DNA from: an uncultured Acidobacteriota bacterium
GTDB lineage: Bacteria; Acidobacteriota; Vicinamibacteria; Vicinamibacterales; Fen-181
Assembly: GCA_963776495.1 (NCBI GenBank)
Contig: CAVZMW010000006.1
Span: 370,435-434,434, forward strand
Reading direction: 5' to 3'
DNA length: 64,000 nucleotides
Shown: positions 1 through 64,000 of the stretch, piece after piece
Layout: each line of letters opens with the position of its first letter
Numbering within the stretch: position 1 is the stretch's first letter
Program-made: the position numbers and the translations under genes
The notes under the pieces: generated by a model
Seen by the model: the letters and a program-made list of their open reading frames with translations, nothing else
The model's database searches: none
Told to the model about the DNA's origin: nothing

Positions 1-60
1 GAAGACCGCGAGCGCCACCAGCACGCCGGCGGCCGCAACGAGTCTGTAGAACGTGTTCAT
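1..60 (-). CDS. 5' end of an unidentified exported/membrane protein (runs off the window start)
   Basis: The reverse complement of 1-60 reads ATG AAC ACG TTC TAC..., giving MNTFYRLVAAAGVLVALAVF. This is a hydrophobic signal/TM-like N-terminus preceded by a G-rich SD-like run. Only 20 codons are visible. Confidence 0.35.
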   Translation of the reverse strand, partial: MNTFYRLVAAAGVLVALAVF

Positions 61-83
61 CGGTGTTCCCCCTGCGCTTTCGG

Positions 84-2063
84 CTACTGGAGCGTGAAGG
101 TCGCCGTGTCCGAGCCGCTCTTCTGCGAGACGGCCCTGACCGTGACGGAGGTGCCGGGTTTCGCCTTGATCACCCACTCGAACGACTGGCGCGTGCCCGC
201 ACCCGCCAGCGCGTTGATGTGGTTGGTCTTCTCGTTGCCCGTGATGATCGACTCGGGCGGAACGCCGAGCTGGACCATCACCGGCTTGACGGCCCGGGCC
301 TGCACGGCCTGCGACAGCGCCGTGGGCAGGTAGCCGGAGTTCTCCACGTCCACCTTGATCCGGTAGAGTCCGGCACCGAGCGCGGTGACCTCGGTCTTGG
401 CGATCGCGATGTGCGAGAACAGCGACGAGAGGTAGAGGGCGAACTTCGCGTGCGAGGCCCCGAGGTCGGCAATCCTGGCCGCCGGCGGGTTCGTCGTCGC
501 GTAGGGCTTGAACCCGCCGATCTCGACCTGGCCGAGCGTCGGGTGCGAGAACGCCTTCCACGGCACGAAGCCGTCGATCTTCTCGGCGTCCATCCACTGC
601 AGCAGCCGCAGGTCGATCCCCTCGACGGATTCGCCGCCGGCCGCGTCGCCGCTCATGCCCGCCCCGCCGCCGCGCTGGCCGCCGCGCTGGCCGCCGGCCA
701 TCGCCGCCGCGCCGGACTGGCTGCCCGGCGCGCCCAATCCGTTCGGACGCGCGGCACCCGGCAGTCCCCAGCCCGGCGTCGAGAACGACGGCACGCCGTA
801 CTGGTAGTAGCCGTATTCGAAGAACGCGCCGGCCGGGGTCCGCGTGAACCCGGTCGCGCGCAGGCCGGTCAGTTCGCGGTACTTCTCGCCGATCGCCCGG
901 AAGTACTCGTAGTCGGCCGACGCGACCGTCGTGTTCGGCCGCTGTGCGGGCATCGCGGCCCGGCCGCCGGCCCCCTGGGCCTGTCCGCCGCGGCCGCCCG
1001 CGGGGCCGCCCCCCTCGTCGAACGACGCCATGCCCCGGCCGCCGCCGCGGCCGCCGAAGCCGGCGAGGTCGGGGAAGATCCCGACCCGGCGGGCGCCGGC
1101 CACGCTGCGGTCGGCGAAGTCGAGCAGGTTGATCGGGTTGGGCGCCGCGAGGGTGCCGGCGCGCGTCGGGCCGACGATCAGGTTGTCGCTCTCGCCGAAG
1201 GTGAGGATGGCCGCGATGTTCCGGTGCGCGAGGACGTAGTCGAGCACGGCGCGCGTCTCGGCCTCGCTGACCATGTACCGGCCCGCGTCCGGCTGGTAGT
1301 AGGGATACTGGTGCATGAAGTTCCGGTTGATGTCCACGCCGCCAGGCCCGTCCTCGGCGATGAAGCCGTCGTTGTCCTTGTCGAGGCCCTCCCAGTAGAG
1401 CGCCCAGCCGCCCGTCTCGCCCTTCGCCGGGTCGGCGCGGCGCATCAGGCGCGGGTCGTCGGGGCTCACCATGTACGGCCCCTTCGGGTCCTTCACGCGC
1501 ATCACGGTGATGAACCCGTCCTTGTTGAGGTCCTCGGGCCCGTCCTCGTCCATCCGGCCGTCGTTGTCGGCGTCGAACGGCGTCGCGTTCGTGCGGCGGC
1601 CAGTCTTGACCGGGGCGAACATCAGTTCCGCGCCGTCAGGGTTGACGCGCGGCAGGACGTAGACGACCTGGTTGTCGAGCCGCTGCTTGACGCCCGCGTC
1701 GGTGGCGTAGCCCTTCACGAGGAAGTCAACCAGGAACAGCGCGAGTTCGCTGCCGATCACGTGGTCGCCCTCGAAATTGGCGGCCACGAGCAGGGCGGGC
1801 CGCTGGTCCACCGGCTTGCCGGCCCGGTTCGCCAGCTCCACCGCCCAGATGTCCCGGCCCTCGCGCGTCTTTCCGATCGACGCGATCCGGGCGATCGTCG
1901 GGTTGGCGGCGACCAGCGCCTTGAGTTCGCCGGCGAGCTCCTGGTCGTTGTGGTACTTCGAGAAGTCGGTGGCCGCGGCGGCCGACGGCAGCAGCCATCC
2001 GAGGATGGCTGCCAGCGCGGCTGCACGAATCCACCCAACAGCGCACCGTGTTGGGGTCGGCAC
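84..2063 (-). CDS. Secreted M14-family zinc carboxypeptidase with Gly/Arg-rich low-complexity inserts
   Basis: The ORF 84..2174 translation has a signal-like AALAAILGWLLPSAAAA segment. This is followed by YHNDQELAGELKALVAANPTIARIASIGKTREGRDIWAVELAN, typical of an M14 N-terminal region. GTG at 2063 is preferred as the start because AGGAGGA lies 5 nt upstream. Confidence 0.85.
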   Translation of the reverse strand: MPTPTRCAVGWIRAAALAAILGWLLPSAAAATDFSKYHNDQELAGELKALVAANPTIARIASIGKTREGRDIWAVELANRAGKPVDQRPALLVAANFEGDHVIGSELALFLVDFLVKGYATDAGVKQRLDNQVVYVLPRVNPDGAELMFAPVKTGRRTNATPFDADNDGRMDEDGPEDLNKDGFITVMRVKDPKGPYMVSPDDPRLMRRADPAKGETGGWALYWEGLDKDNDGFIAEDGPGGVDINRNFMHQYPYYQPDAGRYMVSEAETRAVLDYVLAHRNIAAILTFGESDNLIVGPTRAGTLAAPNPINLLDFADRSVAGARRVGIFPDLAGFGGRGGGRGMASFDEGGGPAGGRGGQAQGAGGRAAMPAQRPNTTVASADYEYFRAIGEKYRELTGLRATGFTRTPAGAFFEYGYYQYGVPSFSTPGWGLPGAARPNGLGAPGSQSGAAAMAGGQRGGQRGGGAGMSGDAAGGESVEGIDLRLLQWMDAEKIDGFVPWKAFSHPTLGQVEIGGFKPYATTNPPAARIADLGASHAKFALYLSSLFSHIAIAKTEVTALGAGLYRIKVDVENSGYLPTALSQAVQARAVKPVMVQLGVPPESIITGNEKTNHINALAGAGTRQSFEWVIKAKPGTSVTVRAVSQKSGSDTATFTLQ

Positions 2064-2186
2064 TTCGGTCCTCCTGCGTCTCGCAAGCCCGGGCTTGCGC
2101 CGGGAACGGCGCCGGCACGGGCCGGCATGGTTTGGGGGTGGCCTGGGGGCCGGATGTCCGGGAGAGGCTATCACAACTTCGCAGAC

Positions 2187-2283
2187 CGGCCGACGACTGA
2201 CGACTGACGGTTGACGGTCCTGTCACGCGTGACAGCCGGACGCGGCCGTCGGCCGGCCGTCGTCAGCCGTCAGCCGTCAGCCG
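2187..2283. repeat. Intergenic heptamer-armed palindrome (GACGACT/GACGGTT units; core CTGTCACGCGTGACAG at 2220-2235; CGTCAGC units)
   Basis: The left arm gacgactgacgactgacggttgacgg and the right arm ccgtcgtcagccgtcagccgtcagcc are approximate reverse complements. They flank a perfect 16-nt palindrome. Confidence 0.85.
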
Positions 2284-2297
2284 GTCGCGATGGGATC

Positions 2298-2326
2298 TTG
2301 ACACTGTAAACTTGCCAGTGTACAGT
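2298..2326 (+). promoter_or_regulatory. Sigma70-like promoter TTGACA-N17-TACAGT with overlapping inverted repeat (candidate TetR operator)
   Basis: TTGACA is at 2298-2303 and TACAGT at 2321-2326, with an exact 17-nt spacer, 8 nt upstream of the TetR GTG. ACTGTA...TACAGT and CACTG...CAGTG inverted repeats lie within it. Confidence 0.45.
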
Positions 2327-2333
2327 TGCCCCC

Positions 2334-3089
2334 GTGTCGCCCTACCACCACGGCGATCTCCGCCGCGCCCTCATCGACGGCGCTCTCCGCCAGATCGGGA
2401 CACGCGGCCTCGGCGGTTGGTCGCTCCGCGAGGCGGCCGCCGAGGCCGGCGTGTCGCATGCCGCCCCCTACCACCATTTCCGCGACCGCGACGACCTGGT
2501 GGCCGCGGTGGCGCGCGATGGCCTCGAGCGCCTGGACGCGCTCATGGCGGAGGGCCAGCAACGGGCCGGCGACGAGCCGCTCGACCAACTGCTGGCCATC
2601 GGCCTCGCCTACGTGCGGTTCGCCGTCGAGCGGCCCGACTACTTCGCGGCCATCGAGGGCGCCTCGGCGGCCAAGACAGCAGATCGCGCACGGCTTCCCG
2701 CCTCCGCCCGCTCGGAGTCGGTGCGGGCTACGGCGAGGCCTCGCCGTAGCGCTTCGCGCGAAGGCGGGAAGCCGTGCGCCGACGCCGCGGAGACACCCCC
2801 TCCCGGCCCGACCTGGATGCGCCTGACCGACGCGGTAGCCGCGTGCCAGCGCGCCGGGCGTCTGCCGGAGGGCGACCCGGTCATCGTGGCCGTCAGCCTG
2901 TGGTCGCTCGTGCACGGCCTGGCGGAGTTGTGGAAGACCGGGCCGCTCGCGTGCCTCCCGCAGGCCTCCGACGGCCTGCTGCCGCTCGCCGAGCGCGTGC
3001 TCCGCGCCGCGGTCGGCCAAGGTGATAGGGTGACCGGCCGACGGCCGACGGCTGACGGTCGACGGCGACGTCACACCAGCCACGCGTGA
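2334..3089 (+). CDS. TetR/AcrR-family transcriptional regulator
   Basis: The N-terminal HTH signature is HHGDLRRALIDGAL...WSLREAAAEAGVSHAAPYHHFRDRDDLVAAVA. The last ~18 codons (GRRPTADGRRRRHTSHA) are read out of the downstream heptamer repeat. Confidence 0.85.
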   Translation: MSPYHHGDLRRALIDGALRQIGTRGLGGWSLREAAAEAGVSHAAPYHHFRDRDDLVAAVARDGLERLDALMAEGQQRAGDEPLDQLLAIGLAYVRFAVERPDYFAAIEGASAAKTADRARLPASARSESVRATARPRRSASREGGKPCADAAETPPPGPTWMRLTDAVAACQRAGRLPEGDPVIVAVSLWSLVHGLAELWKTGPLACLPQASDGLLPLAERVLRAAVGQGDRVTGRRPTADGRRRRHTSHA

Positions 3090-3124
3090 CGCGACCGTCA
3101 GTCGTCAGCCGTCAGTCGTCAGCC
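3033..3124. repeat. Heptamer-armed palindrome (GACGGCx units; core region ACGCGTGAC; CGTCAGx units)
   Basis: The sequence is ccgacggccgacggctgacggtcgacgg ... cacgcgtgac ... ccgtcagtcgtcagccgtcagtcgtcagcc. It overlaps the 3' end of the TetR ORF. Confidence 0.8.
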
Positions 3125-3148
3125 TGTTTCCACGATGAGGATCCGTTC

Positions 3149-3715
3149 ATGACCGCTCTGATTCTCGATGCCTCACCAAGCCCAGACCACCCGGCCTCCC
3201 GGGCGGCGTCCGCGCTCGAGGACGTCTACCGCCGCCGCGGGGCCATCGTCGATCGCGTGCGCCTCGCCGAACTCGACATCGCCCCCTGCAACGGCTGCTT
3301 CGGGTGCTGGACGACGCGCCCTGGCGAGTGCCTGATGGCGGACGACGCCCGCGGCCTGGCGGCGAAGGTGGTGGCGGCCGACACGGTGGCCGTGGCGGGG
3401 CCGGTGGCGTTCGGCGCGTGGGGCTCGATCGCCAAGAACGCCCTCGACCGCCTCATCTGCCTGATCCTCCCGCACTTCACGACCGTGGACGGGGAGGTGC
3501 ACCACGGGCGGAGGTATGCGCGCTACCCGCGCTGGCTTGCGCTCGGGACGCTGCCGGAGCCGAACCCCAGGGCCGAGGCGATCTTCCGCCACGTGGTCGA
3601 TCGAAACGCCGTCAACCTCCACAACCCGGCGCAGGCGACGGGGATCCTCATCGGTGAGGCCGACGCCGTCCCGCTGGCCGAGGAGCTGGTGGCCGCCGTC
3701 GAGGAGGCCGTATGA
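3149..3715 (+). CDS. Flavodoxin-like fold protein (NADPH-dependent FMN reductase / iron-sulfur flavoprotein-like)
   Basis: MTALILDASPS...IAPCNGCFGCWTTRPGECLMADDA...ADTVAVAGPVAFG matches the pattern of this family. ATG at 3149 is chosen because the upstream part of the ORF is repeat-encoded. Confidence 0.7.
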   Translation: MTALILDASPSPDHPASRAASALEDVYRRRGAIVDRVRLAELDIAPCNGCFGCWTTRPGECLMADDARGLAAKVVAADTVAVAGPVAFGAWGSIAKNALDRLICLILPHFTTVDGEVHHGRRYARYPRWLALGTLPEPNPRAEAIFRHVVDRNAVNLHNPAQATGILIGEADAVPLAEELVAAVEEAV

Positions 3716-4380
3716 ACGCGCTGCTGCTCATCGGCAGTCCGAAGCCGGAGGTGAGCGCGTCGCGCTCGTTCGGCGAGGCGATGCTCGGCAGGCTCTCCGC
3801 GCGCGGAGCGGAGACGCGCACCGCCCGCGTCACGCCGGCGTTCTGCTCGCCGGAGGCGATGGACCGCCTGATGGCCGACGTCGATTGGGCGGACCTGGTC
3901 CTGCTGTCGTCGCCGGTTTACGTGGACGTGCTTCCTGCGCCGGTCATGCGGTTGCTCGAGACGTGGAGCTGCCGGGCCTCCGCCTCGGACACCACCGCCA
4001 GGCGTCCCGTGCGGCTGGCCGTGCTGGTCCAGTGCGGGTTCCCCGAAGCGCGGCACTGCGCGTCGGCCATCGAGGTGGGGGAGGAGTTCTGCCGCCAGTC
4101 GGGCGTCGGCTGGGCGGGCGCGCTGGCGTTCGGCTGCGGCGGCGCGCTGGCGGGACGAACGCCGGAGCGCTCGCCGCTGGCCAGGGTGGTGCCCGCGCTC
4201 GACGAGGCCGCCGACGCGCTGGCCGCCGGGCGCGAGATTCCCGCCGAGACCGCGCGCGTGTTCGGGAGGCAGTTCGCGCCCACCTGGGGCTACACCCTCT
4301 TCGGGGGATTCAGCTGGTGGTGGCTCGCGCGGAAGAGGGGCGGGCGCGAGCCGCTTCGCCTGCGGCGCTACAAGCAGTAA
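3712..4380 (+). CDS. Second flavodoxin-like fold protein (NAD(P)H-dependent oxidoreductase-like)
   Basis: MNALLLIGSPKPEVSASRSF...ADLVLLSSPVYVDVLPAPVMRLLE is the family pattern. An ATGA overlap with the preceding gene suggests translational coupling. Confidence 0.6.
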   Translation: MNALLLIGSPKPEVSASRSFGEAMLGRLSARGAETRTARVTPAFCSPEAMDRLMADVDWADLVLLSSPVYVDVLPAPVMRLLETWSCRASASDTTARRPVRLAVLVQCGFPEARHCASAIEVGEEFCRQSGVGWAGALAFGCGGALAGRTPERSPLARVVPALDEAADALAAGREIPAETARVFGRQFAPTWGYTLFGGFSWWWLARKRGGREPLRLRRYKQ

Positions 4381-4389
4381 TCGGGTTAT

Positions 4390-4513
4390 CTTGCGCAAGT
4401 GCGAAGTGAGAAGTACGAAGTAAGAAGTGCCGCGGTGTCACGACCGCCAACCGCTCCGTTGGCCGCCAGCCGCCAGCCGCCAGCGTCAGCCGTCAGCCGT
4501 CAGCCGTCAGCCG
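4390..4513. repeat. Composite intergenic short-unit repeat (GAAGT(A/G) units, GTGTCACG, GCCGCCA units, CGTCAGC x4)
   Basis: The sequence is gcgaagtgagaagtacgaagtaagaagt ... ggtgtcacg ... gccgccagccgccagccgccag cgtcagccgtcagccgtcagccgtcagcc. Confidence 0.8.
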
Positions 4514-4536
4514 GCGCGCCCGAATACGTCCGCCGT

Positions 4537-4815
4537 TCAGTACCCGCGCCGCCTCTGCCTGTGGCTGGCTGGCGACAGGTCGATCACCAGCGCGACCACG
4601 ATCCCGAGGACCGGCCAGAAGGTCCACTGGCCGGCGAACCAGTGCTGCACGGCGGTGTACCATAGCAGCGTCGTTGGCAGGAAGAAGAACCCGAGCACGG
4701 GCCACAGCGCGATGCTGAACATGCCCCGGAACCACGACGTGAACAGCCACAACAGCACGACGATCACTCGCGGCGCGGCCAGCGCGGCGACGACCAACAG
4801 GCACGGCATGCGCAC
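4537..4815 (-). CDS. Small integral membrane protein, function unknown
   Basis: The 92-aa product is rich in W/F/L with about 3 hydrophobic spans (LLVVAALAAPRVIVVLLWLF, ALWPVLGFFFLPTTLLWY, WTFWPVLGIVVALVI). It has a basic tail. Confidence 0.55.
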   Translation of the reverse strand: MRMPCLLVVAALAAPRVIVVLLWLFTSWFRGMFSIALWPVLGFFFLPTTLLWYTAVQHWFAGQWTFWPVLGIVVALVIDLSPASHRQRRRGY

Positions 4816-5632
4816 ACCCTCCTGCCGGACCTGGCCGGCAGCTGAGACGCGGGTCCATTATGCCGCGGTATCACCCGCGTTCGAGCGGAAATGGCGCCCC
4901 GGGCTGCTTGTCGTCCTCGCGGCGACCCTGGTTGCCGCGTGCGGCGGGCGCGTCGTGCAGGCCCCTCCCGCCGCCGACCACCACATGCACCTCCAGAGCG
5001 CGCGCACGGTGAGCGTGCTGCTCAGGCTGAAGCAGGCGTTCAAGGAGCCGGCCTCGCCGGCCGATCGCCAGGTGCTCGGCGCGGAGGACGCCGTGGCCGC
5101 CCTCGACGCCGCCGGCATCCGCCGCGGGGTCGTCCTGTCCGGCGCCTTCCTCCTCGGCACCTCCGACATCGTCGTCGCCGACGAACGCCGGATGGTCGCC
5201 GACGAGAACGCGTGGACCGCAAAGGAGGCGGCACGCTACCCCTCGCGGCTGGTCGGCTTCTGCAGCGTCAACCCGCTGAAGGACTACGCCGACTCCGATG
5301 TGGAACACTGCGCCGCGATCGGGCTGCGCGGGTTGAAGCTCCACTTCACGAGCTCGGCCGTGGACCTGTCGGACGCGGACCACGTGGCGCGCCTGAGGCG
5401 CGTGCTCGGCACGGCCAACCGGCTCCGCCTGCCGGTGCTCGTCCACCTGCGCACCCGGGCGATGGACTACGGCGTGCGCGAGGCCAACGTGTTCCTCGGC
5501 CACGTGCTGTTCGGCAGCGACTGGCCGGCCATGACGCCGGCCGACACGGCGGCGGCCATTCGCAGGTCGCTGCCGCTCCGGCCCGCCGAGATCGAAACCA
5601 TCTTCGCCAACCGGGCACCATACCTGAGGTAG
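4808..5632 (+). CDS. Amidohydrolase-family (TIM-barrel metal hydrolase) lipoprotein, possibly internally shortened
   Basis: It has a lipobox-like LVAACGG, a metal motif HHMH, GLKLHFTS, LPVLVHLR and a terminal LFGSDWP. The start was moved to ATG 4808 because the upstream ORF portion overlaps the minus-strand membrane gene and the repeat. Confidence 0.7.
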   Translation: MRTPSCRTWPAAETRVHYAAVSPAFERKWRPGLLVVLAATLVAACGGRVVQAPPAADHHMHLQSARTVSVLLRLKQAFKEPASPADRQVLGAEDAVAALDAAGIRRGVVLSGAFLLGTSDIVVADERRMVADENAWTAKEAARYPSRLVGFCSVNPLKDYADSDVEHCAAIGLRGLKLHFTSSAVDLSDADHVARLRRVLGTANRLRLPVLVHLRTRAMDYGVREANVFLGHVLFGSDWPAMTPADTAAAIRRSLPLRPAEIETIFANRAPYLR

Positions 5633-5699
5633 CGGGCGGCGCGCCGGGGCGACGATATAATGGTGGTCGCCATCAGCGCCGCCCTTGTGAGGAGTCTCC

Positions 5700-6842
5700 G
5701 TGCAGCATCGTTCGCTTCCCGGCCGTCAGGCGACGGCCGTTCCGATTCTCGGTTTCGGGTGCATGCGGCTTCCGATCGTCGGACGCGACCCGGCCGTCAT
5801 CGACGAAGAGCGGGCCGACCCGCTCATCCGCTCGGCCATTTCGCGCGGTGTCACGTATCTGGACACCGCCTACCCCTATCACGGCGGCAACAGCGAGCTG
5901 TTCGTCGGCCGCCTGCTCGCCGGCGGCCTGCGTGAGAAGGTGCAGCTTGCCACCAAGCTGCCGACGTGGCTGATCAGGACCGAGGCCGATTTCGAGCGGC
6001 TCCTCGACGAGCAGTTGCGCCGCCTCCAGACCGGCTGGTTCGACTTCTACATGTTCCACGGCCTCGGCGGGGAGCGCTGGGAACTCGTCCGGCGGCTCCG
6101 GGGGCTCGAGGCCTTCGAGCGTGCCCGGGCGGACGGTCGCATACGCCACATCGGCTTCTCCTTCCACGGGTCGCCCGACGACTTCTCGACGATCGTGGAC
6201 GCCTACGACTGGGACTTCTGCCAGATCCAGTACAACTTCATCGACGAGGAGTACCAGGCCGGCACGGCCGGGCTGCGGCGGGCGGCGGCGCGGAAGGTCG
6301 GCGTGTTCTCGATGGAGCCGCTCCGCGGCGGCACGCTGGGCGCGGGCGGGCCCGAAGCGGTCGAGGCGATCTGGGCGGAGGCGGCCGTGAAGCGGGCGCC
6401 GGCCGATTGGGCGCTGCGCTGGGTGTGGGATCACCCGGAAGTGGTGATGGCGCTCTCCGGGATGAACGCGCCCGAGCAGCTCGACGCGAACATCGCCACC
6501 GCCGAAGCCGCCCGGGCCGGGGCGATGACCTCGGACGAACGGGCGCTGGTGGCCCGCGTGCGCGACGTCTTCCGGGCGAGGATGAAGGTCGCCTGCACGA
6601 CCTGCGGCTACTGCCTGCCGTGCCCGAACGGCGTGTCGATCCCCGACGTCTTCTCGAGCTACAACACCAGCGCGATGTTCGGCACGCTCCGGGCCGCGTC
6701 GGCCGTCTACCGCATGTACGTGATGGCCGGCGGCCGCGGCGCGGACAAGTGCGCCCGCTGCGGCGAATGCGAACCCAAGTGCCCCCAGCAGATCCCGATC
6801 CAGGACATGCTGGAGGTGGCGCACTCGCATCTCACGGAGTGA
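5700..6842 (+). CDS. Aldo/keto reductase with C-terminal 4Fe-4S ferredoxin-type domain
   Basis: GFGCMRLP...YLDTAYPYHGGNSELFVG is the AKR signature. The C-terminal region has CTTCGYCLPCPNG and CARCGECEPKCPQ cysteine clusters. A GAGGAG SD precedes the GTG start. Confidence 0.85.
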   Translation: MQHRSLPGRQATAVPILGFGCMRLPIVGRDPAVIDEERADPLIRSAISRGVTYLDTAYPYHGGNSELFVGRLLAGGLREKVQLATKLPTWLIRTEADFERLLDEQLRRLQTGWFDFYMFHGLGGERWELVRRLRGLEAFERARADGRIRHIGFSFHGSPDDFSTIVDAYDWDFCQIQYNFIDEEYQAGTAGLRRAAARKVGVFSMEPLRGGTLGAGGPEAVEAIWAEAAVKRAPADWALRWVWDHPEVVMALSGMNAPEQLDANIATAEAARAGAMTSDERALVARVRDVFRARMKVACTTCGYCLPCPNGVSIPDVFSSYNTSAMFGTLRAASAVYRMYVMAGGRGADKCARCGECEPKCPQQIPIQDMLEVAHSHLTE

Positions 6843-6846
6843 ACGG

Positions 6847-6953
6847 CTTGCGCCTTACGGCCTACGCCATACGCCTCACGCCCGTGTCACGCCGTCAGGT
6901 GTGATCCTGCCGTCAGCCGTCAGCCGTCAGCCGTCGGCCGTCAGCCGTCAGCC
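6847..6953. repeat. Composite repeat: GCCTTACG-type octamers + GTGTCACG + CGTCAGC heptamers
   Basis: The sequence is gcgccttacggcctacgccatacgcctcacgcc cgtgtcacg ... cgtcagccgtcagccgtcagccgtcggccgtcagccgtcagcc. It lies between convergent genes. Confidence 0.8.
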
Positions 6954-6960
6954 GAGGGAT

Positions 6961-8088
6961 CTACTGCCTGTCTTGCTGTCCGGAAGTCCCGTACAGCGCC
7001 TCGGCCGTCGGCCACTCCACCGCCGCCAAGGTGGCCGGCGTCGTCGTGGGCAGCGTGCGGTGTGGCACCACGAGCGGCTGCGTGACCGGGGGAGCCGAGC
7101 CGCGCTGGGGAATCTGGTAGGCCCGTCCAGCCGTGAGAACAGTGCTCTTCAGGCCGTTGGCCGCCATGATGGCCCGTGTCGAGGTGCCGTAGCGGGCGGC
7201 AAGCAGGCGCAGCGTCTGGCCCTTCTTCACCACGTACGACACCGTGTACACCGACGGCTTCATGAGGTTCAGCTGGACCAGCAGCGGGTGCGCCCGCCGC
7301 CCCATCTCCTGCGCCACCGCGTTGTAGAACCGGACGTGGTAATGCGTCCGGTGCCCGACGACGTGCTGGACGACCGCGTCTCTGAGGCCCCTGCCGCACT
7401 GGAACACGTGGTCCAGGAAGTCCTGGTCTTCGCCCAGGTTCAGCGCGTACTTGTAGAGCATCCGCTGGACGCGGGTGTCGAGCAGGATCATCTCCACGTC
7501 GGTGCGCGTCACGAGCGACCGGACCAGCGCCCAGTTCCGCGCCAGGTCGAAGTTGGCCGCCGTCGCCGGCAGGAACCACTGCGTGGTCCCCGACTTGTAA
7601 TAGAACCCGACGTCGGCGTCCCGGCCGCCCTGGTGCGACTTGTGGCGCTTCAGATGCCCGCCGTTCGCCGCGCTGATGTCGCCGATGACGATGGGCGGCG
7701 TCTCCGGGAAGAGATCGTAGACGGTGTCGATGGCGGCCGCCAGGAAGGCGATGGTCTCCGACGTCGCGTACGAGTCGGCATTCGGCGCGATCTGCCAGTG
7801 GGGGTTCGAAGGCAGGGCCACGCTGTTGAAGAGCGAGGCGCGGCCGGGGGTGCCGATCGAGAGCGAGCCGAGCGATGTCGGGTCGGCGGCGATCCGCTCC
7901 ATGAGTTCGTCGTCGCTCAGGTCGAGCAGGGCGGCGGGAGCCTCTGAGCCTTTCGGGGCCACCGCGGCGGTCGCCGGGCCTGCCGGCGCGACCGGCGACG
8001 GCGAGGCCAGACCGGCGGCGGGCAGGGCGATTATCCAGAGACCGGCAAGAGCTTTAGCGGCGGAAACCATAGGCGTACGTCCGTGCAC
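6961..8088 (-). CDS. mepA: Penicillin-insensitive murein endopeptidase (MepA/M74-like) with C-terminal LysM domain
   Basis: A signal peptide is present. GGHLKRHKSHQGGRDADVGFYY and HYHVRFYN match MepA-like metal and active-site motifs. The C-terminal YVVKKGQTLRLLAARYGTSTRAIMAANGL is a LysM pattern. Confidence 0.78.
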   Translation of the reverse strand: MHGRTPMVSAAKALAGLWIIALPAAGLASPSPVAPAGPATAAVAPKGSEAPAALLDLSDDELMERIAADPTSLGSLSIGTPGRASLFNSVALPSNPHWQIAPNADSYATSETIAFLAAAIDTVYDLFPETPPIVIGDISAANGGHLKRHKSHQGGRDADVGFYYKSGTTQWFLPATAANFDLARNWALVRSLVTRTDVEMILLDTRVQRMLYKYALNLGEDQDFLDHVFQCGRGLRDAVVQHVVGHRTHYHVRFYNAVAQEMGRRAHPLLVQLNLMKPSVYTVSYVVKKGQTLRLLAARYGTSTRAIMAANGLKSTVLTAGRAYQIPQRGSAPPVTQPLVVPHRTLPTTTPATLAAVEWPTAEALYGTSGQQDRQ

Positions 8089-8168
8089 TTTCCCCGATCC
8101 TCAACCTCAAGTCAAGTAGAATCATGCGGTTGGAGTCGTTCAGCCTCACTCGTGGTAAAAAGGACGCC

Positions 8169-10346
8169 ATGAAGAAGATCGCTCCTGTCTTACTTATCGT
8201 CTGCACGGCGCTCGTCCTGCAGGCCGGCCAGAATACCGAGGTCGCTTCCTGGGAGCGGCAGGCCCAGAGCGTCACCATCACTCGCGACACCTGGGGCATC
8301 CCCCACGTCTACGGCAAGACCGACGCCGACGCCGTGTTCGGCGTCATCTACGCGCAGGCCGAGGACGACTTCAACCGGGTCGAAACCAACTACCTCAACT
8401 CGATGGGGCGGCTGGCCGAGGCCGAAGGGGAGTCGGCCGTCTACCGCGACCTGCGGATGAAGCTGTTCATCGACCCCGTGGACCTGAAGGCGCAGTACCA
8501 GAAGAGCCCGGCCTGGCTGAAGGCGCTCATGAACGCCTGGGCCGACGGCCTGAACTACTACCTGTACACCCACACCAACGTCCACCCTCGGGTCGTCACC
8601 CGGTTCGAGCCGTGGATGGCGCTCAGTTTCAGCGAAGGGAGCATCGGCGGGGACATCGAGAAGGTCAATCTCGGGCAGCTCGAGGCCTTCTACGGCCGCG
8701 GCCCGGAGGCCAGGCCCGCCCCGGAGGCGGATCCGGGCGGCGGCGACCGCGAGCCGAGGGGGTCGAACGGCGCCGCCATCGCCCCGGCCAACACGACGGG
8801 CCACCACGCGCTGCTGCTCATCAACCCCCACACCTCGTTCTTCTTCCGCGCCGAGGCGCAGATGGTGAGCAACGAGGGGCTCGACGCGTACGGCGCGCTC
8901 ACCTGGGGGCAGTTCTTCATCTACCAGGGGTTCAACGACCGCGCCGGCTGGATGCACACCTCGAGCGCCGTGGACGACAGCGACGAGTACCTCGAGACGG
9001 TGGTCAGGAAGGGCGACGCCTACTTCTACCGCTACGGGGCCGAGGAGCGCCCGGTGAAGGCCGAGGTCGTCACCGTCCCGTACAAGACCGCCACCGGGAT
9101 GGCGACGCGGCAATTCACCGTCTACCGGACCGAGCACGGACCCGTCGTCCGGAAGGCCGGCGACAAGTGGGTGAGCTTCGCCATCATGCAGGAGCCCCTC
9201 AAGGCGCTGATGCAGTCCTTCAGCCGGACCAAGGCCCGCACCTACAAGGCCTTCCGCGAGACGATGGAGCTGCACACCAACTCGTCGAACAACACCATCT
9301 ACGCGGACGCCGACGGCAACATCGCCTATTTCCACGGCAACTTCATCCCGCGGCGCGACCCGAAGTTCGACTGGACCCGCCCGGTGGACGGCAGCGACCC
9401 GGCGACCGACTGGCACGGCGTGCTCTCGGTGGACGAGTCGCCGAAGCTGCTCAACCCGGCGAGCGGCTGGCTCTACAACACCAACAACTGGCCCTGGACC
9501 GCCGCCGGCGCGAGCAGCCCGAAGAAGGCCGACTTCCCGGCCTACGTGGACAGCGGGAGCGAGAACCCGCGGGGGCTGCACGCCATCCGGGTGTTCGACC
9601 ACCGCAAGGACTTCACGCTGGACGGCCTGCTCGCGGCCGCGTTCGACAGCTACCTGCCGACGTTCGGCGAGGACATCCCGGCGCTCGTCAAGGCCTGGGA
9701 CGGCCTGCCCGCCGGCGACGCGCTCAAGGCGAAGACGGCGGACGCGGTCGCCGTCCTGCGGGCGTGGGACTTCCGCTGGGCCGGGTCGTCGGTGGCCACC
9801 TCGCTGGCCGTCTACTGGGGCGAGGACGCCGGCCGCCGCCTGTCGGCCGAGATTCGCAGGTCGGGCAAGTCGGCCGACGACTACATCGCCGAGGGGGCCG
9901 CGCCGCGGACGCTCGTCGAGTCGCTGGCCGCCGCGTGCGACCGCCTGTCGGCCGACTTCGGCACGTGGCGCACGGCGTGGGGCGACATCAACCGCTACCA
10001 GCGCAACAACGGCGACATCGTCCAGCGCTTCGACGACGCGGCGCCGAGCATCCCGGTGCCCTTCCCGTCGGCGCGGTGGGGATCGCTGGCGTCGTTCGGC
10101 GCGCGGACCTACCCGGGGACGAAGAAGATGTACGGGACGAGCGGCAACAGCTTCGTGGCGGTGGTGGAGTTCGGCGACCGCGTGCGCGCGCGGGCGGTGT
10201 CGGCGGGCGGTGAGAGCGGCGACCCGACGTCGCCGCACTTCGGCGACCAGGCCGCGCGCTACGCGAGCGGCAACCTGCGGGAGGTCTACTTCTACCCGGA
10301 GCAGCTCCGGGGGCACGTCGAGAGGGAATACCATCCGGGGAAGTAG
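8169..10346 (+). CDS. Penicillin/AHL-acylase family Ntn hydrolase (peptidase S45)
   Basis: The signal peptide is MKKIAPVLLIVCTALVLQA. It has TITRDTWGIPHVYGKTDADAVFG...AEDDF, and a spacer followed by the GSNGAAIAP nucleophile context. Confidence 0.85.
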   Translation: MKKIAPVLLIVCTALVLQAGQNTEVASWERQAQSVTITRDTWGIPHVYGKTDADAVFGVIYAQAEDDFNRVETNYLNSMGRLAEAEGESAVYRDLRMKLFIDPVDLKAQYQKSPAWLKALMNAWADGLNYYLYTHTNVHPRVVTRFEPWMALSFSEGSIGGDIEKVNLGQLEAFYGRGPEARPAPEADPGGGDREPRGSNGAAIAPANTTGHHALLLINPHTSFFFRAEAQMVSNEGLDAYGALTWGQFFIYQGFNDRAGWMHTSSAVDDSDEYLETVVRKGDAYFYRYGAEERPVKAEVVTVPYKTATGMATRQFTVYRTEHGPVVRKAGDKWVSFAIMQEPLKALMQSFSRTKARTYKAFRETMELHTNSSNNTIYADADGNIAYFHGNFIPRRDPKFDWTRPVDGSDPATDWHGVLSVDESPKLLNPASGWLYNTNNWPWTAAGASSPKKADFPAYVDSGSENPRGLHAIRVFDHRKDFTLDGLLAAAFDSYLPTFGEDIPALVKAWDGLPAGDALKAKTADAVAVLRAWDFRWAGSSVATSLAVYWGEDAGRRLSAEIRRSGKSADDYIAEGAAPRTLVESLAAACDRLSADFGTWRTAWGDINRYQRNNGDIVQRFDDAAPSIPVPFPSARWGSLASFGARTYPGTKKMYGTSGNSFVAVVEFGDRVRARAVSAGGESGDPTSPHFGDQAARYASGNLREVYFYPEQLRGHVEREYHPGK

Positions 10347-10348
10347 AG

Positions 10349-10437
10349 AGGCTCCAGGCTCCGGGCTTCGGGCTCCGGGCGGCGCCGCGCGCGTCACGCG
10401 TGACAGGCCCGAAGCCTGAGGCCAGTGGCCTGAAGCC
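10349..10437. repeat. Octamer-armed palindrome (GGCTCCGG-type units; core GCGTCACGCGTGACAG; GCCTGAAG-type units)
   Basis: The arm ggctccaggctccgggcttcgggctccggg lies 5' of the core at 10391-10405. The arm gcccgaagcctgaggccagtggcctgaagcc lies 3' of it. The element sits between convergent gene ends. Confidence 0.85.
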
Positions 10438-10442
10438 GCCCG

Positions 10443-12701
10443 CTAGGCCCCGTTCGCGGGCTCCGCCGTCGCCGCTATGGCCGGCCCCGAGCGGGCCAGC
10501 GCGTTGTTGATCGCCCGCAGGCCGAGCCACCACTGCGACTTCGGCCGCCGGTTCGCCTCGTCCATCATCCGCGGCAGGTCCTCGAGCGGGTGGAACTGGA
10601 CGTGGCCGCCGATCAAGCCGATGAACGACGCGTTCGGCCGCTCCTCGGCGGCTTGCTCGATCAGGTAGCCCACCGAGCGGCGCGCCAGCTTGGTCGCCTG
10701 GATCCGGTCGAACGGCGACGGGTCGCCTCCCTGCTGCAGGTGGCCGAGGATGCTCTCGCGCACGGCGAACGCGCCGCCGCTCTCCTCCTCGAACAGCGCT
10801 CGCATGAAGTTGGTGTCGTACGTCGGGTTCGCGTCCTCGTTGCGGATGATGAGGCCCAGGCGCTTCCCCTCGCGGAACCCCCGGACGAGGACATCCAGGT
10901 CCTCCTTCATCGACTTGAGCGTGACCCCTTCCTCGTGCAGGTAGACGCGCTCGGCGCCCGTGGCCAGGCCGCTCATCAGCGCCAGGTAGCCGCACCGCCG
11001 GCCCATCACCTCGACGATGTAGCAGCGCCGCTCGGCGACGGCCGACTGCTTGATCTTGTCGACGACGGTGACGATGCTGTTGAGCGCCGTGTCGGCGCCG
11101 ATGCTCAGCTCGGTGCCGGGCAGGTTGTTGTCGATCGTGGCGGGCAGGCAGACCAACGGGATCTCGAACGCCGGGAAGTTGGCCCGCTCCTGGAGGAGGC
11201 GGTAGGCCCCCTGGTAGCCTTCCCACCCGCCGACGACGAGCAGCCCTTCGATCCCGCGCCGCTCGATCGTCTTGGCGATGGCGTGGAAGTCGGGGCCGTT
11301 CGGGACCACCCGGTTGGTGCCGAGCTCCGAGCCGCCGAGCGGCGCCCAGCCGTTCACGCTCATCCACGCCATCGGCTGCAGGTCGTCGTCGATGAGCCCC
11401 TGAAAGCCGCGGCGGACGCCGAAGATCTCGTGGCCGTGGTCGATCGCAATGCGCACGGCCGCGCGAACGGCGGTGTTCATACCCGGGGCTGGCGCGCCGA
11501 CGTTGAGGATCGCCAGCCGGAGCCGCCGCTGGCCCGGCTGGGGCGGGTGGGGCAGGGCGCGCAGCAGCGTCTGCAGCGTGCCGGCCGCGGTGACGAAGGC
11601 GTGGCCGCGCAGCTCCATGGCCTGTGCAAACTCGTGCGCCTCGAGCCGCGAATTGATCTCGCGTGTTTTGGCCACGCACTCGGTCAGCGGGATGCGGACC
11701 ACGCGGTTGCCGCTGACGCCGATCACCTGGGATTGCTCGTCGGCCTCGCCCGCGACGAGCGATTCGACGGCGGCGTGGCCGACGATCGTGCCGAGGTTGC
11801 GGTCGTAGGCGCTTGGCGCGCCCCCCCGCTGGACGTGGCCGAGCACCGTGATGCGGACCGACTGCCCGAGCCCCGCCTCGAGCACCTGCTGCAGCCGCTC
11901 GCTTGTGATGGGACGCCCCTGCCGGTCGGTCGCCCCCTCCGAGAGGACCACGATCGCGTCGCGGCGTCCGGCCGCGCGGCCGGCCTTGAGCGCCGCCACC
12001 ATCTCGGTCTCCCAGTCATCCGACTCCGGCGGCTGTTCCGGCAGGAACACCCAGTCGGCGCCGGTCGAAAGCGCGCCCATCAGCGCGAGGTAGCCGCAGT
12101 GCCGGCCCATCACCTCGACGACGAACGTCCGCTGGTTGCTCGAGGCCGTGCTGGAGATGGCGTCGATCGCCTCGGTGATCCGGTGCAGCGCCGTGTCGGC
12201 GCCGATCGTCATGTCGGTGCCGTACGCGTCGTTGTCGATCGAGCCGACCAGGCCGACCACCGTCAGGCGCGGGTGGCGGAGCGCGGTCTCGACCGGGATC
12301 GCCTGGCTGGTCACCAGCTCGCCGACCAGATCCGGCCACTCTCGGCGAAACTGGTCGGCGCCGGTGAGGCTGCCGTCGCCGCCGATGACGACGAGGCTGT
12401 CGATCCCGGCGTCGAGGAGCGTGCGCGCGGCGGTCAGCCGCCCCTCGCGCGTCCGGAACTTGTCGGACCGCGCCGTGCCGAGAATCGTCCCGCCGCGGTG
12501 GATGACGCCGCCGACCGAGTTCCACGCCATCGGGCGGACGCGCTCGCGCCCTTCGATGAGCCCGTTGAACCCTTCGTGGATCCCGAAGACCTCGAGGCCG
12601 TGGTCGAGCGCCGTCCGCACCACGGCCCGGATTGCCGCGTTCATCCCCGACGCGTCGCCGCCGCTCGTCAGGACGCCGATTCGCTTGTTCGCCAACGCCA
12701 T
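10443..12701 (-). CDS. pfk: ATP-dependent 6-phosphofructokinase, tandem two-domain (eukaryote-type, ~750 aa)
   Basis: The N half carries GVLTSGGDASGMNAAIR, GGDGSLTGA, GSIDNDAYGTD, VVEVMGRHCGYLAL and LGHVQRGG. The C half carries LNVGAPAPGMNTAVR, VVGGWEGYQGA, PATIDNNLPGTE, VEVMGRRCGYLAL and LGHLQQGGDPSPFDR. Confidence 0.9.
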   Translation of the reverse strand: MALANKRIGVLTSGGDASGMNAAIRAVVRTALDHGLEVFGIHEGFNGLIEGRERVRPMAWNSVGGVIHRGGTILGTARSDKFRTREGRLTAARTLLDAGIDSLVVIGGDGSLTGADQFRREWPDLVGELVTSQAIPVETALRHPRLTVVGLVGSIDNDAYGTDMTIGADTALHRITEAIDAISSTASSNQRTFVVEVMGRHCGYLALMGALSTGADWVFLPEQPPESDDWETEMVAALKAGRAAGRRDAIVVLSEGATDRQGRPITSERLQQVLEAGLGQSVRITVLGHVQRGGAPSAYDRNLGTIVGHAAVESLVAGEADEQSQVIGVSGNRVVRIPLTECVAKTREINSRLEAHEFAQAMELRGHAFVTAAGTLQTLLRALPHPPQPGQRRLRLAILNVGAPAPGMNTAVRAAVRIAIDHGHEIFGVRRGFQGLIDDDLQPMAWMSVNGWAPLGGSELGTNRVVPNGPDFHAIAKTIERRGIEGLLVVGGWEGYQGAYRLLQERANFPAFEIPLVCLPATIDNNLPGTELSIGADTALNSIVTVVDKIKQSAVAERRCYIVEVMGRRCGYLALMSGLATGAERVYLHEEGVTLKSMKEDLDVLVRGFREGKRLGLIIRNEDANPTYDTNFMRALFEEESGGAFAVRESILGHLQQGGDPSPFDRIQATKLARRSVGYLIEQAAEERPNASFIGLIGGHVQFHPLEDLPRMMDEANRRPKSQWWLGLRAINNALARSGPAIAATAEPANGA

Positions 12702-12705
12702 GCTC

Positions 12706-12787
12706 CTTGCGCCTTACGCCTCACGCCTTACGCCTCACGCCTTACGCCTTGCGCCTTACGCCTTGCGCCTTACGCCTTACGCCTCGC
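12706..12787. repeat. About ten tandem GCCTTACG/GCCTCACG/GCCTTGCG octamers abutting the pfk start codon
   Basis: The sequence is ttgcgccttacgcctcacgccttacgcctcacgccttacgccttgcgccttacgccttgcgccttacgccttacgcctcgc. It lies in the divergent pfk/speA region. Confidence 0.9.
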
Positions 12788-12940
12788 GGCGCAGGGCGCT
12801 GGGCGGAGGTCGGACCTCGGCCGGCGGGCCAGCGCCGGCGCTCGACGTATGTTACTGCTCTTTTCTTTTCATGCCGCCCGTGACACTGTAAACTCAGTCG
12901 CGAGCACTCGGGACGCGGACAACCGCAAGGGAGAACGTCG

Positions 12941-14851
12941 TTGCAGACTGAACTCAGGGCCTGGACGGTCCAGGACTCGAGCGAGTTGTACAACATCGGT
13001 GGGTGGGGTCGGGATTTCTTCTCGATCAACGAGTCCGGCAACGTCGAAGTGACGCCCGCGGGCCCGGGGACGCTGAAGATCGACCTCAAGGAACTGGTGG
13101 ACGATCTCCAGAGCCGCGGCCTCAACCTCCCGATCCTGATCCGGTTCTCCGACGTCCTGCGCGTGCGCCTCGAGCAGCTGTTCGGCGCGTTCCAGCAGGC
13201 GATCGTCGAGAACGACTACAAGGGCGTCTTTCGCGGCGTCTACCCGATCAAGGTGAACCAGCAGCGCCACGTGGTCGAGGAGCTGATGGAGCACGGCCGC
13301 CCGTTCAACCTCGGGATCGAGGCCGGGTCGAAGCCCGAGCTGCTGGTGGCGCTCGCGCTGCAGGAGAACCCCGAGGCGCTGATCCTCTGCAACGGCTACA
13401 AGGACCGCGCCTTCATCGAGACGGCGCTGCTCGCGCAGAAGCTCGGGCGCCGCGTCGTCATCACGATCGACCGGATGGGCGAGCTCGACACGATCCTCGC
13501 GGCCGCCGCGGAGCTCGACCTGCGGCCGGTGATCGGCGTCCGCGCGCGCCTGACGACCAAGGGCGCCGGCAAGTGGGTGGAGTCGACCGGCGACCGGTCC
13601 AAGTTCGGCCTGACGACGGCCGAGATCGTGGCGACCGTGGACCGGCTGCGCGACCTGGGGATGCTCGACTGCCTGCAGCTCCTGCACTTCCACATCGGGT
13701 CGCAGATCACCAACATCCGCGCGGTCAAGGACGCCCTGAAGGAGTCGAGCCGCATCTTCGTCGAGCTCTACCGCCTCGGCGCGAACATGCACTACCTCGA
13801 CTGCGGCGGCGGCCTCGGCGTGGACTACGACGGCAGCCAGACCAACTTCCACTCGTCGGTCAACTACACGCTGCAGGAATACGCCGCCGACATCGTCAGC
13901 CAGGTGGCCGAGGCGTGCAACGCGACGGGCGTGCCGCACCCCGACCTGGTGACCGAGTCGGGGCGCGCGCTGGTGGCCCACCACTCGCTGCTCGTCTACA
14001 ACGTGCTGGCGACCAACGAGATCCTCGTCGGCCGCGCGCCCGAGGCGCCGTCGAAGGGCGACCACCAGGTCCTGCACAGCCTGTGGGAGGCCTACAGCGG
14101 CGTGTCGCGGAAGAACTTCCAGGAGGCCTACCACGACGTCCTCCAGATCAAGGAGGACGCGATCACGGCCTTCAACCTCGGCGTGATCGACCTCAACGCG
14201 CGCGCCAAGGTCGAGCAGATGTTCTGGGCGACGTGCGAGAAGCTGCTCAAGATCGTCCGCGACCTCGAGTACGTGCCGGACGAACTCGAGGGGCTCGAGC
14301 GCCAGTTGAGCGACACGTACTACTGCAACTTCTCGCTCTTCCAGTCGATGCCCGACCACTGGGCGGTCAAGCAGCTGTTCCCGACCATCCCGATCCACCG
14401 GCTGAACCAGCAGCCGCTGCGCCGCGGGATCATCGCCGACCTGACGTGCGACAGCGACGGGAAGATCGACCAGTTCATCGACCTGCGCGACGTGAAGGGG
14501 TTCCTCGAACTCCACAGCCCGAACGGCGGCGAGTACCTGGTCGCCACCTTCCTCGTCGGGGCCTACCAGGAGATCCTCGGCGACCTGCACAACCTGTTCG
14601 GCGACACCGACGCGGTCCACGTCAAGGTGGACGGCGACGACTACACCGTCGAGAAGGTGGTGAAGGGCGACTCGGTGGCCGAGGTGCTCTCCTACGTGCA
14701 GTACGACCAGCGCGACCTCATCGCGCGCGTGCGCCGGTCGGTCGAGGCCGCGCTGCGCGAGAAGCGCATCACGATGGCGGAGTCGGGGCGCTTCATGAAG
14801 CGCTACGAGGAGGCGCTCGGGGGCTATACGTATCTCGCCGTTGGCGAGTAG
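12941..14851 (+). CDS. speA: Biosynthetic arginine decarboxylase
   Basis: The full-length 636-aa product has WTVQDSSELYNIGGWG..FFSINE.GNV, YPIKVNQQRHVVEEL and DCGGGLGVDYDG. A TTG start follows an AAGGGAGAA SD. Confidence 0.95.
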   Translation: MQTELRAWTVQDSSELYNIGGWGRDFFSINESGNVEVTPAGPGTLKIDLKELVDDLQSRGLNLPILIRFSDVLRVRLEQLFGAFQQAIVENDYKGVFRGVYPIKVNQQRHVVEELMEHGRPFNLGIEAGSKPELLVALALQENPEALILCNGYKDRAFIETALLAQKLGRRVVITIDRMGELDTILAAAAELDLRPVIGVRARLTTKGAGKWVESTGDRSKFGLTTAEIVATVDRLRDLGMLDCLQLLHFHIGSQITNIRAVKDALKESSRIFVELYRLGANMHYLDCGGGLGVDYDGSQTNFHSSVNYTLQEYAADIVSQVAEACNATGVPHPDLVTESGRALVAHHSLLVYNVLATNEILVGRAPEAPSKGDHQVLHSLWEAYSGVSRKNFQEAYHDVLQIKEDAITAFNLGVIDLNARAKVEQMFWATCEKLLKIVRDLEYVPDELEGLERQLSDTYYCNFSLFQSMPDHWAVKQLFPTIPIHRLNQQPLRRGIIADLTCDSDGKIDQFIDLRDVKGFLELHSPNGGEYLVATFLVGAYQEILGDLHNLFGDTDAVHVKVDGDDYTVEKVVKGDSVAEVLSYVQYDQRDLIARVRRSVEAALREKRITMAESGRFMKRYEEALGGYTYLAVGE

Positions 14852-14852
14852 A

Positions 14853-14899
14853 AGGCCCAAGGCTCAGGGCTCACGGCTCAAGCCAAGAGGCTCGAGGCT
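14853..14899. repeat. Short-unit repeat (GGCTCA(A/G)G units) between convergent speA and SYLF genes
   Basis: The sequence is aggcccaaggctcagggctcacggctcaagccaagaggctcgaggc. Confidence 0.7.
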
Positions 14900-15614
14900 A
14901 TCCCCGGCCGGATGCGGCATACCGGTCCAGCGTCTCGACGAACGGCCTGACCGTGGGCGTGACCGGCACGGTATCCCTGACCAGGATGTCCCTCGTCGTC
15001 ACGTCTCGGCCATAGACCTCGCGATTCGCGCGCCTGTCGATCGTCAACGCCGCGCCGGTCAGGGCCACTCCGGCGAAGACCCCCTTGCTGCGGGAGTACG
15101 TATAGATCGCCGATTCCAGCAGGACGTTGGTGCCGGCGGCTGCCGTGCGCCCGAGCGGTCCGGCGGCGACCGACGCGTCCGCGCCCAACTTGAGCCTTCC
15201 CCTGAGCAGCGGCCGGATTCCCTCGCTGTTGGTGAAGACGAGGACATAGTCGGTCGAGGACACACCGATCTGCAGTCCGAAGCTCCCGCCCGTGAGTTCG
15301 ACATAGCAGGGCGGGCCCCACGAACCGTTCTTCAAGCGTTGGGAAACGACGCCTTTCCCATAGCTGCCGCCGAAGAAGAACGCCCCTCGCACGTCATGCG
15401 GTATCACCGCGATGGCCGTCGCGTTCTCCAGCAGCTCCCGGGGAATGCCGCTGTCGGGCGCCGCCATCAGATGCCTCACGACCGCGGCCGCCCTGTCGAT
15501 GCGGGTTCTCGCGTCGTGGTCGTCGGCGCGCACAGGCGCGGCCAACCCTATCAGCGCGAGCACCAGGAAGACGTGAGAGACTGCGCGCCAGGCGCGCGTT
15601 CGTCGCGAGTTCAT
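14898..15614 (-). CDS. Exported SYLF (DUF500/Ysc84-like) lipid-binding domain protein
   Basis: A signal peptide is present. IPRELLENATAIAVIP...GGSYGKGVV...GGSFGLQIG...LGADASVAAGP is the family pattern. Confidence 0.8.
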   Translation of the reverse strand: MNSRRTRAWRAVSHVFLVLALIGLAAPVRADDHDARTRIDRAAAVVRHLMAAPDSGIPRELLENATAIAVIPHDVRGAFFFGGSYGKGVVSQRLKNGSWGPPCYVELTGGSFGLQIGVSSTDYVLVFTNSEGIRPLLRGRLKLGADASVAAGPLGRTAAAGTNVLLESAIYTYSRSKGVFAGVALTGAALTIDRRANREVYGRDVTTRDILVRDTVPVTPTVRPFVETLDRYAASGRG

Positions 15615-15674
15615 ACGATATCCCCTCGAGATGGTCGGGCGGAAAGACCGACTCTTCCCTACGGCCGCCTGACG

Positions 15675-15715
15675 TTCTCATGAACCAACATAGATCGGCG
15701 GCAGGGTTCACGAGA
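15675..15715. promoter_or_regulatory. Inverted repeat TTCTCATGAACC-N17-GGTTCACGAGAA upstream of the SYLF gene (candidate operator)
   Basis: It is an 11/12 complementary 12-mer pair in an AT-richer stretch 60-100 nt upstream of the SYLF start. It is adjacent to a TATATT box on the minus strand. Confidence 0.3.
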
Positions 15716-15789
15716 ATATATCCATCGGGGTACATCTCCCTTTGCCGCGCAGACCCGCGGTTCAGGTTCGCAGGCTCAGACCGCACAGC

Positions 15790-15830
15790 CGTACTTCGTC
15801 CTTCCTCCTTCGCACGATCGCACGATCGCG
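15790..15830. repeat. Short-unit repeat (ACTTCGT / CGCACGAT units) downstream of vapC
   Basis: The sequence is gtacttcgtccttcctccttcgcacgatcgcacgatcgcg. It shares the 22-mer cttcgcacgatcgcacgatcgc (15808-15829) with 16596-16617. Confidence 0.8.
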
Positions 15831-15836
15831 AGCTAC

Positions 15837-16223
15837 CTAGATTGCCCGGCTTCGAGTCGCCTTTGTGATCTGACCGTCCAGCGCCACCAGGTCCGCACCG
15901 AGCATCCCCGCCAGCCACACGTAGGCCGCGTCGTAAGCGGTGAGGCCGGTGTCGAGCGCCAGGCGGGTCAGGTCGGCCGTGTCCACCTCGACCCAGGTGA
16001 TGCCGGCTCGCGGCCCGAACGCCTCGGCGAGCGCCAACAAGATCACGCGCGCCTGCTCCGGCTGTCGCCGGATCTTCTTCCGCGCGACGTTGGCCAGCTC
16101 GAACTTCAACAACAGGGGAGCGGCGACGGCCGCACCCTCCAGCCGGCGCGCGACCTCATCCGCCCCGGGTTCGTTGAAGGCGATGGCGGCCAGCGCGGAC
16201 GCATCGACGACGACGCGGGTCAC
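15837..16223 (-). CDS. vapC: Type II toxin VapC (PIN-domain ribonuclease)
   Basis: MTRVVVDASALAAI... carries the conserved acidic PIN positions (VVDAS, FELAN, AYDAAY). It has a 4-nt overlap with the upstream antitoxin gene. Confidence 0.85.
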   Translation of the reverse strand: MTRVVVDASALAAIAFNEPGADEVARRLEGAAVAAPLLLKFELANVARKKIRRQPEQARVILLALAEAFGPRAGITWVEVDTADLTRLALDTGLTAYDAAYVWLAGMLGADLVALDGQITKATRSRAI

Positions 16224-16453
16224 CGGCGGTCCCTGGACTGGCGCACGAGGCGTGCCGCGTTGGCGGGCGTCTTGACGCCGAGCGCCCGGACACGCTCGAG
16301 CAGCGCACGGGCCTCGAACGGGGTCTCGCGGGCCGCGTCCTCGAGGATCGACATCAACTCTCCCTGCAAGGAGCGGTGATTGCGGTGCGCGCGCGCCCGG
16401 ATCGTTGCGGCGAGCTCGTCGGGAACGGTCTTGATGGACAGCGTGACAGGCAT
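16220..16453 (-). CDS. vapB: Type II antitoxin (ribbon-helix-helix, FitA/VapB-like)
   Basis: MPVTLSIKTVPDELAATIRARAHRNHRSLQGELMSILEDAA is a typical RHH antitoxin N-terminus. ATG at 16453 is chosen; the longer ORF extends into the repeat. Confidence 0.75.
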   Translation of the reverse strand: MPVTLSIKTVPDELAATIRARAHRNHRSLQGELMSILEDAARETPFEARALLERVRALGVKTPANAARLVRQSRDRR

Positions 16454-16496
16454 CGATGGCTCCAGAATGGATCCATTATGGAGCCAACGCCTCGCG

Positions 16497-16630
16497 AGGC
16501 TCAAGGCCCAAGCCAGGAGGCTCAAGACTCAAGACTCAAGACTCAGGGCTCAGGGCCATACCTCGAACTTCGTACTTCCCACTTCCCACTTCGTACTTCG
16601 CACGATCGCACGATCGCAAGATCGATCGAT
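16497..16630. repeat. Composite short-unit repeat (GGCTCAAG/GACTCAAG units, ACTTCCC/ACTTCGT units, CGCACGAT units)
   Basis: The sequence is ggctcaaggcccaagccaggaggctcaagactcaagactcaagactcagggctcaggg ... acttcgtacttcccacttcccacttcgtacttcgcacgatcgcacgatcgcaagatcgatcg. Confidence 0.85.
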
Positions 16631-16632
16631 GT

Positions 16633-17142
16633 TCAGAGGGAGTCCCGCAGCAGGTCCCTGTACGACCCCGGCGTCGTCTTCTTCGGCAACTGCAGCCGCT
16701 CGCAGAGGTCAGCCATCAGCCGGGCCGACCCGCGGCCCGCGCGCTCCATCAGCACTTCGATCTCGACGAACGTGCCGAGGCCGGCCACCCGGTCGAGGTG
16801 GATCCGCGCGCCGTCGACCAGAAACACCTCGCGCGTCTTGCGGACGACCGTCTCGACGCCGAGTGCCGCGGTCAGCAGGCGCAGGGCCGCATCGGCTTCG
16901 CTCACCGCCCATTTGAGGTAGCGGCTTTCTCGCGCGCCCTTCCGCTTCGGGCGCTCGTAATAGATGAGCTCGCTCGTGCCGCCACGGACCACCCGCAGCT
17001 TGAGGTAGCCGCGGTCCACGCGAAAGTAGTGGTCGGCCTGGCGCAGGACGGCCGCCCGCCTGCAGCCGGGAATGGCGGCCGCCCGCCGCCGGTACGGCGC
17101 GAGCGACGCCACCTGCACCTTGATCTCGAGATTGTGGGGCAC
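16633..17142 (-). CDS. CYTH-domain protein (class IV adenylyl cyclase CyaB-like / triphosphate tunnel metalloenzyme)
   Basis: (V)PHNLEIKVQV...ADHYFRV..GYLKLRV...ELIYYERP...REVFLVDGARIHLDRVAGLGTFVEIEV matches the EXEXK and CYTH beta-barrel pattern. GTG at 17142 follows GAAGGAGGAAG. Confidence 0.75.
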   Translation of the reverse strand: MPHNLEIKVQVASLAPYRRRAAAIPGCRRAAVLRQADHYFRVDRGYLKLRVVRGGTSELIYYERPKRKGARESRYLKWAVSEADAALRLLTAALGVETVVRKTREVFLVDGARIHLDRVAGLGTFVEIEVLMERAGRGSARLMADLCERLQLPKKTTPGSYRDLLRDSL

Positions 17143-17200
17143 GGGGTCTTCCTCCTTCGGTGAACGGCGGGGCTGAAGCCCCGCCCTACACTCGGTCACG

Positions 17201-17230
17201 CCTGAGCCCCGAGCCTTGAGCCTTGAGCCC
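17201..17230. repeat. Short-unit repeat (GAGCC(T/C)T units); apparent target of the IS insertion
   Basis: cctgagccccgagccttgagccttgagccc lies immediately left of the IS terminus. ctgagccc recurs immediately right of the other terminus (18753-18760). Confidence 0.7.
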
Positions 17231-17234
17231 TTCT

Positions 17235-18747
17235 ATGAAGCGGCCTCTCGCGTCAAGCGGTGGATTTCGTCCGTTCCGCTCGTCGTGTCCTCGCGTGCGT
17301 TCCCCCCGAAGACAAACGTCCAGTGAGCGCGCGGCTCACCCCTCACCCGCGGGCGGGTGAGGCGCGCGCGCACGGCCGCCGGGGCATCCACGCCGTGGGC
17401 TCACCTGTCGAGTACGCTCAATCCGCGAGCGTGTCTCACCCTTCTATTCGTGCTCAGCATGGGCGGCCGTGGCCGCCGGCACATGAGAAGGTCCGAGAGC
17501 GGGGGCGGCGCCATCTGAGCCTCGACACTGACCGTCTGTCACGGGCTCACTCGCGCTCACCCCCGGATGACGCCCCCGGTGTCGTCGCCAAGCGTCCCCG
17601 CGAGTCGCCGGGTCTACGCCGCCAGGGCGCCCGCGTCCGTCCTCGTCCGTGGGGCGGTCCGGTCAAACGCGGTCCCATCGCGCCACATCGCATAGAGGAT
17701 GCGCGCCAACCGCCGCGCCAGCGCCACCGCGGCGATCCGCTTCCCCCGGCGCGCGGCCAAGGCCACGGCCCACGTGTGGAGCGGCCAGTCCTGGGTCTCG
17801 CGGCCGCACAGGATGCCCCAGCCCGCTTGCACCAACAGCCATCGCAGACGCGACGGGCCGGCTTTACTGATATGGCCCGCGCGCCGCCGATCCCCGCTGC
17901 TGTCGTCCCTCGGCGCCAGCCCCAGATAGCTCACCACCTGCCCGGCGTGCGTAAACCGCGTCGGCGTATCCAGCGTCGCCACGAACGCCGCGCTCGTCAC
18001 CGGCCCGATGCGCGGGGCCGTCTGCAGGCGTTGCATATCCGCATCCTGCGCGACGTGCGCGGCCAGTTGCGCGTCGGCGCCCGCCAGGGCGACCTCTAGC
18101 CCGTCCAGCACCATCAGCAACGGCGCCACCGTCGCCGCGAGATCCGGCGGGAGGGCCACCGCCCGCAGTCGCGCCGCAAACCCCTCCGCGGCGCCTGACG
18201 CCACCCGCAGCCCCTCCGCCCGCACCGCCGCCCGCAGCGTCGCGATCAGCCGCGTGCGCGTGCGGACCAGCGCCTCCCGCACCGTCAGCGCCTCCCGCAC
18301 CACCCGCCGTCCGCGCGACACCCGATGCACGGGCCGATACGTGCCCCGCAGACTCGCCTCCGCCAACGCCGCCGCGTCCCGGGGGTCATTCTTGTGTCGC
18401 CCTCCGCGTCGACGCGGATACATCGGCGCGTAACTCGGGTCCACCACCCACACCCGATGCCCCAGCCCCTCCACCACCTGCGCCACCCACTCGCTCTCCG
18501 TGCTGGCCTCGATCAGGACCTGGCCCGGCGCCTGGTGGCCCAGCATGGCCTCAAACCGGTCCCGCCGGGTCTGGATCCGCTGCTGCCGCACCTCCCCCGT
18601 CGCGTCGTCCAGCCAGCAGATTTGACTTTCCCGTTTGTGTAGATCGATGCCAATATGCTGCACGGTCGATCTCCTCTCTGCGCCTTGAGCGCGTTACTCA
18701 ACTGTGGAGCGGTCACGCTACCACGCTGAGGAGATCGGCCGCTTCAT
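17235..18747 (-). mobile_element. IS110-family insertion sequence (IS1111-like architecture), about 1.5 kb
   Basis: The 11-nt terminal inverted repeats are ATGAAGCGGCC (17235-17245) and GGCCGCTTCAT (18737-18747). They enclose a DEDD-type IS110 transposase gene, an 84-nt upstream end and a 379-nt non-coding end downstream of the transposase. Confidence 0.75.
17614..18663 (-). CDS. IS110-family transposase
   Basis: MQHIGIDLHKRESQICWLD... is the DEDD N-terminal motif. The C-terminal region has LQTAPRIGPVTSAAFVATL...FTHAGQVVSYLGLAPRDDSSGDRRRAGHISKAGPSRLRWLLVQA. Confidence 0.92.
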   Translation of the reverse strand: MQHIGIDLHKRESQICWLDDATGEVRQQRIQTRRDRFEAMLGHQAPGQVLIEASTESEWVAQVVEGLGHRVWVVDPSYAPMYPRRRGGRHKNDPRDAAALAEASLRGTYRPVHRVSRGRRVVREALTVREALVRTRTRLIATLRAAVRAEGLRVASGAAEGFAARLRAVALPPDLAATVAPLLMVLDGLEVALAGADAQLAAHVAQDADMQRLQTAPRIGPVTSAAFVATLDTPTRFTHAGQVVSYLGLAPRDDSSGDRRRAGHISKAGPSRLRWLLVQAGWGILCGRETQDWPLHTWAVALAARRGKRIAAVALARRLARILYAMWRDGTAFDRTAPRTRTDAGALAA

Positions 18748-18856
18748 CCTATCTGAGCCCGTAGTCTACCCTGTTGGCCCTCCGGCCCTCCTTCGGATAA
18801 CATTTGACAATTGGGCGTGTTCGCCCGGACGTTAACGACGGAGCCCTGACAGTCCC

Positions 18857-20035
18857 ATGAGCAAGAACTACATCTTCTCGTCCGAGTCGGTCGGCGAGGG
18901 CCATCCCGACAAGGTGTGCGACACGATTTCCGACGCGGTGCTCGACGCCTGCCTCGCCCAGGACAAGTACAGCCGCGTGGCCTGCGAGACCTACGCCAAG
19001 AGCAACCTCGTCGTCATCGGCGGCGAGATCACGACCAAGGCCCGGCTCGATTTCAACGAGATCGCGCGCGAAGCGATCCGCGGCATCGGGTATACCCACG
19101 ACGATGACGTGTTCCACGCCGACAAGGTGCTCATCATGAACGCCATCACGTCGCAGTCGCCCGACATCGCGCAGGGCGTGGACGCGCGGGCGGCGGTGGG
19201 CAAGGAGAAGGCGGAGCAGGGCGCGGGCGACCAGGGGCTGATGTTCGGCTACGCCTGCAACGAGACGCCGGAGCTGATGCCGGCGCCGATCATGTACGCC
19301 CACCAGCTCGGCGCCGAGCTGACGCGCGTGCGCAAGACCGGCAAGGTGGCCTGGCTTCGACCCGACGCGAAGAGCCAGGTGTCGGTGCGCTACGAGAACG
19401 ACCAGCCCGTGGAGATCACCAGCGTCGTCATCTCGACGCAGCACGCGGCGAACGCGAGCCACCGCACGATCCGGAACTTCTGCATCGAGGACATCGTCAG
19501 GCCGATCCTGCCGGCGCACCTGATCACCCGCAGGACCAAGATGCTCATCAACCCGACGGGCCGCTTCGTGGTCGGCGGGCCGCAGGGAGACACCGGCCTG
19601 ACGGGCCGCAAGATCATCGTCGACAGTTACGGCGGCATGGGCCGGCACGGCGGCGGCGCCTTCTCGGGCAAGGACCCGAGCAAGGTGGACCGCAGCGGCG
19701 CTTACATGGGGCGCTACGTCGCGAAGAACATCGTCGCGGCGGGCCTGGCCACCAGCGCCGAGATCCAGCTCGCCTACGCCATCGGCTATCCCGACCCGGT
19801 CAGCGTCTGCGTCAACACCTTCGGCACCGCGCTGCCCGGGCTGACCGACGAGCAGATCGAGAAGGCCGTGAGCGAGGTGTTCAGCTTCAAGCCGGCGCAC
19901 ATCATCAAGCAGCTCGACCTGCTGCGGCCGATCTACGGCAAGACGACCAACTACGGCCACTTCGGCAAGAACGACCCGGACCTGACCTGGGAGCGGACCG
20001 ACAAGGTCAATGCGCTCAAGAGGGCGGTGAGGTAG
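18857..20035 (+). CDS. metK: S-adenosylmethionine synthetase
   Basis: The product has [49 protein letters not shown] and [16 protein letters not shown]. Confidence 0.97.
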
Positions 20036-20047
20036 CGGCACGTTCAG

Positions 20048-20130
20048 TGGAGTGGCCAGTTGCCGTTTGTCAGTTGTCAGTCTGTCACGCGTGATCGACT
20101 GACCACGGGCAACTGACGACTGGCCACTAC
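20048..20130. repeat. Heptamer-armed palindrome (core CTGTCACGCGTGATCG) between convergent metK and the DUF1810 gene
   Basis: The arm gtggccagttgccgtttgtcagttgtcagt pairs with the arm actgaccacgggcaactgacgactggccac. The DUF1810 stop codon lies inside the right arm. Confidence 0.85.
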
Positions 20131-20567
20131 TCCGGCTTGCCCGCCTTCACGAGCCTGAGCGTCTCCGCATCCCGCTTCCCACCGAAATACCCCTCCAGCA
20201 CCCTGCCGAAGACCGACCCGGGCTGAGAGGCCAGGTCGAACAGCGTCATCGAGGAGTGCAGCTTCAGGTCGTCCGGGTAGTCGAAGATGTCGGACGCCGT
20301 GCGGCCGGGGAGGCCGAGCAGCGCGCCCGCGCATTCGGCCAGCCGCGCGCCGAGGACCGGGTGGTCCAGGTACGCGCGGGCCTCGTCCAGGCTCTTGATG
20401 GCGAATTGCCGCGCGGTGGGACTCGAACCAAGTCCCTCGAATTGCGGGAAGACGAACCACATCCAGTGCGTTCGCTTGCGGCCTCCCCGCAGTTCCGCCA
20501 GGGCTGCCGGGTAGACGCCTTCCTGCGCGGCCAGGAAGCGCTGCAGATCGAAGGGATCGGGGGACAT
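20127..20567 (-). CDS. DUF1810-family protein
   Basis: DPFDLQRFLAAQEGVYPAALAELRGGRKRTHWMWFVFPQ..GLGSSPTA..FAI.SLDEARAYLDHPVLG is the characteristic DUF1810 pattern. Confidence 0.8.
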   Translation of the reverse strand: MSPDPFDLQRFLAAQEGVYPAALAELRGGRKRTHWMWFVFPQFEGLGSSPTARQFAIKSLDEARAYLDHPVLGARLAECAGALLGLPGRTASDIFDYPDDLKLHSSMTLFDLASQPGSVFGRVLEGYFGGKRDAETLRLVKAGKPE

Positions 20568-20597
20568 CGGGCCACCGTCGGGGGACAGAGTACCGAT

Positions 20598-20722
20598 GCG
20601 TCAGTGGCCAGGTGCCAGTGGTCTGCGGTCAGTCTGTTCGCGTGACAGACTGGCAACCGGCAACTGACGACTGGCCACTACGCGATACCGCGTACTCTGG
20701 TACTTCCTACTTCTTACTTCTT
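20598..20722. repeat. Heptamer-armed palindrome (core CTGTTCGCGTGACAG) plus TACTTC(C/T) units
   Basis: The arm gtcagtggccaggtgccagtggtctgcggtcagt pairs with the arm actggcaaccggcaactgacgactggccac, followed by tacttcctacttcttacttcttac. The 23-mer ggcaactgacgactggccactac is shared with 20108-20130. Confidence 0.85.
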
Positions 20723-22879
20723 ACTTTCCGCCACGATTCCCCTGCGCTTGAGCATCCACTCGATGCTCGGGTCCTTCCCGCGGAATTGGCGGTACAGCGC
20801 GGCGTAGTCGCTCACGTTGCCGCGCGACAGGATCATGGTGCGGAACCGGTCGCCGTTGGCCCGCGTGAGCCCGCCGTTGTCCATGAACCACTGGAACGCG
20901 TCGTTGTCCAGCATCTCGGCCCACAGGTAGGCGTAGTAGCCGGCGTCGTACCCGTTCGCCCAGATGTGCAGGAAGTAGCTCGACCGGTAGCGCGGCGGCA
21001 CCGGCGCGAAGTCGACGCCCGTCTTCTTGAGCGCCTCGATCTCGAACGCGTCCGGGTTCTGGACCGGCGCGGAGGCGGGCAGCGTGTGCCACATCATGTC
21101 CAGCTCCGCGGCGCCCAGCACCTCGGTCAGCGCGTAGCCCTGGTTGAACGTCTCGGCCTTGCGGATCTTGTCGGCCAGCGCCAGCGGCATCGGCTGGCCG
21201 GTCTTGTGGTTGATGGCGAAATGCTCCAGCACCTTCGGGTAGAGCGCCCAGTGCTCGTTGATCTGCGAGGGCAGCTCGACGAAGTCGCGCGCGACGTTGG
21301 CGCCCGAGAGCGTCGGGTAGGTCGAGTTGGCGAACATGCCGTTGAGCGCGTGGCCGAACTCGTGGAACATCGTCGTCACGTCGTCGTAGCTGAGCATGGC
21401 CGGCTGGCCCGGCGCCGGCTTGGTGAAGTTGGCGACGTTATAGACGACGGGCCGCCCGCCGATCAGGGTGGACTGCTGCGTGAAGGTGTCCATCCACGCG
21501 CCGCCGTTCTTGTTGTCGCGCTTGAAGTAGTCGCAGTAGAACAGTGCCAGCGGCTTGCCGTCGGCGTCGAATACGTCGAACACCCGCACGTCCGGCTGCC
21601 AGACCGGGAGGTCGTGGCGCTCCTTGAAGCTGATGCCGTAGAGTTCGTGCGCGGCGTAGAACACGCCGTCCTGGAGGACCCGGTTCAGCTCGAAGTAAGG
21701 CGCCAGCTCCGCGCTGTTCAGGTCGTACTTCGCCTTGCGGACCTGGTCCGCGTAGAAATCCCAGTCGGAGGCCGTGAGGGTGAAGCCGCCGTGCTGCGTG
21801 TCGATGAGCGCCTGGATGTCGGCGGCCTCGCGTGTGGCGTTCGCCACGGCCGGCGGGACCAGCCGGCCGAGGAACTGCTCGACGGCCGCCGGCGTCTTGG
21901 CCATCTGGTTCTCGAGCGACCAGGCGGCGTGGTTCGGGAAGCCGAGCAGCACCGCCCGCTTCGCGCGCAGGGCGGCGAGCCTGGCGATCGTGTCGCGGGT
22001 GTCGTTGGCGTCGCCGTGCTCGGCGCGGTTCCACGAGGCGGCGAAGAGCTTCTCGCGGGTGGCGCGGTTCGAGAGCGAGGAGAGCGTCGGCTGCTGCGTC
22101 GTGTTCTGCAGCGGGATCAGCCACTGGCCCTCGAGGCCCCGCCCCTTGGCGGCGAGCGCCGCCGCGTGCAGCTCGTCGGTGGACAGCCCCGCGAGGTCCG
22201 ACGCCTTCGAGGTCATGAGCGCCCCGGCCTTGGTCGCGGCGAGCAGCTGGTTCATGAACTTCGCCATCAGCGACGCTTCCTGCTCGTTGAACGCCTTGAG
22301 CGTGGTCTTGTCGGCCTCGGACAGCTTGGCGCCCGCGTGCACGAATCGCTTGTAGTAGTACTCGAGCAGGCGGTCGGACTGGGGATCGAGCTTCAGTTCC
22401 GCGCGCCGGCCGTAGACGGCCTCGATCCGCTTGAACAGCCTGTCGTTCAGGAAGATGGCGTCGCCGTGCGCGGCCAGCTTCGGCGCCACTTCTTCCTGGA
22501 GCGCCTGCAGCGTCGGGTTCGTGTTCGCCGACGACAGGCCGCCAAAGACCATCTCCACGCGGGTCAGCAGCTGCCCGCTCTTCTCGAGCGCCACCAGCGT
22601 GTTGTCGAACGTGGGCGGGGCCGGGGTGTCGGCGATGGCCTTGATCTCGGCGATCTGGGCCTTCATCCCGGCCTCGAAGGCCGGCTTGAAGTCGCCGTCC
22701 TTGATCTTGTCGAACGGCGGCGCGCCGAACGGCAGCGTGCTCGGCGACATGAGCGGGTTGGGACGCGCCGAGGGCGGTGGAGTTTGAGTCGTCGTCATGG
22801 GACCTGCCGACCAGGTTGAGACGGAAACGGCGCCGATGACGAGCGCACCGGCGAGCACGAACGGAAGATGGCGGGACAT
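20714..22879 (-). CDS. dcp: Peptidyl-dipeptidase Dcp / M3-family oligopeptidase (exported)
   Basis: It has the HEFGHAL zinc motif, the M3 family pattern throughout, and the signal peptide MSRHLPFVLAGALVIGAVSV. ATG at 22879 follows GAGAGGA. Confidence 0.88.
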   Translation of the reverse strand: MSRHLPFVLAGALVIGAVSVSTWSAGPMTTTQTPPPSARPNPLMSPSTLPFGAPPFDKIKDGDFKPAFEAGMKAQIAEIKAIADTPAPPTFDNTLVALEKSGQLLTRVEMVFGGLSSANTNPTLQALQEEVAPKLAAHGDAIFLNDRLFKRIEAVYGRRAELKLDPQSDRLLEYYYKRFVHAGAKLSEADKTTLKAFNEQEASLMAKFMNQLLAATKAGALMTSKASDLAGLSTDELHAAALAAKGRGLEGQWLIPLQNTTQQPTLSSLSNRATREKLFAASWNRAEHGDANDTRDTIARLAALRAKRAVLLGFPNHAAWSLENQMAKTPAAVEQFLGRLVPPAVANATREAADIQALIDTQHGGFTLTASDWDFYADQVRKAKYDLNSAELAPYFELNRVLQDGVFYAAHELYGISFKERHDLPVWQPDVRVFDVFDADGKPLALFYCDYFKRDNKNGGAWMDTFTQQSTLIGGRPVVYNVANFTKPAPGQPAMLSYDDVTTMFHEFGHALNGMFANSTYPTLSGANVARDFVELPSQINEHWALYPKVLEHFAINHKTGQPMPLALADKIRKAETFNQGYALTEVLGAAELDMMWHTLPASAPVQNPDAFEIEALKKTGVDFAPVPPRYRSSYFLHIWANGYDAGYYAYLWAEMLDNDAFQWFMDNGGLTRANGDRFRTMILSRGNVSDYAALYRQFRGKDPSIEWMLKRRGIVAESKK

Positions 22880-22987
22880 GAAGAGCATCCTCTCTGAAAC
22901 CCCGCCGCGCACGGGCGGCGGCGCCTCAGAGCATCATACCCCTCCCGGCACGACAGGCGGAAAGGCGGAAAAGCGTCGGGCCGTTCG

Positions 22988-23048
22988 CAAGGCGTAAGGC
23001 GTAGGGCGCAAGGCGTAAGGCGTAGGGCGTGGGGCGTAAGGCGTAAGC
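22988..23048. repeat. Tandem CGTAAGGC/CGTAGGGC octamers (reverse complement of the 12706-12787 unit)
   Basis: The sequence is aaggcgtaaggcgtagggcgcaaggcgtaaggcgtagggcgtggggcgtaaggcgtaagcc. Confidence 0.85.
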
Positions 23049-23166
23049 CGGCCGATGAGGCGCCGGTCGTGGCCCGGTTCGTCGCGCCGGGCTCAGCTCG
23101 GCGGACCTCGCCAAATTCGCCCTTTGCGCCGACCCGGTCCGCGCCCGGCTCTCCAGTGCGGGTCGT

Positions 23167-23196
23167 GAGGCGTAAGGCGTAGGGCGTAAGGCGTAG
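23167..23196. repeat. Second block of CGTAAGGC/CGTAGGGC octamers, abutting the yfcH-like start
   Basis: The sequence is gaggcgtaaggcgtagggcgtaaggcgtagg, ending 10 nt before ATG 23206. Confidence 0.8.
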
Positions 23197-23205
23197 GATG
23201 GTGTC

Positions 23206-24133
23206 ATGCGCGTCTTGATCACCGGTGCCACCGGGTTCATCGGCCGGGCGCTCGTCCCCGCGCTTCAGCGGGAGGGGCACACCGCGGTGGCGTGGGTCCG
23301 TTCCGAGCCGCGCGCGCGCGCCAGGCTCGGGGCCGACATCGAGCTCGTAGACGCCACGACGGGGCCACGCGGCCTGGCCGCCGTGGTCGAGACATGCGAC
23401 GGCGTCGTCAACCTGGCGGGGGAGCCCATCCTGGGCGCCCGCTGGACCGCGACGCGGCGCGCCACGCTGCGCAGGAGCCGTGTCGGCGTCACGGTCGATT
23501 CTCGTTGGAGCGATCACGGCGGCCCGGCAGCGCCCGCGCGTGCTCGTCTCGGGCAGCGCGGTCGGGTACTACGGCGACCGGGCGGACGAAGTGCTGACGG
23601 AGGACTCGGCACCGGGCAGCGGCTTCCTGGCCGACCTGTGCCGGGAGTGGGAGGCCGAGGCCCGAGGGGCCGAAGCGCTCGGCCTGCGGGTGGTCGTCCT
23701 GCGGACGGGCGTCGTCCTCGGCCGCGGCGGCGGCGCGCTCGAGCAGATGCTTCCGGCGTTCCGGTTGGGCGCCGGCGGCCCGATCGGCTCCGGCCGGCAA
23801 TACCTGCCGTGGATCCACCTGCACGATCTGACCGCCGCCATCCTCGCCGCGCTGGACGACGACCGGGTGCGCGGGCCGGTCAACGGCGTGGCGCCGAAGC
23901 CCGTCGCCAGCCGGGACTTCGCCAAGGCGCTCGGCCGCGCGCTGCGGAGGCCAGCCGTGCTGCCGGCGCCGGCCTTCGCGCTGCGGCTGTTCTTCGGCCA
24001 GGCCGCCGAGGTCATGCTCGCCAGTCAGCGCGCCGTGCCGGCGGCGCTCGAGCGCCTCGGATTCCCGTTCGCCTTTCCGACGCTCGACGCGGCACTGGCC
24101 GACGCGCTGGCCGACGAGCCCCGGCGGGTCTGA
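23206..24133 (+). pseudogene. TIGR01777/YfcH-type NAD-dependent epimerase (SDR + DUF1731), interrupted by a 1-nt frameshift near 23490
   Basis: Frame 1 gives MRVLITGATGFIGRALV...NLAGEPILGARWTATRRATLRRSRVGVT. The homologous continuation SILVGAI...VLVSGSAVGYYG...GSGRQYLPWIHLHD...LERLGFPFAFPTLDAAL is in frame 2 (ORF 23480..24133). After the shift, frame 1 becomes Arg/Pro/Gly junk. Confidence 0.75.
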
Positions 24134-24197
24134 AGACTCGCCCTACAGACGGTCTTTCCCGGCGTGCGGCTCACGGCCGGCGACTGGCGGCGGGGCT

Positions 24198-24245
24198 CCG
24201 CGTGACGGCTGTGACACCGCCGCAAGGCGCAAGCCGCAAGCCGGT
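24198..24245. repeat. Degenerate core (CGCGTGAC..GTGACAC) plus GCAAGCC units
   Basis: The sequence is ccgcgtgacggctgtgacaccgccgcaaggcgcaagccgcaagccgg. It lies between convergent gene ends. Confidence 0.6.
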
Positions 24246-24271
24246 GGCGGCACGCCACGAGCCGCACGCCG

Positions 24272-26398
24272 TTACGGCCTCGCGGCTTTTCGCCAGGGCC
24301 GGAGCCCGGGGTAGGGCGTACGGTTTCGGTACACGATCCAGAATGCCGCGGTCAGGATGGCTGCGCCGGCCAGAAAGACGCCCCACCCGGCCTTGTCGAT
24401 CGGAAGCTCGAAATGTCCGAGCAGGAGTCCCGTCGCGTTGTTGAGCGCGTGCCAGACCATCGCCGGGAAGATCGATCCGGTGAGCAGCGTGATCGCGGCC
24501 AGCAGCACGCCGAGGAACGCCGTCGGGGCAATCCTGAACAGCGACACGTGGAAGAACCCGAACACGAGGCCGACGACTACCGCGAGCGCCGCCGGATGCA
24601 GCCGGCCCCGCAGCCCGTGCAGCAGGGCGCCGCGGAAGGCGATCTCTTCGAAGATCCCGGGAAGGACCGTCAGCAGGGGCACGATCTGCCACAGCGGGAC
24701 CTTCTCGGGCATCAGTTGCTGGCCGAAGCTCTCCAGCATCTGCGGCGACACCGGCAGGACCAGACTCGCGAGCTTGAAGACGCCGACGCCGGTCACGAGA
24801 CCCGCGGGGGCGGCGACGAGAACGGCGAGCCACACGGCCGGCTTCACGGGCCGAAGCGCCAGCACTTGCCGGTAGTCGAGCCGGTAGCGCCGGATCATCA
24901 GGACGGTGCCCCCGAAGAAGATGCCGACGACGTTGATGAGCACCTGCACGCGGATGTCGGCGTCGCCCGGCATGTTCAACGCGATGACGAACACCAGCGC
25001 CCACATCACCGCGAACCACCGCAGCACGTGACGGGGGAACAGGGCCGGGCCGCCCCTGAGGTCGGCGCTGTCGGCCTCGCTCGCCGTGATGAGCTTCTCG
25101 GTGGACAGCGTTCGCACCGCGAGCCGTGACGTCCAGAGCGCGGCCATCGCCGTCACGACCCAGGCCGCCACGATCATCGGCCAGTCGAACTCGCCGATGA
25201 GGACCTCCTTCACCGCGACGCTCAGGTTTGCCACGGGCACCACGACGATCGCCGATCGCAGCGTCACGCCGGGCAGGAAGGGCGCCAGCGCCGGGACCAT
25301 CCCGAGCAGGAAGACGGGGAAGAAGTAGAGCTGCGCCTCCTTGTAGGACCTGGCGTACCCCGACACCAGCAGCAGGACGCTCGACGCGAGCGCGGCCACG
25401 GGCAGGTAGAGCACGAGCAGCAGCAGCGCCACGTGCGGCGGCACGGCGGCCGCGAAGCCGGCCGAGACCGGGATCAGCTTCAGGCTCACGTAGACGAGGA
25501 AGTTCATCACCTGGATCACGGTGATCACGAGCGCCACCGAGAGGATGACCAGGTGCTTGGCGGTGATGATCTCGATGCGGCTGGCCGCGCTCGTGAGCAG
25601 CGTCTCGAGCGTGCCCCGCTCCTTCTCCCCGGCGAGCGAGTCGGTGGCCACCACGGCGCCGCCCGACATGATGAACATGAGGAGCATGATCGTCAGCAGC
25701 CGGCCGAGCGTCAGCCCGGCCACCTGGCCAACGGTGGCGACGTCCCGATCGACGACGGCCCCGACCTGCGCGGGGTTCACCGGGAATCCGCGATCGGTGA
25801 GCAGTTCGTCGCGTCGCGCCTGCCGGACCTCGCGCAGGGCGTCCCGCATCTTCGCGGCCCCGCTGGCGGACAGATCGCGGTCGGCCCGGAAGACGATGCG
25901 GACCGACGGCGCCCCCGGCCTGGGGACCTCGGGGCCGCCGGTGTCGGTTGGCGTCTGCTCCGCGGCCCCGCCCGACGTCGCGGGACCTTTCACCGCCGCG
26001 GTCTTCCGCTCGGCGTCGCGCCGGGCGTCCTCGGCCCGGCGGCCCTCCAGGTAGAAGGCAATGTCGCCCTTCTCGAGCGCCCCGCCCGGCGACTTGACCT
26101 CGACCTCCCTGAACCTGAACCCCCCGCCGCCCCCGGCGGTTCCCCGCGGCGCGCGCGGCGCGATCGACCCGACGAGGGATCGCACCGCGCCGGCCTCGCT
26201 GCCGGTGACGGCGTAGGCGTAGGTGGTCCCGGCCAGCGTCCGCTCCCGCCGCTGCTGGGACCAGTGCGAGCCGAAGAGGATCAGCGGCATGACCAGCAGC
26301 GGCAGCACGATCGACACGACGATCGTGCGCCGGTCGCGCAGCACCATGCGCAGCTCGTTCACGTACAGCGCGCCGACGGCCGATGGCCCGCTCCTCAT
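24272..26398 (-). CDS. Fusion protein: ABC-2-type (NatB-like) permease + C-terminal CPBP (CAAX/Abi) intramembrane glutamic protease
   Basis: The N-terminal LYVNELRMVLRDRRTIVVSIVLPLLVMP and a large extracytoplasmic loop followed by 5-6 TM segments fit an ABC-2 permease. The C-terminal EEIAFRGALLHGL, FGFFHV and MVWHALNNA are CPBP motifs 1-3. Confidence 0.75.
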   Translation of the reverse strand: MRSGPSAVGALYVNELRMVLRDRRTIVVSIVLPLLVMPLILFGSHWSQQRRERTLAGTTYAYAVTGSEAGAVRSLVGSIAPRAPRGTAGGGGGFRFREVEVKSPGGALEKGDIAFYLEGRRAEDARRDAERKTAAVKGPATSGGAAEQTPTDTGGPEVPRPGAPSVRIVFRADRDLSASGAAKMRDALREVRQARRDELLTDRGFPVNPAQVGAVVDRDVATVGQVAGLTLGRLLTIMLLMFIMSGGAVVATDSLAGEKERGTLETLLTSAASRIEIITAKHLVILSVALVITVIQVMNFLVYVSLKLIPVSAGFAAAVPPHVALLLLVLYLPVAALASSVLLLVSGYARSYKEAQLYFFPVFLLGMVPALAPFLPGVTLRSAIVVVPVANLSVAVKEVLIGEFDWPMIVAAWVVTAMAALWTSRLAVRTLSTEKLITASEADSADLRGGPALFPRHVLRWFAVMWALVFVIALNMPGDADIRVQVLINVVGIFFGGTVLMIRRYRLDYRQVLALRPVKPAVWLAVLVAAPAGLVTGVGVFKLASLVLPVSPQMLESFGQQLMPEKVPLWQIVPLLTVLPGIFEEIAFRGALLHGLRGRLHPAALAVVVGLVFGFFHVSLFRIAPTAFLGVLLAAITLLTGSIFPAMVWHALNNATGLLLGHFELPIDKAGWGVFLAGAAILTAAFWIVYRNRTPYPGLRPWRKAARP

Positions 26399-26425
26399 AC
26401 GCGCCTGCCCGGGTCGCCGCCTCGC

Positions 26426-27175
26426 CTATCCATTCGCCCGCTCCACGTAGTGCACGAAGATGTCCTCGAGGTAGCGCTGGCCCGTCGCCTCGCGGAGTCC
26501 CGCGAGCGTGTCGCACGCGTGGATGCGCCCGCGGTGGATGACGGCGATGCGGTCGCAGAGCTTCTCGGCCTCGCTCATGATGTGGGTCGAGAAGATGATG
26601 GCCTTCCCCTCGGCCCGCAGCTCCGCGATGACCTTCTGCATGTCGATCGCGTTGAGCACGTCGAGCCCCACCGTGGGCTCGTCGAAGATCAGGACCGGCG
26701 GGTCGTGCGCGACCGTCCGCGCGATCGACACCTTCTGCTTCATGCCCTGCGAGAGCTTGTCGATCCTGGAGCCCGCGTACTCGCCGAGGCCGAAGCGGGC
26801 GACCAGGGCCGTCACGCGATCGGCCAGGCGGTCGGAGGGCACCCCGTTGATGCGGGCGAAGAAGTCGAGCGTCTCGCGCACCGTGAGCCGCGGGTAGAGC
26901 GCCGTGGACGCCGAGAAGAAGCCGAGGCTTCGCCGCACGGCTTCGGGCTCGACCGCGACGTCGTGGCCCATCACCGCCGCGCGTCCCCCCGAGGGCACGA
27001 GAATCGTGGCGAGCATGCGCAGCGTCGTCGTCTTGCCGGCCCCGTTGGCGCCGAGCAGCCCGAAGATCTCGCCCGCGTGGGCTTCGAAGTCGATCCCGTC
27101 CACCGCGCGGATCTCGCCGCGGCTCTCGTCGTAGAAGACCTTGGTCAGCCCGCTGACCGAGACCGGTGCCGTCAT
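26426..27175 (-). CDS. ABC transporter ATP-binding protein
   Basis: It has Walker A GANGAGKTT, the signature LSQGMKQK, Walker B VLIFDEPTVGLD and an H-loop FSTH. An ATGA overlap joins it to the upstream permease. Confidence 0.92.
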   Translation of the reverse strand: MTAPVSVSGLTKVFYDESRGEIRAVDGIDFEAHAGEIFGLLGANGAGKTTTLRMLATILVPSGGRAAVMGHDVAVEPEAVRRSLGFFSASTALYPRLTVRETLDFFARINGVPSDRLADRVTALVARFGLGEYAGSRIDKLSQGMKQKVSIARTVAHDPPVLIFDEPTVGLDVLNAIDMQKVIAELRAEGKAIIFSTHIMSEAEKLCDRIAVIHRGRIHACDTLAGLREATGQRYLEDIFVHYVERANG

Positions 27176-28488
27176 CGCCTGGTCCCTCCCGCCGCGCTCG
27201 CCGGCGTGTTCGCGCCTTTCAAGACCCGCTCCCGCACGAAGGTGCTGAGACGTCCGCCGTAGGAGCCGATCATCACGTCCTCGAACCGCACGATGAAGGT
27301 CGCCAGCCACAGCAGCGCGGCGACGGCCGCGAGCGACACGCAGACGGTCACCCCGATCTGGGGCCAGTGGAACGTCCCGGCGATCGCTTCGCGCACCACC
27401 ATCGTCAGGTCGATCACCGGGATGGCGGCGAGCGCGAAGGAGAACTCGAGGCCGGGGACCTGCAGGAACATCACGGGGACCATGATGAGCAGGTAGAACG
27501 GCGTGATCATCGACTGGCCTTCCTTGAACGTGCGGGCGAAGGCCGCGAAGACCATCATGCCGGCCGCGATGAACCCCGCCAGCAGCACGGCCGCCACCGC
27601 CATGACCGGCAGGGCCGCGAGAGGCATCGAGAACTCGAGGGTCTCGCCGGCCTTCGCCACGAGCGGTCCGAGGATCGGCTTCATGCTCAGCGTCATCGCC
27701 GCCAGGTTGAGCAGGCCGGCCACGCACCCGAACGTCAGCACGTGCAGGTACTTCGCGGTGACGATGCTGCCCCTCGAGGCCGAGGTCGTCATCAGCGTCT
27801 CCCACGTGTTGCGCTCGCGCTCGCCCGCCGTGGCGTCGATGGCCGGGTAGAAGCACCCGACCGCCACCATGATCACGAAGAAGAGCGGGAGCATCAGCCC
27901 GAGGAGGAACGCGCCCATCTGTTTGTTCGACGCGACGTTCCGGCTCTCGAGCGTGAAGACCTGCCAGGCCACGGGGGTCACGCCCCGCGCCAGGGCCTCG
28001 CGCTCCAGCCACGCCTGCCGGTAGCGGCCGACGACGGTGGTGAGGCGATCCAGGGCGGCGACGCTGCGCTCCTTGGACTTGTTGCAGGTGACGCGAAGCT
28101 GGAAGTTGCCCGCCAGGCCGGGTGCGTCCGGCGCGGCGGCCACGAACGCCGCCACGGCGTCGAGGTCGCCGCTCGCGAGCCGGCGCGCGGCCGCGGCGGG
28201 GTCCGTCGTCGGGACGATCTGGAACCGCGTGTCGCGCTCGATCTCGCGCTTCAGCGCGGCATGCTGCCGGGGCCACCCCGTCACCATGATCCGCGACCGG
28301 TAGCCCTCGGTCTGGCCCTGCACGAACGTGAGCCCGGTGAACGCGGCCCACAGGATGAAGGGGTACAACAGGACCGGGATCAGGATGCTGTTGACGACGA
28401 TGGTCCGCTCGCGCAGCGCCGACCGGACCTCGCGCAGGTAGAGCACGCGGATGTCGTGGACCCGGCTCGATCGTCCTGCCTGTGCCAT
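27172..28488 (-). CDS. ABC-2-type (NatB-like) transporter permease
   Basis: YLREVRSALRERTIVVNSILIPVLLYPFILW is followed by a large loop and a C-terminal multi-TM bundle. It is the first gene of a three-gene exporter operon. Confidence 0.8.
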   Translation of the reverse strand: MAQAGRSSRVHDIRVLYLREVRSALRERTIVVNSILIPVLLYPFILWAAFTGLTFVQGQTEGYRSRIMVTGWPRQHAALKREIERDTRFQIVPTTDPAAAARRLASGDLDAVAAFVAAAPDAPGLAGNFQLRVTCNKSKERSVAALDRLTTVVGRYRQAWLEREALARGVTPVAWQVFTLESRNVASNKQMGAFLLGLMLPLFFVIMVAVGCFYPAIDATAGERERNTWETLMTTSASRGSIVTAKYLHVLTFGCVAGLLNLAAMTLSMKPILGPLVAKAGETLEFSMPLAALPVMAVAAVLLAGFIAAGMMVFAAFARTFKEGQSMITPFYLLIMVPVMFLQVPGLEFSFALAAIPVIDLTMVVREAIAGTFHWPQIGVTVCVSLAAVAALLWLATFIVRFEDVMIGSYGGRLSTFVRERVLKGANTPASAAGGTRR

Positions 28489-28528
28489 AACGATGGCCGG
28501 ATCCTACCAGACATCGCGGGGCGGCGCG

Positions 28529-31054
28529 CTACTCGTTGCGCAGCGCGACCACGGGATCGACGCGCGTGGCGCGCCGTGCCGGCAGGTAACAGGCCAGGGC
28601 GGTGACCAGCCCGAGAAACGCCATCGCGCCGGCGAACGTGAGCGGATCGGACGCGCTGACGTTCACCAGCATGCCGCCCGACATGCGCGCGGCCGCCAGG
28701 GCGATGACGCCGCCGGCGACGAGCCCGGGCACCGTCAGTCGAAGGCCTTGCCTCAGCACCAACCCGAGGACCGCGCCGGGCGGCGCGCCGAGCGCGGTGC
28801 GGATGCCCATCTCCCGGGTGCGCTGGCTCACCGCGAAGCTCATGACGCCGTAGAGCCCGAGAGCCGCGAGAAGCAGCGAGATCCCGCCCACCACGCCCAG
28901 CAGGCTCGCGGCCACGTGCTGCGCGTAGAGCGACCCGGTGTTCGCCTCCGACAACAGCCTCGTGCTGAACACCGCGTCCTGGTTGAGGGCCAGCGCCTCG
29001 CGGCGAAGATCGGCGGTCATCGGCAGCGGGTCGCCGCGGGTCTTGAGGAAAACCGTGAAGTTCAGGCCGGGCGCGAACCACTGGCGGAACGGCACGTAGA
29101 AGAACGGCATCGGGCCCTCGACGGGCGAGTGGTACTTGCTGTCCTTCACCACGCCAACCACCGTGGCCGGGCGCGCTCCGAGCCGGACCGTGCGGCCGAG
29201 CGGGCTCCTGCCGCCGAAGAAACGGCCGGCGAACGTCTCGTTCACGACGATCACCGTCGGCGCCTCGGCCGTGTCGGCTTCACTGAAGTCGCGGCCGTCG
29301 AGCAGCCGGATGCCGAGCAGGCCGAAGTAGCCCGGCGGAACGGTGGCGCGGTGGATCATCATCTGTTCGTTTCGCGCCGGCGCGTATCCCTCGACGTCGA
29401 GCTGCTGCCACGGTGTCGAGCCGGCCCCGGAGGCCGTGGACATCGGGATCACATCCGAATAGGTGACGCCGACGACGCCGGCCTTCGACTCCATCCGCTC
29501 GCGAAGGAGCCGGCAGAACTCGCGCTGCTCCTGGGCCGAGTAGCCGGCGTTCGAGAGGTAGAACTGCGACACCGAGACGTTCGTCCGGTCGAACCCCGGC
29601 TCGACGAGGCTGGCGTTCCTGAAGCTGCGGGAGAAGAGACCGGCGCCGACCAGCGCCACCATCGCCAGGGCCACTTCCGAGACCACGAGCAGGCCCTGCC
29701 AGCGGTGCGACCTGGAGCCGACGGCCCCGCTCCGGCCGCCCTCCTTGAGCGCCTCGTTCGGCCCGGACCGACCGGTGAGCAGCGCCGGGATCGTGCCCGA
29801 CAGCAGCGTCGTCGCGACGGCAATCAGCGCGACGACGCCGAGCGTCGCCGCGCTCATCCCCGACCCGAACTGCAGCGGGATATCGACGACGGGCAGGAGG
29901 AAGAGGAGGAGCGACCGGCCCATCCACCAGGCCAGCGCGACGCCGACCACCGCGCCGCCCGCCGCGAGCAGCGAGGTTTCGGCGAGCAGCTGCGCGGCGA
30001 GCCGCGCGCGCGATGCCCCTATCGCCAGGCGGATGGCGAACTCCCGCTGTCGCGACACGCCCCGGGCCAGCAGCAGGTTCGCCACGTTGGCGCAGACGAT
30101 GAGCAAGAGGACGAGCGAGATCGCCATCAGGATCCGCAGCGGCTGGAGCAGGATCCCCTGCGCGCCGAGATGCCCCCGCCAGATCGGGGTGACCGTCAGG
30201 TCGACGCCCCTGTTGGTGGCGGGGTAACTGGCCGCGAGACGCCGGCCGAGCGCGGCGACCTCCTCGCGCGCCTGCTCGAGGGTGACGCCTGGCCGGAGCC
30301 GCACGATCGTGGACGTCTCGTCGCGCGTCCCGCGGGAGTGCAGGGTGCCGTCGCCGGTGCCCATCGCGGTGGCCATGACGACCGGGATCCAGACGTCGTA
30401 GACCACGCCGGCCGTCGTGCCGCGAAAATCCGGCGGCGCGACGCCCACGATCGTCAGCGGGTGCCGGTTCACGCGGATCGTCCTGCCCAGGACGCTCCTG
30501 TCGCCGGCGAACCTGGCCCGCCACATGCGGTAGCTGATCACCGCGACCGGCGCGCCGCCATCGTCGGCTCGGCCCTCCTCGGGCAGGAAGCCGCGGCCCA
30601 GCACCGGCTCGACCCGGAGGACGTCGAAGTAGTTCGCCGAGACGAGTTCGGCCCAGGCGCGCTCGGTCTTGCCGTCGGCGCCGAGGCTCAACGGCGTGAA
30701 CCGGCCGAGGGCGACGCCCGAGACCAGTCTCAGGTCGTCGCGGTAGTCGCGGTAGTCGAGATAGGACGTGTTGACCAGGAACTCCCCGGTCGGCGTCACG
30801 GTTTCGATGAGGGCCAGACCCCGCGCGTCGCCGACGCCGGGAAACGGGTGCAGCAGGACGCCGTCGATCCAGCTGAACACGGTCGCATTGACCGCGACAC
30901 CCAGGCCGAGCGTGAGAACGGCGAAGGAGGTGAACCACGGGCTGCGCCGCAGGATCCGGAACCCATAGCTCGCGTCGCCCGCCAGGAGAGAGAACCACCG
31001 GGACGCCGGTCCGCGGTCGGGCTCCGATACTGGTGGCGCGGAACGATCGTCCAT
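28529..31054 (-). CDS. ADOP-family duplicated FtsX/MacB-type permease
   Basis: YGFRILRRSPWFTSFAVLTLGLGVAVNATVFS is followed by a MacB periplasmic domain, and the FtsX 4-TM unit occurs twice (841 aa). This architecture is known as the acidobacterial duplicated orphan permease. Confidence 0.85.
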   Translation of the reverse strand: MDDRSAPPVSEPDRGPASRWFSLLAGDASYGFRILRRSPWFTSFAVLTLGLGVAVNATVFSWIDGVLLHPFPGVGDARGLALIETVTPTGEFLVNTSYLDYRDYRDDLRLVSGVALGRFTPLSLGADGKTERAWAELVSANYFDVLRVEPVLGRGFLPEEGRADDGGAPVAVISYRMWRARFAGDRSVLGRTIRVNRHPLTIVGVAPPDFRGTTAGVVYDVWIPVVMATAMGTGDGTLHSRGTRDETSTIVRLRPGVTLEQAREEVAALGRRLAASYPATNRGVDLTVTPIWRGHLGAQGILLQPLRILMAISLVLLLIVCANVANLLLARGVSRQREFAIRLAIGASRARLAAQLLAETSLLAAGGAVVGVALAWWMGRSLLLFLLPVVDIPLQFGSGMSAATLGVVALIAVATTLLSGTIPALLTGRSGPNEALKEGGRSGAVGSRSHRWQGLLVVSEVALAMVALVGAGLFSRSFRNASLVEPGFDRTNVSVSQFYLSNAGYSAQEQREFCRLLRERMESKAGVVGVTYSDVIPMSTASGAGSTPWQQLDVEGYAPARNEQMMIHRATVPPGYFGLLGIRLLDGRDFSEADTAEAPTVIVVNETFAGRFFGGRSPLGRTVRLGARPATVVGVVKDSKYHSPVEGPMPFFYVPFRQWFAPGLNFTVFLKTRGDPLPMTADLRREALALNQDAVFSTRLLSEANTGSLYAQHVAASLLGVVGGISLLLAALGLYGVMSFAVSQRTREMGIRTALGAPPGAVLGLVLRQGLRLTVPGLVAGGVIALAAARMSGGMLVNVSASDPLTFAGAMAFLGLVTALACYLPARRATRVDPVVALRNE

Positions 31055-31196
31055 CGGAACCCTCGGGTGAATGCGTCGGGGCGGCGCGTTTCAGATTGGG
31101 GAGGCCGCGCGAGCTTCTGTCCTGTGGATACGTCGGCGGTCCGCTGCCGGTTCCCCTGATGGTGGTCGCCGACCGGCGCCTTTGCGGGCGCCGGCG

Positions 31197-31685
31197 CTAC
31201 TTCGGGATCGACAGCGCCTTGATGTCGCCGTACTGCCCGGTGACCAGCCGGCGATGGTAGTCGATCTGGCCGAGATGGTAGGCGAGGTGCGTGGCCATGT
31301 GGAGCAGCGCGAGGCCCGTCGGAAGCTGGGCGCCCCCGAGTTGATCCGGGAACGGCTGCTCCAGCGCGTCCTCGCCGAGCGTGGCGAAGCCGCGGGAGAC
31401 CGCCTCCAGCGCCGCGTCGCACTCGGCCAGGAGCGCCGCGCGCGACACGTCGCGCCGGCTGAACTCCGCGGCGCGCTCTCTCACGTAGCCGGTCCCGCCG
31501 AACAGCGCGCCGACGAAGTGCTGCAGGTTGCCGCACAGGTGAAGGGCCAGCGTCCCGGCGGAGTTCTTCGTGCCGGGCGGCACGGCCCAGATCTGCCGCT
31601 CTTCCGGGTAGGCCGCCAGCTCGTCGCGGAGCGTCATGGCGTCCCGGACGAACACGCGATGCAAGTACTCGCAGTTCATCGTCAA
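31197..31685 (-). CDS. DinB-superfamily four-helix-bundle protein
   Basis: The histidine triad pattern ALHLCGNLQHFVG...HMATHLAYHLGQIDY is present in a 162-aa product. Confidence 0.8.
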   Translation of the reverse strand: MTMNCEYLHRVFVRDAMTLRDELAAYPEERQIWAVPPGTKNSAGTLALHLCGNLQHFVGALFGGTGYVRERAAEFSRRDVSRAALLAECDAALEAVSRGFATLGEDALEQPFPDQLGGAQLPTGLALLHMATHLAYHLGQIDYHRRLVTGQYGDIKALSIPK

Positions 31686-31772
31686 CTCCCGTCTTCGATC
31701 AGCATCCTGCGTGACGTGCCGGCAGGGGTCGGAGCTCTGACGTCCGTAAGGCGTACGGCGTAAGCCGCCGTG

Positions 31773-33746
31773 TCAGCGCGCCGCTTCCTCCGTGTCTGGC
31801 GACGCGGAGATGCCCGTCTGCGGCTGTCCGGCGACGAACTTCGTGAGCGTGGCGGCCAGCGCCTCGAGCGAGCCGCCGCCGGCGCCGCCGACCACCAGGA
31901 TCTGCGGCACGATCTGCATCTTCTTGTCGGCCAGCACCGTCGCCACGTTGACGGCCATCGTCCCCGCCGCGCCGATCGCCTGGGTCTGGGCGCGGAACCC
32001 CGCGGCCTTGGCGAGCCCCTGCGCCTCGATGACCTCGGCCTGCGCCACGCCGGTCTGCTTGGTGTAGGACGCGAGGCCGCGCCCCTCGGCCGACTTCGCG
32101 TTCGCGTTGTTGTCGGCGATCGTGATGCCGACCTCCGAGCGCGCCAGGTCCTTCTGCATGTCGGCCTTGCCGGTGGCCGCCTCGGTCGCCACGCGCTGGT
32201 CCTGCGCGTCCTTCTGCTTCTTGAACGTCTCGATCTCCTGGTTCGCGATTTCGCGCTCGGTCAGCACCTTCACCAGCTCCGGCGGGTAGACGACGTCCTG
32301 GATGTAGACGCCCCGCGTCTCGACCTCGTAGGCGTCGAGCTGCCGCGAGATGTGCTCGAACGCCTCGGTCTGGACGAGCTGGCGCGTCTCGATGAACGCC
32401 GTCGCCTTCATCCCGCCCAGCTTGTCGCGGAACAGGTTGCCGACCGCGGCCTGCAGCACCTCGTTGACCAGGTTCAGCATCGACCCGACCATCGAGATGA
32501 CCCGCGGCGCCTTGGTGTCGGGCACGTGGATGAGCACTTGCAGGTCGATGTTGAAGACGAACCCCTCGCGGCTCTTCGCCGTGATCGTCTCGAGTCCCTT
32601 GTCGAGGTTGTGCGCCTGCGAGCTGGCCGTGGACCAGTTCAGGTTCAGGATGGCGGTCGGCACGATTTCGGCCTGGTAGACGCGCGGGTTGATCGGGTAC
32701 TTGCCGGTGCGCAGCGGTTCCTCCCAGATGCCGCGATGGCCGGGGCGCACGAGGCTGCCGAACTTGAAGTCCTTCCCCGAGGTGTCCTCGGTCGGCAGGC
32801 CGACGTAGGACTTGATGACCGCCACCTGGCCCTGCTCGACGACGAGCATGGGCACCTTCTCGACGCGCACCAGGAACGGGTTGAGGTTGTAGGCGCCGTA
32901 GAGCAGCGGGTCGTGCTGCAGCCCGATCTTGCCGCCCCGCTCGAGGAAGAGTTGGAAATCCTGGTAGGCGCTGTGCTCGCCGTTCTTCGACCCGAGGATC
33001 GTTTCGATCATCGTCTCGTTGGCGATGACTTCGCCCTTGGCGTCGGCGGCGTCCTCGAGCCGCCTGATGTCGTCGAACCCGCCCAGCCGGCTGGCGATGT
33101 CGCCGGCCGGCAGCGACTCGCCCTCGAGCGTGGTGATGAGCCCCACCATGTCGAGCACCTTGCCGCTCTCGGTGGCCTTGGGCTCGATGCGGGTCACGTC
33201 GAGTTGCTCGGGCGCGAGGCCGAAGGTCGCGAAGCTCAGGTTGCCCTTCTTGTCCCGGAGTTCCTCGGCCACCGGCACGCCGAAGATCCGCGGCTTGGTG
33301 ATGACGAGAAAGGCCACCGGGTGGATCGGCGCCAGCGTGCCCGGCGACAGCACCGGGCGCTGCACGCCTTTCTGCCCGCCGGCCTTCACGAAGTTGCGAA
33401 GGTCGCTGAAGCTGGCGAACGCCGGCTGGTAGACCGCCGACTTGGCGCCGATGGGCAAGGGCTTTCCGACCTGCGCGATGACGACGCCAATCTGGCCGGC
33501 GGGCACCTGGACCCACGGGTGCTTCGACACGGCGAAGACCAGGATGAACTGGAACCGCAGGCCGGGCATCAGGAGGTCGGCCTGGTAGCCGGCCTCGCCC
33601 TCGAGGGCGATGGGGTTGTCGCCGGGCAGCTTCCGCCCGAACCGCTTCCGCACCAGCCCGACCTCGGTCGGGCCGATGGAGTAGATCGACATCAGGATGA
33701 GGATCGCGAGAACGACCGCGACCGCGAGCGTGACTGGGCCGAACAT
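31773..33746 (-). CDS. SPFH/Band-7 flotillin-like protein (YqiK-type)
   Basis: It has an N-terminal TM segment, then an SPFH domain (GPTEVGLVRKRFG...) and a long coiled-coil/Ala-rich C-terminal region. Confidence 0.85.
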   Translation of the reverse strand: MFGPVTLAVAVVLAILILMSIYSIGPTEVGLVRKRFGRKLPGDNPIALEGEAGYQADLLMPGLRFQFILVFAVSKHPWVQVPAGQIGVVIAQVGKPLPIGAKSAVYQPAFASFSDLRNFVKAGGQKGVQRPVLSPGTLAPIHPVAFLVITKPRIFGVPVAEELRDKKGNLSFATFGLAPEQLDVTRIEPKATESGKVLDMVGLITTLEGESLPAGDIASRLGGFDDIRRLEDAADAKGEVIANETMIETILGSKNGEHSAYQDFQLFLERGGKIGLQHDPLLYGAYNLNPFLVRVEKVPMLVVEQGQVAVIKSYVGLPTEDTSGKDFKFGSLVRPGHRGIWEEPLRTGKYPINPRVYQAEIVPTAILNLNWSTASSQAHNLDKGLETITAKSREGFVFNIDLQVLIHVPDTKAPRVISMVGSMLNLVNEVLQAAVGNLFRDKLGGMKATAFIETRQLVQTEAFEHISRQLDAYEVETRGVYIQDVVYPPELVKVLTEREIANQEIETFKKQKDAQDQRVATEAATGKADMQKDLARSEVGITIADNNANAKSAEGRGLASYTKQTGVAQAEVIEAQGLAKAAGFRAQTQAIGAAGTMAVNVATVLADKKMQIVPQILVVGGAGGGSLEALAATLTKFVAGQPQTGISASPDTEEAAR

Positions 33747-33805
33747 TGAGGAGCTCCTTTCGACCGGTGCGGCACAACGTTGCCCTTGGAACTCAGCAAT
33801 GTCAA

Positions 33806-33871
33806 GTCGGGGATCGGGGGTCGGGGGTCAGGGATCGGGGATCGGGCACGAGGGACGTAAGGCGCGAGGCG
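33806..33871. repeat. Tandem GGGGATC/GGGGGTC heptamers followed by a CGTAAGGC-like unit
   Basis: The sequence is gtcggggatcgggggtcgggggtcagggatcggggatcggg ... gacgtaaggcgcgaggcgg. It lies in the divergent region between the flotillin gene and the unknown gene. Confidence 0.8.
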
Positions 33872-33936
33872 GAAGCCAGTTCTGTTGATCCAGCCCGGCT
33901 GCAGCGCTAGCATGTGCTCCGAAGGGGGCTGTCATC

Positions 33937-35415
33937 ATGCGTCCTGCGAAGGCTCTTGCCCTGGCGCTCGGGATCCTCGCGCTGGCTCAGTGCTCGTGCC
34001 AGGCTTCGGGCCAATCGAGCGCGCCGAAATCGGCGCCGCTGACCATCCTCACGACCCCACAGGGAGGCATCATCGAATACGGCCGCATCGACGGCGCGAC
34101 CTCGCTCGCCGCCGCGATGGGCCGGGTGCTCACCGAGGTCCACCAGGCGTGCGGCGAGAAGCCCAGCGTCGGCCAGGTCTTCCGCGTCAAGGGGACCGAC
34201 ACCGCGGGCGTCTTCTTCACCATCGTCAATCACGCCCAGCGCAACCGTCCGATGGCCGGGATGGTCATCGCGGCGCAGACCGGATCCAGCCAGTTCGAGG
34301 CGGGACTCGTGGCCGACTCCTCCGACCGCTTCGGCCAGACAGCGAACCCGATGCTGCAACAACTGTTCGGCGCCTGGAATCCCGGCGGGACCCAGCCGGC
34401 GGCGGCGACGGGCGGAGGCAGACCGGGTCCAGCTCCGGCGACGGCTTCGGCGACCGCCTCGGCGTCCGCTTCTCCCGTGCCACTGCACAGGGTGTCCGCG
34501 CCGGACAACTCCGCCAGCCTCTCGGTCCCCGACGGGTGGGCCGCGCAGCCAATCGGCGGGTGGGGCGCCGTCGTCGTCAAGGGCCCCAACGGCGAGCAGA
34601 TCGGCGTGGGGATGAACAAGGGCGCCGTCGATCCCACCAATCCCTGGCAGGCCCGGATGGCGGCAGCGCGCTACCAGGTCATCAACCCGGGGAGCATGGT
34701 GTACCCGTTCCGCGGCGACGTGGAGAAGGAGTTCGTGAACCTGTTTCAGGCATGGCGCAAGGCGGGCGGAGTGGGACCGGCGCGCTTCCAGGTCGAGTCG
34801 ACCAAGCCGATGCCGTCAGCCCAGGGCAACCACTGCACCCAGGTGTCCGGTCAGATGGACCCCGACGGCAAGGGCATGCAGTTCTTCATGTCCCTGATGT
34901 GCGCCTCCGACCCGACGCGGGACTACGGCAGCTACTCCGTCATGCTCAGCCACACCTTGATTCCGCTGGCGTGGAAGGACAAGGACGCGGCCGTCGTCGG
35001 CGCCATCCTCCAGACCTACGTGCCAAACATGCAGGTCATCAACCAGGAGAGCGCCGCGATGCTCGCGAAGAAGAAGCAGTCCGACCAGCAGACGCTCGCG
35101 TGGGCACAGGCGCAGGTGAACCAGATCAAGCAGATTGGCGCCCAGGCCACCGCCCGGATGAACGCGACCGAGGCGGCCAACGACGCGCAGCATGCCGGTT
35201 ACTGGGCGCAGCAGAACACCAACGCCAGGAACTCGGCGGGATTCAGCAACTACCTGCTCGACCAGTCGGTCGTGCAGAACAACAGCGTGGGAGGGACGGG
35301 CGCCGCGGGCCACGCCACGGTCTGGAATTCGACGGCGAGCGCGCTCGTCAAGGCCAATCCCAACAAGTACAAAATCGTCGCCACGCCGAACTACTGGAAG
35401 GGAATCGACTACTGA
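33937..35415 (+). CDS. Exported protein of unknown function (possible lipoprotein), Q/N/A-rich C-terminal region
   Basis: It has the signal peptide MRPAKALALALGILALAQC and consistent high-GC codon usage over 492 aa. I recognise no motif. Confidence 0.6.
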   Translation: MRPAKALALALGILALAQCSCQASGQSSAPKSAPLTILTTPQGGIIEYGRIDGATSLAAAMGRVLTEVHQACGEKPSVGQVFRVKGTDTAGVFFTIVNHAQRNRPMAGMVIAAQTGSSQFEAGLVADSSDRFGQTANPMLQQLFGAWNPGGTQPAAATGGGRPGPAPATASATASASASPVPLHRVSAPDNSASLSVPDGWAAQPIGGWGAVVVKGPNGEQIGVGMNKGAVDPTNPWQARMAAARYQVINPGSMVYPFRGDVEKEFVNLFQAWRKAGGVGPARFQVESTKPMPSAQGNHCTQVSGQMDPDGKGMQFFMSLMCASDPTRDYGSYSVMLSHTLIPLAWKDKDAAVVGAILQTYVPNMQVINQESAAMLAKKKQSDQQTLAWAQAQVNQIKQIGAQATARMNATEAANDAQHAGYWAQQNTNARNSAGFSNYLLDQSVVQNNSVGGTGAAGHATVWNSTASALVKANPNKYKIVATPNYWKGIDY

Positions 35416-38400
35416 TAGCTCCCGATCAGCACGAACGGCGCCCAGTAGAACGGATGCGTGTATCCAGCCTCCCGCGGCGGTGAGGCCGGCCCCTCCACGG
35501 GTTGAATGCCGCGGCCGCCCGCGCCCCCGGGCGGCGCGGCCGATCCACGGAGGAACGCCAGTTGCGCCTGGCGCAAGGCTTCGGCCTTGCCGTCGGCGGG
35601 GTGGCTCATCCACCTGGCGTAGAAGTCGCTCATCATCCGGCTCGTGCTCGCGTCGTTGACGTCCCACAGGGTGGCGAGCACCGCCTCGGCGTCCTTCTGC
35701 TGCGCGACCATCCCGAGGCTGTCCATTTCCAGGCCGTCCTTCGCCACCTCGCCACGCGCCGTGCTGCAGGCCGAGAGCGTCAGGAGGCGCGTGCCGTGGA
35801 AGCTGATCGTCGAGTCCTCGAGCTTCGACAGGGTGAGCTGAAACCCTCCCGGGCTGCCGACCGCGTCCCCACCCAGCATCAGGTAGGGCTCTTTGTCGCC
35901 TTCACTCTCGATGACGAAGTGACTCGCGATGTGGACCACCGGGAAGGTGGACCCGGCGCCCAGCTGCTTCTGCAATGCGGCGTACGTGAACCGGTCGTCG
36001 GGCAGCAGCATCCCGTCGATCGGGCCATGGGATTCGGGCACGGCGGGGTCGTGCACCACGCCGTCCAGTTCCGACAGCACGCCCGGCAGCGCGGGCAGGC
36101 CGCCGTAGCTCTTGGACAAGCCCATGGCCAACACCTTGAGCGTCGCGCCGGTCGCGTCGGCGGCGGCGGTCATGTGCCCGTAGCTCTCGGGCGTGAACAG
36201 CACGTTGTTGAACCGCTCGGCGAGGAAGCGCCGGCCGTCGTAGAGCGCGGCCATCGGCAGGTAGCGCATCACTCCGTCCAGCGACCACAGCAGCGTCGGC
36301 GCCCTGCCCGGATCCTGCTCCGAGCCTTCGAGCGCCGCCAACTCCTCGCCGAACGGCGCCACGACCATCGCGAACAACTCGGCCAGGTGGGGCCTGGGGT
36401 CGGACGCCGGCGTTCGCAACTCGTCGCGCACCTGCAGCACCTTGCTACGCAGTTCGGCAGGCGTGGCCTTCAGCTCGAACTTCTTGCGCGCCTGGGAGGT
36501 CACGACAATCGCATACGCGTGCTCGTCGCCGAGCAGGAGCCGGATGCCGAGCACGTGCGGTCCCAGGTTCGCCAGCGTGTTCTGCAGGCGGCTGACGTCG
36601 GAGCGTTCGCCGCTCACGCGGGCGTTCGCGCCCTCGGTGCCGGCCTTCTGCGCGAGCTGGGGATACAGCGTGTTCCGGAAGAAGTCGGACACCTCCCGAT
36701 TGGTCGCCTCAATCTCGGCCTCGACCGAGTTCATCCGGGCGGTCTCCTCGGAAGTGCGGGTCGGCTTGGCTCGCAACGCGGCATGCTCCGCGCTGAGGTT
36801 CATCAAGGCCAGGGCCTGCTTCCCCCGGGCCGCAAGCGCGCCCTGCGCCGCCTGCTGGGTTCCAGTCAGCTTCGGGGCCTCGGCCGTCGCGCCGGCTCGA
36901 TCGGCCGCACCGCGCACGACCTCCTTCAATTCCTGCTCCTTGAGCAGGTCGAGCACCTGTTCCGCTTCGGCGAGCCTGTCCGACTGCACCAGGAGTTCTG
37001 CCAGGATCCGGTAGGCCGCCGACTTCGACTGTACGAACCCCGCCTGCAGTTCCTTGTCCAGGCTGGAGATGTTCCGCCTGATCTGCTGGTAGGCCGTAAC
37101 GGCCTGGAGTCCGAACAGGATCGCCTCCTCCGGGTGATGCTGATTGCGGAAGCCGACCATGAGCAACGATTCGATGCCGCCCTCGACGGCCGGATCGCCC
37201 GCCTCCCTGGCCAGGTCCAGCGCCGCCAGTTCGCTCACCAGCGCCTTGTCGGCGTCCTTCGCGGCCCAGTACCCTCGACCGACAAGGCCCAGCGCGAGGG
37301 CCTGGCCCCGGCGGTCCTCGACTTCGCGGTACGCGGCCAGCGCCCGCAACGCGAAGTCGAGCGACTTGCCCGCGTCTCCCAGGTCGAGATGCACCCTGCT
37401 GATGTTGGCCATCGTCGTCGCGTCGCCGCGGCGGCTTCCGGTCTCGGCCCAGATGGGCAGCGCCTGGTTGAGGTACTCCAGGGCCCTGGCGCCCTGGCCC
37501 ATGTCCGCGTAGGCCCTGCCTATGTCATTGAGCGCGAGACCCTCGCCGTTGCGGCTGCCAACCTCGCGCCAGATGGGCAGGGCCTGCTCGAAGAACTCGA
37601 GGGCGGCCTGGTGCTGGCTCAAATCCCGGAGAAGCCGGCCCTTGTTGGTCAGTGTCAGCGCCTCGCCCGGTCGGTTTCCGAGGCTTCGCTCGATCGCCAG
37701 CGCGCGGTCGTACGCCTCCAGCGCGGTCTGCTTCTGTCCCAGGTCGGCATACGCGCGCCCCATGTTGTTCAACGTCAGGGCTTCGCCGCCACGCTCGCCC
37801 TCCGCCCGCCAGAGCGTCATCGCCTGGTTGAGATACTCCAGGGCCTTCGCGCCCTGGCCCATGTCCGTGTAGGTCTTGCCGAGGTTGTCGAGCGTGCTGG
37901 CCTCGGCCGCGTGGCCCGTCGCATCCCGCAGCATCGGCAGCGAGGCATTCAGGCGTCTCTGCGCGATCCGCTGCTTCAGGCTCAGACGATCACCGGCCTG
38001 GCCGCTGTCGAGGGCGTGCCAGATCGCCATCGAGTCGTTCAGGGATTTCAGCGCCTCTTCCCGCCGGCCCAGGTCGTTGTACGCCTTGCCCATGAAGTTC
38101 AGCGTGTCGCCTTCGCCCTCTCGAATTCCCGCCGAGCGCCAGAGCGGCAGCACCTGCCTGAAGAGCGCCAGCGCCTTTTCCTCCTGACCCAAATCGCTGT
38201 AGATCCGCCCCATCGTGTTCATCGCCAAGGCCCGGCCGATGTCGTTGTGGGCCTTCTCCGAGAGCGTCAGCGCCGCGTTCAGGCGCTCCAGGGCCGTCTG
38301 CATCTTTCCCGCCTGACGGTACAGGTAACCGAGCGCGACGAGCTCGAGCCCTTCGGTCCGCCTGTCTCCAGACGCTCGCGCCGCGGCGAGTTTCTGCTCG

Positions 38401-38513
38401 TGCTGGGCGATCTGACCCTGCAACGGCGCCGGCTGCGCGCGAGCCGCCGTCGCCGCCGACAGCAGGCAGACACCCAGACACGCCGCCGCGAGCGTCTTCC
38501 AGGCCCGACGCAT
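35409..38513 (-). CDS. Exported TPR-repeat protein with C-terminal CHAT (caspase-fold) protease domain
   Basis: It has the signal peptide MRRAWKTLAAACLGVCLLSAATAARA. About 12 TPR units follow (repeated ..LNN.G..Y.D.GQ..KALE...QAL..). The CHAT dyad context is VVHIASHFV and LLTLSACSTARGE. Confidence 0.85.
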   Translation of the reverse strand: MRRAWKTLAAACLGVCLLSAATAARAQPAPLQGQIAQHEQKLAAARASGDRRTEGLELVALGYLYRQAGKMQTALERLNAALTLSEKAHNDIGRALAMNTMGRIYSDLGQEEKALALFRQVLPLWRSAGIREGEGDTLNFMGKAYNDLGRREEALKSLNDSMAIWHALDSGQAGDRLSLKQRIAQRRLNASLPMLRDATGHAAEASTLDNLGKTYTDMGQGAKALEYLNQAMTLWRAEGERGGEALTLNNMGRAYADLGQKQTALEAYDRALAIERSLGNRPGEALTLTNKGRLLRDLSQHQAALEFFEQALPIWREVGSRNGEGLALNDIGRAYADMGQGARALEYLNQALPIWAETGSRRGDATTMANISRVHLDLGDAGKSLDFALRALAAYREVEDRRGQALALGLVGRGYWAAKDADKALVSELAALDLAREAGDPAVEGGIESLLMVGFRNQHHPEEAILFGLQAVTAYQQIRRNISSLDKELQAGFVQSKSAAYRILAELLVQSDRLAEAEQVLDLLKEQELKEVVRGAADRAGATAEAPKLTGTQQAAQGALAARGKQALALMNLSAEHAALRAKPTRTSEETARMNSVEAEIEATNREVSDFFRNTLYPQLAQKAGTEGANARVSGERSDVSRLQNTLANLGPHVLGIRLLLGDEHAYAIVVTSQARKKFELKATPAELRSKVLQVRDELRTPASDPRPHLAELFAMVVAPFGEELAALEGSEQDPGRAPTLLWSLDGVMRYLPMAALYDGRRFLAERFNNVLFTPESYGHMTAAADATGATLKVLAMGLSKSYGGLPALPGVLSELDGVVHDPAVPESHGPIDGMLLPDDRFTYAALQKQLGAGSTFPVVHIASHFVIESEGDKEPYLMLGGDAVGSPGGFQLTLSKLEDSTISFHGTRLLTLSACSTARGEVAKDGLEMDSLGMVAQQKDAEAVLATLWDVNDASTSRMMSDFYARWMSHPADGKAEALRQAQLAFLRGSAAPPGGAGGRGIQPVEGPASPPREAGYTHPFYWAPFVLIGSYQ

Positions 38514-38527
38514 GTCGTCTCCTCTCG

Positions 38528-39595
38528 CTACTTCGACTCCTTGCACGTGGCCGACCCGGCCAGCGGCTGCACGCTCACGCGCATGGAGGCATAGGTCACA
38601 CCAGGGACGGCGCCCTGCGCGCGCGTCGCCAGGGGCACGTTCGGATCGGCGTCCTTCGGCACGAGGTAGCCCTGCACCATGTCGAGGTTCGGCAGTGCGC
38701 CGGCCAGTTCGTCCGTGTGTTTCAGCGCCACCATCAGGTAGTCGCCGGGGACCAGGCCGATGTAGCGGGCGTCGCGGTCCGAATCGCCCATCGCCCGCCG
38801 GGTCGCCACGGCGGCGGTCAGGTTGCCGGCCATGAGGAACTTCGTGCGATCTTCCCAGTAGCTCAGCGTCTCGGTGAACGCGCTGAGCGCCGGCACGCTG
38901 ATCGCCGGCAGGCTCACCATGGGGCACAGCATCTTGGCGCCCGTGATCATGATGTTCAGCGCCTTGACGAACACCGACGTGCTGGCGGCCTTCGAGACGT
39001 TGACCGCGAGCTTGCCCGTGCCCCGCGTCAGCAGGATCCGGCTCGTGCCCTGCGTGGCCTGGGGAGTCCTGAACCCCAACTGCTCCAGCGACACCTTCCC
39101 CGCCTTGTCGGGAGCCAGCGAGGCGATGGCCGTCCAGGCCAGCGGCGCGACGATGTTCATGTAGGGATGGATCTGCGTCGTGTCCACGCGCAGCTGAGAC
39201 GCGTGCACATTGGCGTCCCCGCTGCCGGGGCGATACTGCGAGAGCGCAATGCTGACGGCGACGTCGCCGTCGTAGTCGAGCAGTTCGTCACCCCGGATAT
39301 CGGTCGCGTAGCGCAGCTTCCTGGTGTCGCTCCTGTAATGCAGGTACTGCGTCTCGACCGCCGGATCGGGCAGCTTGTCCTTCGGCCCCCGCGACGCGGC
39401 CTTCTTGCCGTAGGCCGGGCTGTAGGGGTTCACCGAGTCGAAGAACCCGTTCCAGAAGTCGTAGGAGTCGTGCGGTGTGTCCGGCGGGGAGGCTTGCGGC
39501 GCGGCAGCCTGCGCGGCGGCCAGCTCGGGCACGAGCGCGGCCAGCAGGCCCAGGGCGGACGTGTCGGTGATGAATCGGCGTCGTGAGGTGGACAT
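38528..39595 (-). CDS. Tat-signal protein of unknown function
   Basis: The twin-arginine motif STSRRRFITDTSALGLLAAL..AAAQA is present. The gene sits 8 nt downstream of the caspase gene and 14 nt upstream of the CHAT gene. I recognise no domain. Confidence 0.65.
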   Translation of the reverse strand: MSTSRRRFITDTSALGLLAALVPELAAAQAAAPQASPPDTPHDSYDFWNGFFDSVNPYSPAYGKKAASRGPKDKLPDPAVETQYLHYRSDTRKLRYATDIRGDELLDYDGDVAVSIALSQYRPGSGDANVHASQLRVDTTQIHPYMNIVAPLAWTAIASLAPDKAGKVSLEQLGFRTPQATQGTSRILLTRGTGKLAVNVSKAASTSVFVKALNIMITGAKMLCPMVSLPAISVPALSAFTETLSYWEDRTKFLMAGNLTAAVATRRAMGDSDRDARYIGLVPGDYLMVALKHTDELAGALPNLDMVQGYLVPKDADPNVPLATRAQGAVPGVTYASMRVSVQPLAGSATCKESK

Positions 39596-39603
39596 AGTCA
39601 GGC

Positions 39604-42027
39604 CTACTTCGTGGCGTCCTTTGGCAAGCTGCGAAGCGTGATGAAGCCGAGCCCCCAGTTGGTGGGCACCTCCGCCGAGAATCCGCGCGTCCCGCCGCTG
39701 GTCGCGCCGAGCAGCCTCTCGAGCGGCGATTGCGCGCCTCGCGTGCCGCGCGAGGCGATGCCTTCGAAGTTCAACACGAAGGGGTCCGACAGCGGCTGCG
39801 ACGTGCTGAGCAGGATCAGCGTGTCCACGCCATAGGGTGGACCGATGCGGAGCGTGGGGGATCCTGGCAGCACGAACTGGCGTCCGTTGTCGGCGGCGTT
39901 GGGGAACTGGTTCTCCGTGTAGTTGGCGGGATAGAGCAGCGTCCCCTTGCCATGGCAGTCGATGTCCAGGACGTACACCCAGCGCTTCTCGACGACCCGG
40001 TCGCTGGACCGCAAGGCCAGCTTGAGCAGGGCGCCTTCGCGCACGGGCGTGTCAGGCGCAATCGGCGTGTCCGCGGACGCGGGAACGAGGGCCAGGGAGT
40101 AGTAGTCCGAGGTGGCGGCCCCGGCGGGGCTGTCGGCGAGTTCCAGCCAGCCGTGGACCTTGGCCAGTCGCGACGCGAAGCTGGCCAGCGCCGCGCCTTC
40201 CGTGTCGCGCCCGTCTGCGTGGGTCGCGGCCACCCAGTCGCTGCGCACGGGGTACTGGGATGTCGCGGAGCAGCCCGGAGTGTGTCCAGGGCTGGCAGGC
40301 AGGGGCGGCCCACCGACCAGCGCAGACTTGTTGACCCACGCGTAGGCCGGGCCGTCCGCCGTCAGCGTGCCTCCCAGCGCGTAGTGGGCGCCCGCCAGGT
40401 CGGCTGCGCTCTCGACGGCGCCGTGGCAATCGGCCTCGTCGAGCGCCGCGGCCAGCTCCCGCGAAGGCGGGAGGTTGACCCAGAGCCTGGCGCCCGCGGG
40501 CAGATGTTGTTTCAGATCGCCCGCCGTCAGCCGGGCGCCCAGGTTGACGGGGCCGGCCCGACCGGCTGGTTCGAGCGTCCAGCTCGTGCCGTTCCAGCTG
40601 AGGACGTACGTCCACGGCTCCTCGGCCGGATCGGAGACGGGGGCGACCCCGGCAGCCTCTATTTGCGCCACGGCCGCCAGGATCTCCTCGTGGGACAGGT
40701 TGGAGGGCCAGTGCCACACTCGCAGCGGCGCCGATTCCGCCGGGGTCCATTTCGTCAGCTCGAAGATCTCACCGGGAGCGACCTTGGCTCCGGGAGGACT
40801 CACGATCTCGGCCTTGCAGCGCGCGATCCCCTGCAAGTCGGTGACGCGAAGCCGGACGACCTGGTCCCCACCCATCGGGATCACCGATGCGAACTCGCTC
40901 CCGGTTCCGATGCCGGCGACACGGCCGACGTCCAGCCACACCTTGCCGTCCTCGCCGGTTCCGATCGCGGCGCTGCGAACCTTCCCGGGATCGCGCGCCG
41001 TTCCGCCAAAGAGCGGCTGCTGGCGCCGGGCCGCCGTCGCGTCCAGGTCGGGTTCCTGGTCGGGGACATCTCCGCCCTCGAGAACGGCCCTCACTCGCTG
41101 ATAGAGAAGGGAAGCCGGCGTGTCCGCGGGCAAGACCTGCAGGGCCTCCAGCAGGGCGGCGGTGAAGGCCCCGTGCGGCTCGGCCGCCGCCGAGGCGGGC
41201 GGCAGTTCCTTGGCCGTCTGGTCCTGCTGCGCCGCCGACAGCACCAGGGCGGGATTGTCCTCCCGCTCCGCGGGCGCCGGCCGCGGGCGCCCGTCGGGAA
41301 GCAGTTCGGGGCCCTCCGCGATGTCGCGAGGGTCGAATGCGAGACTCCGCTCGCGGTACTTCACGCCGAGCCCGCGGCTCACGCCGCCGCTGTGGCAGCT
41401 GTCGAAGATCACGGCGAGCCGGATCCCCTTGTCCAGGGCGGCGTTGAAGATGCGGGTCATCTCTCGGTCGCGGATGTCGTAGCCGCCTTTGTACGCGTCG
41501 GCCGGCACCAGCGTGCTGTCGGCATGCACGTATGTCCCGTTGACGAGCACGGTGAGCTTGCTGCCCTTGCTGTTGACGCGCAGGGAACCGTGGCTGGCGA
41601 CGTAGAGAACCACGGTGTCGCCCCGCTGCGGCGCCTCAACCAGGTACTTCTGCATGGCGGCGAGGATGCCCTCGCGCGACGTCTGCGTGGCGGGCAGCAC
41701 GACCACGCCCGGCCTCGGCGCCGGCGCCGCCGGATTGGTCAACAGGACGACCCGGTCCGGCTGGAACCCGAACTTCGGGCTGGTGAGCGCGTCGGCCATG
41801 GCCTGCGCGTCGTTCACCGCGCCGTCCAGGTTCTCGAACGCGCCGAGCTCGCAGCGGCCGTACGCGCAGCCGGGAGGGCGATCGGCCGTGGTCCCGGCGG
41901 GCTGATAGGTGTTGATGCCGATGAGCAGCGCGCGCCGGGCCTGCGCGCTCGCCTGCGCGCCGACGAGCAGGCCCAGCGAGGCGGAGAGCACGAGCGAGCG
42001 CGCGTTCATGCGCATGGCGATCGGCAC
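39604..42027 (-). CDS. Exported peptidase C14 (caspase/metacaspase-like) with C-terminal DUF4384-like domain
   Basis: The signal peptide ends AQASAQA. RRALLIGINTY, the His context VVLYVASHGS and the Cys context AVIFDSCHSGG mark the C14 domain. The C-terminal KRWVYVLDIDCHGKGTLLYPAN...LRIGPPYGVDTLILLSTSQPL resembles DUF4384. Confidence 0.85.
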   Translation of the reverse strand: MPIAMRMNARSLVLSASLGLLVGAQASAQARRALLIGINTYQPAGTTADRPPGCAYGRCELGAFENLDGAVNDAQAMADALTSPKFGFQPDRVVLLTNPAAPAPRPGVVVLPATQTSREGILAAMQKYLVEAPQRGDTVVLYVASHGSLRVNSKGSKLTVLVNGTYVHADSTLVPADAYKGGYDIRDREMTRIFNAALDKGIRLAVIFDSCHSGGVSRGLGVKYRERSLAFDPRDIAEGPELLPDGRPRPAPAEREDNPALVLSAAQQDQTAKELPPASAAAEPHGAFTAALLEALQVLPADTPASLLYQRVRAVLEGGDVPDQEPDLDATAARRQQPLFGGTARDPGKVRSAAIGTGEDGKVWLDVGRVAGIGTGSEFASVIPMGGDQVVRLRVTDLQGIARCKAEIVSPPGAKVAPGEIFELTKWTPAESAPLRVWHWPSNLSHEEILAAVAQIEAAGVAPVSDPAEEPWTYVLSWNGTSWTLEPAGRAGPVNLGARLTAGDLKQHLPAGARLWVNLPPSRELAAALDEADCHGAVESAADLAGAHYALGGTLTADGPAYAWVNKSALVGGPPLPASPGHTPGCSATSQYPVRSDWVAATHADGRDTEGAALASFASRLAKVHGWLELADSPAGAATSDYYSLALVPASADTPIAPDTPVREGALLKLALRSSDRVVEKRWVYVLDIDCHGKGTLLYPANYTENQFPNAADNGRQFVLPGSPTLRIGPPYGVDTLILLSTSQPLSDPFVLNFEGIASRGTRGAQSPLERLLGATSGGTRGFSAEVPTNWGLGFITLRSLPKDATK

Positions 42028-42033
42028 GACCGT

Positions 42034-43440
42034 CTACTTCCCCGGTTCGAGGAGCGGGAGCATCCGCCAGTAGCCCAGGCTGCCGACAGGCACCCGAGTC
42101 AGCCCGGGCCTCGGGGGCAACTGCCCCTTGAAGAACGCCAGCAGGTCCAGGACGACGCTGCGGCTGTCGCCGTAGTAACTGTGTCCGAGCGCGTCCACGC
42201 TGATCCGGGAGACGTCCACCGTGTCGATGCCGGCCATCATGACCACGTTCGGCCCCCCTTCGCCCGCCCGCCGCTCCTTGTGGAACAGCAGATGCGACGC
42301 CGCCAGCGCCTGGTCGCGCTCCGAGACGTAGAGCGTGATCCTGTTGGCCGGCTTCTGGATCTGCGCCACCAGCTTGGTGAACGCGTCACGGTCCACGTCG
42401 GGGGCGGCGAGCACGACGGTGTTGAACTTCCGGAGGTTCGTGAATCGTGGGTCGGCCGCGAGCTGGGCCACAGCCGGCAGCAACGCGCGATTCCCCATGC
42501 TGTGCGCGATCAGGTGGACGACCGTGGCGCCCGATCGATCGGCGACGTCCCGCAGGAACTGCGTCAGGTGGCCCACCGTTTCCGCGACGCTCTTCTCGTC
42601 GTCGAGGTATCCGAGCAGGCGGCTTCTCGACGGCCAGCTGTAGAAGATCGGTGCGCCCTTGTACCCGAAATCGTAGGCCAGTTGCGCCGTGCGGACCGCG
42701 GCGTCCTCGAAGCTGACGTTGTAGCCGTGGATGAAGACGAAGGCCTCCCTGGTCGGCGACGAGGCCACGGCTCCGGAGACGTCCCTGTAGAAGCTGGCCT
42801 GCGTTTCAGGGACCACCTTCTGCAACACGATGTGCTTCTCGGGGTCCGCACGGAACTCGAGCCGCCAGATCGAGGGGCGCTCGATTTCGGCGACCGAGTG
42901 CGTTTCAGGAATGCTGACCTGGCAGGACCCGTAGGCGATCGTCCCCTTCTCCGACTTGACTCCAAGGTACTTCACCGTCCCCCGGTCCGTGGCCTCCTGC
43001 CTGTCGGTGGCGTAGAACACGCGGACGACGGTGAAGCCGGTGCTCATCGCCCGTCCCTTCATCCGAAGCGCCAGCTTCAAGGCGAACGTCAGCTCCGAGG
43101 GAGCGGGGCCAGCCGGGATCTCGAAGCTCTTCCCGTCCTCGCCGAGCCCGACCGCGGAGGCGTGGAGGAGGTAATGTCCGGGAGGCAACGACAAGCCCAG
43201 GAGCGCGAATCTGCCGTCCACGTCGCTGAGCGTGTCCGCCAGCACCTCCGGCGTCGCGTCACCCTTTCGGATGTCCACGCGTGCTCCCGGCACCGGGAGT
43301 CCATCCGGACCCGTGATGGTCCCTTGCACGATCAACTGGGGTGGAGTGGTGGCGGGCGGCGCCTGGTCGTCGTTCCGTGCCGACGACGGAACCGCCAGGA
43401 CGAGGAACAGAAGCACGCACGGCAGCCCAAGACGACGCAT
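42034..43440 (-). CDS. Exported CarboxypepD_reg-like domain + DUF900-type alpha/beta hydrolase
   Basis: The signal peptide is MRRLGLPCVLLFLVLAVPSSA. GTITGPDGLPVPGARVDI...TLSDVDGRFAL is the CarboxypepD_reg-like part. The DUF900 pattern is VRVFYATDR...FVFIHGYN.SFEDA...YSWPS, with the nucleophile elbow LIAHSMGN. Confidence 0.8.
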   Translation of the reverse strand: MRRLGLPCVLLFLVLAVPSSARNDDQAPPATTPPQLIVQGTITGPDGLPVPGARVDIRKGDATPEVLADTLSDVDGRFALLGLSLPPGHYLLHASAVGLGEDGKSFEIPAGPAPSELTFALKLALRMKGRAMSTGFTVVRVFYATDRQEATDRGTVKYLGVKSEKGTIAYGSCQVSIPETHSVAEIERPSIWRLEFRADPEKHIVLQKVVPETQASFYRDVSGAVASSPTREAFVFIHGYNVSFEDAAVRTAQLAYDFGYKGAPIFYSWPSRSRLLGYLDDEKSVAETVGHLTQFLRDVADRSGATVVHLIAHSMGNRALLPAVAQLAADPRFTNLRKFNTVVLAAPDVDRDAFTKLVAQIQKPANRITLYVSERDQALAASHLLFHKERRAGEGGPNVVMMAGIDTVDVSRISVDALGHSYYGDSRSVVLDLLAFFKGQLPPRPGLTRVPVGSLGYWRMLPLLEPGK

Positions 43441-43610
43441 GGCGGCCCTCCGGCTGTGAATCTGAGCGACAAGTGTAGATGCGAAGATCCACAACCGCAA
43501 GGGCCGGCAGCTTACGGTCTGCGGCTGGCGACCGGCGCGGGTCACCGGTATGGCAGATACGGCGGAAGCGATGGAAGCCTGGAACCTGGCGTCCGGGCCC
43601 GGCCGTACAT

Positions 43611-43636
43611 GCAAAGGGCCACCGCGAAGGTGGCCC
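43611..43636 (-). terminator. GC-rich hairpin (GGGCCACC-N5-GGTGGCCC) with short T tail on the minus strand
   Basis: It is a perfect 8-bp stem at 43616-43636, followed on the minus strand by TTTG. It separates the decayed islet from the caspase/CHAT operon promoter region. Confidence 0.4.
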
Positions 43637-43907
43637 CTCGATAGCCTCTGCGCTACGCACAGCGCCCGAGTTTGCGTCAGTGTTCCGCCCGATCACCGCG
43701 GCCTGGTCCGAACTGCAGAAACGCGATCGCTCCACGCCATCAGCCGACCGGCTCCAGCTCAAACTGCGTGTTCATAATGCGAGACAAGTCCCCTGCCGAA
43801 TGCGAGCCCGGCGAGGCAGATCAGCCCCCAGCAAACGTTCCTGACGGGCCCACAGCAGGCGTGCGTGGAGGTCTGCTTGAGCCGTGTGTCTCTGTTCTGG
43901 CCCGGGA

Positions 43908-44654
43908 ACTAAGAGTCCTTCTTCGCGGGAAGCTCCAACATCGCTGTCAGAAGCCGATCCGATACGCCCGCTTTCTTGAGATTCACCAGTGAATCCGTGT
44001 CGATGGCAAATGGAGTTTGGCTGTTCTTAATTCTTGCCAGAATCACGTCCTCAGCAACCCCGGCTGCGACAGCTTGATGACGTCGTCATTCGTCATCTTG
44101 ATGCTGGCGGCGCTGTCCTCGACAGTCCCGCCACTACCAAGCTGAGTGGCCAGCGTTCTCTCTTCGGGGAGAGCGGAGGAGGAGGAGATGGTTCCCGGGC
44201 TGATCCGGCTATTTCCTTGAGCTGATCGACCAGGCGCGACGCGACCTTTCTCGCACCTCCTCTGGCGAGTGCGCCCCACCACAAACTCCGGTCACCCGCT
44301 TCTCCCGCCCAGACCATCTCGTTGGTTGATCGGTCTATCAGCATGACGCTGACCCGTGGAGTGGTCCTTATCGGGGCTAAGCCACCCCTCGTGCCACGAT
44401 CCTTTTCGATCTTGCGCGGATCCCGTCAGCACGTAGTTCGCCTGCTCCCGCTTGAGCACGATCTTAGGGGCACCTGCGTGGCCAGCACCGGCACGGATGT
44501 ACCCATCAAGACCGTTGTCCATCTTCTCGACATAGACGCCCCCACCACTGGGCAAAATCCACTTTGGCGACTCCTGTGGCGACTCCGAGCGCGAGGCTGG
44601 GGTCAGGATCAGAGCACAACAAATCAAGAGCAGTCGCCGTCTCAGGTAGAGCAC
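43908..44654 (-). pseudogene. Decayed exported-protein gene with at least three frame disruptions
   Basis: The coding signal hops between frames. The first piece is LRRRLLLICCALILTPA...YVLTGSAQDRK...KDHSTG (ORF 44292..44756). The second is SVMLIDRSTNEMVWAGEAGD...RLVDQLKEI (44093..44344). The third is GTVEDSAASIKMTNDDVIKLSQPG (44043..44282). The fourth is AEDVILARIKNSQTPFAIDTDSLVNLKKAGVSDRLLTAMLELPAKKDS with a stop at 43908-43910. Confidence 0.55.
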
Positions 44655-45133
44655 CCTCCCCAAAAGAACGCGTAGCGAACCGTACAGCCGAAGGATGCCC
44701 CTCGACGCTTGCGTTCCCAGACCACTTGCCCGGTCGCCTTGTCGATGAACTGGCACATGACCACGATCTTCCCCTTGCCGGCGCCGAAGCCAATCAGGTA
44801 CCTCGCCGCCTGGCTGCCCTGCGAGAACTCGATGACCTTTCCCTTCAGGAGCAGCACGCGCTCGGCGTCCGGCTTCGTTACCTTCGGGTCGGTGAAATCG
44901 GCCACCCGGGGGAACTTGTGGAGGCCAATCACACGCTGCTGGACGTCCTCACGCAGCGTGGGAATCCACGCGTCCGGCATCGGCTCCTTCGTCTCCATCT
45001 TCGGGTTCTCGAAGTTCTCGACCTCGAACGCCGTGAACTCCTTGAACTTCACCGTCGGCTTCTTCTCCTCCGCGGTCGCCGAGACTCCCAGAAGACATGC
45101 GACAACGAGCACGGAAGCGATCGCTCTCGGCAT
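44642..45133 (-). CDS. Lipoprotein, DUF4410-like
   Basis: MPRAIASVLVVAC is a lipobox. ...KGKVIEFSQGSQAARYLIGFGAGKGKIVVMCQFIDKATGQVVWE follows. An AGGAGG SD lies 6 nt upstream of ATG 45133. Confidence 0.6.
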   Translation of the reverse strand: MPRAIASVLVVACLLGVSATAEEKKPTVKFKEFTAFEVENFENPKMETKEPMPDAWIPTLREDVQQRVIGLHKFPRVADFTDPKVTKPDAERVLLLKGKVIEFSQGSQAARYLIGFGAGKGKIVVMCQFIDKATGQVVWERKRRGASFGCTVRYAFFWGGCST

Positions 45134-45219
45134 AAAGCCTCCTGAAGATGGCCTCCCAGAAGACATGCGACAACGAGCACGGAAGCGATCGCTCTCGGCA
45201 TAAAGCCTCCTGAAGATGG
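45085..45219. repeat. Perfect tandem duplication (67 nt, 68-nt period) of the lipoprotein SD + start codon + signal-peptide codons
   Basis: ctcccagaagacatgcgacaacgagcacggaagcgatcgctctcggcataaagcctcctgaagatgg occurs at 45085-45151 and again at 45153-45219. Confidence 0.95.
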
Positions 45220-45228
45220 TCCGCGGAC

Positions 45229-45336
45229 ATTCTCCGCGATGTCCTCGGTTGATGAGAACCCCCACGGCGACCACGCCGGACGATTCTCCGCGATGTCCTC
45301 GGTTGATGAGAACCCCCACGGCGACCACGCCCGACG
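45229..45336. repeat. 54-nt tandem repeat x2 (1 mismatch) plus the start of a third unit
   Basis: attctccgcgatgtcctcggttgatgagaacccccacggcgaccacgcc(g/c)gacg occurs at 45229-45282 and 45283-45336, then attcccc.... Confidence 0.95.
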
Positions 45337-45716
45337 ATTCCCCGACGGTCGAACCCCTCCCCCTTCCCTCGCCACGACGCCGGGTTGAGAAGGAGGTCGC
45401 AGTTGAGCGCTTGCCGCAGCCCGCAGGTGGCGCCCTTGGGGAATCAGCTCGCGACCGTTCGGTTGAGGCAGCCCAAGCCCATCACGGGAATTCGGAAGCC
45501 GAAGAACCGCAAGCAGGCCCTTCGGCCTGAGGAGCGGCTCGTGAGCGAACCGTCCGGCCGGCGCCATCATACCTCAACCGTTTCGGGTCGGTATCGGCTG
45601 CTTCTTCACCGCCTTCTCGCGCGGGCCGGGCGGGATCGTCATGCGAGGTGCCGCCGCCTGCACCTCGCCGCCGTCGAGGATGCCGGCCGAGATGCCGGCG
45701 CGGGCGTCCGTCGAAC

Positions 45717-46232
45717 TTACTGGACCCCGGCCGCTTCCCGCCAGGCCTTCATCGCCTCGGGCGGCAGCTTGTCGGAGTGCTTGACGAAGGCGATCACCTT
45801 CCAGATGTCCTGGTCGCTCAGCGTGCCGTCCCAGCTCGGCATGCCGGTCATGCGGATGCCGTGCTTGGTGACCCACCAGAGGTCCGCGTCCGGATCCCCG
45901 GGGATCCGGTTGATGATCTGGGGAACAGGCGGGCTAAATTTCGCCCGGAGCTTGCTGATGCGATCGGCGGCGCCGCCGTGGCAGAGCGAGCAGTGCATCT
46001 CGAACAACTGCGCCCCGTCGGAGAGGTTGGCAGCCGTGGGCTGGATAGGGTTCTCGACCTGTGGTGCGTGGCTGCCGACGTAGGCGTCGGTCGCCATGTT
46101 GGCCGCCCAGCGCTCGAGCGAGCCCGGGGGGTTGTCGGCGCCGATGGGGAACCAGCCGCGGTTGGCGACGAGGAACCCTCCGCAGGCGAGGACCAGCAGG
46201 GTGACGGCGACGCCGACGAAGAATCCGCGCAT
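45717..46232 (-). CDS. Membrane-anchored c-type cytochrome
   Basis: The N-terminal TM segment is MRGFFVGVAVTLLVLACGGFLV. The haem motif CSLCHG is present, with distal Met context HGIRMTGMPSW. An AAGGAGG SD precedes ATG 46232. Confidence 0.8.
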   Translation of the reverse strand: MRGFFVGVAVTLLVLACGGFLVANRGWFPIGADNPPGSLERWAANMATDAYVGSHAPQVENPIQPTAANLSDGAQLFEMHCSLCHGGAADRISKLRAKFSPPVPQIINRIPGDPDADLWWVTKHGIRMTGMPSWDGTLSDQDIWKVIAFVKHSDKLPPEAMKAWREAAGVQ

Positions 46233-46294
46233 GCTGCCTCCTTTGGGTCTCGAGAAGGGTCCGCGCGGGCGCCTGTCGCCGCGGGACCGCCCGG

Positions 46295-46582
46295 TCAACT
46301 CTTGGCTTCGCCGCGCCGCTTCTCCCAGTGCTGCTTCATGCGGCGGCTCGCGGCCTTTCGCGCGGCGGCCGACCACGGCTTCCGCCGCTTGACGAGGCCG
46401 CCTCCGGCGCTGGCGGCCTCCGCCCTGACGAGGAACGACACCGGCAATTCGTCGGGGTCGAAGGCGTCGCCGAGATCGGGAAACAGGTCCAGCAGGAGTT
46501 CCGCTTCGTTCTTGAGTTCCTGCAGCCTGATGGCGGCGCCGCGCCTGGCGAGTTCCAGGACGTGGGGAGAGTGCTTGGGCAT
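46295..46582 (-). CDS. Small basic protein of unknown function
   Basis: The 95-aa product has an acidic/helical N half (ELKNEAELLLDLFPDLGDAFDPDELPVSF). Its C half is Lys/Arg-rich (KRRKPWSAAARKAASRRMKQHWEKRR). No family is assigned. Confidence 0.5.
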   Translation of the reverse strand: MPKHSPHVLELARRGAAIRLQELKNEAELLLDLFPDLGDAFDPDELPVSFLVRAEAASAGGGLVKRRKPWSAAARKAASRRMKQHWEKRRGEAKS

Positions 46583-46638
46583 GTGTCACCTCGTGGTCCA
46601 CGACGTGCGCCCGGCATGGCCCTCCGACGTGCTGCGGG

Positions 46639-46712
46639 GACGAACGCCCGTCGTGTTCGGCGTCCGTCCCGGCAGAGGGTCTTGCGGTGATTGTAGCGGA
46701 GTCGCCGGGGAA
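46639..46712 (+). repeat. 74-nt repeat, copy 1 (upstream of the TonB-dependent receptor)
   Basis: The sequence is gacgaacgcccgtcgtgttcggcgtccgtcccggcagagggtcttgcggtgattgtagcggagtcgccggggaa. It is 69/74 identical to 49126-49199. Confidence 0.9.
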
Positions 46713-46904
46713 TCGCACCCAATCCCGAGGCATTCCCCCCGCGGCTCCGGCGTTTGACAGGGACCGGGGGCGGCGCTAGTTTGAGATATTCACGCTATCC
46801 TCGCGCCGTGCGCCTGGAGGAAGACCATGCCGCCGCCGCAGTCGTGTCCTGCTCCAGGGCGCCCCACGTCACGGATCGGCGGGCCGAGGGCGAGCGGCGT
46901 CGCG

Positions 46905-49097
46905 ATGGCGATCGCCGCGGTTCTGGTCGTCGCGGCGCTGCCGGCCTTCGCGACGATCTTCTCGACGGTGAAGGGCGTGGTCCACGACCCTCAGCACCGG
47001 CCGATTCCCGGCGCGGTGGTGACGCTGAAGGCCGCGCACGCCGACTGGACGACCACGTCGGTCACGACCGCCGACGGCGAGTTCCTGTTCGCCGCCGTGC
47101 CGGTGGGTGATTACACGGTCGCCGTCGCCATCGACGGGTTCGCCCCGGCGGCGCAGTCGATCACCGTCGTGTCGGGCTCGGCGCCCATCCTCCACATTCA
47201 GCTCGCGCTGGCGGGCGTCGCCGAAGCGGTGACGGTGAACGCGGGCCCGTCCGACGTCCATTTCGGCTCGATGACTCCCACGACGCTCGTGAGCCGGCAG
47301 GACGTGCAGGCGACGCCCGGCGCCGACCGGGCGAACGGGCTCGAGGGCATCACCGCCTTCGTGCCCGGCGCGTACGTGACGCACGACCAGTTGCACGTCC
47401 GCGGCGGCCACCAGGTGAGCTGGTTCGTGGACGGCGTGCCCGTGCCGAACACGAACATCGCCTCCAACGTCGGGCCGCAGTTCGATCCGAACGACGTGGA
47501 CTATCTCGAGGTCCTGCGGGGCGGCTACGACGCGCAATACGGCGATCGGACCTACGCGGTCTTCAACGTCGTCCCCCGCTCGGGGTTCGAGCGCAACAAC
47601 GACGCCGACGTGACGCTCACCGCGGGGAGCTACTCGCAGGCCAGCGGCCGGTTGAGTCTCGGGGGGCACACCGAGCGCTTCGCGTACTTTGCGAGCGCGA
47701 ACGCGAACCGCAGCGACCTGGGCCTGGGCACGCCGGTCGCCGACGTGGTCCACGACGGCGAGTCGGGCGGCGGGGGGTTCCTGTCATTGATCCTGAACGC
47801 CACGCCGACCAGCCAGCTGCGCCTGGTGGCCTCGGCCAGGCACGACAGTTATCAGATCCCGAACGGCCCCGCCGACGTCGCGAACGCCGTCGCCGACGAC
47901 GAGCGCGAATCGGACGCCTTCGTCAACTTCTCCTGGGTCCGGACGTTCAAGTCCGGCTACCTGCTGACCGTCTCGCCCTTCTATCACCTGAACTCGGCGA
48001 ACTACGAGGGTGGGCCGCACGATCCGATCGTGACCGTAGACGAGCGGCGGTCGCAGTATGGCGGGGCCCAGGCGGTCTTCAGTGGCGAGGTTCGGCGGCA
48101 CACGCTGGAGGTCGGGTTCTACGGCTTCCACCAGCAGGACGACCAGGTGTTCGCCCTCACGTTCGGCGACGGCAGCAACCCGAATTTCGCGTCGCGCGAG
48201 CGGCCCACCGGCAACCTGGTCGCCGTGTTCGCGCAGGACAAGTTCAGGGCGACCTCGTGGCTGACGCTCACCGCCGGCCTGCGCCAGACCCGCTTCGCCG
48301 GCGGCATCACCGAGTCGGCGACGAGCCCCCGCCTGGGCGCCTCGATCCGGGTTCCGTCGCTCGGCTGGGTGGTCCGGGGCTTTTACGGCCGCTTCTACCA
48401 GGCGGCGCCGCTCGTCACCGCGTCCGGCCCGCTGCTGCAGTTTGTGACGAGCCAGGACCTCGCATTTCTCCCGCTGCACGGGGAACGCGACGAGGAGTAC
48501 CAGGTGGGCGTGACCGTGCCGCTGCGCCGGTGGACCATCGACGCCGACCACTTCCGGACCAGCGCGACGAATTACTTCGACCACAACCCGGTGGGCAACT
48601 CGAACGTGTACTTTCCGCTCACGATCGACGGCGCGCGCATCCGCGGCACCGAGGTCACCGTGCGCTCGCCGCGATCGAGCACGCTCGGGCAGTTCCACCT
48701 CGCCTATTCGTACCAGGTCGCCGAGGGCCGGGGCGCCATCAGCGGAGGGCTCACCGACTTCTCGTCGGGCGGGGGCAGCTTCCCGCTCGATCACGACCAG
48801 CGGCACACCTTCAGCGCCGGCGTCGACGCGCGGCTGCCGCGCGGTGTGTCCGCGTCGGCCACCGTCTACTACGGGTCCGGGTTCACCGACAACGGCGGGC
48901 CCGCCCACCTGCCCGGGCACACCACGGTCAACCTCTCGATGGGCAAGTCGCTCTCCAGCCGCCTGTCGGTGTCGGTCACCGCGCTCAACGTCGCGAACAG
49001 CCACCTGCTCATCGACAACAGCCTGACGTTCGGCGGCACCCACTACAACAACCCGCGCGAGGTCTACGCGCAGCTCCGGTACCGCTTCCATTACTGA
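46905..49097 (+). CDS. TonB-dependent outer-membrane receptor with N-terminal CarboxypepD_reg-like domain
   Basis: The signal peptide is MAIAAVLVVAALPAFA. GVVHDPQHRPIPGAVVTL...TTADGEFLF..VPVGDYTV is the CarboxypepD_reg-like part. A plug region (VEVLRGGYDAQYGD) and a C-terminal beta-barrel ending YAQLRYRFHY follow. Confidence 0.85.
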   Translation: MAIAAVLVVAALPAFATIFSTVKGVVHDPQHRPIPGAVVTLKAAHADWTTTSVTTADGEFLFAAVPVGDYTVAVAIDGFAPAAQSITVVSGSAPILHIQLALAGVAEAVTVNAGPSDVHFGSMTPTTLVSRQDVQATPGADRANGLEGITAFVPGAYVTHDQLHVRGGHQVSWFVDGVPVPNTNIASNVGPQFDPNDVDYLEVLRGGYDAQYGDRTYAVFNVVPRSGFERNNDADVTLTAGSYSQASGRLSLGGHTERFAYFASANANRSDLGLGTPVADVVHDGESGGGGFLSLILNATPTSQLRLVASARHDSYQIPNGPADVANAVADDERESDAFVNFSWVRTFKSGYLLTVSPFYHLNSANYEGGPHDPIVTVDERRSQYGGAQAVFSGEVRRHTLEVGFYGFHQQDDQVFALTFGDGSNPNFASRERPTGNLVAVFAQDKFRATSWLTLTAGLRQTRFAGGITESATSPRLGASIRVPSLGWVVRGFYGRFYQAAPLVTASGPLLQFVTSQDLAFLPLHGERDEEYQVGVTVPLRRWTIDADHFRTSATNYFDHNPVGNSNVYFPLTIDGARIRGTEVTVRSPRSSTLGQFHLAYSYQVAEGRGAISGGLTDFSSGGGSFPLDHDQRHTFSAGVDARLPRGVSASATVYYGSGFTDNGGPAHLPGHTTVNLSMGKSLSSRLSVSVTALNVANSHLLIDNSLTFGGTHYNNPREVYAQLRYRFHY

Positions 49098-49125
49098 AGG
49101 CCGGACGGGCCGGCTGCGCCGCGGC

Positions 49126-49199
49126 GACGAACGCCCGCCTGGTTCGGCGTCCGTCCCGGCAGAGGGTCTTGCGGGGATTGTGGCGGAGTCGCCGGGGAA
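49126..49199 (+). repeat. 74-nt repeat, copy 2 (downstream of the TonB-dependent receptor)
   Basis: The sequence is gacgaacgcccgcctggttcggcgtccgtcccggcagagggtcttgcggggattgtggcggagtcgccggggaa, in the same orientation as copy 1. Confidence 0.9.
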
Positions 49200-49215
49200 G
49201 GTCGCCCGGTCGCGG

Positions 49216-50742
49216 TCAGGCGACCGCCACACGCCCGTCCAGCGCTTCGCGCACCGCCCGGGCGAGCCCCTGGGCCGTGAACGGCTTGGCGAGCAGGGGA
49301 GCGGCCGACGCCGACACCGATCGCTCGATGGCCGGATGCTCGGCGTGGCCCGACATGAAGAGGACCTTCGTGCCGGCCCTGACCCGAGCGATGCTCGCGG
49401 CCACGTCCCACCCGTTCATCTGCGGCATCACGACGTCGGAGATCAGGAGGTCGATCGGTCCGGCGTGGCGCTCGAGGGCGCGAAGCGCCGCCGCCCCGCT
49501 CGGCGCCTCCAGCACCAGGTAGCCGCACCCCCGCAGCGTCTCGCACACGAGCCGTCGGACGTCGTCCTCGTCTTCGACGACCAGCAGCGTTCCGCTCCCT
49601 GGCGGCGGATCGCAGGTGGCCTGCTCGGCCGCCGCGGTCTCCTCGACGCCTTCGAGGCAGGGCAGGGAGACGGTGAACCTGGCGCCCTTCCCGACCTCGC
49701 TGCGGGCATGGATGTAGCCGCCGCTCTGCTTGACGATGCCGTAGGTGGTGGACAGCCCGAGCCCGGTGCCCTTCCCGGCCTCCTTGGTCGTGAAGAACGG
49801 TTCGAACAGGTGCGCCATCGTCTCCGCATCCATGCCGCAGCCGTCGTCATCGACCGACAGCGTGACGTAGCGGCCGGGGATCAGGCCGGCATGCGCGGCG
49901 GCGCACGGGGCGTCCACCTCCGCGATCGCGGTCTCGATCGTCAGCGTGCCGCCGCCGGGCATGGCATCGCGCGCGTTGATCGCGAGATTCATGATCACCT
50001 GCTCGATCTGGCTCGGATCGGCCGTCACGCACGACCGACCCGGCGCCAGGTTCAGCACCAGCCGGACGTCCTCGCCGATCAGCCGGCGCAGCAGCTTGCT
50101 CATGTCGGTGACCACGGCGTTGAGATCGAGCGGCCGCGGCGCCAGGATCTGGCGCCGGCTGAACGCCAGCAACTGGCGGGTGAGTCCGCCGGCGCGCATC
50201 GCGGCCGCCTTGATGGCGTCGGCGGCCCGCTGCAAGGGGGCCTGGCCTTCCAGCCCGGCCACCAGCAGGTCGCTGTAGCCGCTGATGACGGTCAGCAGGT
50301 TGTTGAAGTCGTGCGCGATCCCGCCGGCGAGCCGGCCGATGGCCTCCATCTTCTGCGATTGGCGCAGCCGGGCTTCCAGGTCCTCGCGCGCCGCGGCGTC
50401 CTGGCAGATCGACAGGAAGGCGCGCACCGCGCCGCCGGAATCCCGGACGGGCGTCACGGTGTTCTGCCAGCTGAACCCCGCCCCGTCCTTGCGCGACCCG
50501 GTCAGCTCCCCCCGCCAGGCGCGCCCGCTCGACAGCGTGTGCTCCAGGTCGCGACGGACCCCGACCGGCGTGCGGTCGAGACCCAGGGCGTCTTCGACCG
50601 GGCGCCCGTACAGCTCCGCCGCGGTGAATCCGGTCATCCGTTCGAAGGCGGCGTTGGCGTACAGGATGGTGCGGTCCACGCCGGTCACGAAGATGCCTTC
50701 GGCGGACTGGTCGACGGCGGAGGCCAGGAGTTCGGGGGTCAT
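49216..50742 (-). CDS. Hybrid sensor histidine kinase/response regulator (PAS-HisKA-HATPase-REC)
   Basis: The PAS region is GIFVTGVDRTILYANAAFERMTGFTAAELYG. The H-box is GGIAHDFNNLLTVISGY, with N/G boxes NLAINARDAM and GTGLGLS. The receiver is LLVVEDEDDVR...DLLISDVVMPQMNG. The start overlaps the motB stop (ATGA). Confidence 0.9.
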   Translation of the reverse strand: MTPELLASAVDQSAEGIFVTGVDRTILYANAAFERMTGFTAAELYGRPVEDALGLDRTPVGVRRDLEHTLSSGRAWRGELTGSRKDGAGFSWQNTVTPVRDSGGAVRAFLSICQDAAAREDLEARLRQSQKMEAIGRLAGGIAHDFNNLLTVISGYSDLLVAGLEGQAPLQRAADAIKAAAMRAGGLTRQLLAFSRRQILAPRPLDLNAVVTDMSKLLRRLIGEDVRLVLNLAPGRSCVTADPSQIEQVIMNLAINARDAMPGGGTLTIETAIAEVDAPCAAAHAGLIPGRYVTLSVDDDGCGMDAETMAHLFEPFFTTKEAGKGTGLGLSTTYGIVKQSGGYIHARSEVGKGARFTVSLPCLEGVEETAAAEQATCDPPPGSGTLLVVEDEDDVRRLVCETLRGCGYLVLEAPSGAAALRALERHAGPIDLLISDVVMPQMNGWDVAASIARVRAGTKVLFMSGHAEHPAIERSVSASAAPLLAKPFTAQGLARAVREALDGRVAVA

Positions 50743-51557
50743 GGCGTCGGCTGGCGGGCGCCACCGGGCGGCTCCGGCGTGATGGCGCCGTTCTGCTCCA
50801 CGTGGCGCACCAGGATGGACACGCGGCGGTTCCGGGCGTCGAGCGGATCGGCGGTGTTGCGGAGTTGCTTGTCCGCGTAGCCGCGCACCTCGAACAGTTG
50901 CTGTTCACGGAGGCCGGCCGTCTCCATCACCCGGCGCACCGCGTTCGCCCGATCGGCCGACAACTCCCAGTTGGTGTAGCCCGCGCGATTGGCGTACTGC
51001 CGCGAGTCGGTATGGCCCTCGATCAGGATGCCGTTGGGCAGCTTCTGCAGCTCCTGGCCGATCGTGGCGAAGAGCCGCTCGGCCTGCGGCGTCATCGTCG
51101 CGCTGCCGGTGTCGAAGAAGCAGGCGGAGGCGGACTCCTGCATCTCGATGCGCAGGCCTTCCGACGTCATGCGAACCTCGACCTGCCCGCGAATCTGCGC
51201 GAACTCCGGCGTCCCCTGGAGCGCCTCCTGAATCTGGGCGGCTGCCTGCTCGAGCGTCCGCCGGTCCTGCTGGATGCTCGGCGTCAGGGGTGCCGGCGCC
51301 GAGCCGTCGCTGGGATGAACGCCGCCGCCGCCTTCGAGCAGGCTGGCGCCTTTGCCCTCGGCGAAGGCCCCCGGATCCCGGAAGTACTCCCCGATGGCGT
51401 GACGGGTTTTCGAGTCCTGACCGACGAGCCACATCACCAGGAAGAAGGCCATGAGCGCGGTGACGAAGTCGGCGTAGGCGACCTTCCACGCGCCCCCGTG
51501 GTGGGGCGCGTGCTCCTGCTTCCGGGCCTTGACGATGATCGTCGGGGTGGTCTTCAT
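50739..51557 (-). CDS. motB: Flagellar stator protein MotB (OmpA-like C-terminal domain)
   Basis: HGGAWKVAYADFVTALMAFFLVMWL is the plug/TM region. The C-terminal region has GHTDS...NWELSADRANAVRR...RNRRVSILV. Confidence 0.9.
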   Translation of the reverse strand: MKTTPTIIVKARKQEHAPHHGGAWKVAYADFVTALMAFFLVMWLVGQDSKTRHAIGEYFRDPGAFAEGKGASLLEGGGGVHPSDGSAPAPLTPSIQQDRRTLEQAAAQIQEALQGTPEFAQIRGQVEVRMTSEGLRIEMQESASACFFDTGSATMTPQAERLFATIGQELQKLPNGILIEGHTDSRQYANRAGYTNWELSADRANAVRRVMETAGLREQQLFEVRGYADKQLRNTADPLDARNRRVSILVRHVEQNGAITPEPPGGARQPTP

Positions 51558-51580
51558 GGCTCAGTCGCTCGAGGACGGAC

Positions 51581-52453
51581 TCAGGCCGCCACCGCATCGG
51601 GCTTGGCGGCGCTCCGGCACGCTTGTTCGGTCTCGTCGAAGGTGGGCCGCATGTGCCCCGGCACCACGCGGCGCGCGAACTCGGTCGCGATGACGGCCGG
51701 GAACCCCTTGGCCGAGGCCAGCAGCCCGGTCTTGATGCACTGCAGGTAGTGGGCCTCGTCGTGCACGTAGTGCTCGATCTTGTTCGCCAGGGGCTGGGCG
51801 AACCCGTAGGCCAGCAGGATGCCCAGGAACGTGCCGACCAGCGCCGCGCCCACCTTGATCCCGAGCTCTTCGGGCGGCCCGTCGATGGACGCCATGGTCA
51901 CCACGACGCCCAGCACGGCGGCCACGATGCCGAGGCCGGGCAGCGCGTCGCCGATCCGCGCGAGCGCCTGCGAGGGCCGGAGGGCCTGGTCGCGGCGGAT
52001 GTCCAGGTCTTCCTGCATCAGGTCGTCGAGGTCGTGCGCGGCGATGCCCCCGGCGATCAGGGCCTTGAGGGAATCGGACAGGAATTCGACCGCGTCGGGG
52101 CGCGCGAGAAAGCGGGGGAACCGCGACAGGATCGGGCTGGTGGCCGGGTCCTCGATGTGCGATTCGAGCGCCATGACGCCGGACTGCTGGCTCACGCGGA
52201 ACAGCATGTACTGCAGCGACAGCAGTTCCACGTACTCCGCCTTGTTCGTCTTCCTGCCGAACTGTGCCTTCACCTGGACCAGGAGCAGAGACAGCACGTC
52301 CACCGGCGTGCTGACCAGGATGCTGCCGATGGCGGCCCCACCGATGATCAGGAACTCCGCCGGTTGAATCAACGCGGCGATCTTGCCACCTTCCCAGGTG
52401 AAGCCACCGACCACGCAGGCGACGACAGCGACGAACCCAATGACGAGCAACAT
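51581..52453 (-). CDS. motA: Flagellar stator protein MotA
   Basis: It has an MLLVIGFVAVVACVVGGF... 4-TM architecture. The C-terminal region has GDALPGLGIVAAVLGVV...GAALVGTFLGILLAYGF. Confidence 0.9.
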   Translation of the reverse strand: MLLVIGFVAVVACVVGGFTWEGGKIAALIQPAEFLIIGGAAIGSILVSTPVDVLSLLLVQVKAQFGRKTNKAEYVELLSLQYMLFRVSQQSGVMALESHIEDPATSPILSRFPRFLARPDAVEFLSDSLKALIAGGIAAHDLDDLMQEDLDIRRDQALRPSQALARIGDALPGLGIVAAVLGVVVTMASIDGPPEELGIKVGAALVGTFLGILLAYGFAQPLANKIEHYVHDEAHYLQCIKTGLLASAKGFPAVIATEFARRVVPGHMRPTFDETEQACRSAAKPDAVAA

Positions 52454-52601
52454 GGGAAAGGAACTCCGAACCGGCTGCCGGCGACACGCCGGACACCTCG
52501 TCCCCTTCCAAATCGGCACATGGCGACGCAACTTGAGCGCCGGCTCGTGGCTCGTGCCCCCACGCCGAGCGACACGTGGTCCCCCGGGCGGGCGCGCCCG
52601 C

Positions 52602-53469
52602 TCACCGGGGGCGGTCGGGCGGCCGCGCGTCGGCGGCGCCCGGTTCCTCCCGGCGACTGATGCCGGGATTGAGGATGACGATGTCCACGCGGCGATTGCG
52701 CGCCCGGTTGGCGGCCGAATCGTTCGGCGCCCGGGGATGGAACTGGGAGTAGCCGGCGGCCGAAAGCCGCGTGGCGTCGATCCGGTGGACCTGGGCGAGC
52801 AGGGCCACGACATTGGTCGCCCGGGCCGTGGACAGCTCCCAGTTCGATTCGGTACTGCGCCGTGTGAATCGGCACGTCGTCGGTGTGGCCCTCGATTCGC
52901 ACGAAATTGCCGATGTCGCGCACCGCGGCCGCGACCTCTCCGACCACCTCGCGGGCCTGCTCGGACACTTCCGCGCTGCCGGTGGCGAACGACCCGCTCT
53001 CGCGGATCGACACGACCACGCCGCGTCGGTCCAGCTCCACCGCCACCCGCCCGTCCTTGACCGGCCCCGCCAGCCGATCGCTGAGCGCCGTTCTCACTTC
53101 TTCCAGGGTCACCTCGGCGGCGCCCGTCGCGGCGCGGGCTGGGGCCACCGGCCGGGGCGAGGCTTCCAGCATGCGGCCCGGGTTCGACGCGGTCAGCGGT
53201 GCCGGCACGGGCGTTCCGGTCGGGGGAGCGGCCGCCGCCTCGTGGCGCGGCCGGTCGCCCGCAAAGGCCGTGTGAAAGCCGGCGGCGACCGGGCCGAACT
53301 TGCGGGCGTCGAGCGAAGAAATCCCGTAGAGCGTCGTGAAGAAGGCGAAGAGCAGCGTGATGAAATCGGCGTACGAGACGATCCAGCGGTGCTCGCTGGG
53401 GCCGCGATCCAGCGCATCGCCGCGCCGGCGCCGGCGCCGCCGCTCGCCCCAGTTCCCGGTGACCTTCAT
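52602..53469 (-). pseudogene. Second MotB-like stator gene, interrupted by a 1-nt frameshift near 52847
   Basis: The frame from ATG 53469 gives HRWIVSYADFITLLFAFFTTLYG...FVRIEGHTDDVPIHTAQYR and then junk. Dropping one A in CGAATCG restores SNWELSTARATNVVALLAQVHRIDATRLSAAGYSQFHP...RNRRVDIVIL (ORF 52602..52808). Confidence 0.78.
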
Positions 53470-54263
53470 GCGGCACGCCCGACGCGGCGCCCGGAGCGTT
53501 GCGGCGACCGCAGGTAGGCCTGCAGCTTCTCCTCGACCAGCCGGGGATTCAGGCCATCCTGGATCGCCAGCACGCCCTCGAGGATCATTTCGCCGCGCAG
53601 CGCCCGCTTGTCGGCGCGGTGCTTCAGCTTGGCGGCGATCGGCAGGAAGACGAGGTTCGCCGCGCCGACCCCGTACACCGTCGCGACAAACGCGGTGGCG
53701 ATGCCCGCCCCGAGCTGGGCCGGGTCGGCGAGGTTCTGCATGACGTGGATGAGGCCGAGCACCGCGCCCAGGATGCCGAAGGTCGGCGCGTAGGCGCCCA
53801 GCGCCTCGAAGACCCGCGACGGCACCCGGTCCCGGTCCTCGTCGTTGGCGATGGCGACCTCGACGATCTCGCGCACCTGGCGTGATTCCGTGCCGTCGAC
53901 GGCCAGCCTGAGGGCCTTCTGGAAGAGGGGATCCGGCATGCGGTCGGCCTCGTTCTCGAGGGCCAGCAAGCCGTGCATGCGCGCGATCCGCGCACAGCGC
54001 ACCACCGCCTCGGCGGTCGAACGGGTGTCGTCCTCGGCTTCCTGGAACACCGCCCGCAGCGTGGTCACCGCCTGCACGACCTCGGCGCGCGAGAAGCTGA
54101 CCAGCGTCGCGCCCAGCGTCCCGCCGAACACGATGATCGCCGCCGTCAGCTGCACGACGGACCGGAGCGTGCCGCCTTCGAGCGCCTGGCCGACGAGCAC
54201 GCAGCCGACGCCGATGAGCAGCCCCCCGATGGAGGCGACGTCGATCCTCTTCTTGGCGCTCAC
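53466..54263 (-). CDS. Second MotA/PomA-family stator protein
   Basis: The product has (V)SAKKRIDVASIGGLLIGVGCVLVGQALEGG, APTFGILGAVLGLIHVM and ATAFVATVYGVGAANLVFLPIA. GTG at 54263 follows GGAGGA, and an ATGA overlap joins it to the motB paralog. Confidence 0.85.
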   Translation of the reverse strand: MSAKKRIDVASIGGLLIGVGCVLVGQALEGGTLRSVVQLTAAIIVFGGTLGATLVSFSRAEVVQAVTTLRAVFQEAEDDTRSTAEAVVRCARIARMHGLLALENEADRMPDPLFQKALRLAVDGTESRQVREIVEVAIANDEDRDRVPSRVFEALGAYAPTFGILGAVLGLIHVMQNLADPAQLGAGIATAFVATVYGVGAANLVFLPIAAKLKHRADKRALRGEMILEGVLAIQDGLNPRLVEEKLQAYLRSPQRSGRRVGRAA

Positions 54264-54496
54264 CGCCCATCCTCCGTCGGGACGACCGAGAGAGAGGTGA
54301 ACGACGGGCACGCCCCCCGGTGCACCGCGCGGCGGAACTCGAGGACGCCGGCCACGAGCTGCTCGGGCGATTCCCGCACGACGAGCTTCTCGCCGGACAC
54401 GAGCGAGAGGACGGTGTCGGGCGTCCGTTCGACCCACTGCACCAGGTCGATGTTGACGACAATCGACGTTCCGTCGAGGCGGGTGACGCGAATCAT
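54260..54496 (-). CDS. flbD: Flagellar protein FlbD
   Basis: MIRVTRLDGTSIVVNIDLVQWVERTPDTVLSLVSGEKLVVRESPEQLV is the characteristic FlbD sequence pattern. Confidence 0.85.
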   Translation of the reverse strand: MIRVTRLDGTSIVVNIDLVQWVERTPDTVLSLVSGEKLVVRESPEQLVAGVLEFRRAVHRGACPSFTSLSVVPTEDGR

Positions 54497-54664
54497 GAGT
54501 GCTCCTGGCTACCTGTCGGCCGGGCGACACGCGGGGTCGCCGTGCCGACAGCCGTCCGGCAGTTTGCCGCGAATCGAGCCGTGTTTACGGCGCCTGGGGC
54601 GGCCGTCAGGTCGGCGCCCACTGCCAGGTCTGCAAGGGAGATACCACCGGCCAAGGGGGGCGAT

Positions 54665-54691
54665 TAAAGAAACCGGGACGGTTTCCGATTA
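54665..54691 (+). promoter_or_regulatory. Sigma-28 (FliA/SigD)-type promoter for flagellin
   Basis: The sequence is TAAAGAAA-N11-TCCGATTA, against the consensus TAAAGTTT-N11-GCCGATAA. It lies 80 nt upstream of the fliC ATG. Confidence 0.6.
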
Positions 54692-54771
54692 CCTACCCAG
54701 AACGCATGGCGGCAGACGCCGCCGCCGGTCGGCAAGGACGCCCACCGGGAACTTTCATGGAGGATTGGATC

Positions 54772-55560
54772 ATGGCAGCCTTCTCAGTCGTCAACAACGT
54801 CGCATCGGTCAACGCCCAGGCCAACCTGCAGACCAGCAACCTCGGCCTGACCAAGTCCTTGAACCGCCTCTCGAGCGGTCTCAAGATCAACTACTCTGGC
54901 GACGACGCGGCCGGCCTCGCGGTGGCGAACGGCTACCGTTCGGACGTGGCCAACCTGACCCAGGGCATCCAGAACGCGAACGACGGCCTGTCCACCCTGC
55001 AGATCGCCGACGGCGCGCTCAACAACATCTCGACGCTGCTCGACCGCCTCGCCACCCTGGCGAGCCAGTCGGCGTCGAGCAACTTCAAGGGCGACCGCGC
55101 CACGATGGACGCCGAGTACCAGTCGGTCATCGGCGAGATCACGCGTGAAGCGGGCGTCGCCGGCCTCGGCGGCAGCGGCATCGCCTTCTCGGTGTTCGTG
55201 GGCACCGACAACCTGACCGGCACGATCGCCGGCGCCGACGCCACCGGACTCGGCCTCACCGGCGACATCACGACGGCGGCCAACGCGGCGACGGCCGTGG
55301 CCAACGTCAAGGACGCCGTCACGACCCTGGGCGGCGTGCAGGGCTCGGTCGGGACGCTCGAGAACACGATGCAGTACGCCATCTCCCTGGCGCAGTCGCA
55401 GGTGGTCAACACGACGGCTGCCGAGAGCCGCATCCGCGACGCGAACGTGGCCCAGGAATCGGCGAACATGACCCGCTACAACGTCCTCACGCAGAGCGGC
55501 ATCGCCGCCCTGGCGCAGGCGAATCAGTCGACCGCGTCGGTCCTGACGCTCCTGCGGTAA
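54772..55560 (+). CDS. fliC: Flagellin (short form, D0/D1 only)
   Basis: The product has MAAFSVVNNVASVNAQANL...LNRLSSGLKIN...DDAAGLAV...L..G..NANDG.S. The C-terminal region is ESRIRDANVAQESANMTRYNVLTQSGIAALAQANQ...VLTLLR. A GGAGGA SD is present. Confidence 0.92.
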   Translation: MAAFSVVNNVASVNAQANLQTSNLGLTKSLNRLSSGLKINYSGDDAAGLAVANGYRSDVANLTQGIQNANDGLSTLQIADGALNNISTLLDRLATLASQSASSNFKGDRATMDAEYQSVIGEITREAGVAGLGGSGIAFSVFVGTDNLTGTIAGADATGLGLTGDITTAANAATAVANVKDAVTTLGGVQGSVGTLENTMQYAISLAQSQVVNTTAAESRIRDANVAQESANMTRYNVLTQSGIAALAQANQSTASVLTLLR

Positions 55561-55580
55561 GCGCTCGGCAGTTTGGCCCG

Positions 55581-55622
55581 GATCCCGCATGACGGTCCCC
55601 CGTCGGGGGCTCATGCGGGATC
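55581..55622 (+). terminator. Long hairpin after fliC (12-bp outer stem GATCCCGCATGA/TCATGCGGGATC with inner CCCCC/GGGGG stem)
   Basis: It is a perfect inverted repeat beginning 21 nt after the fliC stop. There is no T tract, as is common in high-GC genomes. Confidence 0.5.
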
Positions 55623-55733
55623 AGCATCCCGGAATTGGCTGATTTTCTGGTCATTCACGGCGTCGTAGTGTCGTCCGCCCGACCCCTCCGGTCGGCCGGG
55701 CGACGCTCGTCGCTGGGACGAGGCGGGCAGACA

Positions 55734-57080
55734 ATGGCAGCGGTCACTTTCAGCGGGTTCAACCAGATCGACTTCAACACGGTCCTCCAGGCGGTCATGA
55801 CGCAGGAGCGCCAGCCCCTGGTGGCCCTCCAGAATCAGCGGACCGCCATCTCGTCCCAGAACGACGCATTCGCGACGCTGGCGACCAAGCTGGCGGCGGT
55901 TGACGACGCGGCCGGCAGCCTGGCGGACGCGAGGGCCTTCGGCGGGCGGACCGCCTCGGCCAGTGACGCGACCGCGCTCCGCATCGTCGCCGGGAACGCC
56001 ACGCCGGAGGGAATCTTCGATGTCGTCATCAACCGCCTCGCCCGCGGGCAGGTCACGACGACGTCCAGCATCTACGCCGACAAGGACAACACGATCGTCG
56101 CGACCGGCGGAACGCTGGTGTTCGGCGGCGTCACGGTGACGATCGACAGCGACACGACGCTCCAGGGCCTGGCCGACGCCATCAACTCGACCGCCGACGC
56201 GCCGGCCACGGCCACCATCGTCGCGGCCGGCGGCCAGTACCAGATGGTGCTGACGGGCAAGACGACCGGGCTCGCGAGCGCGTTCACGGTGGCCGCCAAC
56301 CTCACGGGCGGAAGCGGCGTCGCCTTCTCCGCCACCAACGCGGTCGAGGCGAGCGACGCGGATCTGCTCGTGAACAACGTGCACGTCACCTCGGCCACCA
56401 ACACCGTGGACGGCGCGGTCCCGGGCGCGACGCTGACGCTGCTCAAGCCATCCGCGACGCCGGTGACGGTCACCGTCGGCCAGGACCTGTCGTCGATCAA
56501 GACCGCGCTGCAGTCCTTCGTGAGCGCGTACAACGACCTGGTCCAGTTCGTCGGCGATCAGAACGCCGCCGCCGCGAAGGGCGACACGACCAGCATCGGG
56601 CGCGACAGCGTGGTGCGCAGCCTGCGCGCGGCGCTGCGCGAGGGACTGACCAGCCAGTACGGCACGAGCGGCGCGTTCCAGTACCTCTCGCAGATCGGCG
56701 TGCAGTTCGACCACACCGGGACGCTGAGCCTGGACGAGGGCACACTCGACGCCGCCACCGTCAACGTGGCCGACCTGCAGAAACTCGTCGCCGGCAGCAC
56801 GGGTGCGTTCGGCAGCATCCGGTCGATCGTCGAGCAGTACGTCGGCGCCGACGGGCTGGTCCCGAACGCCAAGACGCGCCTGGGCGACGAGATGAGCCGG
56901 CTCGACGATCGCATCACGAACATGACGGCGCGCCTGGCGATTCGCCAGCAGATGCTGCAGCGGGAGTACTCGGCCGCCGACGCGGTGATGACCCAGCTGC
57001 AGAGCCAGATGAGCGCGATCGCGTCGCTGAGCTCGAATTTCGCGTCGTTGAACAGTTCCACCAGCAGCAGCTCGAATTAG
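55734..57080 (+). CDS. fliD: Flagellar filament cap protein FliD
   Basis: The product has MAAVTFSGFNQIDFNTVLQAVMTQERQPL..LQ.Q......Q..AF..L. The C-terminal region is RL...I..M..RL..RQQML.REY.A.DAVM.QL.SQ. Confidence 0.9.
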   Translation: MAAVTFSGFNQIDFNTVLQAVMTQERQPLVALQNQRTAISSQNDAFATLATKLAAVDDAAGSLADARAFGGRTASASDATALRIVAGNATPEGIFDVVINRLARGQVTTTSSIYADKDNTIVATGGTLVFGGVTVTIDSDTTLQGLADAINSTADAPATATIVAAGGQYQMVLTGKTTGLASAFTVAANLTGGSGVAFSATNAVEASDADLLVNNVHVTSATNTVDGAVPGATLTLLKPSATPVTVTVGQDLSSIKTALQSFVSAYNDLVQFVGDQNAAAAKGDTTSIGRDSVVRSLRAALREGLTSQYGTSGAFQYLSQIGVQFDHTGTLSLDEGTLDAATVNVADLQKLVAGSTGAFGSIRSIVEQYVGADGLVPNAKTRLGDEMSRLDDRITNMTARLAIRQQMLQREYSAADAVMTQLQSQMSAIASLSSNFASLNSSTSSSSN

Positions 57081-57089
57081 GAGTAGTCC

Positions 57090-57491
57090 ATGCAGGCTTC
57101 GATGGCTCGTGCGGCGCAGGCGTACCAGACGACCCACATCCAGTCGCAGTCACCGCTCGAGATGGTCGTGCTGTTGTACGCCGGCGCGCTGCGGTTCATG
57201 CGGACCGCCGCCGACGCCATGGAGCGGTGCGACCTGGTGGCCAAGCGCGAGGCGATGTCGCGCGCCCTGGCGATCGTCACCGAGCTGCGGAACACGCTGA
57301 ACATGGCCGAAGGCGGCGAGGTCGCACGGTCGCTCGACGGCCTCTATGGGTACGTGACCGCCCGCCTGCTCGACGCCAACGCGCGGCAGGATCCCGCGCC
57401 GCTCCAGGAATCGATCCAGCTCCTGACCGGACTCCACGACGCGTGGGCCACGATCGCCTCGCCCGCCCACGCCGCGCAGGAGCGCGTGTGA
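57090..57491 (+). CDS. fliS: Flagellin-specific chaperone FliS
   Basis: AYQTTHIQSQSPLEMVVLLYAGALRFM..A.......D...K......A..I..EL...L......EVA..L..LY.Y is the FliS pattern. Confidence 0.9.
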   Translation: MQASMARAAQAYQTTHIQSQSPLEMVVLLYAGALRFMRTAADAMERCDLVAKREAMSRALAIVTELRNTLNMAEGGEVARSLDGLYGYVTARLLDANARQDPAPLQESIQLLTGLHDAWATIASPAHAAQERV

Positions 57492-57958
57492 CGGTCGAGG
57501 AACTCGCCGCCGCGATCTCCGGCTACGGCGCCGGGCTCGAGGCGGAGGTGTCGCTCCTGCAGGGCCTGCAGCGCCTCGCCGGTAGGCAGCACGACGCGCT
57601 GCTCGCCGACGACGTCCCGCTCCTGGCCGAGATCGGCGACGAGCGCGAATCGGTGATCGCCAGCCTGGTCGAGGTGGAACACCAGATCAAGCCGCTGCGC
57701 GAGATGCTCGCGTCCGGGCTCGATCGGGCGGCCGCCCTCCCGGGCTTCAGCGAAGTGGTGGCGTTGCACCGCTCCGCGGGCCGCCTCGTCTCGGAGATCA
57801 TGTCGGCCGACCGGGGCACCATCGAGTCGCTGCGCGAGGCCGAGGGCCGGAGGCGGCTGGCGGCGCAGACGGTCGAGAGGGGGGCGACGACGCTGGCCGC
57901 CTACCATCGGGTCGTCGCCTCGCACACCAAGAGCGCGATCGTGGACACCGAGGGCTGA
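57488..57958 (+). CDS. Flagellar chaperone-like helical protein (FlgN/FliT-like by position)
   Basis: GTG at 57488 overlaps the fliS stop (GTGA). The helical heptad-like sequence is EAEVSLLQGLQRLAGRQHDALLADDVPLLAEIGDERESVIASL. The assignment rests on synteny only. Confidence 0.5.
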   Translation: MTVEELAAAISGYGAGLEAEVSLLQGLQRLAGRQHDALLADDVPLLAEIGDERESVIASLVEVEHQIKPLREMLASGLDRAAALPGFSEVVALHRSAGRLVSEIMSADRGTIESLREAEGRRRLAAQTVERGATTLAAYHRVVASHTKSAIVDTEG

Positions 57959-57964
57959 TCAACC

Positions 57965-58918
57965 CTAGCCGGCGCCGGGCGTTCCCTGGCGCGTCCCGTG
58001 CAAGAAGGTCTGGAGGTCCCGGAATCCGAGCCCGCGGTACAGGTGGCGTGCCCCCTGGTTGCCGTCGGCCACGAGCAGCGTCACCCGTCGATAGCCCGAT
58101 CCGGCGAGCGCCCGACCGCTCTCGACGACGAGGTGGCGGGCCAGCGCCCGGCCTCGCCACATCGGATCGACCACCACCTGGGCCAGGTGGGCGATCCCTT
58201 CGCCAATGTGCGTCATCAGGATCGCCGCGACGGGATGTCCCTGCGGGTCGCGAAGGGCGAAGCTGGCGGCGGGGAGGTAACGGCCGCACGCCTCGGTCCG
58301 CAGCAGCTGGCCGACGTAGTGCGCCCACTGCGCCGGGCGAAGGTCGGGAGCGAAGCACGCGGCCTCCGGGCTGCCCGCGTAGGCCCGCGCCACCAGGTCC
58401 ACGACGTCGCCGGCGTCGCCGTCGGCAAACGGGCCCGGCGCGCACCCCTCCGGCCACGACGCAATCGGACTCTCGGCGGACGAAGGGAGATCGCACGCCA
58501 TGTAGCGGTGCGACTCGACGACGAACTGCTCCTGTTCGAGGGTGCGCCGCAACGCGGGCGACTGCGGGTAGAGATAGCACGACGCCCCGCTGGCTGTCGC
58601 CGCGTCGGGGGAGGCGAGTGCCGCGCGCAGCAACGCGCGGCGCGAGGAGTCGCTCTCGGCCACCAGGCCGCCGACCTGGAGCCGATCGTCGTGGAGGACG
58701 AAGAACGACCAGCCAGCGACCCGGCCGTTCCGCCCGCGGACCAGCAGGCCGGGCAGGGTACCGGCCCGGCGGGCCGACTCGATGAGGGTGCACGAGGGCG
58801 CGAAGTCCCACCCCAGCGTCTCCTGCCAGCGCCGGCACTCCGAGCGGTACAGGGGAGCGACGGAGGCCGCCTCGGCGCCGCGCCAGTCCTCGCACCGCCA
58901 GGCGTCGGTCGGGCTCAT
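57965..58918 (-). CDS. GNAT-family N-acetyltransferase (two-lobed)
   Basis: The C-terminal acetyl-CoA motif is LAQVVVDPMWRGRALARHLVVESGRALAGSGYRRVTLLVADGNQGARHLYRGLGF. The start overlaps the csrA stop (ATGA). Confidence 0.7.
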   Translation of the reverse strand: MSPTDAWRCEDWRGAEAASVAPLYRSECRRWQETLGWDFAPSCTLIESARRAGTLPGLLVRGRNGRVAGWSFFVLHDDRLQVGGLVAESDSSRRALLRAALASPDAATASGASCYLYPQSPALRRTLEQEQFVVESHRYMACDLPSSAESPIASWPEGCAPGPFADGDAGDVVDLVARAYAGSPEAACFAPDLRPAQWAHYVGQLLRTEACGRYLPAASFALRDPQGHPVAAILMTHIGEGIAHLAQVVVDPMWRGRALARHLVVESGRALAGSGYRRVTLLVADGNQGARHLYRGLGFRDLQTFLHGTRQGTPGAG

Positions 58919-59223
58919 CGCTTCTCCCCGTCCGGCGATGTCCGGCCGGCGGCGGGCGGTGTCTCCGGGGTGGCCTGTGCCAGCGTCCCGGGGCGACCCG
59001 CCGACCGCAGCCGGCTCGCCAGTGCCCGTGCGCCGGCGGTCGCGGCCGCCGCCGACTCGTTCTCCAACCGGATCTGCTCGTAGACCTCGCGGCGGTGCAC
59101 GGCGACAGACGGCGGCGCAATGACGCCCAGGCGCACGCCGTCGCGGCCAACGCGCAGGACGCGCACCTCGATTCCGTCGCCGATGACAATCGCTTCGTCG
59201 CGCTTACGGGTGAAGACCAGCAC
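58915..59223 (-). CDS. csrA: Carbon storage regulator CsrA with extended Ala/Pro-rich C-terminal tail
   Basis: (V)LVFTRKRDEAIVIGDGIEVRVLRVGRDGVRLGVIAPPSVAVHRREVYEQI is the CsrA core. It has a GTG start and an approximately 50-aa tail. Confidence 0.85.
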   Translation of the reverse strand: MLVFTRKRDEAIVIGDGIEVRVLRVGRDGVRLGVIAPPSVAVHRREVYEQIRLENESAAAATAGARALASRLRSAGRPGTLAQATPETPPAAGRTSPDGEKR

Positions 59224-59310
59224 CGACGCCCCCCGCCGCGTCTGTGGCGCGGCCGCGGCCAGGGCTAGCGGGGCGCCGCATCCAGTGGCGCTCACCGGCC
59301 CCGACCGCGT

Positions 59311-59778
59311 TCATTCCAGCGCCAACGCGTGGCGCAACGAGTAGAGGCTGTCGTGCGGCACCATCTGGCACCCGACCATGCGCACGGGGTCGATCACGAC
59401 CGGCGCCCGCAGGTTGACCGTCGCGTGGCCCTCGCCGTCGAGCGTCGTGAGCGCGAGCCAGACAAGGGCCGTGTCCTCGGCAGCGCCGAGTCGATCGCGA
59501 TCCACGTCGCCGAGGACGCAGCGGTAGTCGGGCACCACCAGCCGGGGGTCGATCGCGATGAACGACGCCGGCGGGCCGTCGACGCCATGCAGGCACTGCA
59601 GCGGGGCGATCTCGCTCGACGAGATGAGGACGAAGTGGTGGCAGGGCTCGAAGCCCGGCAGACCCTGCGGGAAGGTGAGGACGTCCGCCGCGTTGACCTC
59701 GAACGTCCCGAACCCGGTCGTGACAGAGCGCACGCCGGTGCGACCGTCGGCGCCCTGCTTGTCCGCGCGTCTCGTCAT
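59311..59778 (-). CDS. fliW: Flagellar assembly factor FliW (CsrA antagonist)
   Basis: FGTFEVNAADVLTFPQGLPGFEPCHHFVLI...FIAIDP..VVPDY......D...L........V..L........TVNLRAPVVI is the FliW pattern. The start overlaps the flgL stop. Confidence 0.85.
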   Translation of the reverse strand: MTRRADKQGADGRTGVRSVTTGFGTFEVNAADVLTFPQGLPGFEPCHHFVLISSSEIAPLQCLHGVDGPPASFIAIDPRLVVPDYRCVLGDVDRDRLGAAEDTALVWLALTTLDGEGHATVNLRAPVVIDPVRMVGCQMVPHDSLYSLRHALALE

Positions 59779-60671
59779 TTGAGATAGTCCAGCAGGGTGA
59801 GCCGCGACCGGGCGCCCACGGCGCCGAGCGCAGCCTGGTACGCCGTGTCAGCCTTGGCCATCTGCGTCGCCGCCTCGGCCATGTTCGCGTCCTCGTTCTG
59901 CGACACGCGCGCGAGGCTGGCCTGACTCAGCGTTCCCAGGCGGGCCCGCTGGTCGTCGAGGCTGGCGAGATCGATGCCGACGCTCGTCTGGAACGCCACC
60001 GCGCGGTCGAGCGCGCGGTCGAGCCCGGCGAGGCCGTCGGTGATCCCGGTCTGATCGTTGTTCCGGATGGCGGTGGCGAGATTCGACAGGCAGGTGAACA
60101 CGTCCTGGGTGTCGGTGCCTTGCGCGAGTGTCCGGCCGTCGAAGCCGACCTGCACGGACCGCGACCAATCGACGTCGAGCGACACGCCGTTCGCGTCACC
60201 CTGGTAGGCGGAGACCGACCCGTCAGCCTGCCGGGCGTAGGGCGCGGTCAGCGCCGCCGAGCCGGCGAACACGTAGGTGCCTCGGAAGTTGGTGTTGAGG
60301 TCGGACAGCAGCGTGTCGGCGATCCCGTCGAGCTCGGTGGCCAGAGCCGTGTGCTGGGCGTCGGTGGCCACGCTCCCGACCGCGCTGCTGGCGCTGGCTC
60401 GGGCCGAGGTGAGACGGTCCACCACGTCGGACAACACGTTGTCGACCACCGTCAGCCGCGTCGTCGCCGAATCGGCCGTCTGGACGTACTGGTCCAGGGT
60501 CCCGAGCTCGGCGTGATCGGCCACCGCCTGCCCGGCGGCCGTGGGGTCGTCGCTCGGGACCTGCAGGCGGCGCCCCGACGAGACCTGCGCCTGCCACTTG
60601 GAGAGGTTCGCCGCCGCGCGGTCGATGTCGGCCATCGCGCCCAGGTAGTCGCTGTTCGACGAGATTCTCAT
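59775..60671 (-). CDS. flgL: Flagellar hook-associated protein 3 FlgL
   Basis: The flagellin-like N terminus is MRISSNSDY..M.DI.RA...L...Q.QVSSGRR...PSDDP. The C terminus is ...ED.NMAEA.T.M...DTAYQAAL. Confidence 0.85.
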   Translation of the reverse strand: MRISSNSDYLGAMADIDRAAANLSKWQAQVSSGRRLQVPSDDPTAAGQAVADHAELGTLDQYVQTADSATTRLTVVDNVLSDVVDRLTSARASASSAVGSVATDAQHTALATELDGIADTLLSDLNTNFRGTYVFAGSAALTAPYARQADGSVSAYQGDANGVSLDVDWSRSVQVGFDGRTLAQGTDTQDVFTCLSNLATAIRNNDQTGITDGLAGLDRALDRAVAFQTSVGIDLASLDDQRARLGTLSQASLARVSQNEDANMAEAATQMAKADTAYQAALGAVGARSRLTLLDYLK

Positions 60672-60673
60672 GC

Positions 60674-62056
60674 TCAGCCTCCGACCATCTGCATCAGGAT
60701 GTCGAGCGCCGCGTCGACCGACTGGAAGTAGCGGGCGTTGGCCTCGTAGGCGCGCTGGAACTTCAGCATCAGCGCCGCCTCTTCGTCGATTGACACGCCC
60801 GACACCGTCTCGCGGAGGGTGCGGACCTGGAGCACCGCGTCGGCGGCACTCTGCTGCTGCTGCTGGGCGGTCGCCGTGTCCTGGCCGACGCGAAAGGCGA
60901 GGTTGCCGAAGCTCTCGACCATCGTCGCGGTGCCGCCGTCGAGCGTCCTCGAGTCGCGCAAGGCCGCGATGGCGCGGGCGGTCTGGTTGTCGCCGACCGA
61001 GGGCACGCCGGCGGCGGCGATCCGGCGCGGATCGGCCGCGAGCGCCGGGTTCACCGCGATCGCCGACGCCGCGCCGGTGGCGCCCGCGAGGGGCGTGAAG
61101 AACGGGAGCCCCGCCTGCCCGTTGAGGTCGAAGCCGGCCGAGTGCAGGTCGTTCACCTGCTGGGTCACCGCAGCGGCCAGCGTATCGAGCCGGGCGAGGT
61201 AGTCGGGCACGAGGACGTCGCGGATCTGGCGCAGGCCGCCAATCTGGCCGCCGGTCGCCTCGGAGGTGACGTCAACGCCCTGGCTGCGGAGCGCGGCCGT
61301 GCCGTCCGGCAACGACGCCGTCTCGAGGGGCACCGCGGTGGAGCCGACCACCAGGGGCCGGCCGTTCCCGAATGTCACGTCGAGCCCGCCGTCGGCGCGC
61401 TGGATGGTGTGGACCTCGAGCAGCCCGGAGAGCGATTCGATCGCCTGCAGCTGGTCGTCGCGGCATTGGAGCAACTGCGTGCTGTCGCGGGCGCCGGCGC
61501 TGCCACTGGCCGCGTTCAGCGAGGCGAGCTGCCGGGCCAGCGCGTTGACCTGGTCGACGGCGGTCCGGATCCCCGTGTCCGCGTCGGTCCGGGCGGCGCC
61601 GAGACGGCCGGCCATGTCGTGGAACGCGGAGGTCAGCGACGCGGCCTGTGAGAGCACGCCCTGGCGGGAAGACGAGGCCGTCGGATCGTCGGCCAGTTGC
61701 GAGAAGGCGTCGAAGAACGCGGTGAGGTTGGCGTCGAGCGACGCGCCCGGCTCGCCAACCGCGGCATCGACCGCGGACAGGCCCTGGGCGAGGGCCGCCT
61801 GTTCGCTCTCCGAGGACACCTCCTGCTCGAGGCGGGCTTCGACCAGCATATCGCGTACCGACCGGATGCCGGCCACCTCGACCCCGCCGCCGGCGCTCCA
61901 CTGGTCCGGTGGAGCGATGGAGGCGAAGTCGACGACGCGGCGGGCGTAACCGGGGGTGTTGGCGTTGGCGACGTTCTGCCCGACGACCGAGAGGGCGGTG
62001 CTCTGCGCCGCGAGGGAGCGCGCGGCCATCGACAGGTTTCCGAAGAGGTCGCCCAT
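60674..62056 (-). CDS. flgK: Flagellar hook-associated protein 1 FlgK
   Basis: The product has MGDLFGNLSMAARSLAAQSTALSVVGQNVANANTPGYARR. The C-terminal region is VSGVSIDEEAALMLKFQRAYEANARYFQSVDAALD. Confidence 0.9.
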   Translation of the reverse strand: MGDLFGNLSMAARSLAAQSTALSVVGQNVANANTPGYARRVVDFASIAPPDQWSAGGGVEVAGIRSVRDMLVEARLEQEVSSESEQAALAQGLSAVDAAVGEPGASLDANLTAFFDAFSQLADDPTASSSRQGVLSQAASLTSAFHDMAGRLGAARTDADTGIRTAVDQVNALARQLASLNAASGSAGARDSTQLLQCRDDQLQAIESLSGLLEVHTIQRADGGLDVTFGNGRPLVVGSTAVPLETASLPDGTAALRSQGVDVTSEATGGQIGGLRQIRDVLVPDYLARLDTLAAAVTQQVNDLHSAGFDLNGQAGLPFFTPLAGATGAASAIAVNPALAADPRRIAAAGVPSVGDNQTARAIAALRDSRTLDGGTATMVESFGNLAFRVGQDTATAQQQQQSAADAVLQVRTLRETVSGVSIDEEAALMLKFQRAYEANARYFQSVDAALDILMQMVGG

Positions 62057-62415
62057 TACAGTCTCGCTTCCAGCGCACGCACGCCGGGCACGGCGCACGC
62101 CCGCGCCGCGCCGCTCCGGTCGTAGCCGCGCGCCCATCCCGACACCGACGACGACGTTCCGGCGAAGGCCGCCAGCCCGGCCCCGAGCCGCCGGCAGCGG
62201 TCGAGGCTGGCCCGAAGGCGAATCATCTCGCGGCGCAGCGGCTCGCGATCCGGGCCGCCGGCGGTCCCGGCCGCGGGCCACGCGGCGACGGAAGACGCCA
62301 GGGGCTCCTCGGCGGCGAGCACGCCCTCGAGCCTGGCGCCGACGAGCGCCTCGGACGCCTGATCCAGCGCGGCGCGGATGCGCCTGGCCGCCGTGAGGTG
62401 TTCGCAGTCGCTCAT
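62056..62415 (-). CDS. FlgN-like protein (assigned by position between flgM and flgK)
   Basis: The 119-aa helical product has a stop that overlaps the flgK ATG (TAATG). Its position matches flgM-flgN-flgK-flgL synteny. Sequence-level support is weak. Confidence 0.45.
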   Translation of the reverse strand: MSDCEHLTAARRIRAALDQASEALVGARLEGVLAAEEPLASSVAAWPAAGTAGGPDREPLRREMIRLRASLDRCRRLGAGLAAFAGTSSSVSGWARGYDRSGAARACAVPGVRALEARL

Positions 62416-62426
62416 GATGGGCCTTG

Positions 62427-62723
62427 TCAGCCTACCGTCAGCACGTGGTCGATGAGTCGGTCGGCCAGCCGGACGAGGTCCTGTCCGACCTCCCCGGCCG
62501 CCAGTTTCTGACGTGCCCGCTCAACCGCGTCCTGCCGAATCTCCGGTGCGTCGGTTGCTGCTCGCATGGCACTGTTGACGAATTCGACATCGGTTGAGAG
62601 GTTCAGTCGGTCCGTGCCCGGCGGCGGCGCAGCCCCCCTGACCTTCGCTCGATCCGTGCCTGGGACGTCCAGGCGGACAGGGGTGCAGTCGGGTTGGCCT
62701 GGATTTCCGTCAATCTTCATCAT
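62427..62723 (-). CDS. flgM: Anti-sigma-28 factor FlgM
   Basis: The C-terminal region AMRAATDAPEIRQDAVERARQKLAAGEVGQDLVRLADRLIDHVL matches the FlgM pattern (..R.EKV..IK.AI..G.Y.VD....A..L..). Confidence 0.8.
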   Translation of the reverse strand: MMKIDGNPGQPDCTPVRLDVPGTDRAKVRGAAPPPGTDRLNLSTDVEFVNSAMRAATDAPEIRQDAVERARQKLAAGEVGQDLVRLADRLIDHVLTVG

Positions 62724-62764
62724 CCGCTCCTGCGCCGGGTTTCCTGAAGAGGCCGGTCGCCTTG

Positions 62765-63646
62765 TTAATCGGCAACCGCGACCTCGTGCTTTAGCGACGC
62801 GGCCAGCCGGGCGGCGGCCAGCTCCGGATTCACCGGCCGGCCGTTTTGCAGCAGCTCGAAGTGAAGGTGGGGCCCGGTCGATCGGCCGGTCCGTCCGACC
62901 GTGCCGAGGGCCTCGCCCGCCCGGACGTTCTCGCCCTCGTGCACGTCAATCGCGCCCAGGTGCGCGTAGCGGGTGCTGGCGCCGCCGGCGTGCTCGACGA
63001 GGACGGTGTTGCCGTACCCGGGCGCCGAGCCCGCGAACGCCACGCGCCCGTCGGCGACCGAGTCCACCTCGCGGCCGTAGGCGGCCGCCAGGTCCACGCC
63101 GTTGTGAAAGCGCGGGCCGGCGCCAAACGGATCCTGCCGCCAGCCGAAATGCGACGTGACCGGCGCGATAAGCGGCAGCGGAACCGTCGGACCGTCCGGA
63201 TCGTCGACGGGCTGTCGGCCGGCCGGCCGGACGGTGACCAGGGCGCCCCGCGGCCGAAGATCGGACGCCGGCGCCAGGGCGCTGTCGTCGTCGGATGGCG
63301 CCGTCTGCCGTTCGAGCGCCCGCCTGACCGCGTTCGCCAGGCCCATGACGCCGCCATTGGCCAGCAAACGCGCCAGTTCGGCGTCTGTCGTCTCGGTGAA
63401 CGTCTCGGCGCCGAGGCCCTCGTCCTCGTCGTCGCGCAGCTCGGACTGCCGCATTTGCCGCAAGACCTGGTTGGTCATCATCGCCTCGAACTCGCGTGCG
63501 AGCTGATCGACGCTCGCCCGACTACCTGGTTGTGCATGTTCTGTGCCAGCACCGTTGACCCCGAGGCTGGCCGGCGCGGCGACGGCGCGCTGAACCCACG
63601 CGGTCAGCGACGGCTGTTGGAGGATTGCCGGGGTACTGTCGTTCAC
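62765..63646 (-). CDS. flgJ: FlgJ-like rod-binding domain fused to an M23 (LytM) metallopeptidase
   Basis: The N-terminal QLAREFEAMMTNQVLRQMRQS is the rod-binding motif. The C-terminal FGWRQDPFGAGPRFHNGVDLAA..G..V.SVADGRV...GYGN.V.V.H....T.YAHL......G..V..G..LG.VG.TG.STGPHLHFE is an M23 signature. Confidence 0.8.
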   Translation of the reverse strand: MNDSTPAILQQPSLTAWVQRAVAAPASLGVNGAGTEHAQPGSRASVDQLAREFEAMMTNQVLRQMRQSELRDDEDEGLGAETFTETTDAELARLLANGGVMGLANAVRRALERQTAPSDDDSALAPASDLRPRGALVTVRPAGRQPVDDPDGPTVPLPLIAPVTSHFGWRQDPFGAGPRFHNGVDLAAAYGREVDSVADGRVAFAGSAPGYGNTVLVEHAGGASTRYAHLGAIDVHEGENVRAGEALGTVGRTGRSTGPHLHFELLQNGRPVNPELAAARLAASLKHEVAVAD

Positions 63647-63682
63647 GCGCTCCTCGCCTTCCAGACGCCCGTCACCCGGGCG

Positions 63683-64000
63683 TCAGATGATCACAATCTC
63701 CGCCCGCAGCGCGCCCGACACTTGCAGCGCCTGCAGGATGGCGATGATGTCCCTCGGCGTCGCCCCCAGGGCGTTCAACGCTCTCACGACCGCCTCGAGG
63801 GTCGTCCCCGCTTCGAGCGTGATGAGCGGCGCCTTGCCTTCCGTCACGTCCACGTGCTCCTCGGGGATCACGACCGTCTCGCCGGTCTTCGAGAGGGGAG
63901 ACGGCTGCGACGCGGAATACTTGGTCGAGATGCGCACCGACAGGCTGCCGTGGGCGACCGCCGCCGCGCCGATTCGCACGTCCGATCCCACGACGACCGT
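63683..64000 (-). CDS. flgI: Flagellar P-ring protein FlgI, 3' portion (runs off the window end)
   Basis: The C-terminal sequence is ...VAHGSLSV.I..........PLS..GETVV.P...V.V.E......L..G.TL..VV.ALNALGATPRDIIAILQALQVSGALRAEIVII. Confidence 0.85.
   Translation of the reverse strand, partial: TVVVGSDVRIGAAAVAHGSLSVRISTKYSASQPSPLSKTGETVVIPEEHVDVTEGKAPLITLEAGTTLEAVVRALNALGATPRDIIAILQALQVSGALRAEIVII

Follow-up and report, generated by a model that had tools for sequence, protein, structure and literature searches.

Intergenic hairpin elements and their gene context

The window, by which we mean the whole stretch of 64,000 nt analysed here, contains five intergenic elements, E1 to E5, in which two inverted arrays of heptanucleotide units meet head to head at a palindromic core. 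All five had been noticed in a first-pass annotation and are confirmed where it had placed them. E1 (2187–2283) lies between the divergent genes of an M14 peptidase (− strand) and a TetR protein (+ strand), at both 5' ends, and consists of a left array (TGACGRC)x4 (2192–2218), the core CTGTCACGCGTGACAG (2220–2235) and a right array (GCCGTCA)n (2245–2283). E2 (3033–3124) separates the TetR gene from the co-directional FMN reductase gene, which starts at 3149. Its arrays, (CCGACGG)x4 on the left and (CCGTCAG/TCGTCAG)x4 on the right, flank an interrupted core, GTCAC-ACCAGCCAC-GCGTGAC (3070–3090), and the element encodes the C-terminal tail of TetR, with the stop codon TGA (3087–3089) inside the core. 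E3 (10349–10437) starts 3 nt past the acylase stop codon, between the convergent acylase and PFK genes, and is built from (GGCTCCR)x4, the core GCGTCACGCGTGACAG (10391–10406) and a right array of GCCTGAR-like units. E4 (20051–20128), with arms of YAGTGGC/CAGTTGY and the core CTGTCACGCGTGATCG (20082–20097), separates metK from DUF1810, which are convergent; on the − strand, the outer end GCCACTAC of the element appears as GTAGTGGC. E5 (20603–20679; core CTGT-TCGCGTGACAG, 20634–20648), between the co-directional DUF1810 and peptidase M3 genes, is a diverged copy of E4, both deriving from one palindrome of ~80 nt.

Some details of the initial description change. Units of 7–8 nt had been reported; the length is 7 nt throughout, the 8-nt unit GGCTCCGG being a misparse of GGCTCCR. 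E5 had been drawn from 20598 to 20722, of which 20603–20679 stands, and the TACTTCT run at 20701–20726 is a separate array. The elements were said to sit mostly at gene 3' ends, often between convergent genes: four of the five do lie at a 3' end, and four start at a stop codon or a few bases from one, but only E3 and E4 are convergent, E1 being divergent and E2 and E5 co-directional. Likewise, the TetR tail is repeat-encoded as proposed, but the DUF1810 stop codon reaches only into the final 2–3 nt of E4.

The folding analysis suggested at the outset bears out long, imperfect hairpins at all five loci. As RNA, either strand forms 35–45 bp with dG values of −39 to −76 kcal/mol and z scores of −3.5 to −7.5 (E1, −4.3 on the + and −7.5 on the − strand; E2, −5.5 and −7.2; E3, −3.5 and −4.1; E4, −5.9; E5, −5.4), and at most 1 in 200 shuffles folds equally well. 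Among the inverted repeats of the window, E4, E2, E1, E5 and E3 rank 1, 2, 3, 5 and 23, respectively. The core occupies the exact apex in every one of these hairpins.

Another hairpin (2686–2779) is nested inside the TetR reading frame; its arms are 92% complementary, and it corresponds to a 17-residue in-frame insertion that is absent from two related genomes (L001 and L202).

Period-7 arrays and the shared core

In the intergenic DNA of this genome, tandem arrays of heptanucleotides are in large excess, and the excess is specific to period 7. The window holds 19 period-7 arrays (664 nt), whereas no other period between 4 and 12 has more than one. In relatives, about 1.04 Mb of sequence yields 31 such arrays, against 2–8 for periods 5, 6, 8 and 9, at a density tenfold below that of the window. 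The elements had been read as self-contained; they are instead a subset of this excess, which the earlier reading overlooked.

The remaining arrays are varied. At 4397–4513, between two operon genes, (AAGTNNG)x4.6 is followed by the half-core GTGTCACG (4435–4442), (GCCGCCA)x3 and (GCCGTCA)x4. At 6843–6954, in a convergent gap, CGCCTTA-like units (x5) precede GTGTCACG (6884–6891) and (GCCGTCA)x6.6; the (GCCTTAC)n-GGTGTCAC module of this locus also occurs in L207. In both loci the left and right arrays are of different units and are not complementary. A third half-core, reported near 24200, reads GCGTGACGGCTGTGACACC instead, followed by (GCCGCAA)x3.6 (24199–24243). The (CCTTACG)x11 array at the 5' end of the PFK gene (12701–12784), with no core and no inverted partner nearby, exemplifies the general excess. 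Further arrays comprise (CTCAAGA)n, (ACTTCNN)n and (TCGCACGA)n at 16521–16630, where an ACTTCG..CGCACGATCGCACGATCGC block recurs at 15793–15832, placing one copy on either side of a VapC/FitA-type toxin-antitoxin pair; (TACTTCT)x3.7 at 20701–20726, which includes the stop codon of the peptidase M3 gene; two directly oriented (AAGGCGT) arrays (22989–23047 and 23164–23195; span 22989–23195), flanking a dispersed repeat of ~65 nt of which L200 has two copies; and the last heptamer array of the window, (TCGGGGA)x5.7 at 33807–33846, which resembles the G-rich heptamers of Xanthomonas and Nostoc (cf. PMC4692102). Regularly spaced direct repeats with unique spacers are absent from the window, in agreement with the original judgement that these loci are not CRISPR.

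The core is a palindrome of 12–16 nt, (CT)GTCACGCGTGAC(AG), at the head-to-head junction of inverted same-unit arrays. It is present in all five such pairs of the window and in none of ~11 other array loci. All five copies fall within 19 kb, with none in the other 43 kb, and all arrays and cores are confined to the first 34 kb. A scan for the core, proposed for the whole genome and run on the window, showed it to be enriched: the inner 10-mer TCACGCGTGA has four exact matches compared with 0.16 expected (0 of 100 shuffles reach four), three at hairpin apices and the fourth at 55139, within the array-free coding sequence of a flagellin gene. The words most enriched beside arrays are GTGACA, CGTGACA and GCGTGAC (27- to 37-fold); the counts at up to 40 nt from heptamer arrays are 6 for GTGACA (0.16 expected) and 8 for GCGTGAC (0.29 expected).

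That there is no family at all, the core coincidences and hairpins being chance by-products of GC-rich simple repeats (SSRs), is hardly credible and already contradicted by these results. The 12-mer GTCACGCGTGAC with up to one mismatch does give four matches against 0.73 expected, a count reached in 2 of 100 shuffles, and the exact 16-mer occurs 114 times in 596 Gb of genomes, near the ~139 that we estimate for chance. Neither figure accounts for the 10-mer count, the position of the core at all five apices, the enrichment of array-adjacent words, or the independent presence of the same architecture and core in two further genomes. Only 1 of the 114 exact 16-mer matches shows the hairpin-array architecture, and from this rarity it follows that the family is narrow or poorly assembled in MAGs.

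Orthologous sites in related genomes

Core-bearing elements occur in two further acidobacterial genomes, L116 and L203, bringing the total to nine elements with about four arm classes; about 1 Mb of other relatives contains none. In L116 the core follows tuf as the exact 16-mer (position 1722) and tRNA-Trp as GTCACCCGTGAC (position 2055), and in L203 the elements lie at 4596 and 9353. The claim that the elements form one family, with the same palindromic centre at the apex and arms that differ between loci, is thus upheld beyond the window. Arms and centre are nevertheless separate modules: one centre is combined with ~4 arm families in three genomes, and one arm occurs with or without the centre. 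YAGTGGC arms carry the core in three genomes. The left arm of E3 is identical at 26 of 27 positions to an L116 locus at 3381, whose apex is GGCATTGCC, and both L116 and L203, unlike the window, have some inverted array pairs without a core.

The cross-genome comparison of intergenic sites that the first-pass annotation had recommended showed that the hairpin is retained while its sequence is replaced, and that orthologous sites keep their arrays but exchange the centre. At the E2 site, L001 and L202 keep GCCGTCR arrays around a different hairpin, and L001 has an array, (CCGTCGG)n, that complements the window's left array, (CCGACGG)n, unit by unit. At the E3 site, L200 retains GGCTCYN heptamers and lacks the core. 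The tRNA-Trp site has a core in L116 and none in L203, despite NusG proteins that are 97% identical. After rplK, tuf and tRNA-Trp, all four related genomes have hairpins of differing sequence at the same spot, built from heptamer arrays in three of the four at each site; after rplK, the units in three genomes are GGCTCCR, GAATTGA and GGGAYGA. A role as an RNA or DNA hairpin is plausible, given that these intercistronic sites have a hairpin in one related genome after another even though one sequence gives way to another.

This turnover bears on the possibility that GTCACGCGTGAC is bound by a dimeric protein (for example a nucleoid-associated, segregation or organisation factor, or a global regulator) and that the arrays are unrelated SSRs sharing the same intergenic space. 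Known palindromes of comparable size are the 16-bp parS and the 13-bp matS. A perfect 12–16 bp palindrome kept across unrelated arms and three genomes would suit such a site, as would the clustering of the copies in 19 kb and, in other phyla (L059, L062, L095 and L114), motif clusters that resemble protein-binding iterons. We regard it as quite improbable, since every core in the window sits exactly where inverted arrays mirror each other and none in array-free intergenic DNA (the lone array-free TCACGCGTGA match is coding sequence), it is freely lost or replaced at orthologous sites of very close relatives, it tolerates palindrome-breaking variants (the 9-nt interruption in E2, the deletion in E5, GTGAT and CCTGAC forms), and in E2 it lies inside a coding tail.

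There is a small but real possibility that the elements are dedicated factor-independent bidirectional terminators, one being needed at each site and the heptamer arrays serving as raw material only. The convergent settings of E3 and E4, the four elements that start at or beside a stop codon and the recurrence of hairpins at the same intercistronic sites in four genomes, with sequence replaced, would fit this role. Strong folds are also enriched downstream of acylase, where z is below −2 in 26% of 82 loci compared with 4% of coding controls, with a median z of −0.7 and no exceptional hairpin in most relatives. Against it, a T/U tract follows none of the five elements, a terminator scan found 7 compared with 6.3 expected from shuffles, and E1 lies between divergent 5' ends. 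In addition, E2, E5 and the 4397–4513 locus are inside operons whose orthologous genes overlap, and a complete stop to transcription would do harm in the tuf-rpmG-secE-nusG-rplKA cluster, to which the L116 and L203 elements belong. The TetR and FMN reductase genes, split by E2 in the window, overlap in relatives (L001), and E5 is absent from L003 and L004, where the DUF1810 and peptidase M3 genes abut or overlap. E2, E5 and the 4397–4513 locus each interrupt a gene pair that shows translational coupling in relatives, which looks more like tolerated insertion than function.

Arm pairing, origin and known systems

The arms of each locus were originally said to stay complementary, pointing to selection on structure. 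Our permutation analysis, a comparison that the first-pass annotation had itself named as a possible refutation, does not bear this out: with the heptamers of one arm in permuted order, the observed pairing score is reached in 340 to 1000 of 1000 permutations, and the left arm of E1 pairs better with the right arm of E2 than with its own. The arms covary only in the unit family that fills both of them, and no base-by-base or unit-by-unit mirrored covariation was seen. An inverted tandem-unit hairpin would keep its pairing after any whole-unit slippage, which may explain the persistence of the design.

Complementarity would need no selection if each element arose locally, without mobility. A half-core ...CTGTCACG, with its self-complementary end (CG/CG), would act as a recurrent break or fold-back point beside an array, and snap-back or template-switch synthesis would duplicate the array in inverted form, yielding a palindromic junction. 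Such an origin would account for (i) a full core only where both arms share a unit family, (ii) half-cores that border single arrays on their inner side (4435, 6884, ~24200 and the L207 (GCCTTAC)n-GGTGTCAC), (iii) arm complementarity at the level of the unit family only and (iv) the complementary arrays of the E2 site and L001, as templated conversion would produce. We consider it unlikely. Near-identical arms, including the order of unit variants, recur at unrelated loci and genomes (E3 and L116 3381; E4 and E5; YAGTGGC in three genomes), which indicates copying, and the orientation of the half-cores relative to the arrays is inconsistent.

The reading that we favour, at about an even chance, is that the five loci are a lineage-restricted, REP/BIME-like family of intergenic palindromic repeats built on heptamer SSRs in a Vicinamibacteria-type host, probably acting as 3'-end RNA hairpins. 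The elements would have spread within the genome by copying, through non-autonomous transposition or gene conversion between hairpins, after which the arrays would evolve rapidly by whole-unit slippage and templated homogenisation. From their position and the persistence of the hairpins, they may be co-transcribed with the upstream gene and, like REPs, could act as 3'-end or intercistronic hairpins in 3' exonuclease protection, read-through attenuation or translation uncoupling; some copies may be merely tolerated insertions. A 3'-end role makes no sense for E1, between divergent genes.

REP-like intergenic hairpin repeats of a soil acidobacterium are real, and their particular form is new to description; no Rfam family matches them. 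The view that they have no described equivalent was too strong. The nearest precedent comes from Xanthomonas, whose GGGAATC heptamers form convergent pairs near ORF 3' ends, and REP/BIME dimers are a close functional analogue (PMC4692102, PMC3733652). A general intergenic excess of heptamer SSRs in bacteria was noted by Rehm et al. 2015 (PMC4692102), citing Mrazek et al. 2007. In X. campestris pv. campestris, 70 convergent array pairs occur among 186 repeats, and the mean distance between convergent pairs and the upstream ORF in Xanthomonas is 28 nt (PMC4692102). As with (GGGAATC)n, 7-nt tandem units are strongly and specifically over-represented here, about 90% are intergenic and near the point where the upstream ORF ends, a large share are opposite-strand pairs able to form stem-loops or cruciforms, and both length and sequence change quickly from one related genome to another. 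Xanthomonas, however, has one G-rich unit, studied as a G-quadruplex former, whereas the present genome, from a different phylum (Acidobacteriota), has dozens of unrelated units, mostly without G4 potential; by its description alone, a conserved palindromic centre between the arrays is not reported there.

REP/BIME and REPIN sequences (GTAG- and CGTC-tagged families; PMC3733652, PMC3116915) are likewise genome-specific families of intergenic palindromes, found mostly downstream of ORFs in co-directional or convergent gaps and occasionally within genes, with REP dimers also downstream of ORFs (PMC3733652). They too are often seen as inverted dimers folding into larger hairpins, are targeted by IS110/IS1111 insertion sequences, and have been proposed to stabilise mRNA and to act in termination. 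A GTAG tag is present at one outer end of E4, E5 and L116A and missing from E1, E2 and E3. REP stems are 20–40 bp of unique sequence, whereas the present elements span 80–100 nt with stems of tandem 7-nt units, and the conserved part is the apex rather than the stem or tag. A mobilising enzyme was not found: the check for a RAYT/Y1 transposase proposed in the first-pass annotation, run on the window, detected none there, a further difference from REP systems.

Cyanobacterial STRR heptamers group with those of Xanthomonas as the closest known systems. The small dispersed repeats (SDR) of Nostoc, from Elhai et al. 2008 in Genome Res, reportedly sit within tandem heptameric repeats. They are hairpin-capable sequences of ~20 nt inside heptamer arrays, paralleling the swapping of centres with arrays retained; their sequences and cyanobacterial hosts differ, and they are not known to form the midpoint between inverted arrays. 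The TAACTGA repeats of Beggiatoaceae, Cyanobacteria and Bacteroidetes (MacGregor 2015, PMC4679880) are also abundant intergenic heptamers with a suspected post-transcriptional role, and E4 and E5 contain CAACTGA units, but those repeats are one fixed unit in direct orientation, just upstream of start codons, without a palindromic centre.

An IS1111-type insertion sequence (17230–18752, − strand), with a DEDD transposase (17617–18663) and subterminal inverted repeats ATGAAGCGGCC, lies within an array of (GGCTCAR) heptamers; both junction words recur in the non-coding part of the element. The target of its guide RNA region is one heptamer array. The target sequence also occurs uninterrupted, as GGCTCAGGGCTCA, in the (GGCTCAR) array at 14852–14880, directly 3' of the arginine decarboxylase stop codon.

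Hairpin elements, their arms and their core

The five hairpin elements E1–E5 (2187-2283, 3033-3124, 10349-10437, 20051-20128 and 20603-20679) are present as the first-pass annotation had described them; when the inverted repeats of the window are ranked, they take places 1, 2, 3, 5 and 23. The window has a G+C content of ~70%, and the closest named matches to its acylase come from MAGs labelled 'Vicinamibacterales' and 'Acidobacteria', which marks the source as a Vicinamibacteria-type acidobacterium. Folded as RNA, either strand of each locus gives a strong, imperfect hairpin of 35-45 bp, with dG between -39 and -76 kcal/mol and z between -3.5 and -7.5. The repeat units of the arms, which had been read as 7-8 nt long, are heptamers at all loci; the 8-nt unit was a misparse.

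The conserved core claimed for these loci is real. The sequence TCACGCGTGA occurs four times in the window against 0.16 expected, a count reached by none of 100 shuffles, and we regard chance as a very improbable explanation. Three of the four matches sit precisely at the apex of a hairpin, as do the variant cores of E2 and E5. The full palindrome is found at all five window sites that have inverted arrays of the same unit family and at no other array locus. Half-cores (one side of the palindrome) occur at three other array loci (4435, 6884 and ~24200), and at 4435 and 6884 the left unit differs from the right unit. Within 40 nt of window arrays, enrichment is highest for the words GTGACA (6 vs 0.16 expected), CGTGACA (5 vs 0.14) and GCGTGAC (8 vs 0.29); no such enrichment of these words was found near heptamer arrays in relatives. 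That the core is a protein-binding palindrome is a distinctly unlikely explanation. A resemblance to parS, matS or the RSS heptamer was set aside, as the sequences of these sites are not known to match it.

Complementarity of the two arms had been offered as a sign of selection on structure. At the level of the unit family it holds: when the left arm is aligned to the reverse complement of the right arm, 0 of 1000 mononucleotide shuffles reach the observed score. At fine scale it does not, because 340 to 1000 of 1000 permutations of the right-arm heptamer units score as well. The left arm of E1 pairs better with the right arm of E2 (score 24) than with its own (19). Across nine core-bearing elements, the mean own-arm score is 13.8 versus 5.2 for cross-element pairs, with high cross-element scores only within a unit family, and a unit-order covariation test of the arms was negative. 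Since permuted units pair equally well and cross-scores are high only within a unit family, covariation is confined to which unit family fills both arms. For the fine-scale claim, this is the outcome that the first-pass annotation had itself named as a refutation.

Heptamer arrays and core elements in the window and related genomes

A period scan of the window identified 19 period-7 arrays (664 nt); no other period between 4 and 12 gave more than one. Their units are many and unrelated (GCCGTCA, CCTTACG, GGCTCAR, ACTTCNN, TACTTCT, CTCAAGA, TCGGGGA and GCCGCAA among them), falling into >15 families, with a G-rich type only at 33807-33846, (TCGGGGA)n. By inspection, the arrays are intergenic or reach a few codons into gene ends, and they are found at either end of genes as well as within operons. 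All 19 arrays and every core element lie within the first 34 kb; the several intergenic gaps of 34001-64000 hold no heptamer array. The genes of that part include CHAT/TPR and caspase-like genes, DUF900, a TonB receptor, MotAB and a flagellar gene cluster. Relatives totalling ~1.04 Mb contain 31 period-7 arrays versus 2-8 for periods 5, 6, 8 and 9, a heptamer array density tenfold lower than that of the window. Inverted heptamer pairs around unrelated centres were found in five relatives (L131, L173, L199, L201 and L204; L handles denote loci or contigs from other genomes), for example AATGTTG / CATTCAA in L173, CGAAGTA / TACTTCG in L201 and GGGAYGA in L204.

One window array, (GGCTCAR), is interrupted by an IS1111/IS110-type insertion sequence (17230-18752, minus strand) with a DEDD transposase and subterminal inverted repeats ATGAAGCGGCC. 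Copies with a 90% identical transposase are present in three other contigs, L207 (1600-3400), L208 and L209, and each of the four copies has GGCTCAG at one border and GGCTCAAGGC at the opposite one, which places it within the (GGCTCAR) heptamer array. Both junction words recur in the 387-nt non-coding region of the IS (GGCTCAGAT at 17513 and ATAGAAGGG at 17439), a pattern that, by analogy, matches a guide of the seekRNA/bridge-RNA kind, following the guide logic of this IS family (PMC11187229, PMC11208160). The sequence GGCTCAGGGCTCA at 14861 is a candidate target that no IS interrupts. The conserved flanks and the internal junction words together suggest that heptamer arrays are also specific IS targets, as REPs are in Pseudomonas and E. 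coli.

Beyond the window, an exact 16-mer scan of species-representative genomes (GTDB, 596 Gb) returned 114 matches against ~139 expected by our own estimate, roughly the chance level. Most fall in an Amycolatopsis coding site or in proteobacterial clusters of GTGAC motifs. In several Proteobacteria and Actinomycetota (L059, L062, L074, L095, L105, L108 and L114), the match is part of a dense GTGAC/GTCAC cluster, e.g., TGTCACGCGTGACGGGTGTGACAGG; these clusters resemble iterons or mobile-element regulator-binding arrays and are unrelated to the acidobacterial hairpins. A single match has the same architecture, in an uncultured Acidobacteriota MAG (L116). Here an element lies directly after tuf, (TAGTGGY)n-CTGTCACGCGTGACAG-(GCYAGCC)n, a second one with core GTCACCCGTGAC follows 330 nt downstream, after tRNA-Trp, and a third hairpin, after rplK, has the apex GGCATTGCC and a left arm identical to that of E3 at 26 of 27 positions. 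The NusG proteins of L203 and L116 share 97% identity. In L203, one core element follows tuf (GTCACGCCTGAC) and another precedes gltX (GTCACGCGTGAT, the E4 variant); after tRNA-Trp, L203 has the same GGAKTCA arms as L116 with the core absent. Core elements thus number five in 21 kb of the window, two in 8 kb of L116 and two in 20 kb of L203. None was found in ~1 Mb of more distant relatives, and the core is absent from all of 80 acylase-anchored metagenome loci (63-75% identity).

At orthologous sites, the sequence turns over in several ways. In L001 and L202 the TetR tail at the E2 site is likewise encoded by heptamers (GCCGTCR), in direct orientation on both sides of a different hairpin, and the left array of E2, (CCGACGG)n, is the unit-by-unit complement of (CCGTCGG)n in these two relatives. 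L003 and L004 have DUF1810 directly next to peptidase M3 at the E5 site, which makes E5 plus the TACTTCT array an insertion of ~150 nt. The E3 site carries GGCTCYN heptamers and no core in L200 (acylase 89% identity), the CGAAGTA/TACTTCG arrays in L201 (acylase 88% identity), and simple, unrelated hairpins in L001 and L003, the one in L003 being used again downstream of metK. Two opposite-orientation copies of the small hairpin GGCAACCCTAAAGGGTCGCC occupy the convergent gaps of E3 and E4 in L003 (12179-12244 and 18457-18502) and constitute a genome-specific REP-like family. After rplK, tuf and tRNA-Trp, a hairpin beginning at the stop codon is present in all four genomes compared (L116, L203, L204 and L206), and at each of these sites the hairpin of three of the four is made of inverted heptamer arrays; the three heptamer-built hairpins after rplK use three different units. 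Among 82 loci, the gap 3' of the acylase gene has z < -2 in 26% of cases versus 4% of coding controls, so strong folds are enriched there, not universal.

Arms and centre are separable modules, and the centre turns over, by gain, loss or replacement, more quickly than the arrays do. Identical arms at unrelated loci or in different genomes (E3 with L116, E4 with E5) point to copying between loci rather than to a purely local origin. Formation in situ, by fold-back at a half-core hot spot, is an alternative that we consider unlikely. It is the only setting in which a monomer hypothesis survives, according to which every array carries a half-core 'head' in fixed orientation; as a general rule this was rejected because the orientation is inconsistent at the flank of the window IS and in contigs L207 and L169. 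Retention of a hairpin at fixed intercistronic sites despite sequence turnover points to a structural role, most simply that of a REP-like RNA 3'-end or intercistronic hairpin.

Relation to known repeat classes

REPs of the RAYT-associated GTAG type are imperfect palindromes of 20-40 bp with unique sequence, whereas E1–E5 span 78-97 nt and have tandem-heptamer stems. Their placement is REP-like: four of the five follow an ORF and separate co-directional or convergent genes, the exception being E1, between divergent genes. REP dimers carry GTAG and CGTC tags (PMC3733652), and a REP has its tag unpaired at one end. The sequence GTAGTGGCC is found at one outer end of E4, E5 and the L116 element L116A and is absent from E1 and E2; the GTAG in E3 and L116A shares bases with a conserved stop codon and could be there by coincidence. 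REPs are also numerous and scattered over their genomes, with a cognate Y1 (RAYT) transposase gene between repeat copies. Pfam scans of 40 of the larger window ORFs identified no Y1_Tnp (RAYT) domain, and the sole transposase found is of the IS110/IS1111 type.

The closest likeness among simple repeats is to Xanthomonas, for which PMC4692102 describes over-represented heptamer SSRs and convergent inverted (GGGAATC)n pairs near ORF 3' ends; TAACTGA arrays are known from Beggiatoaceae and cyanobacteria (PMC4679880). A period-7 excess, mostly intergenic, is common to Xanthomonas and the window, and opposite-strand pairs of same-unit arrays also occur in E1–E5 and several relatives. The Xanthomonas type, however, consists of a single G-rich, G-quadruplex-capable unit, and the window has >15 unit families. 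The available parts of PMC4692102, PMC4679880 and PMC3733652 neither describe a conserved palindromic centre joining inverted variable-heptamer arrays nor treat elements of this kind in Acidobacteriota; a search of the literature turned up none for Vicinamibacteria.

Other classes fit less well. MITEs have TIRs matching an autonomous IS and target-site duplications; the ends of the sole window IS, ATGAAGCGGCC, are unrelated to the elements, and no direct duplication flanks the insertion points of E2 and E5 set against L001 and L003. The first-pass annotation was right to separate the loci from CRISPR, as they contain no spaced direct repeats. Rfam gave 0 matches at gathering thresholds and only sub-threshold miRNA-precursor look-alikes. 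Dedicated terminators would suit stable hairpins downstream of ORFs, yet we think this explanation rather improbable: (i) an intrinsic (Rho-independent) terminator is a GC-rich stem-loop followed by a U tract, and no T run follows E1–E5; (ii) E1 sits between divergent genes; and (iii) in several cases the element separates two genes whose translation is coupled in relatives. A terminator scan was at shuffle expectation.

The separable modules, the copying between loci, the persisting hairpins, the evidence against terminators and the lack of an RNA-family match or of a RAYT in the window ORFs scanned lead us to favour a lineage-specific, REP/BIME-like family of palindromic repeats built on heptamer SSRs, a reading to which we give about an even chance. 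An undescribed class of 'SSR-built' structured repeat, jointly combining a palindromic junction, a slippage-proof stem, 3'-hairpin replacement and IS landing pads, is a doubtful proposition at present. In such a class, a short site-specific junction (GTCAC GC GTGAC) would be made or spread by a hairpin-forming or strand-switching activity, and the flanking heptamer arrays would yield a stem that survives slippage. The elements would stand in for ordinary 3'-end hairpins across Vicinamibacteria, and the arrays would also offer RNA-guided IS1111/IS110 elements landing sites throughout the genome. Were this true, the heptamer SSR excess would gain a testable functional and mechanistic model.

Xanthomonas, cyanobacteria and other bacteria have been known since 2007 to carry an excess of heptanucleotide repeats in their intergenic DNA; to our knowledge, this excess has been given no mechanism or function to date. 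The present lineage offers an unusually clear system, with tenfold denser arrays and hairpins around one recognisable palindrome. In conserved operons, tuf-rpmG-secE-nusG-rplKA among them, elements supplant one another at fixed positions, and both their origin (slippage, template switching or mobility) and their function (mRNA 3'-end protection or attenuation) become directly testable. The repeats also lengthen or rewrite protein C-termini, e.g., the TetR tail, enter genes in frame, split operons and offer a specific target to an RNA-guided IS; they affect the annotation of Acidobacteriota MAGs and may affect their assembly too.

Other repeats in the region

Upstream of the TetR gene, the palindrome TTGACACTGTAAACTTGCCAGTGTACAGT (2298-2326, with equivalents in L001 and L202) is unrelated to the core and is probably the TetR autoregulatory site; as it is the conserved operator/promoter, the core was rejected as a TetR operator. 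Inside the TetR ORF (2334-3089), a nested hairpin at 2686-2779 with 25-nt outer arms (92% complementary) and the inner palindrome CTACGGCGAGGCCTCGCCGTAG corresponds to a 17-aa stretch inserted in frame into the linker and lacking in L001 and L202, and is a REP-like element tolerated within a gene. Related GAAGGCGGGC/GCCCGCC hairpins occur in intergenic DNA of L002 and L003.

A ~55-nt leader (ATGTTACTGCTCTTTTCTTTTCAYGCCGC..GTGACRCTGTAAACTC) upstream of the arginine decarboxylase gene (12845-12900; 14555-14610 in L001, and also L002 and L003) is conserved in all relatives, has no Rfam match and may be a regulatory RNA or promoter. The sequence GTGACACTGTAAACT at 12879 is part of this conserved speA leader and was rejected as a member of the hairpin family. 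Further downstream, a VapC (PIN) / FitA-like RHH toxin-antitoxin pair on the minus strand (15837-16525) is bracketed by direct copies of an ACTTCG..CGCACGATCGCACGATCGC block (15793-15832 and 16563-16630). This pair, a Ysc84-domain gene and the IS jointly form a ~3 kb insertion relative to the speA-CYTH-metK synteny of L001–L003.

A dispersed repeat of ~65 nt (GGCGCCGGTCGTGGCCCGGTTCGTCGCGCCGGGCTCAGCTCGGCGGACCTCGCC and its complement) lies between two direct (AAGGCGT)n arrays in the window (23051-23115) and occurs twice in the 4.4-kb contig L200 (1-60 and 3575-3640); it looks like a second small mobile element within heptamer arrays. Finally, two adjacent tandem duplications at 45085-45344, a 68-nt unit repeated twice with 100% identity and a 54-nt unit repeated 2.3 times with 95% identity, are located in a low-GC (63%) stretch of ~2.5 kb without clear genes (43.7-46.3 kb).
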